Program-made: the position numbers and the translations under genes
The notes under the pieces: generated by a model
Told to the model about the DNA's origin: nothing
Databases searched by the model: none
What the model saw: only the letters and a program-made list of their open reading frames with translations
Origin: Ignavibacteriota bacterium
GTDB taxonomy: Bacteria > Bacteroidota > Ignavibacteria > UBA10030
Length of the DNA stretch: 64,000 bases
NCBI GenBank assembly: GCA_963769605.1
Contig: CAVYML010000003.1
Location: 158,305-222,304, forward strand
Direction of reading: 5' to 3'
Shown here: positions 1 through 64,000 of the stretch, piece by piece
Position numbering within the stretch: the stretch's first letter is position 1
Layout: each line of letters begins with the position of its first letter

Positions 1-24
1 TGAACCAAGGAAAGCGATCTGATC

Positions 25-594
25 ATGAAACAATCACATGAAATTATCATTGCGGGATTCGGCGGACAGGGTGTCCTTTCAATGGGACAGATCATTGCAT
101 ATGCGGCAATGAAAGAAAACAAAGAAGTAAGCTGGATGCCTTCCTACGGACCGGAAATGCGCGGGGGGACGGCAAATTGCGTCGTGATCGTTTCGGAAAA
201 ACGCATCAGTTCTCCTATCGTGACAATGTTCGATACGGCGATAATTTTAAATCAGCCATCGCTTGACAAATTTGAAAATACGGTGTACACCGGCGGTTTA
301 CTCATCTATGAAAAATCAACAATTATTAACCCGCCTAAAAGAAACGATATCGAAATCATCGCCCTGCCCGGACTTGAGATTGCACAGCAATTGACGAGCA
401 AACAAGTAGCCAATATGGTTTTGCTTGGAGCCTTTTTGGAACGCAGACCGATTGTAAAGCCGGAAAATGTCGTAAATGCTTTGAAGAGTGTTTTGCCTGC
501 ACACCGTCAGTACTTGATTCCGATCAATGAACAGGCCTTAAAAAGGGGAAAAGAACTTGTGATGGAGAAAGCCGCCGAATCGGTCGTGAAATAA
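25..594 (+). CDS. 2-oxoacid:ferredoxin oxidoreductase, gamma subunit (KorC/PorG family)
   Basis: 189 aa with a GFGGQGV motif and the length typical of the pyruvate/2-oxoglutarate ferredoxin oxidoreductase gamma subunit. A TGA at positions 1-3 may be the stop of an upstream alpha or beta subunit gene. Confidence 0.75.
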   Translation: MKQSHEIIIAGFGGQGVLSMGQIIAYAAMKENKEVSWMPSYGPEMRGGTANCVVIVSEKRISSPIVTMFDTAIILNQPSLDKFENTVYTGGLLIYEKSTIINPPKRNDIEIIALPGLEIAQQLTSKQVANMVLLGAFLERRPIVKPENVVNALKSVLPAHRQYLIPINEQALKRGKELVMEKAAESVVK

Positions 595-625
595 ATTATT
601 CGCAGATATTTGGGATAAAGAAATC

Positions 626-892
626 ATGGAAAATAAAAATTTCGAATGCATTCATGCCTGCCGTACCACATGCAGTATGCTGGATGAAGCGATGCGGGAT
701 GAGACTGCGATGATTAGATTCTATGAACGGATGATGAATGAATGCACGTATCCAGATGTTCATGCATTTATTCGTGAAATCCTAGAAGAACGCAGCAGTG
801 CTATACTTCGCATTGTACAAAAGCTCAATGAATTAAAAGTTCGCGGACAAACAGTAGAGGATATTCGTTCGAGTTTTGACCCCGCTCCTTAA
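626..892 (+). CDS. hypothetical small cytoplasmic protein
   Basis: 88 aa ORF with good coding appearance and no recognisable domain. It is Cys-rich (CIHACRTTC). Confidence 0.35.
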   Translation: MENKNFECIHACRTTCSMLDEAMRDETAMIRFYERMMNECTYPDVHAFIREILEERSSAILRIVQKLNELKVRGQTVEDIRSSFDPAP

Positions 893-1323
893 GTGTTCAA
901 GTCGGCCTTTTTTTAAGAATCTTTCTTCAAATTTATTTTTTGATACTACCCGGATAAGATGCACACTCAAACGTGCAATTCTTTTTGCAGGTTTAGCTTC
1001 GTTGGGGGAAAAACACTTTTTTTCTCTCTTGGCAATGTTTCATTTTGCAGAACTATCCCTATCGGGTTTCATAAAACCGTTTGGATTGATATCAAAAAAC
1101 GGTGGTTTTAGGACGAAATTCAGGTTTTTTATAATCCTCATTCATGACGGCAAGGGTTTCCACTCGTTGCGGGATTTTGTTTTAAATTGGAGATCAAGAG
1201 GCTTGCAGATGAAAATCTATTATAGTTTCTCTATATTTGCTTTTTGCGGGATTATTTCACAACATCTCGCCATATAATATCTCCGATGAGTTGCACGAAA
1301 ATTTTAAACGAAGAGGAACGTCT

Positions 1324-2457
1324 ATGAATATCGGTGTTATGAAAGAACGATTTCTGCAAGAGCGGCGTGTCTCACTTACTCCGGGCGGAGTTAAGACGCT
1401 TGCCGGTTTCGGTGCGACTGTATACGTCGAACGAAATGCCGGCGCACAAAGCTACTTTACAGATCAGGAATATCAGGAAGCAGGTGCTGTAATTGTTTAC
1501 AGCGCGGAAGAGCTCATTATGCGTTCGGATGTTGTCTCGAAAATTGCTCCTCCGACATTGGATGAACTTTCCATGCTTCGGGAAGGTCAGACACTTTTTG
1601 CAGCGTACCATCTCGCAATCTCAAAAAAACAGATTATCGAAAAACTTTTAGAAAAAAGAGTGATCGCAATTGCGCATGAACTGATCGAAAATGCACATGG
1701 AGAATTGCCGATTGTACAGACGATGGCGGAAATTGCGGGACAGCTTTCCATTCAAGTTGCTGCACATTTTCTCCAGACACGGCACGGCGGCCGCGGTGTT
1801 CTGCTCGGCAGCATACCCGGTGTTCCTGCTGCTCATGTCGTTATTCTCGGCGCCGGAACAGTGGGAAAAACCGCAGCCCGTGTAGCGCTGGGCCTCGGCG
1901 CACGGGTGTCAGTGATCGATAGAAATATTGTTCGTTTGCGTGAACTGGAAAATCTTTTTCAATGGAGAATTTCCACGGCGCTGGGAGACGCTTATTCGAT
2001 CGAACAGGCAGTGCGTGATGCGGATGTCGTGATCGGCGCCGTTTTACTGAAAGGAGAAAAAACGCCGCACCTGGTAACGGAAGAAATGGTTAAACAGATG
2101 AATCATGGCTCTGTGATCGTCGATGTTTCTATTGATAACGGCGGATGCGTAGAAACCAGCCGTCCGACGACATTACTTGACCCGACATTTATCGTACACC
2201 ATGTCGTGCATTATTGCGTGCCCAATATGGCCGCATCAGTGCCGCGTACCGCAACAGTCGGCTGGTCGAATGTACTGCTGCCGCTTCTGCATGAAGCATC
2301 GGATCTCGGTATGGATGAAATGCTGCGCACAGATGCCGGGCTTGCAAAAGGCGTGTGCACATATAAGGGTTCGTGCACGAACAAAACAGCGGCTAAAATA
2401 TTTGAGATACCGTTCGTGGATCTCAATACGCTTTTGACAAGAACACTGCGGGATTGA
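1324..2457 (+). CDS. ald: alanine dehydrogenase
   Basis: The N-terminus MNIGVMKE..RVSLTPGGV, an NAD-binding VVILGAGTVG motif and a C-terminal CVPNMAASVPRTAT region are typical of the Ald/PntA-N family. The start is placed at the internal Met of the longer ORF. Confidence 0.85.
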   Translation: MNIGVMKERFLQERRVSLTPGGVKTLAGFGATVYVERNAGAQSYFTDQEYQEAGAVIVYSAEELIMRSDVVSKIAPPTLDELSMLREGQTLFAAYHLAISKKQIIEKLLEKRVIAIAHELIENAHGELPIVQTMAEIAGQLSIQVAAHFLQTRHGGRGVLLGSIPGVPAAHVVILGAGTVGKTAARVALGLGARVSVIDRNIVRLRELENLFQWRISTALGDAYSIEQAVRDADVVIGAVLLKGEKTPHLVTEEMVKQMNHGSVIVDVSIDNGGCVETSRPTTLLDPTFIVHHVVHYCVPNMAASVPRTATVGWSNVLLPLLHEASDLGMDEMLRTDAGLAKGVCTYKGSCTNKTAAKIFEIPFVDLNTLLTRTLRD

Positions 2458-2465
2458 GAGGACCT

Positions 2466-3764
2466 ATGAGCTGGATCGATCTCTATAAATCGAAAATTGT
2501 TTCGCTGGAAGATGCTGTTAGTGTTGTGAAATCCGGAGACCGCATCTTTTCAAGCGCCAATGCAGCAACACCGCTCATAACAATGAACGCACTGGCAAAA
2601 CGAGCGAGCGAATTGACGAATGTCGAAATCAACCATCTTCTCCTGATGGGAGAAGATCCGCTGACTAAACCGGGAATGGAAAATCATTTCCATCATAATT
2701 CGCTTTTCGTGGGCCCGGGAGACCGACCGTCGATTGCAGAAGGAGTTTCGGATTACGTTCCTGTTCATCTTTCGGACGTGCCGGGATTGTTCAGGGCCGG
2801 TTACATTTCTTTGGATGTCGCGCTAATCCATGTTTCTCCTCCGGATGCGCACGGCTTTGTGAGCCTGGGAGTTGAATGTGCTGCGACAAAAGCAGCGGCC
2901 GAAACGGCAAAAATTGTAGTCGCTCAGGTCAACGAGCGCATGCCTCGTACTTTGGGAGATGTATTTGTTCCTGTTTCACGGGTTCATAAAATCGTCGAGT
3001 GTTCAGAGCCTCTTTTGGAACTCAAACCGGGGGTTGCAACTGAAGTCGAGGAGAGGATTGCAGATTTTATTGCTCCTTTGATTGAAGACGGCTCAACGCT
3101 GCAATTGGGCATCGGCGGAATTCCCGACGCGGTTCTGAGCCGCATCGACGGTAAGCAGCATCTCGGTATTCATACGGAGATGATTTCCGACGGGGTTATG
3201 AAGGCTGTCGAAAGCGGTATTATTACGAGTTTGAATAAAACACTGCATCCGGGCAAAGTCGTTACGACTTTTGTTATGGGATCACAAAACCTGTACGACT
3301 ACGTTCACAACAATCCGCTCTTTGAGGTGCATCCCTGCGATTATACTAACAATCCGTTCATCATAGCGCAGAATGAAAAGATGGTCGCTATCAATTCTTC
3401 GATCGAAGTCGATATCAGCGGCCAGGTATGTTCCGATTCAATCGGTACAAAAATTTACAGCGGCTTCGGCGGTCAGGTCGATTTTATTCGCGGAGCGGCA
3501 TATTCGAAAGGCGGAAAACCGATTATTGCACTTCCATCAACGACAAAGAACGGTGAATTTTCGAAGATTGTACCGCGTCTGCGAACCGGCGCAGGTGTCG
3601 TTACGACACGCGCAGATGTGCATTATGTCGTTACCGAATATGGAGTCGCATCGCTTCATGGAAAAAATATACATCAAAGGGCCGAGGCTCTTATCGCAAT
3701 AGCACATCCTAAGTTCCGTACGGAACTGGAAAATTACCTTCGAACTATATATAGAGCTGTTTGA
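2466..3764 (+). CDS. acetyl-CoA hydrolase/transferase family protein (4-hydroxybutyrate/succinyl-CoA:acetate CoA-transferase-like)
   Basis: The LQLGIGGIPDAVL motif and overall length match the Cat1/AbfT family. An RBS-like GAGGA precedes the ATG at 2466. Confidence 0.8.
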   Translation: MSWIDLYKSKIVSLEDAVSVVKSGDRIFSSANAATPLITMNALAKRASELTNVEINHLLLMGEDPLTKPGMENHFHHNSLFVGPGDRPSIAEGVSDYVPVHLSDVPGLFRAGYISLDVALIHVSPPDAHGFVSLGVECAATKAAAETAKIVVAQVNERMPRTLGDVFVPVSRVHKIVECSEPLLELKPGVATEVEERIADFIAPLIEDGSTLQLGIGGIPDAVLSRIDGKQHLGIHTEMISDGVMKAVESGIITSLNKTLHPGKVVTTFVMGSQNLYDYVHNNPLFEVHPCDYTNNPFIIAQNEKMVAINSSIEVDISGQVCSDSIGTKIYSGFGGQVDFIRGAAYSKGGKPIIALPSTTKNGEFSKIVPRLRTGAGVVTTRADVHYVVTEYGVASLHGKNIHQRAEALIAIAHPKFRTELENYLRTIYRAV

Positions 3765-4091
3765 AAACGTGGACGATAACTCATCAATCGAAAAAGAAAA
3801 TCACGAATCCGTCTCAAAATAAGACACGAATTTTCTCGATACCAACTTTTCGTGGGCGTCAATAGTTCAAATATTAGATAAATGGCTGAGAGGATAATAA
3901 TCTTGAAAATGGAAAAAATTCTAAAGTTTAAGAGTTATTATTGTGTTATTCAACGCTAACTCATATATTTGATCAATAATTCAACGTTTTATTGATTTTT
4001 ACTTGGCACAGAGCTTGCGCTAACATAATGCCTAATAACAAAATGCGTGTTTATCGAACGGAGTAAGCATTTTTTTTCTACAGAATTCAAA

Positions 4092-6311
4092 ATGAAAAAT
4101 CAAATTCTAACAGTTTTTTTTATAATCGTGTCAGCAGCATCGCATGCAGCAATTGGGCAGACAATAGACGATTGCTTGATGTGCCATGCGGATACATCGC
4201 TGACCATGGATCGTAATGGAAAAAATGTATCCATTTATGCGGATCGGTCCGTTTTACATCGATCTGTGCATGCGAAATTTGTATGCGTTGCCTGTCATAC
4301 CGGCTTCGATCCCCAGAATGTTCCGCATAAAGAAAAGATCACTCCTGTGAATTGTCTGCAATGTCACAGCGATGCTCCGGCAAAACATCCGTTTCATGCC
4401 TCAGAGATGAAAAGTGCGGCGAATCAGTCTTCGCTCCTTGTTCAGTGCAAACAATGCCACGGAACGCATGCTGTTGCGGCAATAAAAAATACGAATGCAA
4501 GTCTTCAAAGCAGGAATATTATCGAAACATGCGGAAAATGTCACGCAGCAGAAAAAGAGCGTTACTCAACTTCCGTTCATGGAAAAGCAGCGGTCGGGGG
4601 AGTCGTTGCTGCTCCCGATTGTGTCTCTTGCCATCAAAATAAAATTACAGGTTTGGCAGGAAGCAGGGATTCGGTCGCAATAAAAATTGCTCAGGAAAAA
4701 ACGTGTTTGTCCTGCCACCTTGATAATCCCGATGTACGCTCGCATATCGGTCTGTCGGCAGTATTTATCGCTGCATACGAAAAAAGCGTCCACGGTTCAG
4801 CTTTATTGAAAGGAAACGCATCTGCCGCCAATTGCGTCGATTGTCACGGCAGCCATTCGATTCAGCGAAGCGATGCTACGGCATCATCGATCAATCGGAA
4901 CAATATTCCCGCAACATGTGCGAAATGTCATGCCGGCATAAAACATGAATACGACGAAAGTATTCATGCAAAAGCCGTCGCAGGCGGGAATATGCAGGCG
5001 CCGGTTTGTACGAATTGTCACGGTGAACATAATATTCTTGCACCAGCAAATCCGGAGTCGCGTGTGGCCGCACAAAATGTTTCCCAGCAAGTCTGCTCCC
5101 CTTGTCATAGTTCGGTTCTTCTTTCAGAAAAATACGGTATTGCCAGCGATAGGTTTAAAACCTATTCTTCAAGCTTTCACGGCTTGGCTGTTCGCGCCGG
5201 TAATGTTGCCGTAGCGAATTGTGCGAGTTGTCATGGCGCCCATAACATAAAACCATCATCCGACTCCACATCATCGGTCAACAAGGCGAATCTTGTTAAG
5301 ACGTGCGGCAAATGTCATCCCGGAGCCAATGAGCGTTTTACGATCGGATCTATCCATGTTACGGCAGCACAAAAAGAAGAACCGCTGATCTATTGGTTTT
5401 CATTATTTTATGTGCTCATGATCGCATCTGTTATCGGCGGGATGTTTCTCCATAATCTTTTGGATTTTTACCGAAAATCGAAACGACAATTACTTATCCG
5501 CCGAGGATTTGAAACAGAAGAGCATTTCGGACACGCATTATATGTGCGAATGACACTCAATGAAAGGATTCAGCATGCAGCATTGATGGTCAGTTTCTTT
5601 ACGCTTGTTTTTACGGGATTTATGCTCCGATATCCCGACGCGTTCTGGGTTGTCTCCATTCGCAGCTTAAGCGAAAGTGTTTTCATGCTGCGCGGTTTGA
5701 TTCACCGTTGTGCAGCGGTTGTTATGGTCTCGGCTTCGCTGTATCATTGTTATTATGTTATCTTCACTAAACGCGGCAAGCAGCTCATCAGGGACCTTTT
5801 TCCCGTCTTGCAAGATTTTACCGATGCAGGAGATGTTTTGAAATATAACCTAGGCTTTTCAAAAACGAAGCCGAAACTCGGGCGGTTCAGCTATATAGAG
5901 AAAAGCGAATATTGGGCGCTCGTATGGGGTGTTGTAGTGATGGGGATAACAGGAATAATTTTATGGTTCGATAATACATTTATGGGATTGTTGACAAAAC
6001 TCGGCTGGGATATTGCCCGCATTATTCACTTTTATGAAGCATGGCTCGCTTTTCTTGCCATTCTTATATGGCACGTTTATTATGTCATTTTCAATCCCGA
6101 TGTTTATCCGATGAATCTTGCCTGGTTGAAAGGCACAATTACAGAAACGGAAATGGGAGAAGAACATTTGCGGGAATTGGAACAGTTGAAACGGCAGAAA
6201 CTTCTCGATGAAGCAACAGTTGTTCCTGTTGATGATGTCGAAAAGGAAAATCAAAAAGATATAAAACAGGTGCCCAAGAAATCACAGAAACACCCGAAGC
6301 TGAGATCATGA
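4092..6311 (+). CDS. fused multiheme cytochrome c (13 CXXCH) and integral-membrane cytochrome b (HydC/FdnI-like), CbcL-like quinol oxidoreductase
   Basis: A signal peptide (MKNQILTVFFIIVSAASHA) is followed by 13 CXXCH motifs in about 430 aa. The C-terminal ~300 aa form a polytopic membrane domain with conserved His residues on the helices, as in the Ni/Fe-hydrogenase/formate dehydrogenase b-type cytochrome subunit. Geobacter CbcL has the same architecture. Confidence 0.8.
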   Translation: MKNQILTVFFIIVSAASHAAIGQTIDDCLMCHADTSLTMDRNGKNVSIYADRSVLHRSVHAKFVCVACHTGFDPQNVPHKEKITPVNCLQCHSDAPAKHPFHASEMKSAANQSSLLVQCKQCHGTHAVAAIKNTNASLQSRNIIETCGKCHAAEKERYSTSVHGKAAVGGVVAAPDCVSCHQNKITGLAGSRDSVAIKIAQEKTCLSCHLDNPDVRSHIGLSAVFIAAYEKSVHGSALLKGNASAANCVDCHGSHSIQRSDATASSINRNNIPATCAKCHAGIKHEYDESIHAKAVAGGNMQAPVCTNCHGEHNILAPANPESRVAAQNVSQQVCSPCHSSVLLSEKYGIASDRFKTYSSSFHGLAVRAGNVAVANCASCHGAHNIKPSSDSTSSVNKANLVKTCGKCHPGANERFTIGSIHVTAAQKEEPLIYWFSLFYVLMIASVIGGMFLHNLLDFYRKSKRQLLIRRGFETEEHFGHALYVRMTLNERIQHAALMVSFFTLVFTGFMLRYPDAFWVVSIRSLSESVFMLRGLIHRCAAVVMVSASLYHCYYVIFTKRGKQLIRDLFPVLQDFTDAGDVLKYNLGFSKTKPKLGRFSYIEKSEYWALVWGVVVMGITGIILWFDNTFMGLLTKLGWDIARIIHFYEAWLAFLAILIWHVYYVIFNPDVYPMNLAWLKGTITETEMGEEHLRELEQLKRQKLLDEATVVPVDDVEKENQKDIKQVPKKSQKHPKLRS

Positions 6312-7801
6312 AAAGATTATTTCCTAAAACATTTTATAATATAACAAGCCTTTACGGCTTTGTTCTTGTGTCGATCAGTTTCGGATTATTCATATTCCTA
6401 TCGATTCTCGATTTCTTTGCCACGGATCAAAAACCGTATATGGGCATCATTACGTTCATAATTCTGCCGGCATTTTTGATAATCGGTTTGGCAATCGGTT
6501 TTTGGGGCGTATGGCGTGAGCATAAACGCAGGAAGCTCGGTTTGCCAATCCATGAACAATTGCCGCGGATCGATCTGAACGACCCAAAGCAGCAGCGGGT
6601 TGTTTTATACACAGGCATCGGAACACTTGTGTTTTTATTCCTTACTGTCTTCGGAAGCTATAAGGCGTATGAATATACGGACTCGGATGCGTTCTGCGGA
6701 ACCACGTGTCACAAGGTAATGAACCCGGAATATACGGCATATCAAAATTCGCCGCATGCCCGTGTCGACTGTGTTAAATGCCACATTGGCCCTGGCGCCG
6801 GATGGTATGTGCGTTCGAAACTCTCAGGCGCATATCAGGTGTATGCGACGTTATTCAACAAATATCCTAAACCCATACCTACGCCGATCGAAAATCTTCG
6901 TCCGGCTCAGGAAACATGCGAACAATGCCATTGGCCTAAACAGTTTTTCAGTGAAAAGCTAAAAAAAAATACATATTTTCTGTCGGATGAAAAGAATACC
7001 CGTTGGACGCTGGATCTTCTTCTTAAAATAGGAGGAGGAAATATTGAAGCAGGCCCGACATCTGGAATTCACTGGCATATGAATATTGCGAATGAATTGA
7101 CGTATATTGCAGACGATACGCAGCGCCAGGTTATTCCATGGATAAAATCAAAACGGGCAGACGGAAGTGTGGTGGTTTATCGCACCGCGGAGAATGCGAT
7201 TTCTGATTCGGCGGTTCAAACAATAAATAAGCGGCGCATGGATTGCATAGATTGCCATAACCGTCCTACTCACATTTACAATCCGCCGGCACAATCGGTG
7301 AACCATATTATGGCACTTGGCTGGATTGATCCGGCGCTTCCGGGCGTGAAAAGCATAGCAATAAAAGCATTGGAAACATCGTATGACACAAAGGAAGCGG
7401 GATGGAATGGTATTAAAAGAACTATCGAAGAATATTATCAAACAAATTATCCTCAGATTGCTGAAAGCCGGAAGGATACAATTGCGCGCGCCATTAAGGA
7501 AATTCAGCGTATCTTCAGCCATAATTATTTTCCCGAGATGCAGGTGAGCTGGAAAAAATTTCCCGACAATCTGGGCCACCTGTATTCACCAGGTTGTTTC
7601 CGGTGTCACGACGGCAAGCATGTGACGGATGACGGAAAAGTATTGTCCCGGGATTGCAATGTCTGCCACACCATTCTTGCACAGCAGTTTGAAAAAGAAG
7701 GATTACGATTGTCGCTCGACGGCATTGAATATCATCACCCTGTGGATATCGGCACTGCATGGAAAGAAATGAATTGCAGCGATTGCCACAACGCTCAATA
7801 G
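6308..7801 (+). CDS. heptaheme membrane-anchored cytochrome c, NapC/NirT family (ImcH-like)
   Basis: Three N-terminal transmembrane helices are followed by seven heme sites. The first site is CGTTCH (CX3CH); the others are CVKCH, CEQCH, CIDCH, CFRCH, CNVCH and CSDCH. Size and topology match ImcH-type inner-membrane quinol dehydrogenases. The gene is translationally coupled to the previous one through an ATGA overlap. Confidence 0.7.
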   Translation: MKRLFPKTFYNITSLYGFVLVSISFGLFIFLSILDFFATDQKPYMGIITFIILPAFLIIGLAIGFWGVWREHKRRKLGLPIHEQLPRIDLNDPKQQRVVLYTGIGTLVFLFLTVFGSYKAYEYTDSDAFCGTTCHKVMNPEYTAYQNSPHARVDCVKCHIGPGAGWYVRSKLSGAYQVYATLFNKYPKPIPTPIENLRPAQETCEQCHWPKQFFSEKLKKNTYFLSDEKNTRWTLDLLLKIGGGNIEAGPTSGIHWHMNIANELTYIADDTQRQVIPWIKSKRADGSVVVYRTAENAISDSAVQTINKRRMDCIDCHNRPTHIYNPPAQSVNHIMALGWIDPALPGVKSIAIKALETSYDTKEAGWNGIKRTIEEYYQTNYPQIAESRKDTIARAIKEIQRIFSHNYFPEMQVSWKKFPDNLGHLYSPGCFRCHDGKHVTDDGKVLSRDCNVCHTILAQQFEKEGLRLSLDGIEYHHPVDIGTAWKEMNCSDCHNAQ

Positions 7802-7822
7802 AATAAAGAAAAAAAGGGATCT

Positions 7823-8278
7823 ATGAATCAAACACCAGAAACTCCTGTCGATCAAAGTAAAAGAGACTTTTTACAGGTGGTCTTAGGCGGAGCGAGTGCG
7901 GCTTTTCTTGCTGCGATTTTATATCCGATCTTCGAATACCTCAAACCGCCGAAGCAGGCAGAAGTGGAAGTCTCGAGCGTGAAAGCCGGAAAGTTGAACG
8001 AGATTGAAAAAGACAGCGGGAAAATCATCAAGTTTGGCAGCAAGCCCGTTATTCTTATCCGTACCGCCAACGATGAGCTGCGGGCATTCTCGGCAACGTG
8101 CACGCATCTGGATTGCACCGTTCAGTACCGTAAAGATTACGGTACAATTTGGTGCGCATGCCATAATGGAAAGTATGATTTAAACGGCCGCAATATTTCC
8201 GGTCCGCCGCCGCGGCCGCTGGATGAATACAGGGTCGTTCTTCAAGGAGACGAAATTCTTATTTCGAAAAAAATATGA
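7823..8278 (+). CDS. Rieske [2Fe-2S] iron-sulfur protein of a cytochrome b/Rieske complex
   Basis: A KRDFL Tat-like motif followed by a transmembrane anchor is present. Rieske boxes CTHLDC and CACHNGKYD are both present. Confidence 0.85.
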
Positions 8279-9348
8279 AGACAATTCTTAAAAGAATGTA
8301 CGACTGGGTTGATGAACGTGTTGAACTCAATGGCCTGGTGGAATATATGGGAAAAAAATATGTTCCTGTGCACCGGCATTCAGTGTGGTACTATTTCGGC
8401 GGTGTCTCGCTCTTTCTGTTCATCATTCAGGTCGTAACAGGAATACTCCTGCTGCTCTATTATAAAAGCGGGGAGGAACTTGCAATCGAAAGCATTCATT
8501 TTATTATGTCGAAAGTGCAATTCGGCTGGCTGATCCGTTCGATCCACAGCTGGACTGCAAATCTGTTTATCCTCTCGGCAATGATTCATATGTTTAGCGT
8601 CTACTTTGAAAAAGCGTACCGCAAGCCGAGGGAAATAACATGGATAACGGGAATGCTTATGTTCTTTGTCCTGCTGGGATTCGGGTTCAGCGGATATTTA
8701 CTGCCATGGAATGAACTCGCATTCTTTGCAACAAAAGTCGGAACAGATATCGCAGGTGTGGTGCCTGTTATCGGCAAACCTTTAATGATCTTCCTGCGCG
8801 GCGGTGATGATGTTACAGGAGCAACTCTTTCCCGGTTTTTTGGGTTCCATGCGGCCGTCCTGCCGGGTATTTTTACGGTTTTTCTGGGAATTCACCTTCT
8901 TCTCGTTCAACGGCAGGGGATGAGCGAGCCGTTTCATTGGAAAAACGACACCGAGCAAAAAACGATGCCGTTTTTTCCGAACTTCCTGCTTCGTGATCTT
9001 TCATTATGGCTGCTGGTCTTGAATCTTCTTGCGATCCTGGCGGTTTTCTTCCCATGGGAATTAGGCAAAAAAGCCGATGCTTTTGCTCCTGCACCTGCAG
9101 GCATTAAGCCGGAATGGTATTTTCTTTATATGTTCCAGACGCTGAAATTTATACCCGGGAAATTATGGGTCCTTGATGGAGAGGTTCTAGGCATCGGATT
9201 ATTTGGCGCCGCAGGAGCGCTTTGGACGCTCGTACCGTTTTGGGACCGGAAAAGTCCCCGCGGTGAACAAAACCGATTCGTCAATTATCTCGGTCTCTTT
9301 GCAGTCATCTATATTATCATTCTCACAATTATAGGGTGGCTGGCATGA
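8275..9348 (+). CDS. cytochrome b (b6/subunit IV fused type)
   Basis: The N-terminal [24 protein letters not shown] motif is typical of cytochrome b. Heme-ligating His residues sit on helices and a PEW-like region is present. The 357 aa length suggests a fused b6 + subunit IV. Confidence 0.85.
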
Positions 9349-10808
9349 AAAAATTCTTTCTCTCATTTATTTCCGCCGCTCTACTTGTTCTCCCATTAAA
9401 AGCACAAAGACAAGATCAATGTTTTGAATGCCATAAAAATGCCGAAGATAATCCATCGAAACTTTTTAACCTTGACATTCATCACCAAAAAGGAATTACA
9501 TGCGCAGGATGCCATGGCGGTAATTCTAAAACGGACGACATGGAACTGGCGATGAGCAAGAAAGCCGGATTCATCGGCAGGCCAAAGGGCGACGACATCT
9601 CCCGCGTTTGCGCTGCATGCCACGGCGACCAAGAGAAGATGAAGTCTTTCGGTTCTTCCCTGCCGACGAATCAGTGGGAAAACCTGCAGTCGAGCGTTCA
9701 TGCCAAACCGGCCCTCAAAGGGAAAGAACATATCGTACAGTGCACGACGTGTCACAATGCACACGGAATTGTTTCTGTAAAAAATGCATGGTCTCCGGTC
9801 TATCCGCTCAACGTTGTAAAGACATGCACTCGATGCCATGCCGATGTTGCCTTTATGCGCTCCTATAATCCGTCACTGCCGGTGGATCAATTGGAAAAAT
9901 ACCGCACGAGCGTTCACGGTGTGCGCAACGGAAAAGGCGATCCGAAAACAGCGCAATGCGCAAGCTGCCATGGCAGTCACGATATACGAGCTGTGAAGGA
10001 CGTGAAATCGAATGTCTATTTTTCAAATTTGCCGGCAACATGCGCCAAGTGTCATTCCAACTCAGTGTACATGAAAGAATATAAAATTCCAGCCGATCAA
10101 TACGAAAAATATGCAAAGAGTGTCCACGGAATTGCAGTGCTGCAAAAACATGACCCCGGTGCGCCTGCCTGTAACAATTGCCACGGAAATCATGGTGCAA
10201 TGCCTCCGGGTATCGAATCGATCTCGCAAGTCTGCGGGACGTGCCATGCACTCAATGCAGAACTGTTTGCATCCAGCCCGCACAAGAAAGCGTTTGAAGA
10301 ACGAAAACTGCCTGAGTGTGAAACCTGCCACAGCAACCATGAAATTGTTGCCGCAACCGATAAACTCCTCGGCACAGATCCGGGCGCAGTGTGCAGCAGA
10401 TGTCACTCTTCGACGCAGAATTCCAACGGATATAATGCGGCAAAAGCTATGCGCGGATTGATCGACACTTTGGAAAGCCGAGAGGGACATGCCAAAACCT
10501 TGGTGAATGATGCAGAACAGAAAGGGATGGAGATAAGCGAAGCAAAATTTAAACTTAGGGATGTCCGGCAAGCTCGGCTGCAATCCAGAACTATGGTTCA
10601 TGCTTTCAATGAAGTGAAGTTCAAAGAAGTGGTCGACATCGGATTGAAAACGGCCGATATGGTCGTATCTGAATCTCAATCTTCAATCGATGAATATTAT
10701 TTTAGAAGAATCGGATTAGCTATTGCAACAATTATCATTACAATTTTAGCCGTATCGCTGTATGCTTTCGTGCGCCGACTTGAGCGGAGGGAAAACCCAA
10801 TAAAATAA
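9345..10808 (+). CDS. undecaheme c-type cytochrome with C-terminal membrane anchor (candidate c subunit of the Rieske/cytochrome b complex)
   Basis: A signal peptide is followed by 11 CXXCH motifs and a C-terminal hydrophobic helix ([21 protein letters not shown]). The ATG overlaps the cytochrome b stop codon (ATGA). Confidence 0.8.
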
Positions 10809-11106
10809 AATTAGAAGTGTTGAATTTATATGCGATGCTAATATTTGGAATTTTTTCCCAAAATTGTGAAAAAATCAAATAAAGGGAAGATTTTAAATGG
10901 ATTGGAATTCAAATATCTTAAATTATCGGCGATTTTATATTAAAACAGAATATCGTGCCTGTTGTAAAAATTGATGTATAATTATTCTACATGTAAAAAA
11001 TTGGCAGGATTTTTGATGCATTTTCTAAATTAAGCTTCACTTATAAAAATACAGAGTATCACATTAAAGGCAAGGAATCTCTCATAAATATTATTAGGAG
11101 GGCCAT

Positions 11107-11622
11107 ATGCGACTTTTCAAATTTCTCGTTGTTGTTTTTGTAATATTCTCAGGGGCAATAAGCGCACAGCATAAATACGTCGGCGTAAAAATATGCAAGA
11201 TGTGCCATCAAACTGAAAAAATGGGAAAACAATTCGATGTTTGGCAAAAAAGTCCCCACGCGCAAGCATTCGATACTTTAAAATCGGCAGCGGCAGAAAA
11301 AATTGCTAAGGAAAAAGGATTAACAAAAGCTGCTTCTGAATCGCCGGAATGTCTCGAATGTCATGCGATTACAGCGGATCCAAAATTGATTGCGGACGGT
11401 GTGCAATGCGAATCGTGCCACGGTGCGGGATCGGATTACAAGAATATGGCAGTAATGAAAGATCATGCTAAAGCCGTCGCGGCAGGTTTGTCGGATTTCA
11501 AAGACAAAGCTGCTATGGAAAAAACATGCAAACAATGCCACAATGAAAAAAGCCCGACAAAAAAAGAATTTAATTTCGATGAGATGTGGGCAAAGATTAA
11601 GCATCCGATTCCCAAAGGTTAA
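11107..11622 (+). CDS. periplasmic tetraheme c-type cytochrome
   Basis: 171 aa with a signal peptide and four CXXCH motifs. A strong AGGAGG RBS lies before the ATG. Confidence 0.8.
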   Translation: MRLFKFLVVVFVIFSGAISAQHKYVGVKICKMCHQTEKMGKQFDVWQKSPHAQAFDTLKSAAAEKIAKEKGLTKAASESPECLECHAITADPKLIADGVQCESCHGAGSDYKNMAVMKDHAKAVAAGLSDFKDKAAMEKTCKQCHNEKSPTKKEFNFDEMWAKIKHPIPKG

Positions 11623-11732
11623 GACGGTTTTCGTTGTGTGTGAATGCCGGTATGTCCGTGCCGGCTTTTGGCGTCACGGTAAGTTATGAGTAAATGATTG
11701 GTGTGTGTCATCAATCGAAAGAAGAGAACGTT

Positions 11733-13049
11733 ATGAAAATCACAACGAGGCTCAATGCCAAATTTTTAGCGTTTGCAGCGGCTGCTGCTTGTTGCTTGTG
11801 CGGATCTGAGGCATTCGGTCAGATGTTCCAAATGCGTTTGGTATCATCTGCCTACGCCTGGCAGCAGCAAGATTCGGCCGGTCAATCGTCGCACCATCTT
11901 TTCGGATATCAAACCGCCCAGATTTCGATTTCGGGAGAGCAGCTTTCCTTTCATACCTATCTTCAGGGCTTTAACGATTTTGCAGGGCCGCTGCAGGATG
12001 AAGGCGAAATGCGTGCGTACAATTTTTATTTAAAATATGCCGGACTTTTTGACGCAGCAGATGTTTCGGTCGGACGCGTTCCGGTTTTTGCCGGTGTGGG
12101 TGTCGGGACGTTGGACGGCGGGATTGCATCGCTTCGCTTGTTCGATACGCAATTGAAATTGACGGGGTACGGAGGATTGCTTCCGCAGGAAGATGATAAA
12201 TTTGAGCTGATCGGAGATAAGCGGCACAATACTATGTTCGGCGGCCAGATCAGCGCAGCTCCTTTCGAGTGGGGCGCTTTCTCCGTCAGTTATATGCGCA
12301 AGAACGAATTGCCGGAATCATATTGGGCCGAACGGGCGCAAGATTCGACCTATGCAATTCAAAACGTAGAAATCACTTCGTCCCCGGCAGCGGAAGAATA
12401 TATCAGCGGAGATGCCAATATCGATTATGACTGGTTCTCAGCTTCTCTGCGCTACGATTATGATATTTTACAGGATCAGATGTCGCGCGAGCAGATTTTT
12501 ACGCGTTTCAGAATTTGCGCTCCTTTCTCGCTCACCGCGGAGTACATCCAGCGAGAACCGCTCCTCGAATATAATTCGATCTTCTGGGTCTTTGCATACA
12601 ACACGCTGATTGAATATGATGCGGGAGTCGAATATACGCTCGACAAGAACATTCAAGTCTACGGACGGTACGGATCCGTTTCATACGGGGACGGAGAAAC
12701 TTCGGATCGAGTGACAATCGGCGGCAATACTAAATACGTGTCTGCCAACATTGCCTGGAATACGGGTTATGGCGGGCAATTAGCTGCAGTTTCAGCTAAT
12801 GCCGGATACCCGCTTCTGAACAATATGCTGACACCTACACTCCTTCTGAGTTATGCACATTATCGCTTGGAGAGCACAGATGCACTGACCGATGCACTCA
12901 GCATCGGGGCGGGAGTCGTGTACCGGCCGATGCCGATGCTTTCTATCGATACGCAAGTGCAATGGCTGACGAATTCCATTTATAGCAACGATCTGCGCCT
13001 GTTTGTCCGGGCCAGCTATTTCTTCAGTCATCAACTAAACATTTTCTAA
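11733..13049 (+). CDS. outer-membrane beta-barrel protein (candidate porin of a porin-cytochrome conduit)
   Basis: The signal peptide is MKITTRLNAKFLAFAAAAACCLCGSEAFGQ. The body has alternating hydrophobic/polar beta-strand periodicity and is rich in G, Y and aromatic residues. The C-terminus ends in Phe (…QLNIF), an OMP beta-barrel signature. No heme motifs are present. Confidence 0.65.
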   Translation: MKITTRLNAKFLAFAAAAACCLCGSEAFGQMFQMRLVSSAYAWQQQDSAGQSSHHLFGYQTAQISISGEQLSFHTYLQGFNDFAGPLQDEGEMRAYNFYLKYAGLFDAADVSVGRVPVFAGVGVGTLDGGIASLRLFDTQLKLTGYGGLLPQEDDKFELIGDKRHNTMFGGQISAAPFEWGAFSVSYMRKNELPESYWAERAQDSTYAIQNVEITSSPAAEEYISGDANIDYDWFSASLRYDYDILQDQMSREQIFTRFRICAPFSLTAEYIQREPLLEYNSIFWVFAYNTLIEYDAGVEYTLDKNIQVYGRYGSVSYGDGETSDRVTIGGNTKYVSANIAWNTGYGGQLAAVSANAGYPLLNNMLTPTLLLSYAHYRLESTDALTDALSIGAGVVYRPMPMLSIDTQVQWLTNSIYSNDLRLFVRASYFFSHQLNIF

Positions 13050-13058
13050 AAGAGTGCC

Positions 13059-14294
13059 ATGATGACCAATACGTACTATACCACAAGGAAACTGAACAGA
13101 CGTTCTGTCGTGTTCGTTGGAGTATTGCTTCTTGCCGCTATCGGGACAGCAAGCACATCGGCATTCTCCGCCGGGGATGGACCTTCGGTTCAGAATAAAA
13201 TTAAATTTAATCATAAGAAGCATATCGATGAAGTGGGAGCGCAATGCATCGACTGTCACACGAATGCCTTGACAAGCACTGCAGCATCTGATAATCTTTT
13301 TGCTCAAATGTCGGCCTGCCGGCCTTGCCACGAAGATGCGCTCCAAACGAATTGTGCATTCTGCCACACAAGCACCGATTCAACGACGTATGCAATTTCG
13401 AATCCTGTACGCGAATTAACCTTTAATCATCAATTGCATGCGGATGGACAAAAAATCGACTGCCAAAAATGTCATACAAATTTAGACAACGACAAGGTTT
13501 CCATAACCGAAAATGTACCGGCAATGAAAACATGTTCTTCATGCCACGATGGTGTAAAGGTAAAAGACGATTGTGCGGTATGTCATACAAATCTTTCTGC
13601 GCTGCGTCCTGCGGGGCATAACCGTACGGATTTTATACGCGAGCATAAATTTGCGGCGCGTGTCAATACTGCGACCTGCGGCGCCTGCCATTCGCAGGAA
13701 ACATGCACAGACTGCCACAATGGATCCGATCTCGTTCAAGTTACGGTCCCGGGAAAAGATATGATTTCTGCTCATTCTCCGCGTATTTCTTCAAACGACC
13801 GCGGCCAAACTATGGTGATCGAGAAAGTGCATGATTTGAATTACCGGTTTACGCATGGCGTCGATGCTCATGCAAAAACTATAGAATGTAAGACATGTCA
13901 CAGTACCGAACAGTTCTGTACGCCGTGCCATCAGGCGGGAGGAAATGTTAATCAGGAAGTCTTTAAACCCGCATCACATTCCATTGCCGGCTTTACGACA
14001 ATCGGTGTCGGATCGGGAGGCGGAGAACATGCGCGGCTTGCGAAGCGCGATATCGAATCGTGTGCGGCTTGCCACAGCGCCGATGGAGCGGATCCGGTCT
14101 GTGTTACATGTCATATGGATCCGGACGGTATAAAAGGAACAAATCCTAAAACCCATGCAATCGGGTTTATGGCAAATCAACACGGACGCTGGCATTCCGA
14201 TCCGGGCGCAAATTGCTACGTGTGTCATACCGACCCGAATGCAAGGCCAATGGGAATTAAAGGGCAGCGGTTTTGCGGGTATTGCCATAATTGA
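13059..14294 (+). CDS. multiheme c-type cytochrome (14 CXXCH in 411 aa)
   Basis: A signal peptide and 14 canonical CXXCH motifs give roughly one heme per 29 aa. Confidence 0.85.
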   Translation: MMTNTYYTTRKLNRRSVVFVGVLLLAAIGTASTSAFSAGDGPSVQNKIKFNHKKHIDEVGAQCIDCHTNALTSTAASDNLFAQMSACRPCHEDALQTNCAFCHTSTDSTTYAISNPVRELTFNHQLHADGQKIDCQKCHTNLDNDKVSITENVPAMKTCSSCHDGVKVKDDCAVCHTNLSALRPAGHNRTDFIREHKFAARVNTATCGACHSQETCTDCHNGSDLVQVTVPGKDMISAHSPRISSNDRGQTMVIEKVHDLNYRFTHGVDAHAKTIECKTCHSTEQFCTPCHQAGGNVNQEVFKPASHSIAGFTTIGVGSGGGEHARLAKRDIESCAACHSADGADPVCVTCHMDPDGIKGTNPKTHAIGFMANQHGRWHSDPGANCYVCHTDPNARPMGIKGQRFCGYCHN

Positions 14295-14309
14295 GAGGAT
14301 GGAACGAGT

Positions 14310-15176
14310 ATGAGAACAAAATATTTTTATTCGATTTTTATACCGACGATCTTGTCACTCTCATGCAGCGATTTGAAGAAGGATTTGCCGACCGCAACTC
14401 CGAGCGGTATTACAGTTCATGAACAAGGATGGACGGACACGTCGTCCGCCAATTTCCACGGAAAATATATCGCAGGTAATAATTACGATATGCGCGGCTG
14501 CCAGCAATGTCACGGCCTTCAATATGACGGCGGCATCTCAGGTGTTTCCTGTATGACCTGCCATACAAATCCGGATGGTCCTGAAAACTGCGCAACCTGT
14601 CACGGCGTGCCGCCGCCGCCCGATCGTTATGGTAATACTTCCAATGGAGCAATCGGAGTCGGCGCACATGTCATTCATTTCACGGGCAACGGCAATTACA
14701 CGACGCACAGCATGACGTGCTCAATGTGTCATTATATGCCGACAAGCATCTATGATCCCAACCATATAAATGCGACGGGACGCGCTTATGTGGTTTTCAA
14801 TGATCCGTTGGCAACGGTGAAAAGCAACGGAGTCACACCGGCGCCGGCCTATAATCTGAATGCCGTCACATGTGCAAATACATTTTGCCATGGAGCATGG
14901 CAGCTGTCTAAAGCGGTAGCGCCGGACACGACTGTGTATACGGCTGCCGTAATGAGCGGCACGTATGATGCACCGGTATGGACAGGAGGCTCAACGCAAA
15001 CAACTTGCGGCACAAATTGCCACACTAATCCGCCGGCGGGACATAAGGCTTCAGCCTTAACAAACTGTTATACCTGTCATGGCGATGTCATAGATGCAAC
15101 GGGAAAAATAAAGAATAAGACGAAACATATGAACGGAATGATCGATCTTGTGAGCGGAGCAGCGCCATTTCGATAG
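14310..15176 (+). CDS. lipoprotein multiheme c-type cytochrome (7 hemes, paired-CXXCH type with atypical CX3CH and CX4CH sites)
   Basis: A signal peptide ending in LSLSC suggests a lipobox. Five sites are canonical CXXCH (CQQCH, CMTCH, CATCH, CSMCH, CYTCH). Two are atypical, CANTFCH (CX4CH) and CGTNCH (CX3CH). Confidence 0.75.
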   Translation: MRTKYFYSIFIPTILSLSCSDLKKDLPTATPSGITVHEQGWTDTSSANFHGKYIAGNNYDMRGCQQCHGLQYDGGISGVSCMTCHTNPDGPENCATCHGVPPPPDRYGNTSNGAIGVGAHVIHFTGNGNYTTHSMTCSMCHYMPTSIYDPNHINATGRAYVVFNDPLATVKSNGVTPAPAYNLNAVTCANTFCHGAWQLSKAVAPDTTVYTAAVMSGTYDAPVWTGGSTQTTCGTNCHTNPPAGHKASALTNCYTCHGDVIDATGKIKNKTKHMNGMIDLVSGAAPFR

Positions 15177-15234
15177 ACAATGAAAATAATTTAAATCCAA
15201 TTATATCCTAAATAATAATAGATGAGGTAAGTCT

Positions 15235-16515
15235 ATGCTGGAAAGAAAAAAAATTACTTTTTTGCTTTGTATTATCACTCTTGCAGTGATTACAGGGTTA
15301 TGGGGAGGCTGCCGCGGTCCAATGGGCCCAACCGGTCCGAGCGGACAAAATGCAAATGCATCGGATCTTGAAGGTTTTGCCCCCGGTATTATATGTGCAA
15401 ACTGTCATAACCAGGATTTTAATCCTACATATGATATTCTTGCAAAAGTCATTGAATACGATGCTTCCATTCATTTTGCGGGAGGCGAAGATATTCAAAA
15501 TACAACTACATGCGCAGGCTGCCATACCAATGAAGGTTTTGTGGATCGCTATAATCATGGTTTTGCCAACGAGTCGTTTAATTTACACGCCCCATCCGGC
15601 CCCTTGGCAAGCCAAGCCTATCCGCAGGCTTCTCCTCCGGGATGCTTTACATGCCACATGCCGCATTCACGAGGCAATTTCACGGTTCGTGATTCCGGTA
15701 AAGTAAACATTTACACGCTTCTTGCCAACCAGTCGACGAAGGTTTGGAACAGCACTTCTGCTTCAAACTTATGCGTCAAGTGTCACCAACCTCGTATGAC
15801 ATCGACCCCCTTTACATCGACCCCGTATTCCTGGCAGCCGGATCCTTCACAAACAAGTGCAACCGACACCGCACGGATTTATACATCAAGATGGAATAAT
15901 CACGTCTCCGGCGAAATGACACAGACGCTGCTTGGTTTTGGCGGTTTCGAGTTTACCGGATATTCAGGTTATACAAATTCACAACATTCGACCTATATGA
16001 ATGGCAATCCTATTGGCTGCGAACAGTGTCACATGGCCACAGTCAACAGCGTCGATCTGGACGGCGGACATACGTTTACAGTAAAAGATACAAGCGCCTA
16101 TTCAATGTCTCCCTCGTATAACGTCAACGGATGCAATGTAAGCGGCTGTCATTCAGGCCTTGCTGCCACCGCAGCGGATGCCCATTGGAGCAAGCGCACG
16201 GTAATTATCACAGAGCTAAATCAGCTTGGAAAACTGATGATGGATACGAACATCACAAGGAAGTGGATGCCTGCCGGTAAAGCTGCTCCATGGGCTTCAT
16301 ACACAGTGACCGGCATCGATACTGTTTGGTCGCAGGTAAGCAAGGTTTACGGCAGCTCGATAGGCGCATCTAATCCTCTCGTTATCGTTCCGGCAGCAAA
16401 AGCGGGTGCACTATGGAATCTTCAACAAATCTATAACGATAAGAGCCACGGCATACACAATTACGAATATTTTAAGGCCTTGTTGGATAATTCAATCGCT
16501 GAGCTTAATAAGTAA
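15235..16515 (+). CDS. multiheme c-type cytochrome, probable lipoprotein (6 hemes including one CX4CH)
   Basis: A signal peptide with a possible lipobox (LWGGC) is followed by a Gly-Pro-rich linker (GPMGPTGPSGQ). Five heme sites are canonical (CANCH, CAGCH, CFTCH, CVKCH, CEQCH). One is atypical, CNVSGCH (CX4CH). Confidence 0.75.
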   Translation: MLERKKITFLLCIITLAVITGLWGGCRGPMGPTGPSGQNANASDLEGFAPGIICANCHNQDFNPTYDILAKVIEYDASIHFAGGEDIQNTTTCAGCHTNEGFVDRYNHGFANESFNLHAPSGPLASQAYPQASPPGCFTCHMPHSRGNFTVRDSGKVNIYTLLANQSTKVWNSTSASNLCVKCHQPRMTSTPFTSTPYSWQPDPSQTSATDTARIYTSRWNNHVSGEMTQTLLGFGGFEFTGYSGYTNSQHSTYMNGNPIGCEQCHMATVNSVDLDGGHTFTVKDTSAYSMSPSYNVNGCNVSGCHSGLAATAADAHWSKRTVIITELNQLGKLMMDTNITRKWMPAGKAAPWASYTVTGIDTVWSQVSKVYGSSIGASNPLVIVPAAKAGALWNLQQIYNDKSHGIHNYEYFKALLDNSIAELNK

Positions 16516-16557
16516 AAAAAATTAAAACGTACCTAAGCCTTTTAGATGCTTTCTCTT

Positions 16558-16596
16558 CGTGTGCGGAAGGCCCATCTTCCGCACACGTGTTTTATC
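16558..16596 (+). terminator. rho-independent terminator ending the cytochrome operon
   Basis: A 12 bp perfect stem (cgtgtgcggaag / cttccgcacacg) with a 6 nt loop is followed by tgttttat, 43 bp after the stop codon at 16515. Confidence 0.7.
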
Positions 16597-16684
16597 AAAT
16601 ACGCTTCATCTCTTTGAAACCTTCGGAAAATTCCCGATGTTCTATATCAAAGATCATTTATTCATGTCATAAAAGGAAGATAGC

Positions 16685-18934
16685 ATGATTGGCTCAATTG
16701 TTGTCTGGATCGCATTTGTATCGGCAGTTGCTTCGGGATGTCTCTATTATGTTTCAATAAAAAACAACAGTCTTCGCTTCATGGCGCAGAGCGCATATTT
16801 TACGGCAGCAATAGGTACATTATTAGCATCGGCTTTGCTGATGCTGTTCATTATTCAGCATCGATTCGAGTTCAACTATATAACGAATTACAGTTCGCGA
16901 GACCTTCCTTTTTCGCTGCTTATCACGACATTTTGGGCCGGGCAGGAAGGCAGTTTTATGTTATGGGCATTGTTTGCATCGCTCATCGGTTTGGTCCTTC
17001 AGCGGTACAGCATCCGGAAAAATATCGAAGCGGAGGTGATGACAACATACAGCATAGTTCTCGGTTTTCTTCTTCTGCTTATTTCGATCAAATCTCCCTT
17101 TGAATATATCTGGCAGGCTCAGGCAGGTGTAGAAAAAGGATTTGTGCCGCCGGATGGTCACGGCCTGAACCCGCTGCTTCAAAATTTTTGGATGATTATT
17201 CATCCTCCTATATTGTTTCTCGGATTTTCTTCTCTGGCTGTTCCGTTTGTGCTCGCCGTTGCCGCTTTAGGACAAAGAAATTATAAGAATTGGATGAACT
17301 CGGCTGTTCCGTGGGTGCTTTTCAGCGCTCTTGCCCTTGGTGCCGGGCTGATGCTCGGCGGATATTGGGCTTATGGTGTTCTTGGCTGGGGCGGCTGGTG
17401 GGGCTGGGATCCGGTGGAAAATTCTTCTCTCGTTCCATGGATAGTCACAGTCATACTCGTTCATACGATGCTTATTCAAATAATTACGGGAAAATTGGTA
17501 CGCACAAATTTTGTTCTGGCCATTCTGGCATATCTTCTTGTCGTTTACAGCACATTCCTTACGCGGAGCGGAATTCTTGCCAATTCTTCAGTGCATTCAT
17601 TTGTGGATCCCGGCTCTTTTGCATACGGCCTGCTCGTTCTTTGGCTCGCCGTTGTCGTCGTTGGAGGATTCGGTATGCTCTGGCGTCGGCGGAATGAACT
17701 GCATGCAGACCAGCCGCCGATGGGATTATTTACGCGTGAGTCGATTCTCTCGTTCGCTCTTCTCGTTCTCGGAGCTTGTGCAGGCATCATTCTATTCGGT
17801 ACGAGCATGCCGCTCTTTTCAAAGTCCGCACTTGAGCCTGCCTTTTACGATAAAACTACATTACCCCTTGCAGTGCTCCTGACGATTCTCCTGGGAGGCA
17901 GTCTTATCATTCAATGGAATCTGGAAGACAGGCGCTCTCTTTTAAAAAATCTTTTGATACCACTTTGTATTGCAGCTGCCGGAACGGCTGTGTGTATCGC
18001 AATTGGGCTGCGCGATTTTGGTGCAGGGGCGCTTGTCTTTTCTTCTTTCTTTGCCCTTTGCATAACTCTGAAACACGGGTATCGCATTCTTCGTCAACAG
18101 CCGAAATTTATCGGCGGCTCACTTTCGCATATAGGACTTGCGATTTTACTCCTGGGAATCATAGGTTCAGGTCGATATGGCGTCAAACAATCGGTTTCAC
18201 TTTCACAAAACCAGCCGCTGAATGTCATGGGATATGCGTTGACATATTTGGGAGACAGCCTTTCTCAAGAAGGAAAGACGCTCTTGAATGTTCGTGCCGA
18301 AAAGAACGGTTCTTTTAGCATCTTAAGACCGGTAATGTATGAAAGTTCATTTAATAACAGTATGATGCGCAACCCGGATTATCTCAGCTCTTTCACGAAT
18401 AATCTTTATATCGAGCCGGTTTCTTTGGAACGGCCAGATGATGAAGGCACCCGGAGCAATATGATAGAACTCATAAAGGGTGTTCCATGGAACTTTGGCC
18501 CGATGACTGTAACATTTGTGCGTTTTCAATTAGAAGAGCAGAACATGGAAAACATGCGGCTGGGACATAGTGCTACAATCGGTGCTGTGCTGGAGGTTAA
18601 AATCGATTCAACCGTTGAGGAACTTGTTCCTTTGACGACGTTTAAAGCTCCTCCGGGTGAGCCTGAAATGAAAGCAGCCTATACTAAAAGCGGTCATCTC
18701 GGTTTCCAATTAGTTAAATTAAATGTTTCGGGTGCATCCGAAAAAACGAAAATAATCGTTCAACTGGTTGGCCCGATGATGGCAGGTACAAGCAGGGCTC
18801 AATCGGATATTCTGGTAGCAGAAGTCAGCATCAAACCGTTCATGGGCTTTATCTGGGCAGGCGCCTTCTTTATTTTGTGCGGGATTATTGCTGCTTTTAT
18901 CAGGCGTATGCAAAAGCCTCTTAAGCTTTCATAA
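16685..18934 (+). CDS. ccmF: cytochrome c-type biogenesis heme lyase, CcmF/NrfE/CycK family
   Basis: A WWD-domain signature GWGGWWGWDPVENSS is present. The N-terminal FWAGQEGSFMLW block and the DGHGLNPLLQNFWMIIHPPILFLGF block align with the E. coli CcmF motifs. About 15 transmembrane segments are predicted. Length is 749 aa. Confidence 0.85.
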   Translation: MIGSIVVWIAFVSAVASGCLYYVSIKNNSLRFMAQSAYFTAAIGTLLASALLMLFIIQHRFEFNYITNYSSRDLPFSLLITTFWAGQEGSFMLWALFASLIGLVLQRYSIRKNIEAEVMTTYSIVLGFLLLLISIKSPFEYIWQAQAGVEKGFVPPDGHGLNPLLQNFWMIIHPPILFLGFSSLAVPFVLAVAALGQRNYKNWMNSAVPWVLFSALALGAGLMLGGYWAYGVLGWGGWWGWDPVENSSLVPWIVTVILVHTMLIQIITGKLVRTNFVLAILAYLLVVYSTFLTRSGILANSSVHSFVDPGSFAYGLLVLWLAVVVVGGFGMLWRRRNELHADQPPMGLFTRESILSFALLVLGACAGIILFGTSMPLFSKSALEPAFYDKTTLPLAVLLTILLGGSLIIQWNLEDRRSLLKNLLIPLCIAAAGTAVCIAIGLRDFGAGALVFSSFFALCITLKHGYRILRQQPKFIGGSLSHIGLAILLLGIIGSGRYGVKQSVSLSQNQPLNVMGYALTYLGDSLSQEGKTLLNVRAEKNGSFSILRPVMYESSFNNSMMRNPDYLSSFTNNLYIEPVSLERPDDEGTRSNMIELIKGVPWNFGPMTVTFVRFQLEEQNMENMRLGHSATIGAVLEVKIDSTVEELVPLTTFKAPPGEPEMKAAYTKSGHLGFQLVKLNVSGASEKTKIIVQLVGPMMAGTSRAQSDILVAEVSIKPFMGFIWAGAFFILCGIIAAFIRRMQKPLKLS

Positions 18935-19212
18935 CATCCGGCTATCCTCTTTGATCATGAGGCATCACGGTTGGCCTGCCCCAATTCTGCATGCCCTGTA
19001 TTTATATTTAGACTTCGTAAATACACGCGTAATATTGAAAGATTCGCAAAATCCCGTGTAAAACAGGAAAAATCCGTATCATGCATTCACATGATTCATT
19101 TTTATGTTTCCAACTCCCTTTTGTTTAAAAGGCGGATTGATAACTGAGACAAAATCAATTGTGATAATTTACGCAGAGCAATTGCGATTTTTTAAATTAA
19201 AGGCAAATATAT

Positions 19213-20286
19213 ATGAACGTTCTTCATGTCCTCTCTCAGTTTGAGACAAACGGTGCGGAAACTCACGCCGCCGTTCTCGCCGACGAACATATTGACAGGG
19301 GACATAATGTAACGATCGTGTCCGATTCTTTTCGCACGCCGACAAAAGCAATAATTGTTCAATATCCAATCGGTAAACGTGATTATCTGCAGAGGTTTAA
19401 AAATATACGGTTTCTGACGCACTTGATTAAAGAGCGCGATATCGATATTGTCAACGCACATTCGCGGGCTGCAAGCTGGGTTTCATATTTTGCGACCCGT
19501 TATACCGGTACGCCTCTTGTCTCCAGTATTCATATGCGCCAGCATCTCCATTTCTCGACCACAAAAATGCCGATTTATGGAGAAAAACTTGTGGCAGTGT
19601 GTGAGGCAATTTATGAGCACCTTCAAAAAGATTTGAATTATACCGCCGAACATTTGGCGCTGATACGGAACGGAATTAATCTCGATCGATGGAAGTATCA
19701 ACCGCACCGTGAAACAAAAAAGGAGAGGAAGACAATTGCATTTGTCGGAAGGTTTTCCGGCTTTAAAGGGGACACGCTTCTCCTGTTGGTCGAAAAAATA
19801 TTCCCTGAGGTCATACGCTGTTATCCTGAAGTAGAAATTCATATCGTCGGAGGAATGAGTGAACAAGAAAAGATCGTGCATGCAGCGGAAAAATTTAACG
19901 CACAGGCGGGCAAGCGTTTCATTGTAATAGAAGGTTTCAGCAGGAATGTTCAGGAAGCATATCGGCGGGCGGATCTTGTCATAGGTTCGGGGCGCGTGGC
20001 AATGGAAGCGCTCGCTTGTGGTTCTCTCGTTGTTTCGATCGGTGAATCCAATGTGGTCGGACTTATCACGGAAAAAACGAAAACTCGGGCGCTGGTTACA
20101 AATTTCGGAGATCTTGACATTCGGAAGCCTATTAATGTCGAGGAGAGTGTCGCGGAAATTCTTACTGCGCTCCGGAATCCCGGAATTGTTCCTGCCGGAT
20201 GGGGAAGAGCTTTTATTGCAGATTATTTTGATGTAAAAAACATCATTCAGAAGCTGGACTTGATGTATGCTTCTCTTCTTCAATGA
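19213..20286 (+). CDS. glycosyltransferase family 4 (GT4, group 1 glycosyltransferase)
   Basis: The N-terminus MNVLHVLSQFETNGAETH and the C-terminal EGFS..AMEALACGSLVV motif are typical of the GT4 Rossmann-type family. Confidence 0.75.
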   Translation: MNVLHVLSQFETNGAETHAAVLADEHIDRGHNVTIVSDSFRTPTKAIIVQYPIGKRDYLQRFKNIRFLTHLIKERDIDIVNAHSRAASWVSYFATRYTGTPLVSSIHMRQHLHFSTTKMPIYGEKLVAVCEAIYEHLQKDLNYTAEHLALIRNGINLDRWKYQPHRETKKERKTIAFVGRFSGFKGDTLLLLVEKIFPEVIRCYPEVEIHIVGGMSEQEKIVHAAEKFNAQAGKRFIVIEGFSRNVQEAYRRADLVIGSGRVAMEALACGSLVVSIGESNVVGLITEKTKTRALVTNFGDLDIRKPINVEESVAEILTALRNPGIVPAGWGRAFIADYFDVKNIIQKLDLMYASLLQ

Positions 20287-20318
20287 TCTCAGGACTCGGT
20301 ACCATTCAAGTATCGCAT

Positions 20319-22427
20319 TTAAACTTTTTCGTCGAGGATTAATCGTATAGTTTTGAGTACATTGTTCGGCATATAAGGCTTTTGAATAAAACAAGAAAGT
20401 CCGGCTTTTATAAGATGTCCTTTTTCGTCCGGATCCATAAAACCGCTTACTAATATGACCTTTTGATTTACATTAATCTCGCGAATAGTTGAAAAAACGG
20501 TTGATCCGCTCAATTTTGGGAGTCCCATATCGATAAGTGCAAGCGCAATATCCTTCTTTCGCTCCGCATAAAGCTGGATTGCCTCAACTCCATTACGGGC
20601 AAGAATAACGGTATATCCTTTCGATTCCATCAAGCTTTTCATCTCTGTCGACAGACCCTCTTCATCTTCAGCGTAAAGAATGGTTTCCGTGCCGCCTGGG
20701 GCCGATGACGGCTGGTCAAGCTGTCCGGTATATAAAAACGGTGTCTGGGTCGAAAGAGGGAAGTAGAGTTTAAATGTGGTTCCCTGGCCGACCGTACTTT
20801 CCAAATCTATAAAACCGTTGTGATTTTTAACAACACCATAAACAACTGAGAGACCGAGACCGCTCCCGCCTCTTTTTTCTTTCGTTCTAAAGAAAGGTTC
20901 GAAAATCCTTTGCCGGAGAGAGCTCTCTATGCCGCTGCCCGTATCTGCAACATCGATCTGCAGATATTGCGGAGAAGCAGCATCGGGAAATTTGCGCTGA
21001 ATTTCTTTTCCTTGAACGACTCGTGTGTTAATGCTGAGAAGTGAATTGTTTTTGTTTGTTTGCAATTTTGCCGTCATTGCATCGCGCGCATTGACGCAGA
21101 GATTAAGCAGTACCTGATGCAATTGTGACTGATCCATGGTTACGATGGGAACAGACGAATCGAGGTCAAATTTCATCTCAATATTTTTAGGAAATGTTTC
21201 CTGGAGCATTTTTGAAAGACTCTGGACTACTGCGTTAATATTGACCGGTTCCAGGGTCAGCTCGCTTTTACGGGCGAATGTAAGAATCTGCCGGGAGAGG
21301 CTGGCTCCGCGTTCGATGGCTTTGTTGATCCCTTCGAGCGCCCGTGGAATTATTTGCTGCACGTCAGGCCCATGTTCCAGCATGGCGCTGTACGCGAGAA
21401 TGATGCCGAGAATATTGTTGAAGTCATGCGCGATGCCTCCGGCAATTGTTCCGAGGCTTTCCATCTTCTGTAATTGGACGAGCTGTTGTTCCAATAATTT
21501 TCGTTCTGTATTATCGAACATATAGCCGCGGATTTCAATCAACTCGCCTTCATCGTTGAATTTCCCCAGTGCTTTTTCGATGACGTAGACGATATTGCCT
21601 TCTTTGCCGCGCATGCGTGCTTCAAAGTAATCGAGCTTTTTGTATTTATAAAGCTGGTTGAGAAATGTTTGATAATTTTCCGGACTGTGATATAATTCTT
21701 TAACGGTATGTGTCGACGCTTCTTGAACAGAAGCAAATCCGAATATCTGAGCATAGGCAAGATTGCAATCGAGTAATTTTCCATCGGCAGACGAGATATA
21801 ATTCCCGGTCAGGCTTTCTTCAAACATCCGGCGATATTTTTCTTCCGTCGTATGCAGTTCTTGTTCGGACCTTTGCTGCTCGGTTGAATCGTAAATGACG
21901 GCGATAAATCCGGTCAGCGCTCCGGCTTCGTCGCAGGCAGAGGAAATCATAATAACGGATCGAAACTTGCTTTTATTTTTTCGGACACAAATTCCATTTT
22001 CTTCAAATCGGTGTTTTAAAACGGCGGTTTGGAGCGCCCGAAGGATTTTCTTTTTGTGAATTTCATTCTGCTTGAAGAAAATAGAAACGTGTTTGCCGAG
22101 AATTTCGTCTGAAGAATATCCGAATATTTTTTTTGCGCTTTTGTTCCACTCGGCTACATACCCGTCACAATCAAGGAACATGACAGCATGCTGACGGGCA
22201 TTTTCAACCATGAGTCGATAATGTTCATTAGAGAGAGAAAACTTTTTTCCTTTGTCTTCCAACAGTTTCGAACTCCGGGTCTGCTCCTTTGCCATGCCTT
22301 TATTGCATGAAGTGCTTCTTCTGAATCTTTGGCGGCGGTTATAGAGAGTCGTGGTCGACGGATCGGAGGTATTGATATTCTGCAATTCATTCACATTAGG
22401 AGAATCGTTATTCGCTTCACTTGTCAT
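20319..22427 (-). CDS. hybrid sensor histidine kinase (PAS domains, HisKA, HATPase, C-terminal receiver)
   Basis: PAS-like segments are followed by an H-box HDFNNILGII, an ATPase G-box DTGSGIE and a C-terminal REC domain (ILYAEDEEG…IDMGLP). Confidence 0.85.
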   Translation of the reverse strand: MTSEANNDSPNVNELQNINTSDPSTTTLYNRRQRFRRSTSCNKGMAKEQTRSSKLLEDKGKKFSLSNEHYRLMVENARQHAVMFLDCDGYVAEWNKSAKKIFGYSSDEILGKHVSIFFKQNEIHKKKILRALQTAVLKHRFEENGICVRKNKSKFRSVIMISSACDEAGALTGFIAVIYDSTEQQRSEQELHTTEEKYRRMFEESLTGNYISSADGKLLDCNLAYAQIFGFASVQEASTHTVKELYHSPENYQTFLNQLYKYKKLDYFEARMRGKEGNIVYVIEKALGKFNDEGELIEIRGYMFDNTERKLLEQQLVQLQKMESLGTIAGGIAHDFNNILGIILAYSAMLEHGPDVQQIIPRALEGINKAIERGASLSRQILTFARKSELTLEPVNINAVVQSLSKMLQETFPKNIEMKFDLDSSVPIVTMDQSQLHQVLLNLCVNARDAMTAKLQTNKNNSLLSINTRVVQGKEIQRKFPDAASPQYLQIDVADTGSGIESSLRQRIFEPFFRTKEKRGGSGLGLSVVYGVVKNHNGFIDLESTVGQGTTFKLYFPLSTQTPFLYTGQLDQPSSAPGGTETILYAEDEEGLSTEMKSLMESKGYTVILARNGVEAIQLYAERKKDIALALIDMGLPKLSGSTVFSTIREINVNQKVILVSGFMDPDEKGHLIKAGLSCFIQKPYMPNNVLKTIRLILDEKV

Positions 22428-22518
22428 AAGATATTCCTTTACATGATAGAGTAATCCGGAATTTTAAAAAGCACAGATCTTTATCATTGGGGAATATAAG
22501 AAGCGCGCAAGAAAAAAG

Positions 22519-22574
22519 ATGTCGTAAAATCACAAAGAGCGTGTCGTATTTTCAACAAACTCGTGTCGTATTTT
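22519..22574 (-). promoter_or_regulatory. three direct repeats of (G)TGTCGTAwwTT at exactly 22 bp spacing in the promoter region of the hybrid kinase gene
   Basis: atgtcgtaaaat (22519-22530), gtgtcgtatttt (22541-22552) and gtgtcgtatttt (22563-22574) lie 92-147 bp upstream of the start codon at 22427 on the - strand. The same motif recurs at 25691-25746. Confidence 0.45.
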
Positions 22575-22741
22575 TGGGGTTGAGGGGGTTATTTTTCACT
22601 TATTGGGAAGAAACGGCCAAATCCGGTCATTTTCGCACGAAACGGAATTTCGCATTGTTTAAAACATTGGGAGTATTTTTTCGATATGATGTTTTTGAAA
22701 AAACAAAAAAAGTTTAATTATGAAAAGGATTATTCCATTTA

Positions 22742-23371
22742 TTATTGAACAAAACCATTTTTAAAGGCATACCGGATAATATCGAGATTGGATTGAGCAT
22801 GAAGTTTGAACATAATGCGCTTGCGATATGAATTGACCGTATTAATTGATAGCTGAAATTCTTCTGCGATCTCTTTGTTGTTTTTCCCTTGTGCAAGTTC
22901 GCGCAGAATTTCCAGTTCCCGGTCGGTAAGGTCTTCAAAGACTAGTCGTTCGGTGGATTCATCGATGAGCGCCGGCAGTTCCTGTTGAACCTCGGGGCTG
23001 AAGTAATGCTGTCGGCTGATAAGCAGCCGGACGGCCCGTAAGAGTTCTTCTGCGGATTCTTCTTTGGTGAGATAACCGGTTGCCCCGGCTTGGAGCACGC
23101 GGCGTATATACTGCGAAACAGGCACCATGCTTAGAACAAGTATCGGCACTTTTTTATCAGTTAATCTGATATCGGCAATAATCTCGAGTCCGCTCCGGCC
23201 CTTGAGAGTAATATCAACAATGATGAGGTCGAACTTTGCTTCCCGGAATTCTTTCATTGCTGTTTCGTATGAGAATGCCTGGGCAATTTTGGTTACCTCA
23301 AAAGTCTGTGTCAGGATACGGGAGATTCCCTCTCGTGTAAACTCGTGATCGTCGACGATCAATATTTTCAT
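22742..23371 (-). CDS. two-component response regulator, NarL/LuxR family (REC + HTH_LuxR)
   Basis: The N-terminal MKILIVDDHEFTREGI…DLIIVDITL region is a receiver domain. The C-terminal ELEILRELAQGKNNKEIAEEFQLSINTVNSYRKRIMFKL region is a LuxR-type HTH. Confidence 0.9.
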   Translation of the reverse strand: MKILIVDDHEFTREGISRILTQTFEVTKIAQAFSYETAMKEFREAKFDLIIVDITLKGRSGLEIIADIRLTDKKVPILVLSMVPVSQYIRRVLQAGATGYLTKEESAEELLRAVRLLISRQHYFSPEVQQELPALIDESTERLVFEDLTDRELEILRELAQGKNNKEIAEEFQLSINTVNSYRKRIMFKLHAQSNLDIIRYAFKNGFVQ

Positions 23372-24180
23372 AATATGGTTCCTTTTGCATCAAGGTCGAT
23401 ATTTTTTAAAGGCACTTCCAGCGTTACATGTGTTCCCTTTCCCGGTTCTCCTGTAATTGTCGCTTTGCCTCCGATCATTCGCGCTCGTTCCTGAATGCTT
23501 AGAAGGCCTAACGATTCCGGATGATTTAACAAGGAGTTGTCAAATCCTTTTCCGTTGTCGGTTATAAGAACAAAGAGGTTTTGGTTGCGCATATCGATCG
23601 TTATTTCAACCGATGAAGCTTGTGCATGCCGTGCTATGTTTGTCAGCGATTCTTGTATTATTCGATATGCACCGGTTTTAAGAGCTTCGTCGATAGGCGG
23701 CAGCGTTTTGTTGAGATGAAGGTGAACTTCGATATTGGTTCGTTTCTTAAATTCGCCCGCTTGCCATTCGACTGCTGCATTCAAACCGAGGCTGTCCAAA
23801 ACTTTCGGACGCAGCTCGGAAGAAATTCTTTGAACCAATTTTGTTGTCGAACCGATCAGATCCTGCATTGCTTTAAAACGCTGCGTAATTTCATCTTGTG
23901 CAGCTATGGAGTGTTCAATCCAGTGAAGGTCGTATTTCAGGGTTGTGAGGGTTCCTCCCAGCTCGTCGTGCAATTCGCGTGCAATACGCTTTTGCTCTTC
24001 TTCCCGTGCATTTTGAAGTTTATCCGAGAAGAGCTGTACCTGACGTATGCGTTCTTGCTGTGCCGCTTCAATTTTTCTGTGACTCCGTACCATCATAAGT
24101 ACAAAAAAAAGAAAAAGTCCGAGAATAACAATAGTGCCGCTAAAAACAGCGAAGAGAATTAAATTTGCGTCTGCGGACAT
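23368..24180 (-). CDS. sensor histidine kinase, HisKA_3 (NarX/DesK-like)
   Basis: A single N-terminal transmembrane helix is followed by an ELHDELGGTLTTL H-box of the HisKA_3 type and an HATPase_c domain. The stop overlaps the start of the response regulator gene. Confidence 0.85.
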   Translation of the reverse strand: MSADANLILFAVFSGTIVILGLFLFFVLMMVRSHRKIEAAQQERIRQVQLFSDKLQNAREEEQKRIARELHDELGGTLTTLKYDLHWIEHSIAAQDEITQRFKAMQDLIGSTTKLVQRISSELRPKVLDSLGLNAAVEWQAGEFKKRTNIEVHLHLNKTLPPIDEALKTGAYRIIQESLTNIARHAQASSVEITIDMRNQNLFVLITDNGKGFDNSLLNHPESLGLLSIQERARMIGGKATITGEPGKGTHVTLEVPLKNIDLDAKGTIL

Positions 24181-24860
24181 AAGAAACCTATTGTGAAAAG
24201 AATGTTAGAAATAATTGCCAAAAACCAGGTGATAGACCATGCCAAATAGAAAAGTTCTCTTGAATGGCCGAAGAGAAATCCTGCAAAAATAAAAGGCAGT
24301 AATGTACCGGAAGAATTGAAAATGAATGAAAATAAGATCCAAAATTTTTGATTCTTTAAGAGGAACGAACTGCTGTTTTCATAGACTACAAAAAGAGTAA
24401 AAGCGGCTGCCAATGTAAGAATCATCGCCGATACGGAGACAGTTATAGTGGCTGGCATATGAAATGGTTCAAAAGTCAACTTGGCGATAATCCAAAAAAG
24501 GATGAAAGCTACACTAGTGAATCGTATAACCATGCGAACTTCTTTTGAATATTGCCATAAAGAAAAAATATAAAGGACGATTACAAATTCAACTAAAACA
24601 AATAAATGCATAAAAAAAGGAAGAATATCATGTCCCAGGATCGGCCAAAATGAAAAAGAATCAATGAGAAAGCCCAAAAATAAAAAATAAATAACCAGTT
24701 TAGCTCCTTTATCGGCAGTTCTGAATTTAATGATGCCCGCAAAAATCGGAATCAAAGTGGAATAAAAAGTCAAATGTGCAAATACAGAATAAGCCTTCGG
24801 CATAGAATCCAGAATGTTGTTTAAATCCGGTGACGTTCCGGAAGGCCGAAACGTCACCAT
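24159..24860 (-). CDS. polytopic membrane protein of unknown function (possible sensory partner of the downstream kinase)
   Basis: 233 aa with 6-7 hydrophobic helices. It overlaps the kinase start by 22 bp in the same operon. Confidence 0.5.
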   Translation of the reverse strand: MVTFRPSGTSPDLNNILDSMPKAYSVFAHLTFYSTLIPIFAGIIKFRTADKGAKLVIYFLFLGFLIDSFSFWPILGHDILPFFMHLFVLVEFVIVLYIFSLWQYSKEVRMVIRFTSVAFILFWIIAKLTFEPFHMPATITVSVSAMILTLAAAFTLFVVYENSSSFLLKNQKFWILFSFIFNSSGTLLPFIFAGFLFGHSRELFYLAWSITWFLAIISNILFTIGFLCPQTQI

Positions 24861-24869
24861 TTCTCATAA

Positions 24870-25307
24870 TCATTTCAATGTAGCAAATGAATGGTCATGT
24901 TTCAATATATGCGGCCCCGTGCAATCGGGCGGACAATAAATTGTTATTTGTAAAATTGATCCTTTGACCATATCGTCGCCATTATGATCGACACCGACAA
25001 TAACCAGCGTCGGCGAACCGTCTTTGTGTTTTGCATAGTACATACGTAAACCGGCACAACCGGGTTGCGTAAGGGTCTCTTCAAGTGACTTTTTACCGAA
25101 ATAATGTGCAATTACGGCGTCAGACGAAGCGGACACCTGAAACGCTTCGGTCAAATCCATGGCTTCTTGAAGCGATATATTATGATTTTCATTGCCGGTA
25201 TATTTCGATTGTTCGGCGCTTATTGGACGATTGAAAGATGGATAAAGAAGGGCTGCGAGTAAAAATAATACGGCTGCCGCTGAGAGAATAATCTTTTGAA
25301 TAGACAT
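24870..25307 (-). CDS. hypothetical secreted protein
   Basis: 145 aa with an N-terminal signal peptide (ILSAAAVLFLLAALL). It is the first gene of the operon that continues into the membrane protein, kinase and regulator. Confidence 0.5.
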   Translation of the reverse strand: MSIQKIILSAAAVLFLLAALLYPSFNRPISAEQSKYTGNENHNISLQEAMDLTEAFQVSASSDAVIAHYFGKKSLEETLTQPGCAGLRMYYAKHKDGSPTLVIVGVDHNGDDMVKGSILQITIYCPPDCTGPHILKHDHSFATLK

Positions 25308-25690
25308 AATAAATCTCCTTATAAAGGGTTGGGGTCGGTTTTAGTTATCGCACAACGATCATCCATTTAAGGATGGCGAGAGAGACAGGTACCTCTGATT
25401 GGAGGGGAATGATTGCGGCGTTGTAAGGCATTCTTGGACATCAGCCTTCTCCATAAAATAATATGACCCCCTGTTGTTATAATAACAGCATTATCTCATT
25501 TTGTTCCGGTAGTGATTATAGAACTAGAGTCAGTCAATCTTGCTTTGTCAGTGAAGAATTTGGCCTGAAAACCGTATAGTGCATTCTCTCGAGTGAAAAG
25601 TCGTTCCAAAACCTTTGCAAAATAACTCTCCGATACATGCTTTTACGTAGTATTCTTATCAAAATGTTATAAATTTTACACTCGAAAGTC

Positions 25691-25746
25691 TGTCGTAAAT
25701 TCACCAATGGCTTGTAACATTTTTCGCAAAAAGCGTGTCGTAAAAT
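25691..25746 (-). promoter_or_regulatory. two further copies of the TGTCGTAAAwT motif spaced 44 bp apart, upstream of the secreted-protein/kinase/regulator operon
   Basis: tgtcgtaaat (25691-25700) and gtgtcgtaaaat (25735-25746) have the same core as the 22519-22574 array. They end immediately before the IS target duplication. Confidence 0.4.
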
Positions 25747-25749
25747 AAC

Positions 25750-25864
25750 AAATAGACGAGGGAAAAATCTACGTAAAAGGCAGGGGGGGAAAACAAAAGA
25801 CTGGAATTGTAATAAAAAAGGCCATTTTTATGAAGAATGGCCTTTCTATTGCTTGCTTATTGCT
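25750..25864. repeat. 115 bp direct repeat, left copy (target-site duplication of the IS1634-family insertion)
   Basis: Positions 25750-25864 are identical to 27513-27627. This copy includes a hairpin ggccatt..aatggcc flanked by A/T runs. Confidence 0.85.
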
Positions 25865-27512
25865 CCCGACTTGTACACAGACGGATAGTTAAGATAAAAA
25901 CATGCGAAATTAGTTTGAAACGCGTAAATTTAACATATGGTGTCATACTAAGGACTTCGTTAGAACATGTTTCATATCCGTACGACAAAAACTGGTTCCG
26001 GCGGCACAGCAGTGCAAATTATTCGGTATCAAAACCGGAAGATGATCATCATCAAACATCTGGGTAGTACACATGATAAGAAAGATTTAAAAGCCTTAAA
26101 AGAAACAGCTACTCTCTGGATTGAGAAGACGACCAAACAACAATCATTATTCTCCAACGAATCAGTTTCACCTACACTACAACTCAAGCAATGTCAGTAT
26201 GTTGGATTTCGCTATGGTTTGATCTACGAAAGTCTTTATCAACTGTGCAAACTATTTAAATTTCATCGGTTGCGAAACAAGCTCTTGGTAGATTTAGTTA
26301 TTGCACGCATTATTGAGCCAGGTTCAAAGACACAGTCAATAGAATTTCTCAAAGAGTTCATGGGAATAGAACATAAACGTCAGGAACTCTATCGGCAAAT
26401 TCCAAGGTTTCTGGGTGTGAAAGATACAGTAGAATCTAAAGTACTGGCGGTTGCTGAAAAAGAATTTGCTTTTACCTTTTCCCTCATCTTTTATGATGTA
26501 ACTACTTTATACTTTGAGAGTTTTGAATCAGATGATTTACGCCAATGCGGATTCTCCAAAGATAACAAATTCAATCAACCGCAAATAGTCCTTGGACTTT
26601 TAGTGACTATTGATGGTTTTCCAGTAGGGTATCAAATATTTGAAGGCAATAAATTTGAAGGACACACGTTAATTCCTGTTATTGTGGAATTTAAGCACAA
26701 ACACAAGGTTGAAAATTTCACTGTGGTTGCTGACGCTGCTATGATAAGTGATAAAAATATTACCGCACTTGCCTCTGCTCATCTTCAGTACATTGTCGGA
26801 GCCAGAATAGCAAATTTGCCACTCAAGCGTATTGCGGAGATCAGCGCTCAACTTTATCAACGCGATGGCGCAACAATGCGTATGGCAACGGAGCTTGGTG
26901 ATTTGATCTGTGAATTTTCTGCAAAACGATTTGCAAAAGATAAACGAGAGCTGGAAAAACAAATTATTAAAGCTCAGGAGCTTCTCGATAATCCAGGTAG
27001 CATCAAAAAAGTAAAATTCATTACCTCCAAAGATCAAACATATACACTTCATACTGCATTAATAGAGAAGACCAAACTACTACTTGGCATCAAAGGCTAT
27101 TACACAAATCTGCCGAAGTCGGAAGTCAGTGATAACATTGTCATTGAGCATTATCATAATCTCTGGCATGTAGAGCAGGCATTTCGCATTGCAAAAAGTG
27201 ATTTGCAAATGCGTCCCATCTACCACTTTAAACAAAAGACTATTAAAGCTCATATTCTCATTTGCTTCATGGCATTAGCAATTTGTAAATATATGGAGTT
27301 AAAAACGGGAAGATCGACCAAGTCTATTGTAAAATTATTGAAAGGCGTTACAGATGCTATAATGGTTAATACCCTCACAGGCGAAGAATTTACTCTACGC
27401 TCTATACTCATCGATGATGTCAAACAACTCTTGATAAAAATGGCTCTGTTGCTTTGATTTGGCCGTATTATTTCCCCTCACACGCTTGTCATACTAATTT
27501 GGACAAGTCAGG
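25865..27512 (+). mobile_element. IS1634-family insertion sequence (1648 bp)
   Basis: A single transposase ORF is bounded by imperfect terminal inverted repeats (left cccgacttgtac, reverse complement of right cctgacttgtcc). It is flanked by a 115 bp perfect direct duplication, consistent with the unusually long target duplications known for IS1634. Confidence 0.8.
25967..27457 (+). CDS. IS1634-family DDE transposase
   Basis: The N-terminus MFHIRTTKTGSGGTAVQIIRYQNRKMIIIKHLGSTH matches the IS1634 transposase N-terminal signature. Length is 496 aa. Confidence 0.8.
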   Translation: MFHIRTTKTGSGGTAVQIIRYQNRKMIIIKHLGSTHDKKDLKALKETATLWIEKTTKQQSLFSNESVSPTLQLKQCQYVGFRYGLIYESLYQLCKLFKFHRLRNKLLVDLVIARIIEPGSKTQSIEFLKEFMGIEHKRQELYRQIPRFLGVKDTVESKVLAVAEKEFAFTFSLIFYDVTTLYFESFESDDLRQCGFSKDNKFNQPQIVLGLLVTIDGFPVGYQIFEGNKFEGHTLIPVIVEFKHKHKVENFTVVADAAMISDKNITALASAHLQYIVGARIANLPLKRIAEISAQLYQRDGATMRMATELGDLICEFSAKRFAKDKRELEKQIIKAQELLDNPGSIKKVKFITSKDQTYTLHTALIEKTKLLLGIKGYYTNLPKSEVSDNIVIEHYHNLWHVEQAFRIAKSDLQMRPIYHFKQKTIKAHILICFMALAICKYMELKTGRSTKSIVKLLKGVTDAIMVNTLTGEEFTLRSILIDDVKQLLIKMALLL

Positions 27513-27627
27513 AAATAGACGAGGGAAAAATCTACGTAAAAGGCAGGGGGGGAAAACAAAAGACTGGAATTGTAATAAAAAAGGCCATTTTTATGAAGAA
27601 TGGCCTTTCTATTGCTTGCTTATTGCT
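27513..27627. repeat. 115 bp direct repeat, right copy (target-site duplication)
   Basis: Identical to 25750-25864. Its hairpin at 27583-27605, preceded by an A-run, reads on the - strand as an intrinsic terminator for the 27640-28338 gene. Confidence 0.85.
27575..27606 (-). terminator. rho-independent terminator (- strand) of the 27640-28338 gene, duplicated by the IS insertion
   Basis: Read on the - strand, the stem ggccatt/aatggcc with a 9 nt loop is followed by TTTTTTATT. It lies 34 bp after the stop codon at 27640. A second copy at 25812-25843 was created by the target duplication. Confidence 0.6.
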
Positions 27628-27639
27628 GTCTTGCCGGAA

Positions 27640-28338
27640 TTATTGGGTTTCCTGCCATAGGATTTGATCCTTTTGGATATCGATGAGGCAAATATCTTTT
27701 GGTACTATGTGTAAGGAGGTTTGTGTCGTGATATTGCCCTGGCTTATATCGATGACAAAGTGAATTCTAAAATAAATATTCCCTTGATTTTCTTTCGCAA
27801 CTCGCGCAATTTCCCGTGAAACGTGCCAAATAAAACCCGGCTTGAATGTCAAAGCAATTTGAGACTTCCGAAATCCGCGTTCTACGGTATCGTTGAGAGC
27901 GACAAACGCATTGGAGGGAATTTGGCACTGTACCGTCGGAATATCATACGGAGCTTCGATCGTTTGCGAACAATCGACTTCATAGGTTCCTGCATCGGCA
28001 TTGTATGCTTTGAACTCCGCTTTGAACAACACACCGAAAATTCTTTTGTTCAATTTGGTTTCGTTAATGCGCGCCTGAATTTTATTCAGAAGCTCAGTGC
28101 GCAGTTTTGTTTTCCGTTGTTCGAATTCTTTCGTCGTTTCAAATTCATCTTTTACAGCTATTTTCCCGGTATAGGTCTCCATTTCATCGCGCAGAAATGT
28201 CCATTCTTCCTTTAATATCAATGTTAGAGCTGCAGGATCCATGTTCTCATCGGCGTTCATATTTGTATGCTGTGCCGGCACAATTGCAGTGAATGCGGCA
28301 GTGCATAGTACTAAAAAAAAGATATGATGAATTTTCAT
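27640..28338 (-). CDS. hypothetical secreted protein
   Basis: 232 aa with a signal peptide (MKIHHIFFLVLCTAAFTAIVPAQ) and no recognised domain. The start overlaps the hemY stop. Confidence 0.5.
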   Translation of the reverse strand: MKIHHIFFLVLCTAAFTAIVPAQHTNMNADENMDPAALTLILKEEWTFLRDEMETYTGKIAVKDEFETTKEFEQRKTKLRTELLNKIQARINETKLNKRIFGVLFKAEFKAYNADAGTYEVDCSQTIEAPYDIPTVQCQIPSNAFVALNDTVERGFRKSQIALTFKPGFIWHVSREIARVAKENQGNIYFRIHFVIDISQGNITTQTSLHIVPKDICLIDIQKDQILWQETQ

Positions 28339-29762
28339 AGAACGTTCCTTTCGGAAGATTTTGAAGTCAAGATAATTTTAGCGGCCAGTGATTGCGCCAG
28401 CTCATAGGAATTTTTTACACAATCGCCTACGGATATACCCCCGCGATAATTACCCGTCAATACGATGCCGGCAAAATGCTGTTCAAACCGTTCCAGTGCA
28501 TCGATTTTTCTTTGATAGCCGATCGTATACTGCGGAATGGATTTACGCCATCGTGTTAAGTTCCAATATACGGGTTTTCCGGAAATTTGCATAGCGGATG
28601 AAAGCGCTTTTGTCGTTTCTTTGAGAATACCTGCATCGCTCATTTCGTACAATTCCGGCTGCCGTGCCCCGCCCATAAATGCATTGACTGCAGCATGGTC
28701 TTTCGGCGCGCGGCTGGGGAAGAGACTTGAATTCCACAAACATCCGAGAATATTTTTTTTTTCTTTGGACGGGACCAAAAACCCAAAACCATTCAACGGA
28801 TGATAAATGTCTTCCCGCTTGTATCCCAGAAATATAGAGACGATAGGTGAATAATAAATTGAATCGAGCACTTCGGCTGTTTCCGGAGAAAGACGGCGTA
28901 TAATCGGCGCTGCATCGTACGCCGCAGTCGCAAAGACGACATAATCGGTCTCGATCTTGTGATGTTTTCCCTTGAATAAATATTCGATGATATAACGCCG
29001 GGATTGAACTCTCGTTCGCTTCGGCTGTTGTATTCCGGTCACTCGTGCGCCGGCAATAATTTCGCTGCGCATCGATTCGGCAAGTGCGCGAGGAAGCGTC
29101 TGCATTCCGCTGCGGAAGGAAAAAGTTTCGGCTCTGTCTTTGGCTTTCTCTTCCCGTTGCCGCCGCTCCCCAACTCCCCAGATCATACCCTTTATTAATC
29201 CGCCGTAATTCTTTTCCAAAGCATAGAGTTTGGGAAATGCAGAGCGGACGCTTAGCTGTTCTGCTTTTCCGGCAAAAACACCCGCTACAAAAGGATCGAT
29301 CGCATAATCTAAGAATTCATGCCCTAATCTGCGGGATACGAATTCCGCGATGCTTTCTTCATTGTGTGCCCTACCGATCAATGGCTCTTTCAGGAGGCGT
29401 AATTTTCCTTTCGTAGAGAATAAGTCCGTACGTAAGAGCGACAGCGGACCTAACGGCAGAGGAAGAAGCATGTCGTTGCGAAGAATAAACCTGTTTTTCC
29501 CTTCCGGATTGGCGTAGATAAATTCGTCCTCTAAATGCAAACCGGCAACAAGGTCTTTGAAGAGGGGTGTTGTTTCTAAAGCCGTATTTGCGCCGGTCTC
29601 ATAGAGAAACCCGCGGTCTTCGATCGACTTCATCGTTCCGCCTACATCTGAATCTTTTGAAAGGACAAGAACAGCGAGACCCCTTTTTTTCAGCCAATAG
29701 GCCGTGGACAATCCGGTAATGCCTTCGCCGACAACAAGAATATCGATTTTTTTTTGGTTCAT
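28335..29762 (-). CDS. hemY: protoporphyrinogen/coproporphyrinogen oxidase, HemY family (FAD-dependent)
   Basis: The N-terminal FAD-binding motif IDILVVGEGITGLSTAYWL and a 475 aa length match HemY-type oxidases. Confidence 0.85.
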   Translation of the reverse strand: MNQKKIDILVVGEGITGLSTAYWLKKRGLAVLVLSKDSDVGGTMKSIEDRGFLYETGANTALETTPLFKDLVAGLHLEDEFIYANPEGKNRFILRNDMLLPLPLGPLSLLRTDLFSTKGKLRLLKEPLIGRAHNEESIAEFVSRRLGHEFLDYAIDPFVAGVFAGKAEQLSVRSAFPKLYALEKNYGGLIKGMIWGVGERRQREEKAKDRAETFSFRSGMQTLPRALAESMRSEIIAGARVTGIQQPKRTRVQSRRYIIEYLFKGKHHKIETDYVVFATAAYDAAPIIRRLSPETAEVLDSIYYSPIVSIFLGYKREDIYHPLNGFGFLVPSKEKKNILGCLWNSSLFPSRAPKDHAAVNAFMGGARQPELYEMSDAGILKETTKALSSAMQISGKPVYWNLTRWRKSIPQYTIGYQRKIDALERFEQHFAGIVLTGNYRGGISVGDCVKNSYELAQSLAAKIILTSKSSERNVL

Positions 29763-29843
29763 AAATTTGTTATGGTAAAGTAAGGAGGAAAAATGAAAAA
29801 TGGTAGGAGATGCATCGACAAAAAGAAAAAAAGCAATATTGTC

Positions 29844-30239
29844 TTACTGCTTTTGGTGCCCCTTTAAATAGCATGTGCCGGTCATTTCGGCTATCGTTTG
29901 TCCATTTTCATCCGTAATATTCACCCGGTAAACGCTTATTTTGCCGGTTTGCGATACCTGTGCTGCCGTTGCTGTGAGTGTTCCCTTAGTGCATGAATGC
30001 AGATAGGAGATAAATGCGTTCAGTGTAACCGCCGGATTGCCGTAGCTGTTTGCCGCCATGGAAAGTGCCAGATCGGCAAGAGTAAAGAGAGCTCCTCCCA
30101 TAACAATGCCGAGGCCGTTCAGGTGATTTTTAGTCACTTCCATGGTGCATACTGCCGCCCCTTCCCGGACTTCATCGACCCTGATGCCGCACTGCCGGGC
30201 AAAATAATCCTTTTTAAATAATTCTTGGATGTTATTCAT
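29844..30239 (-). CDS. hotdog-fold thioesterase (PaaI/YbgC-like)
   Basis: 131 aa. The motif LNGLGIVMGGALFTLADLA is typical of the PaaI family. Confidence 0.7.
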   Translation of the reverse strand: MNNIQELFKKDYFARQCGIRVDEVREGAAVCTMEVTKNHLNGLGIVMGGALFTLADLALSMAANSYGNPAVTLNAFISYLHSCTKGTLTATAAQVSQTGKISVYRVNITDENGQTIAEMTGTCYLKGHQKQ

Positions 30240-30326
30240 GCTGTGTCTCGATCAGAAATGCCTGAATTCTCTGTGGTCTTTTTTTGCTGAAATATTTAAA
30301 ATTTTCAAAAATGAAATTTAAATTCC

Positions 30327-31295
30327 TCATTTCCACGGACAAATGACGGGTTTTGCCCGTTCAGCTTGCTGCGGCCAGAGACGTGCACAAATCGTTTTGC
30401 ATGCATCCGAAGAAAGAAGTGAAAGAGTCAGGTCTTCCAGGCAATCGATGAACTTTGGGTGATCGTTCAATGCCGGCATCAGTTCAAACTGCCGTATTCC
30501 CGCCTTGAGAGCTCTCTCCCGAACATCGATATTGATTTCGTGCAACGTCTCGATATGATCCGTTACGAAAGCAACCGGCACAATAAGAAGGTGCTTGCGC
30601 CTTTCTCGAGCAAGCCGCTGCACCGTTTCAATCAGCGAAGGTCTGAGCCAATGCATCGGCCCGACCTTGCTTTGATAGCAGAGGGTAGACCGAATATTCC
30701 AATCCCCTGATTCCATAACTGCACGTACTGTCTCTTCCACATGGAGCTGATACGGATCTCCCTTTTTGATGTAGCTTTCCGGTACTCCGTGAGCGCTAAA
30801 AACGATATCGATATCTTTCTCAGCAACGCCCGAAATTTTTTTTATCGTCAATGTAATATTATCCGCAAGCGCTTCGATGAACATGGGATGATTCGGATAG
30901 CAGCAAATAAATTTTGTCGGAATGTCAAGGCCGGCAATCTTTGCCTGCCGATTCCATTCATGCAGACTGGAAAGCGTCGTTGCCTGCGAAAAGTGGGGAT
31001 AGAGAGGAATCAGAAGAATTTGTTCGTAACCGCCCGCTTTCACAAGATGTACTGTTTCTTCCGTGAGGGGATGCCAGTATCGCATAGCGATGAATGTTGT
31101 TGTGTCGAGTTCCTGCACGCGAAGTCTTTTCTGTAATGCCTCGGCTTGTTTTTGTGTGAGATCGAGAATCGGAGATTTTCCGCCGATCATGTCATAGTTC
31201 CGCCGTACTTTCATCGACCGCTTCTTTGAAATGAATCTCGCCAGCGGCTTGCGCGCAAGAAACGCGAGAGGGAAATCAATAATGTCCGGATCCAT
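30327..31295 (-). CDS. hemH: ferrochelatase (HemH); 5' end disrupted or atypical (see findings)
   Basis: Core ferrochelatase motifs are present. The conserved N-terminal block LFQLGGPDSPEAVEPFLYNLF is encoded in frame immediately upstream of the called ATG, between 31296 and 31382, with no in-frame ATG/GTG/TTG start. An ATG at 31384-31386 (MKRPKTGA…) is in the +1 frame. Confidence 0.8.
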   Translation of the reverse strand: MDPDIIDFPLAFLARKPLARFISKKRSMKVRRNYDMIGGKSPILDLTQKQAEALQKRLRVQELDTTTFIAMRYWHPLTEETVHLVKAGGYEQILLIPLYPHFSQATTLSSLHEWNRQAKIAGLDIPTKFICCYPNHPMFIEALADNITLTIKKISGVAEKDIDIVFSAHGVPESYIKKGDPYQLHVEETVRAVMESGDWNIRSTLCYQSKVGPMHWLRPSLIETVQRLARERRKHLLIVPVAFVTDHIETLHEINIDVRERALKAGIRQFELMPALNDHPKFIDCLEDLTLSLLSSDACKTICARLWPQQAERAKPVICPWK

Positions 31296-31408
31296 AAAAA
31301 GATTATATAAAAAAGGTTCAACCGCTTCCGGTGAATCCGGTCCGCCTAATTGAAAGAGTACCTGCTCCAGTCTTGGGTCTTTTCATTTTCGATAGGATAC
31401 TTTTAACA

Positions 31409-32455
31409 TCAATTGTCAATTATTTTTTGACTGAGCTCTTTCACTGCCTTCACAAATGCTTTTACATGTTCCACTGGAGTGTCCGGAAAAATACCGTGTC
31501 CGAGATTAAAAATATGACCGGTTCCGTTTCCGAATTTATTGAGAATAACTTCGACCTCTTCGCGGATTTTTTCCGGCAAGGAATAGAGCACATGAGGATT
31601 CATGTTTCCTTGAAGCGCAACGGAATGACCGATCTTTCTTCGGGCTTCTCCGATGTCGACCGTCCAATCCAGACCCACGACCTCACAGCCGGTTTGAGCA
31701 ATGGCTTCCAGTGAATGGCCGCAGTCCTTGCAAAAAACGATTGCCGGCACGCCGGCATGATGCAGACCGGCGAGTGTTTGTTCAATATATTGAAGCGAAA
31801 ATTCTTTAAAATTCTCAGGCAGCAGCAAGCCGCCCCATGTATCGAAGATTTGAATCGCTTGTGCTCCGGCTTCGATCTGCGCATTGAGATATGCAGCAAC
31901 GGATGCTGTTATTTTTTCTAAGAGAGCGTGAGCGTCGGTCGGACGTTTGACAATAAGCTCTTTTAAAATATCGAAATTTTTCGATCCGAAACCTTCCACC
32001 ATGTACGCAGCAAGAGTCCACGGTGATCCGGCGAATCCGATAAGCGGAACCCTGCCGTTCAGATTTTTACGGGTTAATCGGAGAGCGTCCATGACAAATC
32101 GCAGTTCTTGATTCGGATCGGGGATACGGAGATTATCGATATCCGCGCGGGAACGGATGGGACGCTCGAAACGCGGGCCGCCTTTGCCTTCTTCTACAAA
32201 GAGCTTCATGCCCATGGCTTCCGGTACGACGAGAATATCCGAAAAAATTATACATGCATCGACGTCGAGGATATCCACAGGCTGAATGGAAACTTCGCAG
32301 GCAAGTTCCGGTGTTTTACATAATGTAAGAAAATCGGTCCCTGCACGAAGCGCACGGTACTCCGGCAGGTATCGCCCCGCCTGGCGCATGATCCATACCG
32401 GCGTTCGTTCAACCGGCTTCCGAAAACATGATCTGAGGAATAAATCGTTGATCAT
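31409..32455 (-). CDS. hemE: uroporphyrinogen decarboxylase
   Basis: The N-terminus MINDLFLRSCFRKPVERTPVWIMRQAGRYLPEY matches the UroD signature. Confidence 0.9.
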   Translation of the reverse strand: MINDLFLRSCFRKPVERTPVWIMRQAGRYLPEYRALRAGTDFLTLCKTPELACEVSIQPVDILDVDACIIFSDILVVPEAMGMKLFVEEGKGGPRFERPIRSRADIDNLRIPDPNQELRFVMDALRLTRKNLNGRVPLIGFAGSPWTLAAYMVEGFGSKNFDILKELIVKRPTDAHALLEKITASVAAYLNAQIEAGAQAIQIFDTWGGLLLPENFKEFSLQYIEQTLAGLHHAGVPAIVFCKDCGHSLEAIAQTGCEVVGLDWTVDIGEARRKIGHSVALQGNMNPHVLYSLPEKIREEVEVILNKFGNGTGHIFNLGHGIFPDTPVEHVKAFVKAVKELSQKIIDN

Positions 32456-32515
32456 ACCGAACTATTTGCGATTGAGTGATTTTCGAATGAAGATTTTTTC
32501 ACTCCACAGCTCTGT

Positions 32516-33337
32516 CTATTGAATTTTAATTTCTGAATTTTGAATTTTCCATTTTTCTATTCCGTCCGCCAGACTTTCCGCTGTTGCATGTTCGGCCATA
32601 ATCGTTACAGGAAGTCCCGATTGGACGACGGTTTCGGCAGTTGTGGGCCCGATAACGGCAATTGCCGTCCTTTTCAGGTTGTCGGTGCCGAACAGCTCTA
32701 TAAAATTATGAACGCCGGACGGACTGAAAAAAGTTGCAACGTCAATTGCCCGATTATCACTTTGCATGGACGTCATGGCGGCTGAACCTGCCGGAGGTGC
32801 GATGGTTTTGTAAACAACAATAGTATCAATCGAATAACCATTTTGCGCAAGGCTGCTGGAAAGAATATCGCGGCCGATATCGCTCGTGGGAAATAATATC
32901 TTCGCTTTCGGCACAATCTTTTCAGCGATCCTCCGGGCAAGCTGTTCCGCCGTTGTGTCGTGCGCAACGGTATAAACTGTAAATCCGCATGACCGGAGAG
33001 CGCATGCCGTCTTTTCTCCGACGGCGAATATTTCCTTAGTAGAAAGCGTTTCAAGAGCAAGGGGACGAATCGAACGAACGCGGCCCATAAATTTTGCAAC
33101 GCCATTCTTGCTGGTAAAACAAAGTGCATCATACGAAGCGAGCTTCCAGATTGCCTCATCGCATGCCTGCCATGAATCCGGATCCGCAATTTCGATTGCA
33201 GGGCAGCAGACAACGTGAGCGCCCCGGTTCTCTAAAAGCACACGAAAAGGAGCGCTTTGCTCGGCAGCACGCGTGACAAGAATTGTGCAGCCTTGTAAGC
33301 TGAGTTCATTTGTTCCTGTTTGTTTGTTGTATGTCAT
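32516..33337 (-). CDS. hemD: uroporphyrinogen-III synthase
   Basis: 273 aa with HemD-like ILVTR…LLENRGAHVV and internal duplicated half-domains. Its position between hemC and hemE supports the call. Confidence 0.75.
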   Translation of the reverse strand: MTYNKQTGTNELSLQGCTILVTRAAEQSAPFRVLLENRGAHVVCCPAIEIADPDSWQACDEAIWKLASYDALCFTSKNGVAKFMGRVRSIRPLALETLSTKEIFAVGEKTACALRSCGFTVYTVAHDTTAEQLARRIAEKIVPKAKILFPTSDIGRDILSSSLAQNGYSIDTIVVYKTIAPPAGSAAMTSMQSDNRAIDVATFFSPSGVHNFIELFGTDNLKRTAIAVIGPTTAETVVQSGLPVTIMAEHATAESLADGIEKWKIQNSEIKIQ

Positions 33338-33364
33338 AAAAGCCCTCTTTCAAATATTCGTTGT

Positions 33365-34303
33365 TTACTTAGAATGCCGGATATCTTCAAGAATTTCCCT
33401 TGCTCCCTGTTGCAGCAGTTCTTTTGCAAGCTCGATGCCTATCTGTTCCGCGTCAGCCGGCGCTCCGGTTTTAAATGCGCGAATAATTTTTCTTCCGTCT
33501 AAGCTCCCGACAACGGCATCCAGATGAAGCATTTCTCCAAGAATCGTTGCCAGTGCGCCTATCGGAATTTGACATCCTCCTTCAAGTTCACGCAAGAGCG
33601 CTCGTTCTGCCGTCACCGCGCGTTCCGTCGGCAGATGCTGAAGCGCGCCTATGATGCCGATAACGGGATCGTCGTCGGATCGGGTTTCGACTGCAAGTGC
33701 GCCTTGTCCGACCGCAGGCAGCATGAGATTAAACGGAAGAATGTCGGAAATGCGGGCTGACCATCCAAGCCGCGTGACTCCGGCTTTTGCGAGTATCATT
33801 CCGTTCCATTGTGATTCGTCGAATTTCTTGATGCGCGTATTCAAATTGCCGCGAATGTCAACAATGTTCAAATCCGGCCGGGCGCCGAGCAGTTGGCATT
33901 TACGGCGCAAGCTGCCTGTTGCAACCGTTGCATGGATGGGAAGGGATGCAAACCGGGTTCCGCTGTTCTTTGGATGTGCAAGAAAAACGTCATGAACATC
34001 GTCCCGTTCCAATATTGCGGCAAGCATCAGCCCGGATGGTATGAACGTAGGAACATCTTTAAGGCTGTGGACAGCAAGATCGACACGCCTCTGCAGGAGT
34101 GCGTGTTCAAGCTCCTTGGTAAACAATCCTTTATCGCCGATTTTGGCGAGAGGCGTGTCTAAAATTTTATCTCCGCTTGTTTTAATAATTTCAATATCGG
34201 CGGAAATTTCGGGAAAGGAATGTTTTAAAAGCGCCTTTATATGATTGGCTTGCCAAAGGGCCAGTTCGCTGCCGCGTGTCCCGATACGCAGTTTAGTTAT
34301 CAT
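33365..34303 (-). CDS. hemC: hydroxymethylbilane synthase (porphobilinogen deaminase)
   Basis: The N-terminus LRIGTRGSELALWQANHIKALL is the HemC signature. Confidence 0.9.
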   Translation of the reverse strand: MITKLRIGTRGSELALWQANHIKALLKHSFPEISADIEIIKTSGDKILDTPLAKIGDKGLFTKELEHALLQRRVDLAVHSLKDVPTFIPSGLMLAAILERDDVHDVFLAHPKNSGTRFASLPIHATVATGSLRRKCQLLGARPDLNIVDIRGNLNTRIKKFDESQWNGMILAKAGVTRLGWSARISDILPFNLMLPAVGQGALAVETRSDDDPVIGIIGALQHLPTERAVTAERALLRELEGGCQIPIGALATILGEMLHLDAVVGSLDGRKIIRAFKTGAPADAEQIGIELAKELLQQGAREILEDIRHSK

Positions 34304-35579
34304 TCGGGTCCTCTTGAGAGGGGTGAATCAGTCCGAAAAGTTTTTGAAGCGCATCCATTTTTTGCAGGCGTCCTGAAAGCGATTGTCCGCCGCCGTTTTT
34401 TAAATTCGCTATGGGCGTATGTATGATTTTATTGACAATTCTTTTCGTTACAAGTTCGACCAATTCACGGTCTTTTGGTTCAAAGCGATTGATGTTCTTT
34501 GCCACTTCTTCCTGGCGCACTGTTTCCATGAATTGAGAAAGCGCCGTAATGGTCGGATTTACTTCGAGCGATGAATACCACTGTGTCATTTCGGTCAGAA
34601 CGGTATCGATAATCGATTCGACTTTCGGCACTTCCGCTTTTCTCCGTCCGAGGTTTTCATCGACCATGACATTGAGTGCATCGAGGTCGTAGAGAAAAAC
34701 GTTTTCCATTTCTTTCACAGCCGGGTCGATATTCCGGGGAACGCCGAGGTCGATGACAAACATAGGCCCGTACCGGCGGCTCCGTTTCAATTTTTCGATA
34801 TCTAAAGGTTGAAGAATAAATCGTCCGGCGTCGACAGAAGAAATAACGATATCCGCCTCCGCCAGCGCGTCGCACCATTGATCAAACGGCACAGCCGTTC
34901 CCTGAACTTTTACTGCGAGCCGCTCGGCGCGTTCCAGCGTTCGGTTCGTAATAAGCAGTTTCCCGATTTCTTTTCCGCGCAGATGGGTTGCCGTTAATTC
35001 AGCCGTTTCGCCTGCGCCGATGACGAGTGCAGTTTTTTTCTGCAGGTCCTCGAAAATTTTCTGTGCCAGCTCCACCGCTGCATAGCTGACGGAGACCGCA
35101 CCTTCCCCGATGACGGTTTCTGCACGTGCGCGTTTTCCAACTCGGAATGCAAGCTGAAAGAGACGGTTCATAAAAATTCCGGCTGTGCCTTGTTCCGCAG
35201 CGCTGTTGAATCCGCTTTTGACCTGCATGAGAATTTGCACGTCTCCCAAAACCATCGAATCAATTCCCGATGCGACACGGAACAAATGCCGCGCGGCATC
35301 GCCGGCTTTCAATGAAAACATATCGCCGGTGTGCACAAGATCAGCCGCTTTTTTCTGCACAATAAGGAAATTCTTAAGCGATTCAGGAGGAATGCTTCCG
35401 TCCTCTGCAAGAACGTAGAGTTCCGTCCGGTTGCAGGTCGAGAACAGAACTGCTTCGCTGCATCCGAACTCTTTTGAATGTGCCAAAGCATGGCGCACTT
35501 CGTCGTCCGAAAACCAAAGTTTTTCGCGCACATCTAACGGCGCTGAATTGTGCGATATACCGACACAGAAAAGATTCAT
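34293..35579 (-). CDS. hemA: glutamyl-tRNA reductase
   Basis: The N-terminus MNLFCVGISHNSAPLDVREKL, the active-site motif TCNRTELY and the NADPH-binding motif LVIGAGETAE are all present. Confidence 0.9.
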   Translation of the reverse strand: MNLFCVGISHNSAPLDVREKLWFSDDEVRHALAHSKEFGCSEAVLFSTCNRTELYVLAEDGSIPPESLKNFLIVQKKAADLVHTGDMFSLKAGDAARHLFRVASGIDSMVLGDVQILMQVKSGFNSAAEQGTAGIFMNRLFQLAFRVGKRARAETVIGEGAVSVSYAAVELAQKIFEDLQKKTALVIGAGETAELTATHLRGKEIGKLLITNRTLERAERLAVKVQGTAVPFDQWCDALAEADIVISSVDAGRFILQPLDIEKLKRSRRYGPMFVIDLGVPRNIDPAVKEMENVFLYDLDALNVMVDENLGRRKAEVPKVESIIDTVLTEMTQWYSSLEVNPTITALSQFMETVRQEEVAKNINRFEPKDRELVELVTKRIVNKIIHTPIANLKNGGGQSLSGRLQKMDALQKLFGLIHPSQEDPNDN

Positions 35580-35598
35580 ACGGTTCGCCCCGGGCGAA

Positions 35599-36426
35599 TT
35601 AATAAAACTTATGGAATCCGCTGAAAAAGATGTTAACTACGGTCATCGAGAAAATGGCGACAACAAATCCGAGAATAGCTACGATCATCATTTTCCGTCC
35701 CTTAAAATTTCGTACTGCCGGAGCAACGGCCAAAAAGCCGTAGAGAATCCATATGATGACGGTGCCGATTAATTTCGGATCGTAGGAATATATGTTTGCA
35801 TATACGTGGTGAAGCCAGATAATTCCGAATGTTATTGCGCATCCGAGAATGACGAATGCAAGACGGATAGCGGTGACTGCCATGCGTTCGATGGTTTCCA
35901 GTGTAGGGAGTTTTTTGTAAATAACACCGAAACGCGTTGCCTTCATCTCGTGATACAGCATAAGGTAGAGGAAGCCGTATGAGCCTGCAATTGTGACAGC
36001 CGCATAGCCGAGTAAAGCCGCGGTGACGTGAAGACCGAAGAAAAGACTGCGCAAAATTTCAGGAACCTGCGGGGAGTCTTTGATAAAAAGAGACGATGCG
36101 AGTTGAAAAAAAAACGCGATATTTAAAATAAAATAACCGGTTTCCGCATGCTGCGCGCGCAGTTCGATCACCAGATAGGTTAATGCGACAGAGAAGGCGA
36201 GGACGGAAAAAATCTCAAAGAGATTGGTGACCGGCGGATGTGAAAAGGCAACCGCACGGAGAAGCAGGTATGTTAGATGGAGCGCGATGATAAAGGCGAG
36301 GAGCGGCGTTTTAATTCTTTGTGCCCACTTAATGTCGGAAAAAAACGCTCTCCCGTACGTTCCGACAAGAAGAAAATAAAACACCGGTAAAAGAATCTTC
36401 AGGATATCAATGATAAATGCCGTCAC
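35599..36426 (-). CDS. polytopic membrane protein, HemX/CcsA-family-like (cytochrome c assembly protein family)
   Basis: 275 aa with about 8 transmembrane helices, placed immediately upstream of hemA as hemX is in Bacillus. No WWD motif was seen, so family assignment is tentative. Confidence 0.4.
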   Translation of the reverse strand: MTAFIIDILKILLPVFYFLLVGTYGRAFFSDIKWAQRIKTPLLAFIIALHLTYLLLRAVAFSHPPVTNLFEIFSVLAFSVALTYLVIELRAQHAETGYFILNIAFFFQLASSLFIKDSPQVPEILRSLFFGLHVTAALLGYAAVTIAGSYGFLYLMLYHEMKATRFGVIYKKLPTLETIERMAVTAIRLAFVILGCAITFGIIWLHHVYANIYSYDPKLIGTVIIWILYGFLAVAPAVRNFKGRKMMIVAILGFVVAIFSMTVVNIFFSGFHKFY

Positions 36427-36515
36427 ATCAAAAAAGTAGCGAAAATGGCGGGAAAATACAAGTGGTGAGAAAAGAACAAATACTTAATGAATTTCGAAAA
36501 AACGCAAGAACTTTT

Positions 36516-37529
36516 CTATTCTTCTTTCATCCATTCCCGAACAAAAAGCCCGGTTGGAGTCATGTTTTCCCACCGGCAGTTTGCACAGCTTTCCGGCTGT
36601 AAGCTTGCGGATGTTTCCTTTTTATCGACATAGCTGTAATTGCACCAACTGATCCGCACGGTATCGTTGTAAATGGCGTGCATTCTCAGAGCTTCCATAA
36701 ATTTTTCAGCGGTGGGAAAATTGACTACTCCGTTTCCCGAACTTTCGCACGGACCCCATTCCGTTACGAACACGGGAATCCGATGTATGTGCTCGAAAAA
36801 GATCGGAAAAAGATAGCTGTGTGTTGCTGCATAGAAGTGGAATGTATACATCACATTTTTCCGGTCGACTAATTTGGAAGGATCGACCTGATTGAGGTTC
36901 TGACACCAATTAGGTGTGCCGACCAAAATAACCGCATCCGGTGCATTTTTATGAATAATCGGTATGATGCGGTTCGCATAAAATGCAATAGTGTCCCAGC
37001 CAATGCCGCTGCCGCTCGGCTCGTTGCAAATTTCATACAGGACATGCTTTTTCGATGCATACTTCTTAGACATCTCGTCAAAGAACGGAGCGGCGCCTGA
37101 ATATTCCTTGTCATTGGGATTTCCGATTCGCAAAATGTGCCAATCGATGATGCAGTATATTCCCAGCTTTTCGCTCCAGCAGACTACGCTGTCGATGATC
37201 GCTTTGTTGAACTGTGGATCGAGATTATAGTCCCGTTTGTTGCCGTAATCGGCAACGTACAACGCCGCTCTCACCACTGTGCCTCCCCAAAAATCGCGGA
37301 TTGATTTCAGCGCATCGTATGTAATGCATTGAGGATAGTGCATAATGCCGGATGTGCTGAAACCCTTTAGCTGCACAGGTTTCCCGGATTCGCCGCACAA
37401 TTGTATTCCTTTCACCTGCAATGCCCCGTTCTTTTGAACGAACGATTGGGAGAATGCCGGTATGGCGCAGCAAAGAAATAGATAAGTGATAAGATACTGT
37501 TTCATAAATCTTTTTTGCAAATATTTCAT
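36516..37529 (-). CDS. glycoside hydrolase family 5 endoglucanase (cellulase)
   Basis: A signal peptide and GH5 motifs are present, including the catalytic NEP (ICNEPSG) and a W/H-rich beta/alpha-barrel. The start is placed at the internal Met (MKYLQKRF…) to avoid a 170 bp overlap with the upstream gene. Confidence 0.75.
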   Translation of the reverse strand: MKYLQKRFMKQYLITYLFLCCAIPAFSQSFVQKNGALQVKGIQLCGESGKPVQLKGFSTSGIMHYPQCITYDALKSIRDFWGGTVVRAALYVADYGNKRDYNLDPQFNKAIIDSVVCWSEKLGIYCIIDWHILRIGNPNDKEYSGAAPFFDEMSKKYASKKHVLYEICNEPSGSGIGWDTIAFYANRIIPIIHKNAPDAVILVGTPNWCQNLNQVDPSKLVDRKNVMYTFHFYAATHSYLFPIFFEHIHRIPVFVTEWGPCESSGNGVVNFPTAEKFMEALRMHAIYNDTVRISWCNYSYVDKKETSASLQPESCANCRWENMTPTGLFVREWMKEE

Positions 37530-37560
37530 GGTTTCAAAAGCCGTACCGGACAAGCCGGAA

Positions 37561-38889
37561 TCAATATGGAAAAAGCTCGACCGATTTATAATAAACTTCT
37601 GCGCCTTCCGACTGGAGCAAAATTTTTCCTTTTGTGACGGAAGTTTTCGTGCCGGTGTTGACAAGGTGTCCGTTGACATAATGCTCCGTATGTTCGCCGT
37701 TGCATAGTATCTCCATGGTGTTCCATTCACCTGTCGGATTTTCGAAATTTTCCGTGCGGAAAATACGTTTCATACCCCATTCAATATCGGATTTATTGGG
37801 AGACTCGACCATCGTCCCCACGCACCATGTATCGCCGCAATCGCTTTCCTGAACCTGGCACTCGATCGATTTGGGCCAGAGCGTGTCTTTTTCTCCGTTT
37901 TCGAAGTAATATAAAATGCCGCTGTCGCGTTTGCCTTTTTCCCGCGGTGGGTATTGTTTTTCACCCCATTTGAAAACCACCCTGAGATAAAAATGGTCGA
38001 AAGATTTTTCCGTACAGAGATATCCGAATCGTTTTCCTTCGATGTGAAGAATGCCGTTGCGGAAGGAAAAAATTTTATCCGGATCGTTCCTTGTACCGAG
38101 AGTATCGAGATATGTATACCATCCCTTAAAATTGCTGCCTGCCAAGAGTTCTTCTTTATTGATTTCTCTGATCCAGATATTCCGGAAGGAAACGGGATTG
38201 CCGTGTTCCTGCAGAAGCAAGGGCTGCTGAAAAGCATGGTATGTGTATTTAGGCTGTCCAATATAAACCGTAGCTCCTTTAATTTCTGTATGATTCTGTA
38301 TCAGGACGCCGTTCTGGAGAACGGTCACATACGCCGGAGTTCGCACTGTGCTGTCCGGATTAAAACGCGGCGCTGTGTAGATGATATCGTATCTTTGCCA
38401 TTCGCCCGGTTTCCGCGATGCATTGACGAGTGGAATGCTCTGCTTATAAATGGAGCCGGCCTGACCGTTGGAATAGGTCGGATTGTTGTAGCTGTCCAGG
38501 ACCTGAATTTCATAGCGGCTCTGAAGATATACGCCGCTGTTGCCGCGTCCCTGTCCATCGCCGGTGACGACAGACGGAGAGCGCCACTCGACATGCAATT
38601 GGCAGTCTGAAAATCGTTTAATTGTTTGTATCGATCCGCTTCCGGGTTTAACGGAGAGTATTCCATCGGCTACATCCCAGCCTGCGGGACTTCCGTTCTC
38701 GGCTGTCCATCCGTCGAGATTTTTACCGTTAAAAAGAATGATTGCATCGACCGGCGGCTGAGTACCGTTTCCCGGAGTTACGACTGGCGGAACGGGATCC
38801 CAGACTTCAGTTAATTTGGGATCGTCCTGAGCAAATATATTCCATGAGCCAAGAAGGCAAAGAAAGAGGATGAATTTTTGTGTTTTCAT
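37561..38889 (-). CDS. DUF1080 (3-keto-disaccharide hydrolase-like, LamG-fold) tandem-domain secreted protein
   Basis: A signal peptide is followed by two tandem ~200 aa repeats with DUF1080 hallmarks (GW..…NSG.YL…E.Q.LD…EW…). Confidence 0.65.
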   Translation of the reverse strand: MKTQKFILFLCLLGSWNIFAQDDPKLTEVWDPVPPVVTPGNGTQPPVDAIILFNGKNLDGWTAENGSPAGWDVADGILSVKPGSGSIQTIKRFSDCQLHVEWRSPSVVTGDGQGRGNSGVYLQSRYEIQVLDSYNNPTYSNGQAGSIYKQSIPLVNASRKPGEWQRYDIIYTAPRFNPDSTVRTPAYVTVLQNGVLIQNHTEIKGATVYIGQPKYTYHAFQQPLLLQEHGNPVSFRNIWIREINKEELLAGSNFKGWYTYLDTLGTRNDPDKIFSFRNGILHIEGKRFGYLCTEKSFDHFYLRVVFKWGEKQYPPREKGKRDSGILYYFENGEKDTLWPKSIECQVQESDCGDTWCVGTMVESPNKSDIEWGMKRIFRTENFENPTGEWNTMEILCNGEHTEHYVNGHLVNTGTKTSVTKGKILLQSEGAEVYYKSVELFPY

Positions 38890-39003
38890 AATCGATCCTG
38901 TTATTTTTTTATATCCGGTGAATTCCGGGTTTCAGAGCTGCATCGAGAATTCTGTGAAGGATGTCCGGATACTGTATCTAAAAATTGTCGATGCCGGTAC
39001 GAA

Positions 39004-39372
39004 TTAATTTCTAAAAATAAAATATACGGCAAGAACAAGAAAAAGGAAACCGACGGCATGATTCCAGCGCAAGGTTTCATTTTTAAAAACCAGAATCGTG
39101 AATCCCGTAAAGACGAGCAATGTAATAACCTCCTGAAGAACCTTAAGCTGAACTAAAGAAAACGGTCCTCCGTAATTTTTAAATCCGATTCTGTTTGCCG
39201 GTACCTGAAAACAATATTCGAAAAAGGCGATTCCCCAGCTAATAAAAATGATGGAGACGATGCCCAATTTATTGAACCATTTCATCTCGCCGAACTTCAG
39301 ATGGCCGTACCATGCCAGAGTCATAAATGTGTTGGAAATAGCAAGAAATCCTATGGTTATCATTTCTCTCAT
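39004..39372 (-). CDS. small integral membrane protein (DMT-superfamily-like, DUF486-type)
   Basis: 122 aa with four hydrophobic helices. Confidence 0.45.
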   Translation of the reverse strand: MREMITIGFLAISNTFMTLAWYGHLKFGEMKWFNKLGIVSIIFISWGIAFFEYCFQVPANRIGFKNYGGPFSLVQLKVLQEVITLLVFTGFTILVFKNETLRWNHAVGFLFLVLAVYFIFRN

Positions 39373-39698
39373 ACTGTTTCTACCCTTCGGTTTCGTGTAT
39401 CACCGTACAATGCGCATGGAATACAGGGAATCACTTACATGCCGGAAATGCTGTAATAATTGTACGTATCTTCGCAAGGAAATGCAACCCGCCGTAAGAG
39501 ATCTGCATGGATCAATCTTTTACACATGAAAAAGCGCAGCATTAAGTATTCCATCGGCTCTATACATGCCGATTCATCCTTTGAGGTGATAATGTTATTC
39601 TCCGTACCGATAGAAGTCTTTGTTTTTTCACTATAGAAACAAGCGAATTTTGATTATTATGGAACATTAATTTTGCACGGAGTGTTAGCTTTTCATAA

Positions 39699-39706
39699 GA
39701 AATAGT
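39699..39706. repeat. 8 bp target-site duplication GAAATAGT (left)
   Basis: Identical octamer abuts the right terminal inverted repeat at 43246-43253. Confidence 0.8.
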
Positions 39707-39775
39707 GGTAGTGTCTCAGTTTGAAATTAGGAAAAATAACATTATCATTAAATAAAGATTTATAAGGGTAATGTT

Positions 39776-40111
39776 ATGCCTAACGGGACACCGAAATTAG
39801 TATTTAATTATATCAAAACAGGGAATTATCGATCATATTATGCAAATGGTGTTTTTGGTGGTCTAATGCCAAAAGGCGAATTGCAAATGGATTTTTTTAT
39901 TGAAAGGCGAGTTATACCTCAGACTGTGGCATATGAGATATCAAAAGATGGGCATCTTGCAAAAGAGATTGAGGTCAAAGGTAAGGAAGGACTTGTAAGA
40001 GAAATCGAATGTGGAGTTGTAATGGATATAGAAGCTGCACAAGCGTTTCATCAATGGCTTGGACAAAAAATTGAAGAATTAAAAAAAATTCGAGCAGCAA
40101 TAAAGGCATAA
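39776..40111 (+). CDS. hypothetical protein (transposon cargo)
   Basis: 111 aa, AT-rich codon usage. It is the first gene of a three-gene overlapping operon and has no recognised domain. Confidence 0.45.
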   Translation: MPNGTPKLVFNYIKTGNYRSYYANGVFGGLMPKGELQMDFFIERRVIPQTVAYEISKDGHLAKEIEVKGKEGLVREIECGVVMDIEAAQAFHQWLGQKIEELKKIRAAIKA

Positions 40112-40114
40112 ATT

Positions 40115-40567
40115 ATGGATTGTCTTCTTAACAAATTGAGTGCTACTTCTTCTAAAATAAAATTTGAACATCGAGCAAGTAGTGGCAGTTTTACATTTCC
40201 ATCTGTGTTTATAGCGATATTGAATTCCAGTGAATATCACATATCGTATTTATTGGGAAATGAATATGATGCTTCGGGTTTAAATGAAGAAGTTGTCGAA
40301 ATAAAACATCTTATAAATTTTAATTACTCGTTAAAAAAACCAATAATCGTTAAAATAAAAAGAAACGGTGATGAGTATATAGGTGATATACCAGAGCTGG
40401 AAATTTATAGTTTCGGAAGTGACAAATTCGAGGTGTTAAGGAATATCAACGAAGAAATCACAGAATTGTTTGAAATGTTGATCAAAATTAATGACGATAA
40501 ACTTGGGAAGCATCCCAAAAATTGGAAAAAGACCTTGAATGAGTTTGTAAGTTTTAATGAAAATTAA
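40115..40567 (+). CDS. hypothetical protein with C-terminal HicB-like (UPF0150, RNase H-fold antitoxin) region
   Basis: 150 aa. The segment KIKRNGDEYIGDIPELEIYSFGSDKFEVLRNINEEITELFE resembles the HicB N-domain pattern (…dg.yva.vPel.g…G.t.eEal.n..eai). Confidence 0.4.
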   Translation: MDCLLNKLSATSSKIKFEHRASSGSFTFPSVFIAILNSSEYHISYLLGNEYDASGLNEEVVEIKHLINFNYSLKKPIIVKIKRNGDEYIGDIPELEIYSFGSDKFEVLRNINEEITELFEMLIKINDDKLGKHPKNWKKTLNEFVSFNEN

Positions 40568-40844
40568 AGACTTTAAAGAAAATGAAATTAGGGCAACTAT
40601 TCTCAACAAAGCCAACCTTGGTAAAATAAATAAAAAAACGCCGCATTGGAAGGGATATATTTATTGTGGGGATATTTTAGTGGCAAAAGTAAAAATTCCA
40701 AATGATCACCAAAGAATAATGCATGAGAGTAAATCAAAATATATAGCCAGAGACTTACGTCTTTCTAATGATGAATTTAATGCTTTTAATGAATGTACGT
40801 TTACCTCTAAGAATTTTTCTGATAGAATGCGCACTCTCGTATAA
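40557..40844 (+). CDS. hypothetical protein, possible HicA/YcfA-like mRNA interferase
   Basis: 95 aa. The segment KTPHWKGYIY…VKIPNDHQRIM…IARDLRLSNDEF loosely matches HicA (GSHH…tvPhH…ilkqagls.eeF). It overlaps the upstream gene by 11 bp. Confidence 0.3.
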   Translation: MKIKDFKENEIRATILNKANLGKINKKTPHWKGYIYCGDILVAKVKIPNDHQRIMHESKSKYIARDLRLSNDEFNAFNECTFTSKNFSDRMRTLV

Positions 40845-40851
40845 TATAATT

Positions 40852-41703
40852 TTAACAATCTATTAACCTCGCCAAATCTTCTATCGACCAAAGTTTATTA
40901 GTAATTCCTGCCGCCATTGCTGGAGTGATGCGAAGCGTTTTATGAATTCTCACGAAATTGTAATACATGAAATGCAATGCTATTGCGTGAGCATGATTTT
41001 CAACTTTTTTTGAGAATGCGTTTGTTAAACGTATGAACCTACATAAAGACATTCTCATAGTCAAGTTTTGACGTTCAACGTAACTTGTTGAAACATGCTT
41101 TAGTTTGGGGTCTCCGGTTACGACTGTTTTCTTAGCTCCAGTGCATTCTGCCGGACTGTATCTATGCTCACCTTCAAGGGAATTGCCATATAGCTTCACA
41201 AGCTGAGCATAGTCGATGTCAATTCCAAAGGTCTGATCGACCGCCTCTAAATATGCTTTTAAGCCGTCTGTAGTCATTTGCACGCGGTTCTTTAAACGTG
41301 AAGCAACGTCTTCCATGAATATCTTTGCATACTCCGCATCACGATTTCCGACAAGCCATGAAATCATAAGCTTTGAATCTGCATCGATTGCCGTCCAAGT
41401 CCAGACGCTTCCAAGACCGTATTTTCCTTGAAGTTTTTCAGGAAGGTTTTTATCTTTGGCATAAACGAAACTCCAAATTTCATCGCATTGCACACGTTTA
41501 GAAGCTACATTCCGGACGTGTTCATCGTGATACTTTTGGCAAGCTGTTCCTAAGTCAACGAGAAGCTTTGTAACCGTATTAATGGAAACATTCGCAAGGC
41601 GGGAGATAGAGCGGAGACTATTTCCTTCTACGAGCATTCCGATTATCTGAGTTTGTTTTTCTATTGGAAGTCTGTTCATTGTCTTATCTCTCTCTTTGTT
41701 CAC
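40852..41703 (-). CDS. IS1-family transposase (single-ORF type)
   Basis: 283 aa with an N-terminal HTH. The C-terminal [46 protein letters not shown] matches the IS1 InsB C-terminal signature (ER.NL..R..L.RL.R…FSK..E.H…I…..YN). Confidence 0.7.
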
Positions 41704-41916
41704 TTACAATATATGACATTATACTTGACCTGTCAAGCATAAAATGTAGTTTAATGAAAAATTAATGTTTGGATTTAATTGAGGAAATACCTACTTTAGA
41801 GGCGGAATAGGCCACCTTTCGGTGGCGGGTCTATAGTAGTTTAAGCACGTTACTCATAAGACCTTTCCTTTCGCCTAAATGAATCACCCTGTATGATTCA
41901 TTTGATGTTGAGATTA

Positions 41917-41958
41917 ACCGCAATCTACCTTGATCGGGTACAAGATTGCGGTTTTTTT
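41917..41958 (+). terminator. intrinsic terminator-like hairpin inside the transposon
   Basis: A 10 bp perfect stem (accgcaatct / agattgcggt) with a 17 nt loop is followed by TTTTTTT. No + strand gene lies immediately upstream. Confidence 0.5.
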
Positions 41959-42212
41959 ATGTCTAAATCTGAGTTAAATATAAGGGGAAAGGTCTAAAAA
42001 CGTAAGAAATGTTGTTTTCGGCAAACCGAAAGGTTACTTTCGCTTTACCGAAAGGTTACTTTCGGTCAAGTTTATTGGCTTTATTCCATACACGAAAACG
42101 GACAATATAACTATCAAAAGCATTTGGTTCTATATCACCGGGATATTCTTTGACAAGTCTATCGTACACAAGTACTTGATTTTTTTCTTCACTCCATAGT
42201 TCCCTAAATCTC

Positions 42213-42791
42213 TTATGATGGAAGTCTTGATACTTTAGATTTGGTGCATAGTGCCGGGAAATTTTCTTTCTTTCTTTCAATCTTTTTATGCCATTTTTTA
42301 AATTTACTATTGGATGAATTTTTATGTTTTATACCCCTATTATTATGATTTGCGACTATTTCTTCTATCGAGTTAGCAATCCTGTCTTGAATTATCCGAT
42401 TTAAAATCTCTATGGGAGGATATTTTAAATGTGCTTGTTCCTTTTGTAATTTCTCCCATAGTTCACGTTGACGGCGCAACGAAGAAAGGCTAACAATATC
42501 CAGACGATCTCTATATCGATTTGCCTTGATTTCATTGCAATGTTCGATCAATTGGTTGTCGTCATTTCCGAAAAACCAAGATATAATAGTATCATTAATT
42601 TTCTCTGGTTGGGTTTCTGAAAATCTCTGAAGTTCGTTATGCTCATTTACAAACCATGACGACCAATATCCATCAATTGACCCATCTTCATGATGGCTTA
42701 TTTTATTAAAATATCGGAATGGAACAAAATCACCAACGAATAAACCGTTTTCTTTTGCTCTTTCTATCCAATCTAAATCTGGTTTAACCAT
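42213..42791 (-). CDS. hypothetical protein (transposon cargo)
   Basis: 192 aa with no recognised domain. Confidence 0.4.
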   Translation of the reverse strand: MVKPDLDWIERAKENGLFVGDFVPFRYFNKISHHEDGSIDGYWSSWFVNEHNELQRFSETQPEKINDTIISWFFGNDDNQLIEHCNEIKANRYRDRLDIVSLSSLRRQRELWEKLQKEQAHLKYPPIEILNRIIQDRIANSIEEIVANHNNRGIKHKNSSNSKFKKWHKKIERKKENFPALCTKSKVSRLPS

Positions 42792-42924
42792 TTTTTAATA
42801 TAAAAAATCCCTCTCGTGCCTTAGAACAGACCGAATGTCTGCCCTCGCTGATGTACAGCGAACGAGAAGGATTTTTAAAATTCTTATTTCACACGTCTAA
42901 GGCGGCGTATGACTTGCTGAATAT

Positions 42925-43170
42925 TTAGACTTTTTTAGACTTGTTTTTCCACCTTGCTTTTGCGGCGTTTTGTGCTATCTTTGATCTCTTGGACTTGGAA
43001 AGAGATTTAGCACGGGCGATACCGCCTTTTAGTCCCCCCAGCCGTCCAAGTGCAACGGCGGCGGGGTTTCGTGTATCTTCAATGACGGGTTCAGTGGTTT
43101 GCCCGGTCGCAAGGTCAACAATGGACTTTGCAAGCTGGTTTGGGTCTCTTGGTCTTTTAGGCTTTTCCAT
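42925..43170 (-). CDS. small basic protein (KGG-repeat-like, possible nucleic-acid binding)
   Basis: 81 aa and lysine-rich, with a GRLGGLKGGIARAKSLSKSKRSKIAQNAAKARW motif. Confidence 0.4.
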   Translation of the reverse strand: MEKPKRPRDPNQLAKSIVDLATGQTTEPVIEDTRNPAAVALGRLGGLKGGIARAKSLSKSKRSKIAQNAAKARWKNKSKKV

Positions 43171-43227
43171 GCCTCAAATATACAAAGGCTTTCTTATCCG
43201 GTCAAGCATAATCGGGAAGGTTAAAAA

Positions 43228-43245
43228 TCAAACTGAGACACTACC
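43228..43245. repeat. right 18 bp terminal inverted repeat of the IS1-family transposon, followed by the 8 bp target duplication at 43246-43253
   Basis: tcaaactgagacactacc is the exact reverse complement of 39707-39724. Confidence 0.85.
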
Positions 43246-43334
43246 GAAATAGTTCAAACATTGCGTTTCGATTATGAGATAGGTATATTTTTTATAGGCT
43301 ATTCTTCCGGGCACAATTTTCTGAAAGGTCTGAT

Positions 43335-44720
43335 ATGCAATCCATCCTCGATTTTATCGAAGCAAATCATGAACGATATCTTGCAGAACTCAAAGAACTC
43401 CTGTCGATTCCCAGTGTAAGCTCGCAGACTGAGCGCAAGGCGGAAATGCGGCGCACGGCGGAATGGCTGCAAAATCATTTGCAGGCAATCGGATTGCAGA
43501 ACGTTCAGATTCTGGAAACAGCGGGTCATCCTGCCGTGTATGCGGATTGGCTGAATGCTCCCGGCACACCGACGCTTCTTATATACGGTCATTACGATGT
43601 CCAGCCGGAAGATCCTCTCGACGAATGGAAAACTCCTCCGTTTGAAGCGACCATACGCGACGGCAATCTTTATGCCCGTGGCGCTGCGGACGATAAGGGT
43701 CAGATTTTTATTCACATGAAAGCGATCGAAGCATTTTTGAAAAACGGCGGAACGCTTCCTACAAATATCAAAATCATTTTCGAGGGAGAAGAAGAAATCG
43801 GAAGCGAAAGTCTTCCGGCTTTGATCGAAGCCCGCAAAGAATTGCTCAAATGCGATTTGATCGTCATTTCGGATTCCGATATATTCGAAAGAGGAGTTCC
43901 TTCGGTTACGTACAGTCTTCGCGGCCTTAGTTATGTGGAAGTGGAAGTGATCGGCCCGAATACCGACCTGCATTCCGGATCGTTCGGAGGTTCGGTGCAT
44001 AATCCTATTCAGGCCCTTGCAGAAATGATTGCCTCGCTGCATGAGAAAAACGGCCGCATAACGGTCAAAGGATTTTATGACAACGTGCGTCCCGTGTCCA
44101 AAGCCGAACGTGCCGCATTCAAGAAGCTGCCGTGGAAAGACCGGGCTTATGCCAAGAAACTTGGATTGAAGCAGTTGTACGGCGAAAAAGGATATACAAC
44201 GCTCGAGCGTCTCTGGGTGCGCCCGACGCTCGAATGCAACGGAATCTGGGGAGGATATACCGGAGAGGGAGCCAAGACCGTTCTTCCGGCGCGCGCATTT
44301 GCAAAAATTTCCATGCGGTTAGTGCCGAATCAGGATTCTAAAAAAATCGGAAAATTGTTCGAAAAACATTTTAAAGCCATTGCGCCGAAGACGGTGCAGG
44401 TAAAAGTAAAAGTGCTTCACGGCGGTGAACCGGCTATTACGCCCATCGACAGCCCCGGTGTAAAAACGGCCGTTGCAGCGCTGGAAAAAGGATTCGGCAA
44501 AAAACCGCTGTACCAGGGAGAAGGCGGCTCTATTCCCATCGTTGTCGATTTTAAAAAATTGCTCAAGGCAGATTCGGTTCTGCTCGGATTCGGACTGCCG
44601 GACGAAAATGCCCATGCGCCGAACGAATTCATCAGTCTCGATAATTTCTTCGCCGGTATCCGTACCTGTGTGCACTTTTACAGGGAGCTGCCGGATTACT
44701 GGAAGAAGGGAAAAAAATAA
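43335..44720 (+). CDS. M20-family dipeptidase (PepV/ArgE/DapE-like metallohydrolase)
   Basis: Metal-ligand motifs HYDVQP and RGAADDKGQ are present with a dimerisation domain. Length is 461 aa. Confidence 0.8.
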   Translation: MQSILDFIEANHERYLAELKELLSIPSVSSQTERKAEMRRTAEWLQNHLQAIGLQNVQILETAGHPAVYADWLNAPGTPTLLIYGHYDVQPEDPLDEWKTPPFEATIRDGNLYARGAADDKGQIFIHMKAIEAFLKNGGTLPTNIKIIFEGEEEIGSESLPALIEARKELLKCDLIVISDSDIFERGVPSVTYSLRGLSYVEVEVIGPNTDLHSGSFGGSVHNPIQALAEMIASLHEKNGRITVKGFYDNVRPVSKAERAAFKKLPWKDRAYAKKLGLKQLYGEKGYTTLERLWVRPTLECNGIWGGYTGEGAKTVLPARAFAKISMRLVPNQDSKKIGKLFEKHFKAIAPKTVQVKVKVLHGGEPAITPIDSPGVKTAVAALEKGFGKKPLYQGEGGSIPIVVDFKKLLKADSVLLGFGLPDENAHAPNEFISLDNFFAGIRTCVHFYRELPDYWKKGKK

Positions 44721-44726
44721 AAAAGT

Positions 44727-45626
44727 ATGATTCAGAAAGAGACGTTATTAAAGATTTCAATTTTTCAGTCGTTATCCGAGGGCGATCTGGAATTATTGTC
44801 CAAATTATGGACGGTACGGTTGTTAAAAAAATCCGAAGTGCTCTTTCGGAAAGGAGACAGCGCATCGTCGATGTTCGTTATCGACGAAGGCGAAATTGAA
44901 ATCTTAGTGCCCGATCACAGCGGTCATAAAGAAATTCGCGTTTCCCTTTTAAAAGAAGGAGATTTTTTCGGCGAACTTTCGCTCATCGTAGGGTCGCCGC
45001 GGACTGCAACGGCTGCAGTGATGAAAGATTGCCGTCTGCTGGAAATGGACAGGGGCGAATTTGTCAAATTTCTTTCCGAACGCCCGGCTGTAGCAATTTC
45101 AATGATCAGCGAAATCGGCAGACGCCTTCGCGCGACAAACGATCTTGTGACGTCGCTCGCATCCAAGAACGTCAACGTGGAGATGGACGAGCGGCTGAGT
45201 TTTGGCGACCGGCTTGCCGATAAGACGGAAAAATTTGTCGGCAGCTGGACGTTTATGATCTGGTTTATGGGATTTCTCGGATTATGGGTGATCTTCAATG
45301 CCGTGCAATGGCTGTTTTCTCCGTTCGATGCATATCCGTATGTGTTCCTCAATTTGGTACTCGCAGTTGTTTCCTCTTTGCAGGCGCCGTTGATTATGAT
45401 GAGCCAAAATCGCGCGCAGACGAAAGACCGCCTGCGGGCGGAACTGGATTATCAGGTGAACCTTAAATCCGAATTAATGCTTCAGCAATTGCATGAAAAG
45501 ATCGATGAGATTCGATCGGTAGAATTGCAGATCATGCAAAAGGCGCTTCAGGAACATTTGGAACGGATCCGGAAAGATGCCGGGTCGGCAGAATCTTCCA
45601 TTCCATCAGGCGCTAACAAACCTTGA
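44727..45626 (+). CDS. cyclic nucleotide-binding domain protein with C-terminal DUF1003 membrane domain
   Basis: The N-terminal cNMP-binding fold (GDFFGELSLI…RTATAAV) is followed by a DUF1003-like two-helix segment (WTFMIWFMGFLGLWVIFNAV…QAPLIMMSQNRA). Confidence 0.7.
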   Translation: MIQKETLLKISIFQSLSEGDLELLSKLWTVRLLKKSEVLFRKGDSASSMFVIDEGEIEILVPDHSGHKEIRVSLLKEGDFFGELSLIVGSPRTATAAVMKDCRLLEMDRGEFVKFLSERPAVAISMISEIGRRLRATNDLVTSLASKNVNVEMDERLSFGDRLADKTEKFVGSWTFMIWFMGFLGLWVIFNAVQWLFSPFDAYPYVFLNLVLAVVSSLQAPLIMMSQNRAQTKDRLRAELDYQVNLKSELMLQQLHEKIDEIRSVELQIMQKALQEHLERIRKDAGSAESSIPSGANKP

Positions 45627-46168
45627 AGATTTATACGAAGACAGGCGATGAAGGGGAAACTTCCCTCTTCGGAGGCAGGCGGGTACCGAAGTTTTCACTG
45701 CGCATTGAAACGTACGGTACGGCAGACGAATTGAATTCGCAAATCGGCGTTATTCGTTCCTTAAAACCGAAACCGGAAATCGATACACTTCTTGAAAAAC
45801 TTCAGTCCGATCTTTTTATTCTTGGCACGGATCTCGCAACACCGGTTCAGGAACGGGAAGCGGCTCGAGTCCGGCGCATCGAATCAGGGCATATAGCGTT
45901 TCTTGAAGATACAATCGATCGAATAGAGGAGCATTTGCCTGTCTTACATTCTTTTGTGCTGCCCGGAGGTTCAGCGGTTGCTGCACAGATCCACGCGGCG
46001 CGAACGATTTGCCGCAGATGCGAGCGGCTCGCCGTAAGATTGGAAAAAGAGGAACAAATCGGAAAACTTCCTTTGATTTTTCTCAATCGCCTTTCAGATT
46101 TTCTTTTTGTTCTGGCGCGCTATGCCAATCTGCTGGACGGCGTTTCCGAAACAATCTGGAAGCCGTAG
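45623..46168 (+). CDS. ATP:cob(I)alamin adenosyltransferase, PduO/MMAB type
   Basis: The N-terminus MKIYTKTGDEGETSLFGGRRVPK is the PduO-type signature. Confidence 0.85.
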   Translation: MKIYTKTGDEGETSLFGGRRVPKFSLRIETYGTADELNSQIGVIRSLKPKPEIDTLLEKLQSDLFILGTDLATPVQEREAARVRRIESGHIAFLEDTIDRIEEHLPVLHSFVLPGGSAVAAQIHAARTICRRCERLAVRLEKEEQIGKLPLIFLNRLSDFLFVLARYANLLDGVSETIWKP

Positions 46169-46529
46169 GACAGCGCCCCCGGACGGATTTTCATATTTTT
46201 AAATTCTTTCTGCAAATCTGATAAAAAAATGAGCGCTTATAAAGCGTGCTATTGATGCTCAAGTCCATTTACATTGTAGCCGCAACGGGTCGTCGCGGAT
46301 AGCTCCTTGTAAAGGCAAAAGTGAACGTCATTCTGAAAACATGTCAGATGCTTCCCGTATAACAAGAGGAGAATTGAAACACTGAGAAAAAACTGATTTC
46401 TTTACGATATCCTGAACATATACGGGTGTTGTAACAAAGCTAAGGGTTTGGTAGATTATGAATAAGGAACAGCGATTGGGGAACAATCTCTCTTTAGTAA
46501 AAAGCATTACATGACGCTGCCATATTAAA

Positions 46530-49500
46530 ATGTTAAAAGAATTTCTTACAAAAATTGCAAGTACAACTGCGCAAGGAGACGCCCGTGAAGAAAGTTATTA
46601 CGGACACTTCTCCAATTTTCTGGAATCGTACGCGGAGGAAACGGGCAAGAAACATATTCAGATAACTACGCTTCCTAAAAAAACCGAAGCAGGAAATCCG
46701 GACTTTCGTGTTTGGGATGGCAGGCAAAAAGTGGTCGGCTATATCGAGGCGAAAAAACCGGGCGAGAATCTCGATATCATAGAAGATTCCGAACAGCTTA
46801 AGCGCTACCGTTCTACGTTCCCAAATCTCATACTTACGGATTTTTACGAATACCGTTTGTACCGCAATGGAGATCTGCTCGACAAAGTTTTTATCGGCCG
46901 GCAGTTTATAGCAAAGAAATTAAAAACCGTTCCTCCTGTTGAGAATGAAGAAAAATTCCTTACACTGCTGGAAAAGTTCTTTTCCTTCTCGCTGCCGAAG
47001 GTTTTCACGGCGGAAAATCTTGCTGTAGAACTGGCAAAGCGCACCGGTTTTTTGCGCGATGAAGTAGTGGTAAAAGAACTGGAAGAACAGGAACAGGGCA
47101 AGGGAGCTATTTTCGGTTTCTATACTGCGTTCAAGCAATATCTCGTTTCCGATCTTTCGCAAAAAGATTTTGCGGACATCTATTCCCAGACAATTACATA
47201 CGGTCTCTTTGCCGCGCGAACGAAGGCAAACGGCGAATTCAACCGCCGCCTTGCTTACGATCTTATTCCGCATACCATCGGCATTCTGCGGGATGTTTTC
47301 AGTTTTATATCGCTCGGCAAACTTCCGCAGCAGATGGAAGTCATTATCGACGACATTGCGGAAGTTCTTCATGCCGCCGATGTGAACAAGATTTTAGATG
47401 AATATTACAGGAAAGGAAAAGGGGAAGATCCGATTGTTCATTTCTACGAAACTTTTCTGAATATATATGATCCGAACACACGGGAAAAGCGAGGCGTGTA
47501 TTATACGCCGGAACCGGTCGTTAAGTATATCGTCCGGGCTATTCACGATCTGCTCAAAACACATTTCGATTTGCCGGACGGTCTGGCAAGTAAGGAATTG
47601 ACATTGCTCGATCCCGCAGGCGGAACACTCACGTTTCCTGCGGAGGCAATCAAGCTGGCGGTGGAAGAATTTGTCGGAAAATACGGCGATGCGGGGAAAA
47701 CAAAGCTGATCAAAGATCAGATTCTAAAAAACTTTTACGCGTTCGAGCTCATGATGGCTCCCTATGCCATCGGGCATATTAAGATCAGTTTTTTGCTCGA
47801 AGAGCTCGGCTACACCATGCAGGAAGACGACCGCTTTAAGCTTTACCTGACCAACACGCTGGACATGGAAGACTTAAAGCAAACGGAAATTCCGGGGCTC
47901 GAATCTCTGAGCGATGAGAATCATCTTGCCGGTCAGATAAAACAAAAAGAACCGATACTTGTTATACTTGGCAACCCGCCGTACAGTGGCCATTCTGCAA
48001 ACAGCAACGATTGGACTGAGCGATTATTAAAAGAAGATATTGACGGTGCAACAAGTTATTATACCGTCGATGGACAACCGCTCGGTGAGAAAAATCCTAA
48101 GTGGCTGCAAGATGATTATGTTAAATTCCTTCGGTTTGCACAGTGGAAAATTCATAAAGCCGGGCAGGGTATCGTAGGAATGATTACCAACCACAGTTAT
48201 CTGGATAATCCTACATTCCGCGGAATGCGTCAAAGCTTGATGAAGACATATAACGAGATTTACATCATCGATCTGCATGGCAATTCTCTGAAAAAAGAAA
48301 CAACTGTCGACGGCGGTAAGGATGAAAATGTTTTTGACATACAGCAGGGAACGGCGATCGCAATTCTTGTAAAGAATAAAAATGGAAAAGGATGCAAAGC
48401 TTACCATCGAGATATTTATGGTTTGCGGGAAGAAAAATATGATTGGCTGGAGAAAAAAGCATTTAAGAAAAAGGATTACGAGACTTTGGATCCAAGGTCT
48501 CCATGGTACTTTTTGAAGCAAAGCAATACGGAAGCCATAGAACATTACAATGGATGGTTGAAAATAACTGAAATCTTTCCTGTAAATAGTGTTGGAGTCG
48601 TTACAGCGCGGGATGATTTTGCAGTTTCATTTAATAAGGAAGCGCTTGAAGGTAGAATAAGACAATTCCGAAATCTTAAGTTTGACGCGGAATTTCTAAA
48701 ATCCGCTTATAATCTAAAAAGCTCAGGAACATGGGATTTAGATAAAGCGAGGCAAGAATTAGCAAAAGATGAAAACTATGATGAGTATTACAATCGAATA
48801 TTATATCGTCCGTTTGATGCGCGATTTATCTATTATTGCGATACAGTAATTGAGAGAATGCGATTTGATGTTATGCAGCATATGCTCAAACCAAATATTG
48901 GTATAATAACAGTACGTAAAGCACCGCCGAATAGTTTGTGTAACTACTTCTTTGTATCAGAAAATATGATAAGCAATGGAGCTATTCGATCAGATAACCA
49001 AAGCATCGATACTTTTTTTCCACTCTATCTCTACGAAACCGAGCAAAAGAAAAAGCACGGTGCAATTTCCACGATGATGTTGTTCGAGTCGGCTCCGGAA
49101 TACGGCAAGTCAAAATCCCAAAGGGACAGGGGCAAAAAAGCAAATATAGCACAGGCGCTCTTTGAGCAATTGAAAAACGCTTATAGTAAAGTCCCGACGC
49201 CGGAACAAATTCTGAGCTATTGTTATGCCGTCTTATACAGCAACATCTACCGCGAAAAATATGCAGAGTTTTTGAAGATCGATTTCCCGCGCATTCCGTT
49301 CACAAAAAATCACGAACTGTTCCTGCAAATGGCGGAGATGGGATCGGAATTAACGGAGCTGCATCTGCTTAAGCATAAAGCATTGAACAATCCGGTTGTA
49401 AAATATCGCGGCAGGGGAACGGATGATACGATCAGAAAGATAAAGTATGATGAACAGAATAACCGTCTCTATATAAATGAAGAACGTTATTTTGAAGATG

Positions 49501-49706
49501 TTACCAAAGAGCTCTATGAATATCAAATAGGCGGTTATAAGGTCATCGAACATTACCTCAAGGATCGCAAAGACCGGCAGATCGGCGAGGATGTACGGCA
49601 GATTTGTAAAATTTCAACCGCACTTGCCAAAACTATTGAAGTCCAAACGGAAATAGATGCTCTTTTTAAAAAGGTTGAAAAAGGGAAAATCCTTGATAAA
49701 AGCTAA
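46530..49706 (+). CDS. type IIG/IIL restriction-modification enzyme (fused PD-(D/E)xK endonuclease and N6-adenine methyltransferase, MmeI/Eco57I-like)
   Basis: 1058 aa. The N-terminal nuclease motif is PDFRV…VVGYIEAKK (D…EAK). A central gamma-class methyltransferase carries LGNPPYSG (NPPY). The AT-richer C-terminal ~350 aa are consistent with a target recognition domain. No helicase motifs are present. Confidence 0.7.
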   Translation: MLKEFLTKIASTTAQGDAREESYYGHFSNFLESYAEETGKKHIQITTLPKKTEAGNPDFRVWDGRQKVVGYIEAKKPGENLDIIEDSEQLKRYRSTFPNLILTDFYEYRLYRNGDLLDKVFIGRQFIAKKLKTVPPVENEEKFLTLLEKFFSFSLPKVFTAENLAVELAKRTGFLRDEVVVKELEEQEQGKGAIFGFYTAFKQYLVSDLSQKDFADIYSQTITYGLFAARTKANGEFNRRLAYDLIPHTIGILRDVFSFISLGKLPQQMEVIIDDIAEVLHAADVNKILDEYYRKGKGEDPIVHFYETFLNIYDPNTREKRGVYYTPEPVVKYIVRAIHDLLKTHFDLPDGLASKELTLLDPAGGTLTFPAEAIKLAVEEFVGKYGDAGKTKLIKDQILKNFYAFELMMAPYAIGHIKISFLLEELGYTMQEDDRFKLYLTNTLDMEDLKQTEIPGLESLSDENHLAGQIKQKEPILVILGNPPYSGHSANSNDWTERLLKEDIDGATSYYTVDGQPLGEKNPKWLQDDYVKFLRFAQWKIHKAGQGIVGMITNHSYLDNPTFRGMRQSLMKTYNEIYIIDLHGNSLKKETTVDGGKDENVFDIQQGTAIAILVKNKNGKGCKAYHRDIYGLREEKYDWLEKKAFKKKDYETLDPRSPWYFLKQSNTEAIEHYNGWLKITEIFPVNSVGVVTARDDFAVSFNKEALEGRIRQFRNLKFDAEFLKSAYNLKSSGTWDLDKARQELAKDENYDEYYNRILYRPFDARFIYYCDTVIERMRFDVMQHMLKPNIGIITVRKAPPNSLCNYFFVSENMISNGAIRSDNQSIDTFFPLYLYETEQKKKHGAISTMMLFESAPEYGKSKSQRDRGKKANIAQALFEQLKNAYSKVPTPEQILSYCYAVLYSNIYREKYAEFLKIDFPRIPFTKNHELFLQMAEMGSELTELHLLKHKALNNPVVKYRGRGTDDTIRKIKYDEQNNRLYINEERYFEDVTKELYEYQIGGYKVIEHYLKDRKDRQIGEDVRQICKISTALAKTIEVQTEIDALFKKVEKGKILDKS

Positions 49707-50046
49707 TGCTATTTGTTTATCTGATTTTATAAAAAAAAGATATGAGGGACCGGCCGGATAAGTCCGCACTAAAAGAGCATAATAAAATCGCATTATTTTT
49801 GGTATCCCTCGATAATTACAGATTTTTTTGACCGGATTACAAAACACTAAAACACCTCTATCTTTGATAGTGGGCTGCGTTGGATAAACTAACGTCATAA
49901 GGCAATTATTTTATTGAAAATTTCTGTCTTGAGAATCAACTGAGTTGTCCAATGAAAAAAGATAGTTCAATATTCCTAATTTTGATTTGTTGCATTTCTT
50001 CTTCTATCACCATTAAATATTTTGATAAATGAGATTTCAACACAGA

Positions 50047-53000
50047 TTATTTAATGTATTTTTTAATAAATTTTGTAGGATTCATTCCAAAATATTCGGT
50101 AAAGGAAGCAGTAAAATAAGAGAGAGAATTAAATCCAACAGTATATGCTATCTCGGAAATATTCTTATCTTTCGTATGCAATAATTCGGCAGCTTTCTTT
50201 AAGCGTATAATTCGTATGAATTCTTTTACCGATTGGCCCGAGATAGCATGTATTTTTCGGTATAGCTGTGTACGGCTCATTTCAATTTCATATGCAAAAT
50301 CAGTTACTTCAAAGTTTGGATTATTCAGATTCTTCTCTACTATTGCATAAGCTTTTTTAAATAGTTCTTCATCAGTTTTTGATGGAGAAATATCCTTTAT
50401 AGTTGCAAAAGGTTCTTTTGCAAATTTCTTTCTTAATAATATTCTGGATTCAATTAGGTTTTTAATCCTAACCCGAAGAATAGTTGAACTAAAAGGTTTT
50501 GCTACATAATCATCAGCGCCGCTTTCTAAACCTTCAATTGTATGCTGTTCGGAACTTTTAGCAGTAAGCATTACAATTGGAATATGACTTGTTCTTTCGT
50601 CATGTTTAAGTGTTCTGCAGACTTTATAACCATCCATTCCCGGCATCATGACATCACAAATAATTGCTTCGGGCATTTCTTCGAAAGCTTTATCAAGACC
50701 GAGAGTACCATTATGAGCTTCGATAACATTATAGTTTTCTTTGAGTTCATTTTTAATAAACAACCGCATATCGGCATTATCTTCAATAATTAAAATTCGC
50801 GGTAATTTCTCTAAGATTACTATTCGTTTTTCTGATAAATCTGTAAGCTTAGTATTTTCTTCAGTGAAGATATCTTTGCCTTTTTCCTCATAAGGAACTT
50901 TCATTTTTCCCCGGATGGATGATAAGTAGGGTAACTCGTTTTCATCCGACCATAGTGGTAAAATAACTGTAAATTCTGCACCCTGGTTAGGTCCGCTTTC
51001 AATGCTTATAGCGCCTTTATGAAGCTTAACCAATTCGTATGTAAGTGATAGTCCGATTCCGGTGCCTTGTGTAGTTAATACATTTTTAACCTGGTAAAAT
51101 CTATCGAATATTCTAGACTGGGCATCTTTTGGAATTCCAATTCCGGAATCCTTTACGGTAATTTTGAATTTTCTTCCAGAAGTATCTCTTTCCAGATTTT
51201 GCCCCGAGATTATGCTGCCGCCCTCATCAAAATCCAGTGATACCGTGATGCGGCCATTATCGGGAGTGTATTTAAACGCATTTGAAAGCAAATTGTAAAT
51301 TATTTTGTCGAGTTTATCGGCATCAAACCAAATTTCATATGATGAATGAGAGTGTTTTAAAGTAAAATTAATGCTGCGTTGTTTTGCATCCTGATTGAAA
51401 GCGCCGATTATTTCTTTAATAAAATGAACAACATCGTTTTTAGTAAGATCCAATTCCAATTTGTCTTCTTCTATTTTTCTGAAATCCATCAATTGATTGA
51501 TCAATCTAAGCAAACGATTGGCATTTCTGTAGACCATGTTGAGCTGCAATTTCAGCATTTCATCTTTAGTGGTGCGAAGTAATTTTTCTATAGGTCCTAC
51601 AATAAGTGTTAAAGGTGTTCGGAATTCGTGGGACACATTTGAAAAGAACTGCATTTTTAAAGCATCCATTTCCTGTAATTTTTGTATCTCATTTTTTTCA
51701 TACTCTACAGTACGATTGATTTCGGCTTCGTGTAATATCAGTTTCCTAAAGAGATAAAGAAGGAAAATTGCAGACAAAAAATAAAAAGCATATGCCCAGT
51801 TAGTCCGCCAGAGTGGAGGATGAACAATAATTTTAAGAGATGCACCTTCAGTATTCCAGATTCCATCATTATTTGAAGCTATAACTCTGAAGGTGTACTC
51901 ACCCGGATGTAGATTTGTATAAGTTACCTCCCGCTTGTATGCGGGTAATGTCCAGTTTTCCTCAAAACCTTCCAGCTTATATCTATATTGATTTTTTTCA
52001 AGATTGAGATAGTTGAGAGCAACAAACTCCAAATTAATTACATTCTGATTATACTCCAGCGCAATTTCTTTACAAAAATTTATCTGCTGCGGCAGAGAGA
52101 ATTCTGCCGGTCTGTTATCGTTTTTTACAGGAACAGATTGGTTAAATAATTTGAAATCAATTAAGTATACAGCAGGTATGAACTTATTCGTCTTAATACT
52201 ATCCGGATGAAAGCGATTTAATCCATCGCGCCCGCCGAAATACATTTCTCCGGTCGAAATTTTAAAAGAAGCAAATGTGTTGAAATCATCTGTTACAAGT
52301 CCATCTTGTATGGAATAGTTTTTAAAAGTATTATTTTCAGGGGAGAACTTTGATAATCCCTTCGTGGTACTGATCCATAGATTATAATGGTTGTCTTCTA
52401 AGATATCAACAATCAGGTTGCTGGGCAGCCCGTCTTTAGTGAAATATTTTCTGATAGTATTATTATGAGGATCAAGTTTGTTTAATCCGTCTATTGTACC
52501 GAACCATACATAACCTTTTGAATCAAAAAAAATAGTCTTTACAATGTCATTACTAAGATTGTATCCTTCTTTTGAATCAACCCTGTAATGTTTTACAAAT
52601 TTGCTTTTTTCTGAGAGTACTGAAACTCCAGCTATAGTACCTACCCAAATATTATCCTCTTTATCGCACTTGGCAATAAATGTCCAGTCTCTAAAGATTG
52701 TTGTTGACGGACTGCCTGGATCACTCTTGTGGTGAACAAATTTCCCGGTAAGAGGACTAAATTTATCAACTCCTCCGCCATGGATTGCTATCCACAAATT
52801 CCCGCGGCTATCTTCGGAAATGTACCGCACATCATTACCGGCTATAGATTCTTCATCGTTTTCTCTATGTTGAAATGATGAGAACGATTTCGTTAAATCA
52901 TGATACTTTTTTAATCCATCCAGATATTTACCTACCCATATAGTTCCATTTTTAGTCTCATAGATAAACATGACGGCCCCTAGACCAAGTCCGGTTGACT

Positions 53001-54225
53001 GATCACCTTTAATATGTATTTTGGGCTTTACATTTTTTGCATCGAGAATATCTATTCCACCATCCTGGTATCCTACCCATATTCTTCTTTTGGAGTCTTC
53101 AATGACTGTAGTAATTAAATTATTAGTCAGTCCCTGTATTGAATTCGGGTTTTTATGCCAGGTGTAAAAAGGGTTGTCAAGAATAAAATAATTCAAATCT
53201 CCCTGTTTACTTGCAAGCCATAAATTACCCTGTTTGTCCTGAAAGATGTTGGACAGTGAATTTGATGATAAGCTGTAGCGGTCGAAATCATCAAACTGAT
53301 AATGAACTTCGTTTCTACCATCGATCAGTATCAATCCTTTCGATTCAGGACTGTACCATAACCTGTTTTTATTGTCCTTAAAAACAAAATTTATATACCT
53401 GCTTTTTTCTTTCGTATAAGGTTTACACTCACCGGTGGTTTTATCAAAAATCCAGATTCCTTTGCTCCATGTACTTATCCATATTAAATTATTATCCACC
53501 ACTAATGAATTGACCGAAAAATCCGCGGTTTCACGACTTAAAACATCAAAAAGTTTATAATGTTTAAATGACATGTTGGACGTGTTGAGAGCAGTTAATA
53601 TACCGGTATTATATGCTAACCATAAAACTTCATTATCAACTGCAATTCTATTGATGACATTACTTGCTATTGTTGTTGGATCAGGCTGTTTTCCCTGAAC
53701 AATCAAATAATGTGTGAATCCATTTATTTTAGGATTGAAAAGATGAAGCCCATGAGAATTAGTGCCTACCCACAACCGGTGAAACTTATCTTCGGCAATT
53801 GCAGTAATTTCACTACTTAAAAGAGCAGTAGTATCATTCATACTTGTTGTATAGGTATAAAAATTATCTTTTTCTTTATCATAGCGGCTTAAACCGCCTT
53901 GAAATGTTCCAACCCAAAGAATGCCCTTGCTATCTGTGTAAAGACAGTTAATAATATTACTTCTTAAGCTTGAAGTATCGCCCTGAATTTTCCGGTAAAC
54001 CTTAAACGTGCGACCGTCAAAACGGTTCAATCCGTCACCGGTACCAATCCATATAAATCCTTCTTTATCCTGGATAATGCATCGTTGATTATTCGAGGAT
54101 AGCCCCATTTGGGTGGAATACTTTATGAATTTTGAAGGCTGGGAATAAATTGAAAAAGAGGATAGTACAAGAAGCAAATTAAATTTAATGAGGGAAAAGA
54201 GAATAAATCTTATCGACAATTTCAT
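50047..54225 (-). CDS. hybrid two-component system regulator (periplasmic beta-propeller/Y_Y_Y sensor, HisKA, HATPase, REC, AraC-type HTH)
   Basis: 1392 aa. A signal peptide is followed by repeated propeller blades (…G.LW.GT..GL..…). A transmembrane segment (WAYAFYFLSAIFLLYLF), H-box SHEFRTPLTLI and REC domain (ILIIEDNADMR…DVMMPGMDG) follow. The C-terminus is an AraC HTH. Confidence 0.9.
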   Translation of the reverse strand: MKLSIRFILFSLIKFNLLLVLSSFSIYSQPSKFIKYSTQMGLSSNNQRCIIQDKEGFIWIGTGDGLNRFDGRTFKVYRKIQGDTSSLRSNIINCLYTDSKGILWVGTFQGGLSRYDKEKDNFYTYTTSMNDTTALLSSEITAIAEDKFHRLWVGTNSHGLHLFNPKINGFTHYLIVQGKQPDPTTIASNVINRIAVDNEVLWLAYNTGILTALNTSNMSFKHYKLFDVLSRETADFSVNSLVVDNNLIWISTWSKGIWIFDKTTGECKPYTKEKSRYINFVFKDNKNRLWYSPESKGLILIDGRNEVHYQFDDFDRYSLSSNSLSNIFQDKQGNLWLASKQGDLNYFILDNPFYTWHKNPNSIQGLTNNLITTVIEDSKRRIWVGYQDGGIDILDAKNVKPKIHIKGDQSTGLGLGAVMFIYETKNGTIWVGKYLDGLKKYHDLTKSFSSFQHRENDEESIAGNDVRYISEDSRGNLWIAIHGGGVDKFSPLTGKFVHHKSDPGSPSTTIFRDWTFIAKCDKEDNIWVGTIAGVSVLSEKSKFVKHYRVDSKEGYNLSNDIVKTIFFDSKGYVWFGTIDGLNKLDPHNNTIRKYFTKDGLPSNLIVDILEDNHYNLWISTTKGLSKFSPENNTFKNYSIQDGLVTDDFNTFASFKISTGEMYFGGRDGLNRFHPDSIKTNKFIPAVYLIDFKLFNQSVPVKNDNRPAEFSLPQQINFCKEIALEYNQNVINLEFVALNYLNLEKNQYRYKLEGFEENWTLPAYKREVTYTNLHPGEYTFRVIASNNDGIWNTEGASLKIIVHPPLWRTNWAYAFYFLSAIFLLYLFRKLILHEAEINRTVEYEKNEIQKLQEMDALKMQFFSNVSHEFRTPLTLIVGPIEKLLRTTKDEMLKLQLNMVYRNANRLLRLINQLMDFRKIEEDKLELDLTKNDVVHFIKEIIGAFNQDAKQRSINFTLKHSHSSYEIWFDADKLDKIIYNLLSNAFKYTPDNGRITVSLDFDEGGSIISGQNLERDTSGRKFKITVKDSGIGIPKDAQSRIFDRFYQVKNVLTTQGTGIGLSLTYELVKLHKGAISIESGPNQGAEFTVILPLWSDENELPYLSSIRGKMKVPYEEKGKDIFTEENTKLTDLSEKRIVILEKLPRILIIEDNADMRLFIKNELKENYNVIEAHNGTLGLDKAFEEMPEAIICDVMMPGMDGYKVCRTLKHDERTSHIPIVMLTAKSSEQHTIEGLESGADDYVAKPFSSTILRVRIKNLIESRILLRKKFAKEPFATIKDISPSKTDEELFKKAYAIVEKNLNNPNFEVTDFAYEIEMSRTQLYRKIHAISGQSVKEFIRIIRLKKAAELLHTKDKNISEIAYTVGFNSLSYFTASFTEYFGMNPTKFIKKYIK

Positions 54226-54327
54226 CTAAGGTTCACAGACAAAATATTTTTGTGAGTTTTAAGTAAGTCTGTTCAAAATTAGTAAAAATCCTTATAAATC
54301 ACAATTTGTAATGAATAAAGCTGAACA

Positions 54328-54402
54328 TGGGACACTGTTTAAATAATATGGGACACTATTGATATAGTTGGTACGCTATTTAAACAAATTGGAACAATAG
54401 TG
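54328..54402. promoter_or_regulatory. four direct repeats GGnACnCTrTT with 21 bp periodicity between the divergent hybrid regulator gene and the downstream secretion cargo genes
   Basis: The copies are gggacactgttt (54328), gggacactattg (54349), ggtacgctattt (54370) and ggaacaatagtg (54391). They lie 103-177 bp upstream of the hybrid regulator start codon. Confidence 0.4.
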
Positions 54403-54668
54403 TAACGCTCATCTCTATCCGAATGGCTATATTTAGCAGGCGAGGGCTATTATAAATCGCAAATTGTGTGTCAAACGTCGATTTTTACAAAAGGATAGAA
54501 GAAATGAGCATAAGCTTCATAACTGAGCTTATTGGAATAGTTCTCACAAATCTATTTCCAGTTTTTTATACAAAGTTGTTTGCAAGCGGAACGGCATAAA
54601 TTTTTTTGATATTTCCGCAAACGTTTGCAGGAAAAGAGTAGAATAAAAAAAATACCCTAAACGCAAAG

Positions 54669-55110
54669 ATGGACATACCAAAAGAATATCAATCTTTATT
54701 GCCTCAGAATGAAGCATATCCCATTGGAAGCGAGACCAGGGAGATCAGGTTAGCATCACCCGCCCCCCGATCCGTGCAATTTGTTATGGTTGAATCGGGC
54801 AACAACCCTGTAGCAGAAGGAAACGAAAAACGACCTTTTATCGTTGATCGGTTTGATCTGTATCAAAACTATCCTAATCCATTTAATCCACAAACAAGTA
54901 TCTCAATATTCGCTCCTACGAGCGAGCGTTGTTACTTTGAAGGTGTAGACATTTTGGGGTGTGAAGGAGCGTCATGAATAAATAGTGAAAGGGAATAAGT
55001 TGGTATTCATAAAGTTACATTTGATGCAACGAATTTACCGAACGGTGTGTATTTCTGCAGGCTGCAGGCAGAGAAATATGTAGAGACAAAGAGAATGGTG
55101 TTGATCAAGT
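54669..55110 (+). pseudogene. degraded remnant of a type IX secretion C-terminal-domain protein gene
   Basis: The ORF at 54669-54977 ends with the start of a Por_Secre_tail domain (LYQNYPNPFNPQTSISIF). The remainder of the domain ([30 protein letters not shown]) continues at about 55020-55110 in another frame. No catalytic N-domain is present. Confidence 0.6.
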
Positions 55111-55294
55111 AATGTGTTTGAACAAGCGGAAAAATGCGGCGCTCTATATTTTTGAATCCTGAAAATTACGAAGATTGAAAGGAGGTGGATTTGAATATTT
55201 AGTTCAAGGATCTTTCTTAGTTCGGTATAGAAGTAATCGACTGACATAATAATTCATCAGTTGAATGTACAAATCATTAACAAAGGAGAGAACA

Positions 55295-56803
55295 ATGAAA
55301 CGTATGGTATTTTTTATCACGCTAGCATTTTTATTAAGTGTTAGTATTATGCTTTTGCCCGTGCAAGTATATGCACAAAAGACTATCACGGTTGTCAATC
55401 AAGGTTTCGAGCAACCTGACTCAGGTAAGATAGAAGGCTTCGATGGAAAAACTACACATACCGGAACCGGCTTCAAAGTCATTGTAGTCCCGGGCTGGCA
55501 TGTTGATGCTCCAGATTCGTCAGTATTTGATTCGGGTGTAGAACCCGATGTCACAATGAGTGGGAAATATCATGCATATTTGATGGCCGGCGATTCGGGA
55601 ATATATCAGAATATAAACAGGCGTTGTTTTAGTGAGGATATAATCACATTGACGGTTAACGTAAAATATAGCTATGCCCCTCATTCAATTGCAAAGATAA
55701 AGATGGAAGTGTTTTATTTAGATGGTGACTCAGCAACAGCGCCGAGAGTTTCACTTGTCACCGAAACGCAAACGGTGCCTACTACTGCTACTAACTCACC
55801 ATTTTCGGTCTCCTATGTTGGCTTACAGAATCCGCTTGCTACAGGTCATAAACTCGGTATTTTATTTAAATGTGTGAGTCCCGACTCCAACGCGTGGATT
55901 AATATCGACAACGTACGACTAACGAACGGAGATCCAACTATAATAGGAGTGACTAATTACAGCTTTGAAATACCAGACTCAGGTAAAATTAAAGGTTGGG
56001 ATGGACCAGGGTCATGTAACGATAACACTTGGACAGGTAACAAGACAGACATTTCAGGCTGGAGTTCCGATACGTCGGTCCATGATTCGGGTATTGAAGC
56101 CAAAGGCTCGGGCAATCCCCAGGAAGGACAATATTCAGGATATTTAATGGGGAGTGATACTTCTGTATGGAACACGACAAATTATAAAATTCTGGCTGGT
56201 GATATAATCAGGCTTAGGGTAATGGGAAACAACTCATGGCAAGCCTCAATGTTACATTCGGAATTGTATTATGTAGATTCAACTAAGCCAAATCATAGAG
56301 TCACGCTTGCCTTTTCAAATGATACGCTCAATACCGATTATAGTTCGGCTGAATATTCGGTTTGGTTTGCAGCAGACACTGTACCTGCCTGTATCGGCAA
56401 AAAACTCGGCGTTTTGTTTGATAATGTGTCTCCTATAGGTAATTCATGGCTTGATATAGACTTTGTAAGGCTCAATGCTAATCATGCTGTTGATACCACT
56501 AGCATTCCTCCTACATCCGTATCCACTAAAACGAGTCCAAGTGTATTTTCACTTGCGCAAAATTATCCGAATCCATTCAACCCGTCCACCAAAATCTCCT
56601 ACACGCTGGCGAATAATAGTAAGGTTCGCCTCTCCGTGTATGATCTCCTGGGTAGAGAAGTGTCGGTTCTGGCAAATGAAATTCAAACCGCAGGACAGCA
56701 CGAGGTCACATTCTCGGCCAACCGTTTGAGCAGCGGTATTTACTTCTATAAATTGCAAACAGCCAGCGGAGTAATTACGAAAAAGATGCTGCTATTGAAA
56801 TAG
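55295..56803 (+). CDS. secreted protein with internal tandem duplication and type IX secretion C-terminal sorting domain
   Basis: A signal peptide is followed by two ~190 aa homologous repeats (VVNQGFEQPDSGKIEGFDG… / VTNYSFEIPDSGKIKGWDG…). The C-terminus is LAQNYPNPFNPSTKISYTL…SGIYFYKLQ…KKMLLLK. Confidence 0.75.
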   Translation: MKRMVFFITLAFLLSVSIMLLPVQVYAQKTITVVNQGFEQPDSGKIEGFDGKTTHTGTGFKVIVVPGWHVDAPDSSVFDSGVEPDVTMSGKYHAYLMAGDSGIYQNINRRCFSEDIITLTVNVKYSYAPHSIAKIKMEVFYLDGDSATAPRVSLVTETQTVPTTATNSPFSVSYVGLQNPLATGHKLGILFKCVSPDSNAWINIDNVRLTNGDPTIIGVTNYSFEIPDSGKIKGWDGPGSCNDNTWTGNKTDISGWSSDTSVHDSGIEAKGSGNPQEGQYSGYLMGSDTSVWNTTNYKILAGDIIRLRVMGNNSWQASMLHSELYYVDSTKPNHRVTLAFSNDTLNTDYSSAEYSVWFAADTVPACIGKKLGVLFDNVSPIGNSWLDIDFVRLNANHAVDTTSIPPTSVSTKTSPSVFSLAQNYPNPFNPSTKISYTLANNSKVRLSVYDLLGREVSVLANEIQTAGQHEVTFSANRLSSGIYFYKLQTASGVITKKMLLLK

Positions 56804-56850
56804 TATCAATTGATTTTTGTCCATCTTTAAACTTTTCAATGGACAAGCTT

Positions 56851-56900
56851 CCGTATTTGGAGCTGGAGGTATTTACTTTCAGCTCCTATACGGAGGCACC
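56851..56900 (+). terminator. putative intrinsic terminator after the 55295-56803 gene
   Basis: An imperfect stem ccgtatttggagctg / cagctcctatacgg is followed by caccttttag. The tail is weak. Confidence 0.35.
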
Positions 56901-56953
56901 TTTTAGTAGAGAGAAGGATTCTTAAAACTGATCCTGAAAGCCCATAAATCTAA

Positions 56954-58708
56954 ATGAGAACAAGAATAATGATGAGTTTTTTCTTTGTCGCCTTCTTGTT
57001 TCTTGGAGTTATAGAAATGACAGGGCAAATCCAAGACACTCTCAATCGAGGATTCTCTAGTGTTACACCTGAAAGTGTCCATTCTATTAAAAACTCTATG
57101 AATATGACGACCGTTGAACTCGACTCATCGAACTTGCCGATTATAATGATTGACACCCATGGTCAAACTATTCCGGATGGGACAAAGATCACTGCAAGAA
57201 TGAAAATTATTTATAATACCCCCCCAAAAAGAAATTATGTTACTAATTCGGGGAATGTCTACGATGGTTATGTAGGTATTGAAATAAGAGGTTCCTTTTC
57301 TGCGACGCTTCCTCAAAAGCCATACGGTTTCGAAACCAGGGACAGCTTAGGAAACAACCTCAATGTGCCAATAATAAACATGCCTGCGGAAAATGATTGG
57401 GTATTGATAGCCAATTATAATGACAAGGTCTTTATGCGCAACACACTCGCTTTTGACCTTTTCGCGAAAATGGGACATTATCAACCGCACACCCAACTTT
57501 GTGAATTGGATTCAAATGGTGTATATGAGGGGATCTATGTTCTAACAGAAAAAATCAAACGAGATAAGAATCGCGTTGATATTTCAAAGCTGACTATTAC
57601 AGATACTTCAGGAGATAATCTTACCGGAGGGTATATAATAAAAGTGGATAACACCAATGGTTCAGGGACAGATTACTGGTATAGTACAGATCAGGCATTT
57701 GACCGCCCCGGAGCTTATCCATATTTCGTATATACTTATCCTAAACCGGAAGATATTGTAAATCAGCAAAAAATGTACATTCAAGGATTTATCAAAACAA
57801 TTGATAGTGTTCTAAAAAGTCCAAACTGGGCTGATCCTACTGTGGGATATAGAAAATATTTCGATGCCGCATCATTCATCGATTATTTTATTGTAGGCGA
57901 AGTATCGCGAAATGTTGATACATATAAGAAGAGCGCCTTTTTCTATAAAGACAAAGACAGCAAAGACGGGCGGTTACATGATGGCCCTGTTTGGGACTTT
58001 GATTGGGCTTGGAAAAATATAAACGAATGTGAAGTCAATGCAACTGACGGTTCTGGATGGACATATCTCATCAGCAGTGTTTGCCAGTCATATCCAGTGC
58101 CTCCAGGATGGATGAACAAGTTTTTGCAGGACACAACCTTTACGAATGAATTACATACTCGTTATTCTTTTCTGCGTAAAAATATACTCAGTATAACATC
58201 TCTCAATCATTATATTGATTCAATACATACTTTGGTAAACGAAGCGCAGGTACGCCATTATCAACGATGGCCGATATTAGGTATAAACGTAGGCACTCCT
58301 GAAGTGGATGCACAGCCGACAACGTTCGATGGTGAAATTACAAAGTTTAAAAACTGGATTTTGACTCGTTTGACCTGGCTTGATGCAAATATGCCGGGGA
58401 AAGATATTCAACCGACAGGTGTACAGGGCACGGTCCCGGTACCAAAAGACTTCGTGCTATTTCAGAATTATCCGAATCCGTTCAATCCGACGACAGTCAT
58501 TAATTACTATTTGCCGGTTGCCAGTCATGTTGTGGTCAAAGTGTACGATATACTCGGCCGGGAAGTGGCAACATTAGTGAATAAACAGAAGCCGGCGGGA
58601 TCGTACCATGTTGCTTTCGATGCCCACTTGCTGCCAAGCGGAGTGTACTTCTATAGTTTGCAATCGAAAAGTTTCAAAAAGACAAAGGAAATGGTGTTGA
58701 TCAAGTGA
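56954..58708 (+). CDS. CotH-family (atypical kinase fold) protein with type IX secretion C-terminal sorting domain
   Basis: The central region YVGIEIRGSFSATLPQKPYGFETRD…WVLIANYNDKVFMRNTLAFDLFAKMG…YEGIYVLTEKIKRD matches CotH domain signatures. The C-terminus is LFQNYPNPFNPTTVINYYL…SGVYFYSLQ…KEMVLIK. Confidence 0.7.
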   Translation: MRTRIMMSFFFVAFLFLGVIEMTGQIQDTLNRGFSSVTPESVHSIKNSMNMTTVELDSSNLPIIMIDTHGQTIPDGTKITARMKIIYNTPPKRNYVTNSGNVYDGYVGIEIRGSFSATLPQKPYGFETRDSLGNNLNVPIINMPAENDWVLIANYNDKVFMRNTLAFDLFAKMGHYQPHTQLCELDSNGVYEGIYVLTEKIKRDKNRVDISKLTITDTSGDNLTGGYIIKVDNTNGSGTDYWYSTDQAFDRPGAYPYFVYTYPKPEDIVNQQKMYIQGFIKTIDSVLKSPNWADPTVGYRKYFDAASFIDYFIVGEVSRNVDTYKKSAFFYKDKDSKDGRLHDGPVWDFDWAWKNINECEVNATDGSGWTYLISSVCQSYPVPPGWMNKFLQDTTFTNELHTRYSFLRKNILSITSLNHYIDSIHTLVNEAQVRHYQRWPILGINVGTPEVDAQPTTFDGEITKFKNWILTRLTWLDANMPGKDIQPTGVQGTVPVPKDFVLFQNYPNPFNPTTVINYYLPVASHVVVKVYDILGREVATLVNKQKPAGSYHVAFDAHLLPSGVYFYSLQSKSFKKTKEMVLIK

Positions 58709-58768
58709 CGGTTCAATACTTATTTGAACATTTGATCACAACAAAACGCATTCGTCTTTATTAAGGAA

Positions 58769-61700
58769 ATGATCTTGAAAAAATATTTTGCATTATTCTT
58801 TTTCATCGTTGCTGTTTGCAACTCGCTCTTTGCGCAATCACCATTTACCCCGGGGAATATCGTCGTGGTTCGTGCGGGTACTGGTGATTCGCTGACCAAT
58901 GCTTCAACAGCGGTCTTTCTCGATGAATATACAACCGGCGGCTCTTTAGTGCAATCTGTTGCGATACCGGCTTCATCTTCGGGAAGCAATGCGCCCCTGA
59001 CGCTTTCTGGAACAGCGGCGAGTGAAGGATCGATCGTCAATTCTGCTGATGGGCGCTATCTTACTCTTGCCGGATATGGTATTGCACCCGGTACAACATC
59101 TGTGAGCAGTTCAACCTCTGCAACAGTCAATCGTGTCGTCGCAAGAATTGATGCAAGTGCTTCCATAGATATAACAACGAAATTAACAGATGCATCGTAT
59201 TCTGGAAATAATATTCGCGGCGCGGTTACAAACGATGGAACAGCGTTTTGGATATCCGGCGCTGCTGCTTCCAGCGCTAACGGCGGCGTACGTTATGCTG
59301 TGCTTGGAGCGGCAGCTTCCGCACAATTATCAACAACAGTTACCAATACTCGCGTAATAAATATTTTTAACAATCAATTATATGTTACCAGCAATAAAAG
59401 CTCATGTTTCGGAATATCGTCTGTGGGTTCGGGTTTGCCGACCACTTCAGGTCAAACTATTACGTTGTTGAGCGGCTTTCCGACATCTACTGCAAGTCCC
59501 GATGGATTTTCAAAAAATGGCAATACGATTTATGTTGCTGATGACAGAATAGATGGGAATGGCGGAGTACAAAAATGGACATATAGCGGTTCGACTTGGT
59601 CTCTTGCTTATTTATTAGCACCCACTTCAAGTACAGGCGCGATTGGGTTGCTTGTAGATTGGACGAGTTCCAATCCGATCATCTATGCTACAACGACAGA
59701 CAATAAAATCGTCTCCGTTATCGACGCCGGTTCGAGTTCATCCTTTACAACGCTGGTTACAGGTGCCACAAATACTCTTTTACATGGCGTTTCATTTACA
59801 CCGATTCCGCTCATCACATTTACAAATGGAACTTCCTTTATCGCTCCAGCGGGAACTCCCAATACTAACGACAATCCCATAGGAAAATTTAAACTTGCAG
59901 GAAACATCACTGGAGGGAAACTCAATCAAGTTGTCGTAACATTGTCCGGTACATACAGCGGTATCACCAATCTTAAGCTTTATTATTCTCCTGACACAAC
60001 ATTCAGTGTCGGCGCATCCACATTATTGGCAACTGTCGCTTCGCCATCTTCGACTGTCACATTTAATATTTCTTCTACTCCGCAGCTGATTCCGACTTCA
60101 GGCGGATATTTTTATATTGCGGCAGATTTGAACTCAAGCGCTGCGGGTACAGCGATGGCTTCGCTTGATGACCAAACGAAACTCACATTCACCAATGCTT
60201 CACTCAGCGGAACATTTGCCAATGCAAAGCTTTCTTTAGTCTATTCACTCAACGTAAATTCATCGCATGGAACAGTAACCAAAACACCGGATCAACAGAA
60301 TTATCCATCCGGCTCAACTGTCCAACTTACTGCGAATCCAGCGGATATCAGCTACCATTTTGCAGCATGGAGCGGCGATGTTCCAGCGGGTCACGAGACG
60401 GATAACCCCTTAACAGTGACGATGAGCCAAGTCCGGACCATCACGGCGTCCTTTGCGCTCAATACATCTGTGCCGATTTTAATTTTACCTACTGCTACGA
60501 ATATTGCATCAACCACAGCAATCCTTGGTTCAAAAATTATCTCGAATGGCAATGATTCTCTCATCGAACGAGGCATCGTATGGTCAACATCTGCCAATCC
60601 GACAACTGCCGATACTAAAGTGAGCACGTCGGATACAAATAGTGTGTACACTGTTGCTGTCAATAGTTTGCCGGCGGGATCATTCATCCATTTTCGCGGT
60701 TATGCCATTAACGGTATCGGAACAGGATATTCATCTGATGCGACATTTTATACGCTTTCCCTTGAACCGTCTGCCCATGCAGATTCGTTGACGGCGAATG
60801 CAGTTTCCGCTTATCAAATAAATCTTTCATGGAAGGTTGCTGCAGGGGCAACGGGTTTCATAATCCTTCAGCGTGTGGGTTATGATCCAACCGGCTTGCC
60901 GGTGGACGCAGCCAGCTACGCCGTTGGCGATACGATAGGCGATGGAACGGTTGCAGCGCTCCTTATGTCAAACACAGCGACCTCTGCCGGCATTACAGGT
61001 TTAACGGCTTCGACATCATATCACTACTCAATTTTTTCATTTGCATGGGATGGATTGCATCCCGGGACATATAATTATAAAACAAATGGGACAATACCGA
61101 AAGCAAATGCGATAACTCCGGCGGGGCCCCAACTCATAGCTGTCATTCTTCCGCAGTATATTCAGGGAAATACCGACACAAATTCCAACCGTCTTCCATT
61201 TGCCTATCGAGCGAGACTGACGGGTTTGTTACCGAGCAGCATGTATCGTTTCATGAATCAAGTTATTGTCTCAACTGATGCGGCGACTTCAAACGGTTCC
61301 GGGAATTGCATTTTTGCATCTCCAACAGTTGATTTCGTCCGTACAAGCGGTCCGAGTCTCGTTACGGCAGGAAATTACGGCGCTCTTACCACCGACGGGA
61401 CAGGCGCGTATGAAGGGTGGTTTATTACAGAACCAACCGGGAATAAACGTTTTATTCCAGGTAAGTATGTTTTTATGCGTATTACTCTGAATGATGGTGC
61501 AGGAGGAACTACGGCAGCATTGCTGTTGACCACGGCAGATTCTGTACGTGTAGTAAAATTAGATCCGGCTGCAAGCGATAGTACCGGCACAGGCCTCCGC
61601 GGAACAAGTTCCTCAAAACCGAAGAATTTTATCTTTGTGTATGGCGATACATCCGGCACGGGCCGTCCAATATCAGGGTCATTCATCGAGAGCGATGGAA

Positions 61701-62242
61701 CGGATAATTCAACGACAAATAATTATGCGGCATTTTACGGCAACACTGTAAATGGTATGAACGGAGCGTATGGAATGGTACTGCCGAATATGTTGCCCAG
61801 CGGCATACGCCGGATTGAACAACGCTCCCTTATCAATGGAACACTCGTAACTTCAGCGACTGATACTGACGGTGTCTGGCCAAGCGGCGCAAATACTGTC
61901 AATCCATCGGGTGGAACTACGGAAATTGTTCTTACGGGAACGGATACAGGTATTCGCGGCACAGGCACGATACCCAAAGAATTTTCGCTATTGCAAAACT
62001 ATCCGAATCCGTTCAATCCGCAGACAACGATCTCATATTTGCTGCCGCAAACAAGCACTGTTACGCTGAAAGTGTATGATCTTATGGGCCGGGAAATCGT
62101 CACACTCATACAGAATGAAAAAAAAGCGCCCGGTAATTATGAAATATCATTCAATGCGTTGAATTTATCGAGCGGAGTATATTTTTATAAATTACAAACG
62201 CAGAACTATGTGCAGACCAAGCGAATGATCTTACTCAAGTAA
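58769..62242 (+). CDS. large secreted cell-surface protein (FN3 and InlB B-repeat-like domains) with type IX secretion C-terminal sorting domain
   Basis: 1157 aa and Ser/Thr/Gly-rich, with a signal peptide. An InlB B-repeat-like segment (HGTVTKTPDQQNYPSGSTVQLTANPADISYHFAAWSGDV) and FN3-like segments (QINLSWKVAAGATGF) are present. The C-terminus is LLQNYPNPFNPQTTISYLL…SGVYFYKLQ…KRMILLK. Confidence 0.75.
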   Translation: MILKKYFALFFFIVAVCNSLFAQSPFTPGNIVVVRAGTGDSLTNASTAVFLDEYTTGGSLVQSVAIPASSSGSNAPLTLSGTAASEGSIVNSADGRYLTLAGYGIAPGTTSVSSSTSATVNRVVARIDASASIDITTKLTDASYSGNNIRGAVTNDGTAFWISGAAASSANGGVRYAVLGAAASAQLSTTVTNTRVINIFNNQLYVTSNKSSCFGISSVGSGLPTTSGQTITLLSGFPTSTASPDGFSKNGNTIYVADDRIDGNGGVQKWTYSGSTWSLAYLLAPTSSTGAIGLLVDWTSSNPIIYATTTDNKIVSVIDAGSSSSFTTLVTGATNTLLHGVSFTPIPLITFTNGTSFIAPAGTPNTNDNPIGKFKLAGNITGGKLNQVVVTLSGTYSGITNLKLYYSPDTTFSVGASTLLATVASPSSTVTFNISSTPQLIPTSGGYFYIAADLNSSAAGTAMASLDDQTKLTFTNASLSGTFANAKLSLVYSLNVNSSHGTVTKTPDQQNYPSGSTVQLTANPADISYHFAAWSGDVPAGHETDNPLTVTMSQVRTITASFALNTSVPILILPTATNIASTTAILGSKIISNGNDSLIERGIVWSTSANPTTADTKVSTSDTNSVYTVAVNSLPAGSFIHFRGYAINGIGTGYSSDATFYTLSLEPSAHADSLTANAVSAYQINLSWKVAAGATGFIILQRVGYDPTGLPVDAASYAVGDTIGDGTVAALLMSNTATSAGITGLTASTSYHYSIFSFAWDGLHPGTYNYKTNGTIPKANAITPAGPQLIAVILPQYIQGNTDTNSNRLPFAYRARLTGLLPSSMYRFMNQVIVSTDAATSNGSGNCIFASPTVDFVRTSGPSLVTAGNYGALTTDGTGAYEGWFITEPTGNKRFIPGKYVFMRITLNDGAGGTTAALLLTTADSVRVVKLDPAASDSTGTGLRGTSSSKPKNFIFVYGDTSGTGRPISGSFIESDGTDNSTTNNYAAFYGNTVNGMNGAYGMVLPNMLPSGIRRIEQRSLINGTLVTSATDTDGVWPSGANTVNPSGGTTEIVLTGTDTGIRGTGTIPKEFSLLQNYPNPFNPQTTISYLLPQTSTVTLKVYDLMGREIVTLIQNEKKAPGNYEISFNALNLSSGVYFYKLQTQNYVQTKRMILLK

Positions 62243-62472
62243 TCTTGGCCATTCAATTATACATGCAGCTTGTCGAGTGGAATATGTTTTTATCAATTAC
62301 AAGCCGGCAATAATATTGAGAGATAAGGAGCTTGCATTGTTTAAGAGTAAGAAAAATTATTTCCGCAATGCACAAGTTCTTACATGCAATTCTATAGGAT
62401 AATGGAATCTAAATGAAACTTCACAAGGGATTATGGGATGTATTGATTTTTACAAAGGGATATCTCACGTCC

Positions 62473-64000
62473 ATCTTCATGCGATATTTATTCCTTCTTC
62501 TTTTATTTTACGTTTCGTCTGGTGTTACTCAAGTAGAAGCCCAGGGCACATCTATTGTCATCGATAGCACGGGCTCAGGCCGAGTGTATGACGGGATTGG
62601 GGGATTGAGCGGAGGAGGCGGCACGTCGCGCTTACTGTGGGATTATCCTGCCAAGCAGCGGGACGAGATATTGGATTATCTTTTCAAGCCGAACTATGGC
62701 GCCAGTGTACAGATTTTGAAAGTTGAAATTGGCGATGATGCAAATAGTACGAATGGAGCGGAGGCGAGCCACATGCGGTCCCAAACCGATTCGAACTACA
62801 ACCGCGGTTACGAGTGGTGGCTTATGGAGCAAGCAAAACTTCGCAATCCGAATATAAAACTGTACGGTTTGGAATGGGGAGGCGAAGGTTGGTTCACCAG
62901 CCGCAATTTTTGGTCGCAGGATAACATTAATTATATCATCAGCTGGATTAAGCATGCACAGTCCGACCATAATTTGCACATCGATTATATCGGTGGATGG
63001 AACGAATCTGGGTGGGACAAGACTTGGTTTGAAAATTTGAAGAAAGCTCTGCAGAGCAATGGTTTAACGACTCAAGTGGTGGCAGCGGACGGTGGTTGGA
63101 ATATAGCTGGTGATTTGGCGAGTGACGCAGTTTTTAAATCTTCTGTGGATATTATGGGTGTCCACTATCCGTGCGGTTGGATGGCGCCCGAAGAGGTTTG
63201 TTCAGACAATACCTACACCGCTGTTGCAGAAGGATTGAATATTCCAATTTGGGCAAGCGAGAGTGGATCTCAAAACTATGATTCCGGATCTCTGCCACTT
63301 GCTCGCGCGCTCAACCGCGACTACATCGACAGCAGGATGACCGCGTATATCAACTGGAGCTTGATTGCCGCGTGGTATCGTACATTACCCTACTATGGAG
63401 ATGGACTGATGCTTGCGGATCAACCATGGTCAGGTTATTATCATGTTGGCAAGAGCATCTGGGTAATGGCACACACCGCACAATTTGTGCAGGTTGGTTG
63501 GCACTATGTGGATAGCGCCTGTGGATACTTAGGAGGAAGCCGCAGCAACGGCAGTTATGTAACACTTAAATCTCCCGGCAACAGCGATTATAGTGTTATT
63601 GTCGAGACTGTGGATGCAACCATTCCGCAAACGGCGTCGATTACTGTTACCGGCGGTTTATCGACGGATACTGTACATGTGTGGGCTACGAATCTTAATT
63701 CATCAAATTCATCCGATTACTTTATAAAAGAGAATGATATAACGCCAAACGGCGGGACCTATAGTATCACATTTCAACCGGGGTATGTGTACTCAATTAG
63801 TACTACCGCAGGTCAGGGAAAAGGAATAGTAACATCACCGGCGTCGGAAACAATGGGACTGCCGTATACAGAGAATTTCGAAGAAGATTCATTGGGAGTG
63901 ATTCCGAAATTTTTCGATTCGATCCAGGGAGCATTTGAAGTTGATAGTTGTCGAGGTGGACGTAGTGGAAAATGCATGCGTCAGGAAATCAACCTAGCCC
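62473..64000 (+). CDS. glycoside hydrolase family 59 (galactosylceramidase-like), 3'-truncated by the window end
   Basis: A signal peptide (MRYLFLLLLFYVSSGVTQVEAQG) is followed by YDGIGGLSGGGGTSRLLWDYP…ILDYLFKPNYGASVQILKVEIGDD…EASHM, a strong match to the GH59 N-terminal catalytic barrel. The ORF is open to position 64000. An alternative start is the ATG at 62413. Confidence 0.75.
   Translation, partial: MFMRYLFLLLLFYVSSGVTQVEAQGTSIVIDSTGSGRVYDGIGGLSGGGGTSRLLWDYPAKQRDEILDYLFKPNYGASVQILKVEIGDDANSTNGAEASHMRSQTDSNYNRGYEWWLMEQAKLRNPNIKLYGLEWGGEGWFTSRNFWSQDNINYIISWIKHAQSDHNLHIDYIGGWNESGWDKTWFENLKKALQSNGLTTQVVAADGGWNIAGDLASDAVFKSSVDIMGVHYPCGWMAPEEVCSDNTYTAVAEGLNIPIWASESGSQNYDSGSLPLARALNRDYIDSRMTAYINWSLIAAWYRTLPYYGDGLMLADQPWSGYYHVGKSIWVMAHTAQFVQVGWHYVDSACGYLGGSRSNGSYVTLKSPGNSDYSVIVETVDATIPQTASITVTGGLSTDTVHVWATNLNSSNSSDYFIKENDITPNGGTYSITFQPGYVYSISTTAGQGKGIVTSPASETMGLPYTENFEEDSLGVIPKFFDSIQGAFEVDSCRGGRSGKCMRQEINLA

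Follow-up and report, generated by a model that had tools for sequence, protein, structure and literature searches.

Organization and heme content of the locus

The genome of an uncultured peatland member of Ignavibacteriota carries a 15-kb locus (positions 4092–18934 of the 64-kb window, the whole stretch of DNA analyzed here), which comprises genes for seven multiheme cytochromes, a Rieske protein, a cytochrome b, an outer-membrane barrel, and a heme lyase (Table 1). A first-pass annotation, which had correctly placed the DNA in the FCB group, recognized that all genes lie on the same strand but counted ten of them; the list of open reading frames (ORFs) yields eleven when ccmF is included. 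Its total of 62 CXnCH heme sites (13 + 7 + 11 + 4 + 14 + 7 + 6, in gene order) was reproduced exactly by ORF and motif counts. Of these sites, 58 are CXXCH and the remainder CX3CH or CX4CH; neither CXXCK nor longer CXnCH motifs are present in the seven cytochromes. Even if six-frame composition is assumed, chance would yield approximately 0.03 CXXCH in 1000 aa (approximately 0.1 expected vs. 58 observed), and the rest of the 64 kb contains one further ORF-like stretch with CXXCH, with a single motif only.

Table 1. Features of the locus and its surroundings (coordinates within the 64-kb window).
Feature	Coordinates	Strand	Characteristics
CbcL/MtoC/MtrH-like fusion	4092..6311	+	Signal peptide, 13-heme periplasmic c-type domain, C-terminal HydC/FdnI-type diheme cytochrome b membrane domain
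ImcH-like 7-heme NapC/NirT protein	6308..7801	+	497 aa; 6 CXXCH + 1 CX3CH
Rieske [2Fe-2S] subunit	7823..8278	+	N-terminal TM anchor; PF00355 E=2.5e-13
Cytochrome b, b6-like fused to subunit-IV-like	8275..9348	+	PF00033 E=3.8e-48, PF13631, PF00032
11-heme c-type cytochrome (MHC11)	9345..10808	+	Signal peptide, C-terminal TM at 461-479; 11 CXXCH
Periplasmic tetraheme cytochrome, c554 family	11107..11622	+	Signal peptide ending AISAQ; 4 hemes; PF13435 E=2.4e-14
Outer-membrane beta-barrel, porin-like conduit component	11733..13049	+	Signal peptide, C-terminal ...QLNIF; ~24 strands
14-heme cytochrome (MHC14)	13059..14294	+	411 aa, 29 aa per heme; 14 CXXCH
Heptaheme lipoprotein cytochrome	14310..15176	+	5 CXXCH + CX4CH + CX3CH
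Hexaheme lipoprotein cytochrome (lipo6)	15235..16515	+	5 CXXCH + CX4CH; collagen-like GXY linker; NrfA/OcwA-type fold
Intrinsic-terminator-like hairpin	16558..16587	+	13-bp stem followed by TGTTTTAT; lies past the last cytochrome gene, upstream of ccmF
CcmF/NrfE-family heme lyase	16685..18934	+	749 aa, ~14 TM segments; PF01578 E=1.3e-27, PF16327 E=1.7e-18
Heme-biosynthesis operon, possibly associated context	27640..36426	-	CcsA/HemX-like, hemA, hemC, hemD, hemE, hemH, hemY, 232-aa unknown

Nearly all cysteines of the cytochromes are located within heme motifs. Virtually every ortholog that spans a given heme site retains it (17–75 orthologs per protein), and, judged from these alignments, all 62 sites are under purifying selection. 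The numbers of conserved non-motif His and Met residues match the numbers of hemes, which, together with the absence of CXXCK, suggests that the hemes are six-coordinate and carry electrons rather than catalyze reactions. Genes of catalytic reductases (NrfA, molybdoenzyme, or sulfite reductase) were not found among the annotated ORFs of the window.

The earlier claim that every tier of an electron transfer chain is represented agrees with the Pfam and NCBIfam domains, the catalytic motifs, the transmembrane (TM), signal-peptide, and lipobox features, and the AF2 model of the barrel. Profile searches matched the Ni_hydr_CYTB, NapC/NirT, Rieske, and cytochrome b families; signal peptides and a conserved lipobox were also found.

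Inner-membrane modules

The most likely start of the first gene is the ATG at 4092. Its product has 13 CXXCH motifs and matches PF01292 (Ni_hydr_CYTB, E=4.8e-13, residues 502-684) and the gamma subunit of formate dehydrogenase (FDH; TIGR01583, E=2.6e-14); hydropathy places at least four TM segments toward the C-terminus. Approximately 20 orthologs keep all 13 motifs together with 13 non-motif His of the periplasmic domain and seven His of the membrane domain. The ImcH-like protein, with TM segments at 18-36, 47-65, and 98-116 and the CX3CH motif at 130, directly past the third of them, matches PF03264 (E=1.8e-15) and, below cutoff, TIGR03153 (NrfH, E=4.4e-17). All seven motifs are kept in 37/37 orthologs, and the positions of motifs and TM segments agree with those of the ImcH homologs tabulated in supplement 3 of PMC6295460.

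In the Rieske subunit, both cluster-binding boxes are intact (CTHLDC at 93, CACH at 111). Matches to the PetC TM anchor, TIGR01416, and b6f PetC all remain below cutoff, and a KRDFL sequence upstream of the TM segment may represent a Tat-like signal by our own reading. Cytochrome b, the most conserved protein of the locus, also scores below the NCBIfam cutoffs for b6 (235.9 vs. 325 bits) and ExtP (199.8 vs. 290 bits); its four b-heme ligands (His91/105 and His192/207) and the PEWY motif at 279 are intact, and Tyr occupies what we take to be the position of the heme-ci cysteine of b6. The 11-heme cytochrome, presumably the c-subunit of the Rieske/cytochrome b complex, most likely starts with the ATG at 9345 (alternative ORF start, 9336). 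It has no sequence relative in the PDB; its 11 motifs are kept in 39 orthologs, and 10 conserved His and five Met are candidate distal ligands.

Overlaps of 4 nt connect the CbcL-like gene (stop codon) with the ImcH-like gene (start), the Rieske gene with that of cytochrome b, and the latter with the MHC11 gene (ATGA). This overlapping or abutting arrangement of the inner-membrane genes suggests translational coupling.

Periplasmic, outer-membrane, and lipoprotein components

The tetraheme cytochrome matches cytochrome c554 (PDB 1bvb, E=4.6e-5) and retains its four motifs in 64 orthologs. By position and type, it corresponds to the periplasmic cytochrome IALB_1840 of Ignavibacterium album (PMC4245776). 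For the barrel, neither Pfam nor NCBIfam gives an above-threshold match. Its AF2 model (pLDDT 78.7) has 24 strands, and the top Foldseek matches are the 24-strand usher pores FimD/PapC (TMq 0.57), so that, on this model, its size is that of usher pores and not of diffusion porins with 16–18 strands. Among 183 homologs, all those with a source name are from Bacteroidota/Ignavibacteria MAGs; homology to OmbB/ExtB of Geobacter is based on the literature.

In related loci, the barrel gene is always followed by that of the 14-heme cytochrome, the presumed wire inserted in the barrel. Each of its 28 Cys is part of a motif, and the protein shows matches to c7-type and nanowire triheme domains. All 14 motifs are kept in 72–75 orthologs, and 12 His and two Met are conserved as candidate distal ligands. 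The protein fits the published description of IALB_1838 of I. album (400 aa, 14 hemes; PMC4245776).

The heptaheme lipoprotein has a conserved lipobox (...S-C, followed by SDLK) and matches the CxxxxCH/CxxCH domain TIGR01904 above cutoff (E=3.3e-9). Its seven sites are kept in 66–70 orthologs, with site 233 being CX2CH in most others, and it corresponds to IALB_1837 of I. album, an outer-membrane cytochrome with an atypical motif (PMC4245776). The hexaheme lipoprotein is an accessory component, whose fold is common to nitrite reductases and surface metal reductases. Both lipoproteins are candidates for exposure at the surface.

Heme lyase and its neighborhood

The CcmF-family protein matches CcmF of T. 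thermophilus (6ZMQ, E=6.9e-58). The WWD motif (WGGWWGWDPVEN) and His173/260/304/482 are intact; scores with the NCBIfam NrfE/CcmF models are far under the cutoffs (237 vs. 927 and 229 vs. 569). The first-pass annotation had considered the lyase dedicated to the conduit. A CcmF-family gene is indeed an invariant neighbor downstream of the conduit (40/40 close relatives), but its dedication is in doubt: a hairpin with T-tract precedes ccmF at the same position in 29/52 related loci, with stem letters varying and complementarity kept in the nearest clade, and in two relatives (L001 and L002) the hem operon follows directly after ccmF. In the window, the two are separated by an insert of ~8.7 kb that contains a DDE transposase.

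Conservation among relatives

Synteny was compared among Ignavibacteria, as suggested by the earlier note, and the gene arrangement is kept in dozens of Ignavibacteriota MAG species, with the nearest relatives, all of them MAGs, originating from fens and peat. Besides ccmF, MHC14 is present in 40/40 relatives, ImcH in 29/35, cytochrome b in 28/35, and CbcL in 22/35. Some genomes lack the Rieske/cytochrome b set, and distant relatives have only a four-gene core; such independent gain and loss of modules indicates that the locus is modular and not an indivisible unit. The flanking genes of the window encode pyruvate:ferredoxin oxidoreductase (POR), alanine dehydrogenase, and acetyl-CoA hydrolase/transferase; the latter two shift from upstream to downstream in relatives. 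Median identity across orthologs declines from cytochrome b (82%) via ImcH and MHC11 (67% each), c554 (60%), MHC14 (54%), and the barrel (52%) to the fast-evolving lipoproteins (37–39%, with 39% for the heptaheme protein), in parallel with the predicted series of locations from inner membrane to surface.

A putative trans-envelope electron conduit

On balance, the locus probably encodes a complete Pcc-type trans-envelope electron conduit with its own inner-membrane entry points attached. Menaquinol would be oxidized at one of three alternative modules, namely the ImcH-like protein, the CbcL-like protein, or the Rieske/cytochrome b complex with its membrane-anchored 11-heme c-subunit. The electrons would pass to the soluble c554-like tetraheme protein in the periplasm, then to the 14-heme cytochrome threaded into the 24-strand barrel, and via one or two lipoprotein cytochromes (seven and six hemes) to an acceptor on or outside the cell surface. 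In fen and peat organisms, likely candidates would be humic substances or minerals of Fe(III)/Mn(IV), and the three quinol oxidases would, by analogy with Geobacter, each suit acceptors that differ in redox potential. The neighboring CcmF-type lyase would mature c-type cytochromes, perhaps not solely those of this locus. From sequence, we infer that the components are co-expressed and form a physical complex.

The same hardware might run inward. Extracellular Fe(II) or reduced humics, or else a partner cell, would then donate electrons, which the Rieske/cytochrome b and CbcL/MtoC-like modules would feed uphill into the quinone pool or pass on to an oxidase. Homologs of CbcL/MtoC/MtrH occur in both Fe(II) oxidizers and reducers, with no sequence feature separating the directions, and humic-bog MAGs of Ignavibacteriaceae also have Cyc2. 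Rieske/cytochrome b complexes, which are typical of the electron transport chains of Fe(II) oxidizers (A. ferrooxidans and neutrophilic species), likewise count for inward flow. Such a direction is nevertheless unlikely, because ImcH has so far been tied only to quinol oxidation, the flanking genes are organotrophic, and no genes for CO2 fixation were recognized in the window. Moreover, pcc clusters were found in none of the Fe(II) oxidizers known as of PMC4245776, and clusters with extracellular-type lipoprotein cytochromes fall into the reducer-like class of PMC6137239.

Slightly less likely again is the reduction of a soluble or colloidal substrate (e.g., nitrite, hydroxylamine, selenite, tellurite, or sulfur species) on the cell surface or within the periplasm. 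The barrel would then be an anchor or a channel for the substrate, and lipo6 an NrfA-like enzyme. NCBI names one distant homolog a nitrite reductase, the ext cluster of Geobacter affects reduction of selenite and tellurite and not that of Fe(III) citrate, and cultured I. album, which has a pcc cluster, reportedly does not reduce solid Fe(III)/Mn(IV) oxides (PMC4245776), which also counts against the export reading. However, lipo6 has no CXXCK and matches its six hemes with six conserved non-motif His, leaving no obvious catalytic heme with open coordination; it is also optional (18/40 relatives), whereas the barrel and its 14-heme partner are universal, and the constant pairing of a 24-strand barrel with a 14-heme protein is a hallmark of cytochrome conduits, not of solute porins. 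The least likely reading is that a quinol-oxidase operon, a pcc operon, and a general ccmF by the hem operon are unrelated units that lie side by side through heme economy or descent, rather than parts of one pathway. The AT-rich 298-bp gap that splits the locus of the window upstream of c554, the conserved terminator, the separate gain and loss of modules, and the vicinity of ccmF to hem genes agree with it, as does the aerobic up-regulation of a CcmF in M. roseus, which is expected of a housekeeping lyase. By contrast, colinearity is kept across dozens of species-level genomes with barrel identities down to ~44%, 22/35 relatives have a gap of at most 110 nt between MHC11 and c554, ccmF remains beside the cytochrome genes when the flanking alanine dehydrogenase and acetyl-CoA hydrolase genes relocate, and the quinol oxidases would otherwise have no acceptor encoded nearby.

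Relation to known electron-export clusters

The earlier view that the compact colinear arrangement stands out holds for the existence of the locus and overstates its uniqueness. The c554–barrel–14-heme–lipoprotein core in its second half matches the pcc cluster described for I. album (PMC4245776). Such clusters in Ignavibacteria and homologs of ImcH and CbcL in Ignavibacteriota have already been published, and Geobacter extHIJKLMNOPQS likewise unites a porin and multiheme cytochromes with a Rieske/cytochrome b core. The searched literature contains no description of three quinol oxidases, including Rieske/cytochrome b, colinear with a conduit, nor of an invariant ccmF neighbor at such clusters. 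In line with electron export, anodes and Fe(III)-reducing sediments are enriched in Ignavibacteria that carry pcc clusters. Judged from its gene content, the locus is a more complete form of an already known kind of bacterial electron-export cluster.

A contiguous locus with 62 heme-binding sites

Positions 4092-18934 are occupied by eleven successive ORFs on the plus strand, seven of which encode multiheme cytochromes (see the table). In gene order, these cytochromes contain 13, 6 + 1, 11, 4, 14, 5 + 2, and 5 + 1 CXnCH motifs (typical plus atypical spacing). This independent motif count returned the same figures, and the same sum of 62, as the first-pass annotation, whose description of the locus is correct. 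A motif scan of the seven proteins detected neither CXXCK nor longer-spaced CXnCH motifs. Nearly all of their cysteines sit in heme motifs (the 14-heme protein has exactly 28). At the amino acid frequencies of the six-frame translation, CXXCH should arise by chance about 0.03 times per 1000 residues, which amounts to about 0.1 expected motifs versus 58 observed; elsewhere in the 64-kb window, only one stretch contains CXXCH, as a single motif.

Features of the multiheme cytochrome locus and of the remaining window
Feature	Position	Strand	Description
Cysteine-containing ORF	626-892	+	88 aa; between a POR gamma-like gene and alanine dehydrogenase; no Pfam family
CbcL-like (gene 1)	4092-6311	+	Signal peptide, 13 hemes, C-terminal Ni_hydr_CYTB / formate dehydrogenase-gamma-type diheme b domain
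ImcH-like (gene 2)	6308-7801	+	497 aa, three TM segments, CX3CH and six CXXCH, NapC/NirT homology
Rieske/cytochrome b unit (genes 3-5)	7823-10808	+	Rieske protein, cytochrome b, 11-heme cytochrome
c554-family cytochrome (gene 6)	11107-11622	+	Tetraheme, secreted
Barrel (gene 7)	11733-13049	+	Signal peptide, C-terminal Phe
14-heme cytochrome (gene 8)	13059-14294	+	14 hemes in 411 aa
Hepta- and hexaheme lipoprotein cytochromes (genes 9 and 10)	14310-16515	+	Conserved lipobox cysteines, atypical CX4CH/CX3CH sites
Hairpin	16558-16587		13-bp stem followed by a T tract
ccmF (gene 11)	16685-18934	+	Homolog of Thermus thermophilus CcmF (E = 6.9e-58)
Segment between ccmF and heme operon	19213-27500		About 8.7 kb
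DDE transposase	25967-27457		Within the preceding segment
Complete heme-biosynthesis operon	27640-36426	-	CcsA/HemX-like, hemA, hemC, hemD, hemE, hemH, hemY
hemY	28335-29762	-	
Secreted protein following hemY	27640-28338		232 aa, no family
Cytochrom_C_asm protein	35599-36426		275 aa
IS-like transposase fragment	40852-41703		
Type ISP restriction-modification enzyme	46530-49706		
Hybrid two-component regulator	50047-54225	-	1392 aa; beta-propeller/Y_Y_Y and AraC domains
Three proteins with T9SS C-terminal sorting domains	55265-62242		One CotH-like

All 62 sites are retained in essentially every covering ortholog of each cytochrome drawn from 82 related loci; one CX3CH site of the heptaheme lipoprotein is CX2CH in other orthologs. 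For every cytochrome but the c554-like protein (six of seven), the number of conserved histidines and methionines outside the motifs equals the number of hemes or is one fewer, as expected if the hemes are six-coordinate and serve electron transfer, not catalysis. The median identity to relatives declines along the predicted location from inner membrane to surface of the cell, from cytochrome b (82%), the Rieske protein (75%), ImcH and the 11-heme cytochrome (67% each), and c554 (60%) to the 14-heme cytochrome (54%), the barrel (52%), and the lipoproteins (37-39%).

Overlaps of 4 nt join the CbcL- and ImcH-like genes, the Rieske and cytochrome b genes, and the cytochrome b and 11-heme cytochrome genes, and only 21 nt separate the ImcH-like from the Rieske gene, so that the five inner-membrane genes look like one translationally coupled unit. 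An AT-rich gap of 298 bp precedes the c554 gene; it measures at most 110 nt in 22 of 35 relatives. The sigma-70 consensus is unsuited to promoters of the FCB type, and a scan with this consensus remained at chance level (35 sites versus 29.3 ± 6.3 expected). The one match to the pattern TAnnTTTG, at 3964, lies upstream of the first gene and is given no weight. A search against Rfam gave no match in the window. The T9SS sorting domains encoded near its end are consistent with an FCB-group genome.

Three candidate quinol-oxidizing modules

The first gene combines an N-terminal periplasmic multiheme cytochrome c with a C-terminal HydC/FdnI-like diheme cytochrome b (PF01292, 49.7 bits, cutoff 30.1; at least four transmembrane segments at a strict hydropathy threshold, where the family type has about 5-6), which is the architecture that defines CbcL, MtoC, and MtrH (PMC6295460). 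Seven histidines (469, 510, 553, 567, 661, 676, and 707) are invariant among 20 orthologs, as expected if they include the ligands of the b hemes; overall, thirteen periplasmic histidines and seven in the membrane domain are conserved outside the heme motifs. The protein has 13 hemes, compared with 9 in Geobacter CbcL (GSU0274) and 19 in two entries from Ignavibacteria in PMC6295460. Sequence searches of the PDB with this protein and with the 14-heme cytochrome returned only generic multiheme or c7 domains.

The second gene agrees with the hallmarks of ImcH, which comprise three N-terminal transmembrane segments, an atypical CX3CH beside the third of these, six CX2CH motifs, and an overall size of about 495-519 aa. 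Hydropathy peaks lie at residues 18-36, 47-65, and 98-116 (12-34, 44-66, and 98-115 in catalogued homologs). The motif CGTTCH at residue 130 directly follows the third segment, CXXCH motifs start at residues 155, 204, 313, 430, 450, and 490, and all are kept in 37 of 37 orthologs. A match to PF03264 above the cutoff (E = 1.8e-15, residues 99-186) covers the third segment and the first hemes. The likeness to Geobacter ImcH (GSU3259) is one of defining architecture and of catalogued homologs; the positions of motifs and segments agree within one or two residues with those of Ignavibacteria homologs in the supplement of PMC6295460 (e.g., GBD86519.1), where three ImcH and two CbcL homologs are tabulated for Ignavibacteriae. 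An ImcH is also reported for M. roseus (PMC4251993). In Geobacter, ImcH serves high-potential and CbcL low-potential acceptors, and ImcH appears to be electroneutral. The imcH- and cbcL-like genes of the window overlap and share one locus with an outer-membrane conduit, whereas imcH and cbcL of Geobacter are found at loci apart from the conduits.

The third module consists of a Rieske protein with the cluster-binding motifs CTHLDC (residue 93) and CACH (residue 111), disulfide cysteines included (PF00355 above cutoff), and a cytochrome b with the histidine pairs 91/105 and 192/207 and a PEWY Qo motif at residue 279 (PF00033, 164 bits). The latter is of the type in which b6 is fused with subunit IV. 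It scores below the cutoffs of the named equivalogs (b6, 235.9 versus 325 bits; ExtP, 199.8 versus 290 bits, E = 4.2e-59) and is therefore a member of the superfamily in a distinct clade and neither equivalog. The 11-heme cytochrome that follows combines a signal peptide with a transmembrane anchor at its C-terminus, and its gene occupies the position expected for cytochrome c1 or f; sequence searches of the PDB with this protein gave no match. The genome paper of Ignavibacterium album reports that the species has only ACIII and lacks a cytochrome b-Rieske complex. A MAG labelled I. album (DYFT01000001, locus L034) has genes for a Rieske protein and a cytochrome b within its cluster, a conflict explained by either a loose MAG label or overlooked genes.

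A predicted porin-cytochrome conduit with lipoprotein cytochromes

The barrel protein has no family assignment in Pfam or NCBIfam. An AlphaFold2 model built with 30 homologs shows 24 strands (pLDDT 78.7), and all its Foldseek matches are outer-membrane barrels, the best being the 24-strand usher pores FimD/PapC. With this modelled fold, the protein fits the porin-like barrel of a porin-cytochrome (Pcc) complex in the sense of Shi et al. 2014. The gene of the 14-heme cytochrome begins 9 nt past the barrel gene and encodes a signal-peptide-like N-terminus, as expected of a periplasmic Pcc cytochrome; the two genes are adjacent in 40 of 40 closer and 17 of 17 more distant related loci. The hepta- and hexaheme cytochromes with their conserved lipobox cysteines are the predicted outer-membrane lipoprotein partners. 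Support is stronger for a trans-envelope conduit as such than for the direction in which it runs.

In Bacteroidota, acidic residues past the lipobox cysteine act as a surface-export signal. The residues C-S-D-L-K that follow the lipobox of the heptaheme protein (residues 20-26; window 14367-14385) are almost invariant among about 70 orthologs. The hexaheme protein carries collagen-like Gly-X-Y triplets (GPMGPTGPSGQ) directly past its lipobox cysteine (about residues 26-37; window 15310-15345), which its orthologs have kept or lengthened; three homologs contain the collagen-repeat domain of Pfam. The triplets may form an extended spacer that holds the cytochrome off the membrane.

The hexaheme protein lacks the active site of NrfA, as it has no CXXCK motif and six conserved non-motif histidines for its six hemes; it shares the fold alone with NrfA. 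Its identity to OcwA of Thermincola potens, the S-layer undecaheme cytochrome of Carboxydothermus ferrireducens, and NrfA is only 15-19%, and it differs from these proteins by its six hemes, lipid anchor, collagen-like linker, and absence of CXXCK. The nearest relative L004 (PMML01000046, fen_1254) has two tandem copies of the hexaheme gene (80% and 77% identity to that of the window), and other relatives, among them L045, L049, and L062, have two to four tandem paralogs of the heptaheme gene. Within the system, it is the outermost cytochromes that duplicate and diverge.

The heme lyase and its neighbourhood

The last gene encodes a protein with the WWD motif WGGWWGWDPVEN and histidines at residues 173, 260, 304, and 482, which aligns with CcmF of T. 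thermophilus (PDB 6ZMQ). It shares the WWD domain, the four histidines, and the layout of multiple transmembrane segments with the System I lyases CcmF and NrfE. Its Pfam domains pass their thresholds, and it scores far below the curated values of TIGR00353 (229.4 versus 569 bits) and TIGR03145 (237.1 versus 927 bits); by its sequence, it is a divergent member of the CcmF/NrfE family. Neither ccmE, ccmH, nor nrfFG was identified in the window, and the flanks (±10 kb) of 82 loci contain no ccm partner; a CcmE probe (the E. coli sequence) gave no credible match in the window or these loci.

A hairpin lies between the hexaheme lipoprotein gene and ccmF, and 29 of 52 related loci have one at the same position. 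Within the nearest clade, the two arms of the stem change together (GGAAGG/CTTCC, GGGAG/CTCCC, GGGAA/TTCCC) and remain complementary, as would be expected of a functional RNA structure that acts as a terminator or as a processing/stability element. Because the hairpin is conserved, ccmF is probably transcribed separately or via read-through. Loci with the hairpin include L001, L004-L012, L015, and L030, and its sequence is conserved in the nearest clade.

In two related loci (L001 and L002; the former, L001/L054, is carried by the closed 3.64-Mb MAG OY969585.1), the heme-biosynthesis operon directly follows ccmF. This order puts the 62-heme locus into a single neighbourhood with the heme lyase and heme synthesis. 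The segment of about 8.7 kb that separates ccmF from the operon in the window is absent from this position in L001 and L002. It encodes a GT4 glycosyltransferase (a gene that the nearest relatives L004 and L005 have as well), two histidine kinases (one of them a hybrid kinase with a PAS domain), a response regulator of the LuxR type, a polytopic membrane protein, and a DDE transposase, and the GC content falls to 0.38 at 24-28 kb. In lineages where genes for alanine dehydrogenase and acetyl-CoA hydrolase follow ccmF, the latter still adjoins the cytochromes.

The presence of the heme operon in the window and its position beside ccmF in relatives count against a lyase that is "dedicated" to the locus, as the first-pass annotation had it. 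The protein may be a general lyase situated between its largest set of clients and the supply of heme, or else a specialized paralog. NrfE is a CcmF paralog dedicated to the atypical motif CXXCK, and by analogy, the CX3CH and CX4CH sites are plausible as special clients of this ccmF.

The 275-aa Cytochrom_C_asm protein at the start of the heme operon was rejected as a System II lyase; it scores 121 against a CcsA-type cutoff of 188 and has no ResB-like neighbour. The adjacent ORFs encode a GH5 cellulase and a 3-keto-disaccharide hydrolase, and hemA lies directly downstream, a position that corresponds to that of HemX in Bacillus.

Conservation among Ignavibacteria

All barrel homologs with a named source come from MAGs of Bacteroidota/Ignavibacteria. 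A scan of GTDB species genomes yielded 79 loci, the nearest of which (92-93% barrel identity) belong to a fen MAG of the Stordalen type (PMML01000046) and to a MAG from Denmark (CAVZWL010000013). They fall into two groups according to barrel identity, one of at least 43% (55 genomes) and one of 30-37% (24 genomes). In the closer group, the 14-heme gene and ccmF are present in 40 of 40 loci each, imcH in 29 of 35, and the genes of cytochrome b and the 11-heme cytochrome in 28 of 35 each; the hexaheme lipoprotein gene occurs in 18 of 40, and cbcL in 22 of 35, which is an undercount because the gene lies near the limit of the 10-kb flank. The distant group is mostly reduced to a core of c554, barrel, 14-heme cytochrome, and lipoprotein; quinol-oxidase genes are present in only 3-5 of 15 loci and ccmF in 6 of 17. 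These counts indicate that the locus is modular, and that the full arrangement is a conserved feature of the lineage and no accident of one genome.

Seven related loci (L010, L015, L028, L043, L049, L056, and L062) are natural deletion variants without the Rieske, cytochrome b, and 11-heme cytochrome genes, in which imcH (with or without cbcL) directly adjoins c554 or the barrel. They provide comparison material for what the bc-type module contributes.

Relationship to known porin-cytochrome systems

Compared with the known porin-cytochrome cluster of Ignavibacteria, the locus is a modular variant with a fuller set of genes. The published cluster of I. album (IALB_1840-1837; Shi, Fredrickson & Zachara 2014, PMC4245776) consists of a periplasmic cytochrome, a porin, a 14-heme cytochrome of 400 aa, described as the largest known periplasmic cytochrome of a Pcc system, and an outer-membrane cytochrome with an atypical CXnCH motif. 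I. album belongs to the same phylum, and its cluster has the same four-gene order as genes 6-9 of the window, a match by description and not by alignment. Beyond these four, the window has the CbcL-like, ImcH-like, Rieske, cytochrome b, and 11-heme genes upstream and, on the downstream side, another lipoprotein cytochrome gene as well as ccmF. IALB_1839 and IALB_1838 are reported to be distantly related to the Pcc proteins of Geobacter, and ignavibacterial porins are OmbB-like by HMM (PMC7399161). Reports of ignavibacterial Pcc clusters come from biofilms on anodes, sediments of hot springs, and humic lakes. Among 1051 relatives retrieved with a distant barrel (L068), none was named as the locus of the I. 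album type strain.

OmaB-OmbB-OmcB and ExtABCD of Geobacter sulfurreducens follow the same logic, with a periplasmic multiheme cytochrome, a porin-like barrel, and one or more outer lipoprotein cytochromes. ExtABCD has two of the latter, as does the window, and ExtA has 12 hemes. The periplasmic partner has 14 hemes in the window and 8 in OmaB (PMC4245776), and the barrel model of the window has 24 strands. The only described cluster found to combine a porin, multiheme cytochromes, and Rieske/cytochrome b, as the window does, is extHIJKLMNOPQS of Geobacter (GSU2940-2930; Jahan, Tobe & Mihara 2018, PMC5877670), which encodes a porin-like protein, multiheme cytochromes, the Rieske protein ExtO, and a cytochrome b (ExtP/ExtQ). 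By contrast, the locus of the window lacks a rhodanese and the selenoprotein ExtKL, its cytochrome b and subunit IV are fused, and its c-subunit is a C-anchored 11-heme cytochrome; moreover, ExtI is similar to phosphate porins, and an analogy with Pcc is explicitly denied for it (PMC5877670).

MtrCAB/CymA of Shewanella may be analogous in function, and the mtr cluster of Rhodoferax, which includes mtrH and two copies of cymA, sets a precedent for multiple quinol oxidases beside an outer-membrane conduit. Membership in the MtrCAB family was rejected; with the NCBIfam models of the DmsE/MtrA and OmcA/MtrC decahemes, the best scores were 57.8 bits for TIGR03508 (cutoff 192) and 19.2 bits for TIGR03507 (cutoff 209), and MtrB, which has 26 strands versus 24 in the barrel model, was absent from the top 50 Foldseek matches.

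A literature search that covered few subscription journals found no ignavibacterial locus described in which ImcH, CbcL, and Rieske/cytochrome b are colinear with both ccmF and a Pcc conduit, which is weak evidence. Within the same, mostly open literature, no paper combined Ignavibacteria, extracellular electron transfer, and Rieske proteins, and only the study of M. roseus combined Ignavibacteria and ccmF.

Direction and coupling of electron flow

The proposal of the first-pass annotation that the locus encodes an electron-export pathway is sound in its parts and predicted topology, whereas function, direction, and the specificity of the lyase are unproven. Outward transfer from menaquinol to humics or to minerals of Fe(III)/Mn(IV) is the best reading, and we consider it probable. 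Menaquinol would be oxidized by the ImcH-like protein, the CbcL-like protein, or the Rieske/cytochrome b-11-heme complex, and the c554-like shuttle would receive the electrons and pass them to the 14-heme cytochrome within the 24-strand barrel, from which they would reach the lipoprotein cytochromes and finally the minerals or humics. By analogy with ImcH and CbcL of Geobacter, the three entry modules may be graded by potential; as a purely inferred step, the Rieske/cytochrome b complex could offer Q-cycle coupling.

CbcL/MtoC homologs operate in both directions, and the same components could instead carry electrons inward from Fe(II) or reduced humics, a direction of flow that seems unlikely to us. 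That the locus is merely a juxtaposition of independent operons would agree with the terminator before ccmF and the modular gain and loss of genes, but the conserved gene order and the short intergenic gaps among relatives make this very unlikely. A main role of the cytochromes as periplasmic partners of nitrite or sulfite reductases was rejected, because CXXCK is absent, the counts of distal ligands match those of hemes, and the annotated ORFs of the window include no catalytic subunit.

Export of electrons to extracellular acceptors may also take a more specific form, in which the Rieske/cytochrome b-11-heme complex is wired, directly or via the tetraheme cytochrome, to the 14-heme barrel and couples extracellular transfer to a proton-motive Q cycle, the ImcH- and CbcL-like proteins are alternative entries for acceptors of lower potential, and ccmF is a paralog specialized for the heme-dense set including its CX3CH and CX4CH sites. 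It is doubtful that all of these elements hold jointly.

Inner-membrane ImcH, CbcL, and CbcBA and the outer-membrane conduits of Geobacter are encoded at separate loci, and the pairing of oxidases with conduits is still argued. If the interpretation is true, the synteny of ImcH, CbcL, Rieske/cytochrome b, a shuttle, and one conduit in dozens of species would amount to an explicit, testable wiring diagram, and a Rieske/cytochrome b complex within an electron-export locus would open the possibility of Q-cycle-coupled export; the bc-type ExtOPQ of Geobacter was uncharacterized as of PMC5877670. Fens, peat, groundwater, and sediments are all common habitats of these organisms. Iron and humic redox cycling in these environments affects carbon turnover, which would make the locus a useful marker of Ignavibacteriota with a possible capacity to respire extracellular acceptors.

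Follow-up and report, generated by a model that had tools for sequence, protein, structure and literature searches.

Gene organization of the locus

The window, the whole 64-kb stretch of DNA analysed here, carries on its + strand a tight block of five genes. It begins with a CbcL/MtrH/MtoC-family bc-cytochrome (gene A, 4092-6311; 739 aa from the ATG at 4092, with a GTG at 4047 as the other start called) and an ImcH-family inner-membrane cytochrome (gene B, 6308-7801; 497 aa), and continues with a Rieske protein (7823-8278), a cytochrome b (8275-9348) and a membrane-anchored 11-haem cytochrome (9345-10808). The spacings are -4, +21, -4 and -4 bp, and each of the three overlaps is an ATGA. The one between genes A and B, already noted in a preliminary description of this DNA, lies at 6308-6311 on the + strand (junction ...AGA TCA TGA, with the ATG at 6308-6310), and the two genes may be translationally coupled through it. 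No Rfam element and no convincing terminator was found within the block, and genes A to the 11-haem cytochrome (4092-10808) appear to form one co-transcribed operon. The preliminary description had joined genes A and B in one transcription unit; their tandem packing agrees with this, but the unit appears to comprise five genes and to include a third quinol-oxidising module, the Rieske/cytochrome b complex.

The block is followed by genes for a tetrahaem cytochrome, a porin-like protein, three further multihaem cytochromes and a CcmF-like protein. Directly upstream in the window are heterotroph-type genes encoding pyruvate:ferredoxin oxidoreductase, alanine dehydrogenase and a member of the acetyl-CoA hydrolase/transferase family.

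A pattern search identified an exact match to the σ54 -24/-12 consensus (TGGCAC-N5-TTGC, 4004-4018, + strand), 74 nt 5' of the ATG of gene A in a 327-bp intergenic region. It is the sole exact match in the 64 kb, and this putative σ54-type promoter probably drives the operon 4092-10808. Comparable + strand matches lie 5' of the CbcL-like gene in three other loci (L004, L037 and L041), and elsewhere 5' of ImcH-like or porin genes. The strict pattern gave no match in L005 and L009, which are relatives at 90% identity.

The CbcL-family cytochrome

Gene A encodes a hydrophobic, signal-like N-terminal segment (signal peptide), 13 CXXCH motifs at residues 28-405 that are predicted to be periplasmic, a linker helix (TM0) and a four-helix dihaem cytochrome b domain. 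Its five hydrophobic helices lie at about residues 430-459, 491-512, 535-558, 606-628 and 641-668, and TM IV is followed by a hydrophilic tail of ~70 residues with a predicted cytoplasmic location. Residues 487-669 match Pfam PF01292 (Ni_hydr_CYTB; E 4.6e-13, 49.8 bits against a cutoff of 30.1). The haem-motif counts, 13 in gene A and 7 in gene B, represent densities far above chance.

The membrane domain (residues 425-739; 5364-6311, + strand) aligns by profile with the whole chain of E. coli FdnI (1kqf_C; E 3.7e-17), confirming the earlier reading of a 13-haem c domain joined to a HydC/FdnI-type dihaem b domain. Its AlphaFold (AF2) model (pLDDT 85.4) has FdnI 1kqf_C as the top Foldseek match (E 1.1e-6; TM 0.83 normalised to the target), followed by the Hyd-1 cytochrome b HyaC (6g94). 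All four axial histidines of FdnI are aligned: H495, H538, H646 and H661 of gene A correspond to H18, H57, H155 and H169, and they are conserved in 138-140 of 140 representative diverse homologues, as expected from the b-haem ligands that the preliminary description had placed in this domain. H495 and H661 are the putative ligands of the cytoplasmic-side haem b, and H538 and H646 those of the periplasmic-side haem b. H454, H552 and H692 are also conserved. FdnI (1KQF chain C) and HyaC share with gene A the four-helix dihaem b bundle with predicted cytoplasmic N- and C-termini. Unlike FdnI, gene A has the extra N-terminal helix TM0 and the additional conserved histidines H454 and H552, and the FdnGH or hydrogenase partner is replaced by the covalently fused 13-haem domain. 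Gene A was rejected as a formate dehydrogenase gamma equivalog (TIGR01583, 53.8 against a cutoff of 115.85) and as a Ni-Fe hydrogenase cytochrome b equivalog (TIGR02125, 37.3 against 121.5), and neither FdnGH nor hydrogenase genes are found nearby.

Geobacter CbcL (GSU0274) likewise joins a multihaem c domain in the periplasm to a dihaem b membrane domain of HydC/FdnI type, and neither gene A nor the CbcL family has an Fe-S, flavin or Mo subunit. The five TM helices of gene A are colinear with the first five of GSU0274 by the published coordinates. Gene A has 13 c haems against nine and 739 residues against 619, and five TM helices where CbcL and most family members have six. The CbcL architecture proposed earlier, with 13 rather than nine haems, therefore holds for the domain fusion but not for the sixth helix. 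This helix was found in none of the 13-haem relatives examined, and it is present in 19-haem and split paralogues, so gene A is treated here as a subfamily variant and not as a GSU0274 orthologue. The full-length 13-haem orthologues are 58-92% identical to gene A, and the 13 CXXCH motifs are kept in those at L002, L003, L004 and L007. Gene A is a member of a distinct 13-haem, five-TM subfamily that is common in Ignavibacteria and has 11-haem relatives in Acidobacteria; its haem number falls inside the published range of 3-23 for the CbcL/MtrH/MtoC family. Proteins of this kind carry the public annotations "cytochrome b/b6 domain-containing" or "cytochrome c3 family".

The ImcH-family cytochrome

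Gene B has three N-terminal hydrophobic helices (residues 11-39, 41-70 and 97-117 by hydropathy; 12-37, 43-76 and 93-124 in the AF2 model), and the basic loop between TM2 and TM3 suggests that the haem domain is periplasmic. Its seven haem motifs consist of one CX3CH (CGTTCH, 130-135) and six CXXCH (at 155, 204, 313, 430, 450 and 490). All of 29 homologues keep C130, C134 and H135, and the 6+1 pattern is kept in all orthologues checked.

The ImcH architecture assigned in the preliminary description is borne out. ImcH (GSU3259, 507 aa) also has three N-terminal TM helices, a CX3CH directly after TM3 and six near-equally spaced CXXCH motifs, and in gene B, as in the family, TM3 and the first haems lie in a region resembling NapC/NirT/NrfH. 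The motif spacings are 25/49/109/117/20/40 in gene B and 25/49/106/117/20/38 in GSU3259, in which the CX2CH motifs are at 156, 205, 311, 428, 448 and 486 (PMC6295460 Table S3; numbering one lower than that of gene B here, as calibrated on GBD86519.1). Both this comparison and that of gene A with GSU0274 are of published motif coordinates rather than residue alignments. By tblastn, gene B is 61% identical to the listed ImcH-family member GBD86519.1 of Bacterium BMS3Abin03 (L035; PMC6295460 Table S3); the alignment is free of internal gaps, and the motif positions coincide. Ignavibacteria proteins of 496-498 aa with motif positions identical to those of gene B are already listed in this family, which has 5-9 CX2CH motifs and 31.5-49% identity between the Geobacter group and other bacteria (PMC6295460).

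The description of the seven haems as NapC/NirT type is valid for the first part of the protein. Residues 99-186 match Pfam PF03264 (NapC/NirT; E 1.8e-15, above the gathering score) and residues 91-213, which include the first three haem motifs, align with NrfH (2j7a_C; E 5e-6); the remainder is specific to ImcH-like proteins. By haem-motif spacing, K171, Y186 and D125 correspond to K173, Y188 and E127 of ImcH, and K171 also aligns with the Lys of the NrfH quinol-site segment FKAIAG. The TM anchor, first haems and this Lys-containing segment are thus shared with NrfH/CymA (2J7A chain C), but gene B has three TM helices instead of one, seven haems instead of four, CX3CH instead of CXXCHxM as the haem 1 motif, and no NrfA partner. 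Gene B was rejected as an equivalog of NrfH (TIGR03153, 62.4 against a cutoff of 134.2), NapC (TIGR02161, 19.8 against 310.6) or TorC (25.4 against 455), and nrfA, napA and torA are all absent from its vicinity.

The Rieske/cytochrome b module and downstream genes

The Rieske [2Fe-2S] subunit (7823-8278, + strand; 151 aa; Pfam PF00355, E 2.5e-13) has one TM anchor and the CTHLDC and CACH motifs. The overlapping + strand gene at 8275-9348 encodes a cytochrome b of the fused b6/subunit IV type (357 aa; Pfam PF00033, E 3.8e-48, and PF00032) with the histidine pairs H91/H105 (H-x13-H) and H192/H207 (H-x14-H) and PEWY at 279. The Pfam matches of both proteins score over their cut-offs. The c-type cytochrome at 9345-10808 (+ strand) has a signal peptide, 11 haem motifs and a C-terminal TM anchor, and is conserved directly 3' of cytochrome b in relatives; it probably serves the Rieske/cytochrome b complex as a c-type subunit or as an acceptor. 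The Rieske boxes, cytochrome b histidine pairs and PEWY are those of b6-type "green clade" complexes with multihaem c subunits, which also have a membrane-anchored c-type cytochrome encoded directly downstream; a difference here is that the c subunit has 11 haems.

The remaining cluster genes are all on the + strand and begin after a 298-bp gap with a c554-like periplasmic tetrahaem cytochrome (11107-11622; 4 CXXCH; Pfam PF13435, E 2.4e-14). The next gene (11694-13049, likely start 11733) is a candidate porin-like outer-membrane protein. It has no Pfam match itself, and the assignment comes from its position between cytochromes, which is conserved in relatives, and from a faint PF13609 (Porin_4) match of the L001/L002 orthologue. 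It is followed by a 14-haem cytochrome (13059-14294), two 5-haem lipoprotein cytochromes (14310-15176, lipobox LSLSC; 15235-16515, lipobox LWGGC, MtrC/MtrF-domain-like) and a CcmF-like cytochrome c biogenesis protein (16685-18934; 749 aa; Pfam PF01578 and PF16327), which is conserved at the cluster end in relatives.

Proposed function of the operon

We propose, with a probability of about 60%, that the locus belongs to an extracellular-electron-transfer island of an Ignavibacteria-like bacterium and forms its inner-membrane front end, with three menaquinol:cytochrome c oxidoreductase modules encoded in one operon. These modules are most likely parallel menaquinol exits with different energy yields. 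We infer the sidedness of the quinone sites, the potential tiers and the extracellular acceptors. By analogy with FdnI and CbcL, the quinol site of gene A would be near the cytoplasmic haem b, so that protons would be released inside the cell while electrons cross the membrane through the two b haems into the 13 periplasmic c haems. This would be the low-yield route, usable with low-potential acceptors. Gene B may oxidise quinol at a periplasmic-face site like that of NrfH, which would make it electroneutral with protons released outside, and the Rieske/cytochrome b complex with its anchored 11-haem cytochrome would run a Q-cycle, giving the highest yield and requiring a high-potential acceptor. 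All three may pass electrons to the periplasmic tetrahaem cytochrome and to the porin-cytochrome conduit whose genes lie just downstream.

Geobacter provides the precedent. A functional criterion of the ImcH family is that the protein is needed to reduce acceptors with potentials above about -0.1 V. CbcL releases protons to the cytoplasm, has a lower yield and is off at high potential (bioRxiv 10.1101/2022.08.31.506072), and ImcH works electroneutrally, its protons being released on the P side (bioRxiv 10.1101/2023.05.03.539133). The preliminary description had contrasted the pair with Geobacter, and there the two genes do lie at separate loci, imcH being monocistronic, and serve acceptors of different potential (PMC4251993, PMC5322298). 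Gene B differs in being second in an operon, overlapped by the CbcL-family gene and with the Rieske/cytochrome b genes 21 bp downstream. The observation on genes A and B is confirmed, and their interpretation as co-regulated low- and high-potential exits from the quinone pool is supported.

Conservation of the gene pair and alternative functions

Of 72 species-level loci, 35 (in Ignavibacteria, Acidobacteria, Thermoanaerobaculia and Dadabacteria) have a CbcL-family gene that ends ≤200 bp 5' of the ImcH-family gene, and 51 have one within 10 kb. The Ignavibacteria relatives share the gene order of this cluster. The -4 overlap recurs in the close relatives L004, L005 and L009, and a start/stop overlap is also seen in one Thermoanaerobaculia locus; other lineages have gaps of 12-163 bp. 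Published tables place CbcL and ImcH homologues one gene apart in a Geobacteraceae MAG. The tandem is thus widespread across phyla and not a singular fusion event. Gene B is directly followed by Rieske, cytochrome b and multihaem cytochrome genes in 28 loci, and KSB1 and Verrucomicrobia loci link it to these genes in a different order. Linkage of Rieske/cytochrome b in one operon with ImcH- and CbcL-family genes was not found described in the searchable literature.

This conservation of both the A-to-B and the B-Rieske/cytochrome b arrangement, on one strand and over short distances, is tighter than parallel enzymes usually show, and it could mean that genes A and B, possibly with Rieske/cytochrome b, form one physically or obligatorily coupled unit rather than alternatives. 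FdnI natively is a quinone reductase with a sidedness opposite to that of NrfH-type sites. One possibility is a redox loop, in which the FdnI-type domain of gene A would reduce menaquinone on the cytoplasmic side with electrons from periplasmic cytochromes and gene B would re-oxidise menaquinol on the periplasmic side; another is a supercomplex with a shared local quinone pool. The divergence of A and B orthologues is correlated (Mantel r 0.66, p 0.001), but shared vertical descent also predicts this. Moreover, in 21 of the 72 loci ImcH lacks a CbcL-family neighbour within 10 kb, and other genes separate A and B in some Ignavibacteria (L003/L012 carry an ETF/acyl-CoA dehydrogenase block there, and L002 a second paralogous module). 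The G. sulfurreducens homologues are apart, genetically separable and each sufficient in its own potential range (PMC4251993, PMC5322298). We regard such physical or obligatory coupling as rather unlikely.

It is quite improbable that gene A, like MtoC in Fe(II) oxidisers, works inward and reduces quinone, giving bidirectional exchange with uptake through A and export through B. The native activity of its FdnI homologue would allow this. In addition, members of the CbcL/MtrH/MtoC family are known from Fe(II) oxidisers as well as from Fe(III) reducers, and no sequence feature tells their direction, but to date only reducers are known to carry ImcH-family proteins (PMC6295460). The genes directly upstream are also of heterotroph type, and the cluster contains neither Cyc2- nor MtoAB-type oxidation genes.

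There is likewise little probability that the operon serves general cytochrome-pool reduction or soluble periplasmic acceptors (for example nitrite, arsenate or selenate, or oxygen by way of c-type oxidases): supplying periplasmic reductases and oxidases is the classical role of NapC/NirT- and Rieske/cytochrome b-type modules, and there are weak NCBIfam matches to NrfH, NrfB and TorC, but the NrfH, NapC, TorC and FdnI equivalog scores are far under the curated cut-offs, and no catalytic reductase gene lies within or adjoining the cluster, which instead has the porin-like gene, the 14-haem cytochrome and the two lipoprotein multihaem cytochromes.

If the three modules are parallel exits produced together, transcription would not select among them; as in Geobacter, the route taken would depend on the potential of the acceptor and be decided among the proteins themselves. 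The Geobacter imcH and cbcL genes are both constitutive and are switched post-translationally (PMC5322298), so co-transcription here would be no regulatory departure. The potential window of gene A may differ from that of CbcL, given its 13 rather than nine haems, its five rather than six TM helices and the extra histidines H454 and H552.

Structure of the two genes and their junction

Gene A (4092-6311, forward strand) encodes 739 aa from the ATG at 4092. A signal-peptide-like N-terminus is followed by 13 CXXCH motifs within residues 28-405, and five hydrophobic helices make up the C-terminal part. In Pfam, residues 487-669 match PF01292 (prokaryotic cytochrome b561 / Ni_hydr_CYTB) above the gathering score, and the N-terminal part matches several multihaem-c families. 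Gene B (6308-7801, forward strand) encodes 497 aa with three N-terminal hydrophobic helices, a CX3CH motif (CGTTCH) at residue 130 and six CXXCH motifs; residues 99-186 match NapC/NirT (PF03264). The stop of gene A (TGA, 6309-6311) and the start of gene B (ATG, 6308-6310) share the sequence ATGA, which suggests that the two are translationally coupled. A preliminary description had read the first gene as a 13-haem c domain fused to a b-type membrane domain, and the second, joined to it by an ATGA overlap, as three transmembrane (TM) helices with seven haems of NapC/NirT type. The open reading frames, overlap, motifs, helices and Pfam domains agree with it, so that observation is confirmed as written.

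The membrane domain of gene A

With a single sequence as query, the b domain matched E. coli FdnI (PDB 1kqf_C) weakly and out of register (E 0.012), and a profile search was therefore made. A search of 1.84 billion cluster representatives with residues 425-739 gave 2095 relatives with E <= 1e-3, of which 393 have E <= 1e-30. In most of them the b domain is fused to a region with 5-19 c-haem motifs; in some it stands alone. A profile built from 26 relatives matched FdnI over the whole chain at E 3.7e-17. In this alignment H495, H538, H646 and H661 of gene A fall on H18, H57, H155 and H169 of FdnI, the ligands of its two b haems, and they are kept in 138, 140, 140 and 140 of 140 aligned domains, respectively. 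When the domain was modelled with AlphaFold (pLDDT 85.4) and compared with the PDB, FdnI was the closest fold (E 1.1e-6, TM-score 0.83 normalised to FdnI), followed by the cytochrome b of E. coli hydrogenase-1. Sequence, ligands and fold agree, and the proposed HydC/FdnI-type dihaem b domain is thus supported.

Loop charges read from the sequence predict the FdnI topology, which puts H538 and H646 towards the periplasm and H495 and H661 towards the cytoplasm. Three further conserved histidines have no counterpart in FdnI: H552 (128/140), H454 in an extra helix, TM0 (97/118), and H692 (110/140). H454 and H552 both lie near cytoplasmic helix ends, and such residues may belong to a site for a third cofactor or for quinone.

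Relation to Geobacter CbcL and other cytochrome b families

The CbcL/MtrH/MtoC family, as surveyed by Zhong and Shi, has 3-23 CX2CH motifs and, as a rule, six TM helices (PMC6295460). G. sulfurreducens CbcL (GSU0274) has 619 aa, nine motifs and helices at 285, 351, 399, 477, 511 and 589 (PMC6295460). By these published coordinates, the helices of gene A at about 430, 491, 535, 606 and 641 are colinear with the first five of GSU0274, but the sixth is absent and the last ~70 residues of gene A are hydrophilic. The sixth helix is missing from all 13-haem proteins (about 720-770 aa) of related loci. A paralogous form with 19 haems has it, both as one fused protein (~920 aa) and as two separate ones (~676 aa + ~283 aa). 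The suggested CbcL architecture therefore holds at the level of the wider family and not for the six-helix topology of GSU0274. From its sequence, gene A is placed in a distinct 13-haem, five-TM subfamily and is not called an orthologue of GSU0274.

Tested against the NCBIfam equivalogs of the formate dehydrogenase gamma subunit and of hydrogenase cytochrome b, gene A scores far below the cut-offs, and genes for the catalytic partners of such subunits are absent from its neighbourhood. The PDB search returned no structure of ImcH or CbcL. P0198, a representative with nine haem motifs arranged much as in GSU0274, proved to be Marinimicrobia- or Ignavibacteria-related.

Gene B belongs to the ImcH family

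ImcH proteins have three TM helices, a CX3CH motif beside the TM domain and 5-9 CX2CH motifs (PMC6295460; PMC4251993), and those of the Geobacter group are 495-519 aa long. All these features are found in gene B. Ignavibacteria-type proteins of 496-498 aa have already been placed in the family, among them GBD86519.1 of Bacterium BMS3Abin03 (PMC6295460). The protein of that organism's locus (L035) has 61% tblastn identity to gene B, with no internal gaps and identical motif positions. Motifs of G. sulfurreducens ImcH (GSU3259) are published at 132, 156, 205, 311, 428, 448 and 486 (PMC6295460 Table S3, whose numbering, calibrated on GBD86519.1, is one lower than ours for CXXCH motifs). By these coordinates the spacings are 25, 49, 106, 117, 20 and 38 in GSU3259, against 25, 49, 109, 117, 20 and 40 in gene B. 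The ImcH architecture proposed for the second gene is borne out by the helix and motif layout and by the identity to a family member, the comparison with GSU3259 being one of coordinates.

The sole solved relative of gene B is NrfH (2j7a_C, E 5e-6), with an alignment that spans TM3 and the first three haem motifs and puts K171 on a lysine of the NrfH quinol-site segment. In ImcH, E127, K173 and Y188 are conserved near haem 1 (preprint 10.1101/2023.05.03.539133), and by motif spacing they correspond to D125, K171 and Y186 of gene B. Across 29 homologues, D125 and K171 show no variation and Y186 almost none. In the AlphaFold model of gene B (mean pLDDT 51.7) the TM helices alone are usable. The BMS3Abin03 locus carries two ImcH-like paralogues (10001-11494 and 12061-13557) on the same strand, about 570 bp apart and with identical motif positions.

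Probable operon and candidate promoter

The unit is larger than genes A and B. A Rieske protein gene (7823-8278) begins 21 bp after gene B, a b6-type cytochrome b gene (8275-9348) follows with an ATGA overlap, and an 11-haem cytochrome gene with a C-terminal anchor (9345-10808) overlaps the latter in the same way, all on the forward strand. The Rieske boxes, the four cytochrome b histidines and the PEWY motif are all intact. After a 298-bp gap come genes for a c554-like tetrahaem cytochrome, a porin-like protein and a 14-haem cytochrome, then two 5-haem lipoproteins and a CcmF-like biogenesis protein. The window copy of the porin-like protein has no Pfam match.

The five genes are probably co-transcribed. 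In the 327-bp gap upstream of gene A lies an exact match to the sigma-54 -24/-12 consensus, TGGCAC-N5-TTGC (4004-4018, forward strand), 74 nt before the ATG; the 64 kb contain no other. Related loci have similar matches ahead of cytochrome or porin genes (L004 at 7700, L037 at 7621, L041 at 1245, L020 at 9889, L073 at 9867, L016 at 15317, L046 at 11615 and L051 at 14851), nearly always on the strand of the cluster. Among the window genes none was recognised as a sigma-54 activator; one stands after the cluster in two related loci (L003 and L012). Scans for sigma-70 promoters and terminators gave counts near shuffled expectation, and no Rfam structured RNA was found within 3000-20000 at gathering thresholds.

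Conservation of the gene order

The closest proteins to gene B (65-94% identical) come from Ignavibacteriales, Ignavibacteria and Bacteroidota MAGs and are annotated 'NapC/NirT family cytochrome c'. Contigs of close homologues keep the order of the window from pyruvate:ferredoxin oxidoreductase to CcmF. The -4 overlap of genes A and B recurs at 90-94% identity (L004, L005, L009), and a gap of 41-45 bp is found at 72-74% (L007, L010). Other loci have an ETF/acyl-CoA dehydrogenase block between the two genes (L003, L012), or two extra genes that form a second, split CbcL-like module (L001, L002, L011).

The second module (7089-9970 in L001/L002, 3183-6054 in L003/L012, and in many other loci) consists of a 19-haem cytochrome (~676 aa) and a separate ~283-aa cytochrome b with the sixth TM helix; elsewhere it is one fused ~920-aa protein. 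In many Ignavibacteria it lies between the 13-haem and ImcH-like genes, and it is absent from the window lineage. An origin of the A/B junction by chimerism or deletion, with gene A a recombinant of the two b domains of L001/L002, is ruled out, since gene A is orthologous over its full length to the 13-haem gene of such relatives, with 58-92% identity, whereas its identity to the extra module is only about 30%. A link between loss of TM6 and adjacency to ImcH was likewise rejected, because five-TM (13-/11-haem) and six-TM (19-haem/split) forms both occur directly upstream of ImcH.

A scan of one genome per species, in which a match to two heptapeptides defined an ImcH relative, found at least 598 species with such a gene. 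The best 80 loci were kept, none of them from Geobacter, and their ORFs were labelled by comparison with the window proteins. Of these 80, 72 are non-redundant and extend 2.5 kb or more upstream of the ImcH-like gene. A CbcL-family b-domain gene ends on the same strand within 200 bp upstream in 35 of the 72 and within 1 kb in 40, and a CbcL-family gene is present anywhere in the locus in 51. Records with the direct tandem carry the labels Ignavibacteria, Bacteroidota, Acidobacteriaceae/Terriglobia, Thermoanaerobaculia and Dadabacteria; a MAG of Ignavibacterium album (L056) has it too. Few of the junctions overlap or abut (4/35). Rieske, cytochrome b and multihaem genes directly follow ImcH in 28 loci, and in KSB1 and Verrucomicrobia records they are linked to it in other orders. 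The divergences of the gene A b domain and of gene B are correlated (Mantel r 0.66, p 0.001, 43 taxa), which is consistent with joint inheritance and is no proof of interaction. ImcH and CbcL homologues are also close together in Desulfuromonadia-labelled genomes, since those of 'Geobacteraceae bacterium GWB2_52_12' (A2X80_11560 and A2X80_11570) are one locus tag apart, a proximity unremarked in the source (PMC6295460 Tables S2, S3).

Proposed function

In Geobacter, ImcH, CbcL and CbcBA are encoded apart. The imcH gene is monocistronic and needed above about -0.1 V, and cbcL is needed below it (PMC4251993, PMC5322298); both are constitutive, and the switch takes minutes (PMC5322298). CbcL shuts down at high potential and is proposed to release its protons into the cytoplasm, halving the yield (bioRxiv 10.1101/2022.08.31.506072). 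ImcH is electroneutral, with periplasmic proton release (bioRxiv 10.1101/2023.05.03.539133). If these properties carry over by homology, the operon most likely encodes three parallel quinol exits, gene A, then gene B, then Rieske/cytochrome b, with energy yield and potential demand rising in that order. The three would be produced together and selected at the protein level by the acceptor potential, and all would pass electrons to the periplasmic tetrahaem cytochrome and a putative outer-membrane conduit.

The strong cross-phylum synteny also allows a reading that we consider improbable, in which the A and B proteins, perhaps with Rieske/cytochrome b, form an integrated unit such as a redox loop or supercomplex. 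By extension, the CbcL-ImcH tandem, often with Rieske/cytochrome b and a multihaem cytochrome, would be the ancestral, functionally integrated quinol hub of extracellular respiration and the separation in Geobacter derived, which is a tentative and rather unlikely idea. There would then be physical cooperation between an FdnI-type module, its quinone site inside, and an NrfH-type module, its quinol site outside. Drawing on the same local pool of quinone, the two could work as a redox loop or as a gearbox that senses potential, and the H454/H552 pair on the cytoplasmic side of gene A might hold a third cofactor for this coupling. Inward electron flow through gene A in the manner of MtoC and a role of the operon in soluble-acceptor respiration both seem hardly probable.

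To our knowledge, nearly all work on how acceptor potential sets the choice of quinone exit has been done in Geobacter. In the window, and in dozens of species that belong to four or more phylum-level groups, the genes of ImcH and CbcL type lie side by side; those of Ignavibacteria are in one operon with the genes of a Rieske/cytochrome b complex. Parallel exits encoded in this way would make a compact, transferable three-gear module that is testable in heterologous hosts, and suggest that pathway choice by protein-level redox gating, rather than transcription, may be general. The partners of ImcH were flagged as a gap (PMC4251993), for which the operon offers concrete candidates. The order CbcL-type, ImcH-type, Rieske, cytochrome b may serve as a synteny marker predicting extracellular respiration in metagenomes; public annotation of these proteins gives only 'NapC/NirT family' or 'cytochrome b/b6 domain-containing'. 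In the literature searched, of incomplete coverage, no earlier description was found of cbcL-imcH or imcH-Rieske synteny, of the 13-haem, five-TM subfamily or of the Rieske/cytochrome b extension in one operon. Both proteins belong to known families, and the Ignavibacteria ImcH homologues are already in the literature. The operon is a new arrangement of known parts, useful to the field, and not a new kind of system.

Flanking genes

Directly upstream of the operon (25-3764, forward strand) are genes for pyruvate:ferredoxin oxidoreductase gamma, alanine dehydrogenase and an acetyl-CoA hydrolase/transferase-family protein. Their order is kept in Ignavibacteria relatives and may link organic-acid oxidation with electron-export genes. 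Just past the cytochrome island (20319-24180, reverse strand) a PAS hybrid histidine kinase/response regulator, a LuxR-type response regulator and a HisKA_3 kinase are encoded, all possible regulators. About 10 kb from the island lies a haem biosynthesis operon (28335-36426, reverse strand) with genes for a protoporphyrinogen-oxidase-like flavoprotein, a thioesterase, ferrochelatase, HemE, HemD, HemC, HemA and a CcsA-like cytochrome c assembly protein. The window also contains a DDE transposase (25967-27457, forward strand), an IS1-like transposase fragment (40852-41703, reverse strand) and a Type ISP restriction-modification enzyme (46530-49706, forward strand). In the closest relative (L004), transposases stand directly after the 11-haem gene, where the window has the porin-cytochrome genes. 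A T9SS sorting domain and a hybrid Reg_prop/Y_Y_Y/AraC sensor elsewhere in the window fit the Ignavibacteria/Bacteroidota group.

Follow-up and report, generated by a model that had tools for sequence, protein, structure and literature searches.

Three overlapping, co-directional genes (positions 7823–10808, plus strand) are found in a 64 kb stretch of DNA from an uncultured Ignavibacteriota bacterium, here called the window. They appear to encode a menaquinol-oxidising Rieske/cytochrome b complex in which an anchored undecaheme subunit replaces cytochrome c1 or f, a reading given a probability of about 0.62. Replacement of c1/f by a multiheme subunit is, as far as sequences tell, well supported by comparative evidence. 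The case is built on the observed gene anatomy, cofactor motifs, conservation and family structure of the triad, and from there we infer the physical association of the undecaheme protein, its entry heme, its partners and the electron direction. A sequence-only reading of this DNA had proposed Rieske, cytochrome b and 11-heme genes with start/stop overlap, and the open reading frames are found exactly as it stated. Pfam and NCBIfam searches give a Rieske domain, Cytochrome_B plus Cytochrom_B_C, and multiheme domains. Features of the triad and its surroundings are listed in Table 1.

Table 1. Features of the triad and neighbouring genes, in positions of the window.
Feature	Position	Strand	Basis
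CbcL-like protein, 13-heme periplasmic domain and FdnI/HydC-type di-heme cytochrome b membrane domain	4047..6311	+	motifs, Pfam/NCBIfam
ImcH-like protein, NrfH/NapC-family, 7 heme motifs (1 CX3CH + 6 CXXCH)	6308..7801	+	motifs, Pfam/NCBIfam
Rieske [2Fe-2S] subunit, 151 aa	7823..8278	+	ORF, Pfam/NCBIfam, motifs
Unsplit cytochrome b, 357 aa	8275..9348	+	ORF, Pfam/NCBIfam, motifs, hydropathy
Undecaheme c-type cytochrome, 487 aa (alternative GTG start 9336)	9345..10808	+	ORF, motifs, hydropathy, model
Insertion specific to the 11-heme form, residues 82–153, hemes 3 and 4, His119 and His140	9588..9803	+	alignment A2
Non-heme C-terminal helical domain, three long helices	10407..10715	+	AF2 model, profile search
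C-terminal TM anchor, residues 458–476	10716..10772	+	hydropathy
Soluble periplasmic tetraheme cytochrome, c554 family, candidate shuttle	11107..11622	+	motifs, Pfam
Heme-free putative outer-membrane porin, ends ...NIF	11694..13049	+	weak OMP beta-barrel match
14-heme cytochrome, signal peptide; porin-inserted or periplasmic component	13059..14294	+	motifs, Pfam
Lipoprotein cytochrome, LSLSC lipobox, 5 CXXCH + CX3CH + CX4CH; Geobacter CxxxxCH/CxxCH domain	14310..15176	+	motifs, NCBIfam
Lipoprotein cytochrome, WGGC lipobox, 5 CXXCH + CX4CH; MtrC/MtrF domain II/IV-like	15235..16515	+	motifs, Pfam
Intrinsic-terminator-like hairpin, 13-bp stem, T-rich tail	16558..16587	+	hairpin scan
CcmF/NrfE-like cytochrome c assembly protein	16685..18934	+	syntenic with cluster in many loci

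The Rieske protein displays a Tat-like SKRDFL sequence at its N-terminus and a transmembrane anchor at residues 19–37. The ligand boxes CTHLDC (position 93) and CACH (position 111) and the disulfide cysteines are present, as in a bc-type core. The Pfam Rieske match gives 50.2 bits and a TM_PetC match falls under its cutoff. Box II reads CACHNGKY, thus a Gly occupies the position of the potential-raising Ser, which by the logic of PMC10172866 marks a low-potential Rieske protein. The best solved relatives are Chlorobaculum tepidum 8hn2 (66 bits) and then Kuenenia 9rk4.

The cytochrome b open reading frame has a b6-like N-terminal half and a subunit-IV-like C-terminal half (Pfam Cytochrome_B 164 bits, Cytochrom_B_C 39 bits). 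Ligands of hemes bL and bH are present at His91/His105 (13-residue spacing) and His192/His207 (14-residue spacing), and the Qo motif PEWY is found at position 279, again as in a bc-type core. Seven helices are counted, six by hydropathy and helix B by eye. The presence of both domains in one chain of 357 aa, together with the His spacing, PEWY and the seven helices, bears out the earlier suggestion of a fusion of b6 and subunit IV. The best PDB matches are b6 chains (205 bits). There is no Cys anywhere in the protein and therefore no heme ci is predicted; the CxGG position reads YFGG. A long cytochrome b with PEWY, a GG without Cys and a low-potential Rieske signature, all seen here, are features of the Chlorobi/NC10/Acidobacteria-type clade, to which the core may belong.

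The undecaheme cytochrome consists of a signal peptide, 11 CXXCH motifs, a helical C-terminal domain and one transmembrane anchor, followed by the basic, cytoplasmic RRLERR. A motif scan of this protein showed no CXXCK and no CX3-4CH. The motif count and the single C-terminal hydrophobic helix (458–476) agree with the membrane-anchored 11-heme cytochrome described previously, and a hydrophobic C-terminus is common to all homologues. A signal peptide with a C-terminal transmembrane helix is also the topology of c1/f. The protein thus has the position and topology that would be expected of a substitute, as had been claimed. No monoheme c-type open reading frame is present in the whole 64 kb window; a c-type partner encoded elsewhere in the genome, outside the window, is possible. 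The AF2 model places the helices of the C-terminal domain at residues 360–392, 398–419 and 423–483, with pLDDT mostly ~80–96 over these helices, 68 at residues 411–420 and 76 for the whole model. In this domain His419 is invariant and Met395 near-invariant. A PDB sequence search with the undecaheme protein yielded nothing at E<=0.01, and Foldseek with the AF2 model yielded nothing in the PDB below E = 0.9; the top Foldseek matches are generic helical proteins aligned to the C-terminal helices.

A route for electrons can be proposed. The PEWY-type Qo site would oxidise quinol. One electron would be taken by hemes bL and bH, in a Q cycle without heme ci, and the other would pass to the low-potential, menaquinone-type Rieske cluster. 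The mobile Rieske head may then reduce the membrane-proximal heme of the undecaheme subunit. The helical domain and the transmembrane helix would hold this entry heme beside the complex, and the C-terminal domain probably gives His419, and perhaps Met395, as axial ligands. Electrons would move along the heme chain to periplasmic acceptors; in this genome these are likely to be the c554-type tetraheme cytochrome encoded next to the triad and the outer-membrane conduit of porin and multiheme proteins. The triad would thereby form an exit from the quinone pool that generates proton motive force (pmf), besides the two quinol oxidases encoded just upstream, one ImcH-like and one CbcL-like. Multiheme cytochromes with bis-His ligation typically lie at potentials lower than the roughly +100 to +160 mV of a Rieske cluster of the menaquinone type; thus, for transfer to be downhill, at least one heme must have an unusually high potential. 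Such an entry heme is hypothesised for the undecaheme subunit.

The triad is situated between two genes for putative quinol oxidases and the tetraheme, porin and multiheme genes of an outer-membrane conduit. The first of the quinol oxidase genes displays the architecture of CbcL, but with 13 CXXCH motifs, not 9 (Ni_hydr_CYTB 49.7 bits, FdnI 53.7 bits). The heme domain that it encodes is paralogous to the undecaheme protein (BLASTP 27% identity, E = 1e-25). The second shows NrfH (62 bits) and Cytochrom_NNT (57.5 bits) matches and three N-terminal hydrophobic stretches by eye; it conforms to ImcH as judged against the published definition. This definition, and the presence of ImcH in Ignavibacteriae, are taken from the literature. 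The hairpin downstream of the lipoprotein genes is the only strong intrinsic-terminator-like one on the plus strand of the cluster and possibly marks the end of the transcription unit. A scan for sigma-70 promoters gave a background-level count (35 found versus 29 expected), with a model unsuited to Bacteroidota-type promoters.

The same assembly might run in the opposite direction. Electrons drawn from Fe(II) or another reduced donor outside the cell would be passed by the 11-heme subunit to the Rieske/cytochrome b complex, which would work backwards to reduce menaquinone (an uphill branch), or they would branch off to a terminal oxidase. Multiheme wires are bidirectional by nature and sequence fixes no direction. 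A survey of quinol oxidases and quinone reductases of extracellular electron transfer puts CbcL, MtoC and MtrH homologues in one family, and Castelle et al. (2013) took the analogous cluster of Zixibacteria RBG-1, with MtrAB-like proteins, multihemes and PetAB, as one for Fe(II) oxidation. However, their argument follows from the lack of surface cytochromes in RBG-1, and two of the cytochromes encoded in the window cluster are surface lipoproteins, whose domains resemble Geobacter Omc proteins and MtrC. Furthermore, Geobacter ImcH and CbcL are quinol oxidases of Fe(III) and electrode reduction, and no terminal oxidase or Cyc2-type gene is seen among the window open reading frames scanned. The reverse role is considered unlikely.

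The triad is not confined to this locus. The order Rieske, unsplit cytochrome b, multiheme gene is found in L001–L029 and L031–L034, and the triad is present in 29/29 loci with upstream sequence; for Ignavibacteriota the number of such loci is 25. The closest relatives of the window bacterium come from fen MAGs. In the window the Rieske stop and the cytochrome b start overlap by 4 nt. The overlap of the cytochrome b stop with the cytochrome start is 4 nt (ATG 9345, ATGA) or 13 nt (GTG 9336), and the same 4 or 13 nt overlap is seen in all 25 Ignavibacteriota loci that span the junction. The count of 11 hemes and the C-terminal anchor are kept in 28/28 Ignavibacteriota loci retrieved. Recurrence of heme count, anchor and start/stop overlap indicates that the arrangement is not due to chance. 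The three proteins also co-vary in divergence (Spearman 0.95 and 0.92, n = 29), which is expected for any vertically co-inherited linked genes, and the triad is co-inherited across at least two named phyla.

The tetraheme cytochrome gene comes next after the 11-heme gene in many loci, but there are 12 loci in which the triad has no porin-cytochrome genes in the retrieved sequence (including L019–L021, L023, L025, L029 and L034). L029 is surrounded by housekeeping genes. The triad thus appears to be a self-contained module when found among housekeeping genes (L029) or with no porin-cytochrome genes nearby (L034), and the 12 loci show that the triad is not defined by a partnership with extracellular electron transfer. 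The earlier proposal of a hand-off to downstream cytochromes therefore fits this locus, where conduit genes are present, but is not general for the family; coupling to extracellular electron transfer is locus-specific only.

Members of the family share a three-helix C-terminal domain with an invariant His, followed by a transmembrane helix, and a gene placed directly after Rieske and unsplit cytochrome b genes; the window protein shows all of these. The helical anchor domain is the constant part of all versions and is found in 364 clusters at 50% identity (profile search, E<=1e-3). Heme number ranges from 6 to 18. Triads with 9 hemes are found in L029 (Neomarinimicrobiota) and L033 (metagenome contig), and an 18-heme triad in L034 (metagenome contig). 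One 9-heme cluster includes a Ca. Zixiibacteriota member, as judged by NCBI cluster membership of the protein. The profile search with the 9-heme alignment A2 was dominated by 11-heme Ignavibacteriota, with few 9-heme names and one organism name (Zixiibacteriota). Stand-alone versions of the C-terminal domain (~145 aa) were rejected; these matches start inside the last heme motif and thus look like truncated gene calls.

A docking module would be expected to show just such a combination of a constant helical and transmembrane domain with a variable heme number (6–18). This bears on a second alternative, in which the 11-heme protein, although co-transcribed, would be a separate redox partner or electron store tethered to the membrane, and the core has no fixed c subunit or an unlinked one, as with c-556. 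The window Rieske and cytochrome b are Chlorobi-like, and in Chlorobi petCB has no c-type gene and its partner is unlinked (PMC10172866). Caldithrix, too, has a Rieske/cytochrome b pair that lacks a c1 gene, and direct reduction of soluble multihemes by this pair has been proposed. Docking of the undecaheme protein is argued from sequence and analogy rather than structure. Against a separate partner stand the constant anchor itself and the invariable overlap with the cytochrome b stop in the Ignavibacteriota loci. In addition, anammox multiheme subunits co-migrate with their complexes and are modelled with transmembrane helices inside them (PMC12954380). A separate partner is considered improbable.

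The 11-heme form carries an insertion, residues 82–153; in alignment A2 it is missing from 21/21 sequences that have a lower heme number. Residues 82–153 and 154–225 align without gaps with 27/72 identities (z = 15.7 against shuffles). Thus the 11-heme form is, judged by these alignments, a 9-heme core with a tandem duplication of a 72-aa di-heme unit. Ten non-motif His are invariant and, with the conserved Met, are enough for all 11 distal heme ligands. This sufficiency and the absence of CXXCK point to a wire, not an enzyme. That the core feeds a catalytic multiheme enzyme, of the kind that reduces nitrite, hydroxylamine or sulfite, is extremely unlikely: some homologues bear the NCBI name 'ammonia-forming cytochrome c nitrite reductase subunit c552' and weak precomputed PF02335 matches, MccA is the best multiheme Foldseek match, though a non-significant one, and one Kuenenia complex has an HAO-like octaheme enzyme (PMC12954380), but no CXXCK or other atypical motif is present, the NrfA NCBIfam model gives 17.8 bits against a cutoff of 595, the conserved His and Met suffice to six-coordinate every heme, the fold search gives E>0.9, and the protein is made of repeated di-heme wire units common to the CbcL-like protein. 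The nitrite-reductase annotation of homologues was rejected on the missing CXXCK and the NrfA score.

A broader reading joins these elements and is offered tentatively, being doubtful as a whole. The triad would belong to a Q-cycle family across FCB-group bacteria, in which a wire of 6–18 hemes, lengthened through duplication of the 72-aa di-heme unit, is docked by a conserved anchor to a Chlorobi-like core; a His or Met of the anchor would ligate an entry heme of high potential. The Ignavibacteriota triad would then be the third, and only pmf-generating, 'gear' of an operon that also holds the ImcH-like and CbcL-like proteins. If this is true, the exit from the quinone pool would be chosen by acceptor potential during extracellular respiration.

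How menaquinone Rieske/cytochrome b complexes run a Q cycle yet feed multihemes is a bioenergetic question that, for Geobacter and anammox bacteria, is still argued mostly from gene clusters and models. The triad family is a simple and widespread test case, with three genes, an unsplit cytochrome b, no heme ci and no added reductase, and natural 9-, 11- and 18-heme versions with a common anchor are available for comparison. Since a single operon appears to encode the triad, two further quinol oxidases and an outer-membrane conduit, potential-dependent 'gears' of extracellular respiration become testable outside Geobacter. The triad also revises the view, drawn from two cultured species, that Ignavibacteria lack Rieske/cytochrome b complexes.

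The idea of a multiheme-linked Rieske/cytochrome b complex is not new; the design has been noted in Geobacter, Kuenenia and Zixibacteria RBG-1. The window triad differs from b6f sensu stricto in its single 357-aa cytochrome b in place of split b6 and subunit IV, in YFGG and no Cys in place of the heme ci/cn Cys of CxGG, and in an 11-heme third gene, with no monoheme c open reading frame, in place of cytochrome f. It shares with b6f the 14-residue spacing of the helix-D His (His192, His207) and seven transmembrane helices. A bc1 complex has a c1 subunit, an eight-helix cytochrome b and a 13-residue helix-D spacing, whereas the window shows no c1-type gene, a 14-residue spacing and 357 aa.

The Geobacter sulfurreducens ExtMNOPQS or 'bc complex' cluster (GSU2930-2937) contains the Rieske protein ExtO, cytochrome b ExtP/ExtQ and 10- and 12-heme cytochromes beside a porin-like gene, and is proposed as a quinol-oxidising, possibly proton-motive exit to extracellular acceptors (PMC2825233, PMC5877670). 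The ExtP NCBIfam model is the second-best match of the window cytochrome b, with 199.8 bits, but this is under the equivalog cutoff of 290. The ExtQ-like region is fused in the window protein (22.5 bits versus 150), whereas the Geobacter cytochrome b is split. By gene numbering, the Rieske gene lies between the ExtM/ExtN genes and cytochrome b, whereas the window 11-heme gene follows cytochrome b. The undecaheme protein has no ExtN/M-type NCBIfam match, and the Ext cluster also has a selenoprotein cytochrome and a rhodanese. Geobacter CbcL and CbcBA likewise join a periplasmic multiheme domain to a b-type module in the membrane; the multiheme cytochrome CbcA has one C-terminal transmembrane helix, and its cytochrome b partner is a separate subunit. 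Unlike in the window triad, however, the CbcL and CbcBA b subunits are of the FdnI/HydC di-heme type, without a Rieske protein or Q cycle. Zixibacteria RBG-1, of the FCB group, has PetAB inside a porin-cytochrome cluster with inner-membrane and periplasmic multihemes (Castelle et al., 2013). Compared by description, it differs in its MtrA/MtrB homologues, two monoheme cytochromes, absence of surface cytochromes and assigned role in Fe(II) oxidation.

In Kuenenia stuttgartiensis, hexa- and octaheme cytochromes with transmembrane helices replace cytochrome f in two Rieske/cytochrome b complexes (Kuste4569-4574, Kustd1480-1485) and co-migrate with them, and in one of the multiheme subunits long alpha-helices lie close to the Rieske protein (PMC12954380). 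By analogy, the window triad would share a b6-like core in which a membrane-anchored multiheme stands in for cytochrome f. In the anammox complexes b6 is split from a five-helix SUIV, and there are also heme cN, an NAD(P) oxidoreductase subunit and a Rieske potential >+300 mV. In contrast, the window cytochrome b is unsplit and without Cys, the Rieske signature is of low potential, the partner has 11 hemes, and no gene for an NAD(P) oxidoreductase subunit is found in 4047–18934. The complex of green sulfur bacteria (Chlorobi) shares with the window the closest solved Rieske protein (8hn2), an unsplit cytochrome b with PEWY, a conserved GG without the heme-ci cysteine, a menaquinol system of low potential and a c-type partner that is anchored in the membrane and is not c1/f. 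The Chlorobi partner, c-556, is a monoheme protein encoded away from petCB that feeds the photosynthetic reaction centre (PMC10172866), whereas the window partner carries 11 hemes, is translationally coupled to cytochrome b and is found in a non-phototroph.

The Rieske, cytochrome b and undecaheme cytochrome genes (positions 7823–10808) form a triad that is genuine and strongly conserved. The sequence-only reading had placed these three open reading frames exactly, and the start/stop overlaps it described are present. The Rieske stop and cytochrome b start overlap by 4 nt, and the ATGA at the start of the undecaheme cytochrome gene contains the cytochrome b stop codon TGA. A motif count finds CXXCH 11 times in the undecaheme protein and no CXXCK or CX3-4CH variants. 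The N-terminus resembles a cleavable signal peptide, and a simple hydropathy scan displays a single C-terminal helix at residues 458–476, followed by RRLERR. The motif count and the scan agree with the proposed undecaheme cytochrome with one C-terminal transmembrane segment.

Genes of the cytochrome cluster and other annotated features of the window
Feature	Position	Strand	Remarks
CbcL-like protein	4047–6311	+	13 hemes + FdnI-type cytochrome b
ImcH-like protein	6308–7801	+	NrfH family; 7 heme motifs; N-terminus with three hydrophobic stretches (by eye)
Rieske	7823–8278	+	151 aa
Cytochrome b	8275–9348	+	357 aa
Undecaheme cytochrome	ATG 9345 (the more plausible start; alternative GTG 9336) to 10808	+	11 CXXCH
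Soluble c554-type tetraheme cytochrome	11107–11622	+	3′ of triad
Putative porin, heme-free	11694–13049	+	
14-heme cytochrome	13059–14294	+	
Two lipoprotein cytochromes	14310–15176, 15235–16515	+	Geobacter-Omc-like and MtrC-like domains
CcmF/NrfE-like cytochrome c assembly protein	16685–18934	+	749 aa, just past cluster terminator
Flavin amine-oxidase/HemY-like	28335–29762	-	
Ferrochelatase	30327–31295	-	
Glutamyl-tRNA reductase	34293–35579	-	

Every gene of the cytochrome cluster (4047–16515) lies on the + strand. The cluster encodes about 59–62 c-type heme sites and shows only one strong terminator-like hairpin on this strand, at 16558–16587. No c1/f candidate was found; outside the cluster, no open reading frame of 80 aa or more in the 64-kb window bears a CXXCH. 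The CbcL-like gene is listed with a GTG start at 4047, however the true start is probably the in-frame ATG at 4092, because a typical signal peptide, MKNQILTVFFIIVSAASHA, then results. Many related loci (homologous loci fetched from other genomes or contigs are numbered L001–L034) share the synteny of the CcmF/NrfE-like gene with the cluster, and in L008 and L009 it is the next gene after the 11-heme gene; its product may be a dedicated heme lyase. On the 5′ side, 25–3764 (+) encodes a PFOR gamma-like domain, an alanine dehydrogenase/PNT-family protein and an acetyl-CoA hydrolase/transferase, the last two of which keep their synteny with the cluster among its closest relatives (L001, L002, L004, L005, L013).

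Elsewhere in the window, the gene run 28335–36426 (-), about 12 kb from the ~60-heme cluster, looks like a heme-biosynthesis cluster, judged from three scanned genes with such domains. G+C falls to about 0.38 at 24000–28000, where a DDE transposase (25967–27457) adjoins two-component regulator genes (20319–24180, -); the stretch may have been inserted at the border of the respiratory region. A 1058 aa Type ISP restriction-modification enzyme (N6_Mtase and Type_ISP_C specificity domain) is found at 46530–49706 (+). A low-GC block (0.34–0.38; 50047–54225, - and 55265–62242, +) carries a 1392 aa hybrid two-component regulator (Reg_prop/Y_Y_Y/HisKA/REC/AraC). After it come two large proteins bearing type-IX-secretion sorting tails (Por_Secre_tail), which agrees with an FCB-group host.

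Cytochrome b had been read as consistent with a fusion of b6 and subunit IV, which is borne out by domain matches, His spacing and the single 357 aa open reading frame. Domain and HMM searches, the check named with that reading, matched Pfam Cytochrome_B (164 bits) and Cytochrom_B_C (39 bits), NCBIfam cytochrome b6 (236 bits, under the cutoff of 325) and NCBIfam subunit IV; ExtP scores 200 bits, under its cutoff of 290. The His spacing is b6-type (His91 x13 His105; His192 x14 His207), PEWY is at position 279, and there are seven helices, six from the hydropathy scan and helix B added by eye. There is no cysteine anywhere in the sequence, therefore the protein cannot bind heme ci. In a PDB search the N-terminal half matches b6 chains best (205 bits), with whole bc1 cytochrome b at ~172. 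By these sequence features the protein is a b6-like/SUIV-like fusion that resembles the type described for Chlorobi, whose cytochrome b is long, has GG without Cys, and PEWY.

The Rieske protein carries a Tat-like SKRDFL and an N-terminal anchor, and its two cluster boxes, CTHLDC and CACH, include the disulfide cysteines. Of the solved structures in the PDB, the Chlorobaculum tepidum Rieske 8hn2 (66 bits) is nearest, followed by the Kuenenia Rieske 9rk4. Box II reads CACHNGKY, in which the Ser that gives high-potential Rieske proteins an extra hydrogen bond is replaced. The C. tepidum Rieske has Ala at that position and titrates at +160 mV (PMC10172866); we therefore infer a low-potential, menaquinol-type cluster.

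With each species represented by one genome, a scan gave 30 loci, of which 28 belong to Ignavibacteriota/'Bacteroidota' MAGs. The nearest, a fen MAG among them, are 86–88% identical. Eleven CXXCH and a hydrophobic C-terminus are common to all 28 Ignavibacteriota homologues; Rieske and/or cytochrome b is directly 5′ in 25/25 Ignavibacteriota loci having upstream sequence, and the multiheme start overlaps the cytochrome b stop by 4 or 13 nt in all 25 loci with that junction. Identity to the window proteins co-varies over 29 loci (Spearman 0.95 for cytochrome b versus multiheme, 0.92 for Rieske). This fits co-inheritance of the triad, yet any linked genes would give the same pattern. The flanks differ between loci. 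Many carry CbcL-like and ImcH-like genes 5′ and tetraheme, porin and multiheme genes 3′, and in nine Ignavibacteriota loci (L008, L009, L015, L019–L021, L023, L025, L027) the fetched sequence shows the triad without porin-cytochrome genes. A conserved ~545 aa open reading frame with an N-terminal coiled-coil-like segment is found directly 3′ of the 11-heme gene in L015, L019 and L023–L025, lineages where no porin-cytochrome genes come next. Both tested copies (L019:11635–13284, L025:11694–13337) match DUF2339, a predicted membrane protein, which could be a further partner or subunit.

The C-terminal 133 non-heme residues, searched against 1.84 billion representatives, gave 364 clusters at E<=1e-3, of which 102 reach E<=1e-10. 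Most full-length matches with a signal peptide have 9 hemes (about 417–447 aa); 6, 7, 8, 11 and extended 9-heme versions are also found, and one 9-heme cluster includes a Ca. Zixiibacteriota member. Many short matches look like truncated gene calls. In an alignment of family members (A2), the 11-heme protein is a 9-heme core with an insertion at residues 82–153. This aligns gap-free to the following 72 residues (27/72 identical, z=15.7); it is a di-heme unit duplicated in tandem. Non-motif His 46, 191, 212, 261, 283, 332 and 419 (at least 91%) and 313 (70%) are conserved, as are Met 171, 243 and 395 (87–96%); His119 and His140, both in the insertion, are invariant across the 11-heme clade. This set is enough for six-coordination of every heme, with His/Met ligation possible for at least one. 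Both His419 and Met395 fall in the C-terminal domain, modelled by AF2 (mean pLDDT 76) as three long helices continuing into the transmembrane helix; pLDDT is about 80–96 over most of the domain and 68 at residues 411–420.

Distant members retain the triad. L029 (Neomarinimicrobiota) has a 9-CXXCH protein surrounded by housekeeping genes; just 5′ of its Rieske is a 308 aa EB_dh (ethylbenzene-dehydrogenase-like) protein with one CXXCH-type motif, CATMCH (7101–8027). On metagenome contig L033 a 9-heme protein follows Rieske and a 362 aa cytochrome b, with putative conduit genes upstream. On L034, also a metagenome contig, an 18-heme, 759 aa protein with the same C-terminal anchor (8001–10280) follows Rieske and a 366 aa cytochrome b. 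A 260 aa class-I-like cytochrome c gene is found ~500 nt 3′, and a related protein comes from 'bacterium BMS3Bbin04'. The heme domains of the 11-heme and CbcL-like proteins are paralogous (27% identity, about 360 aa, E=1e-25), thus the same wire module occurs on two different quinone-reactive membrane modules.

The observations on the triad cover cofactor-binding motifs, topology, linkage and family structure. The sequence-only claim that an anchored 11-heme cytochrome replaces c1/f is right in its structural part; its functional part is plausible and supported in part. Menaquinol would be oxidised at the Qo site, one electron passing to the b hemes and the second to the Rieske cluster. The Rieske head would then reduce a membrane-proximal heme of the undecaheme subunit, positioned by the helical/transmembrane domain, and electrons would run along the wire to periplasmic partners, in the window the tetraheme cytochrome and porin-cytochrome conduit. 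The main rival reverses the direction, with the complex run backwards for electron uptake, as a similar Zixibacteria cluster was read (PMC3903129). The weak point of the menaquinol-oxidising route is thermodynamic: a Rieske near +100 to +160 mV calls for an acceptor heme of comparable potential or above, but the potentials of many multihemes lie far below this, as with ImcH (-358 to -150 mV in titration). A hypothetical His/Met entry heme would meet this need. If the Q-cycle route works, it would suit only high-potential acceptors, and the ImcH-like and CbcL-like neighbours could, by analogy with Geobacter, serve lower-potential ones.

Among known systems, Kuenenia complexes have hexa- and octaheme transmembrane-anchored cytochromes in place of c1/f, which co-migrate with the complex (PMC12954380). 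For Geobacter GSU2930–2937, with 10- and 12-heme cytochromes, the replacement was proposed from genomics (PMC2825233, PMC5877670), and the design was likewise noted in Zixibacteria RBG-1 (PMC3903129). Caldithrix has a Rieske/cytochrome b pair without c1, and Chlorobi a membrane-anchored monoheme c-556 with an unlinked gene (PMC10172866). Cultured Ignavibacteria are reported without Rieske/cytochrome b complexes, I. album having only a GPWY cytochrome b fused to a c7 domain. The triad falls outside b6f sensu stricto, bc1, the anammox type and the ExtP equivalog, and no published description of it was found in limited literature coverage. It would work like those systems yet forms a distinct sub-family. 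The general design, a multiheme replacing c1/f, is already known. New are the widespread family of 6–18 hemes with a common helical anchor (9, 11 and 18 confirmed beside Rieske/cytochrome b), its growth by di-heme duplication, the paralogy of the multiheme subunit with CbcL-type wires, and, in Ignavibacteriota, the placement of the triad together with an outer-membrane conduit and two further quinol oxidases.
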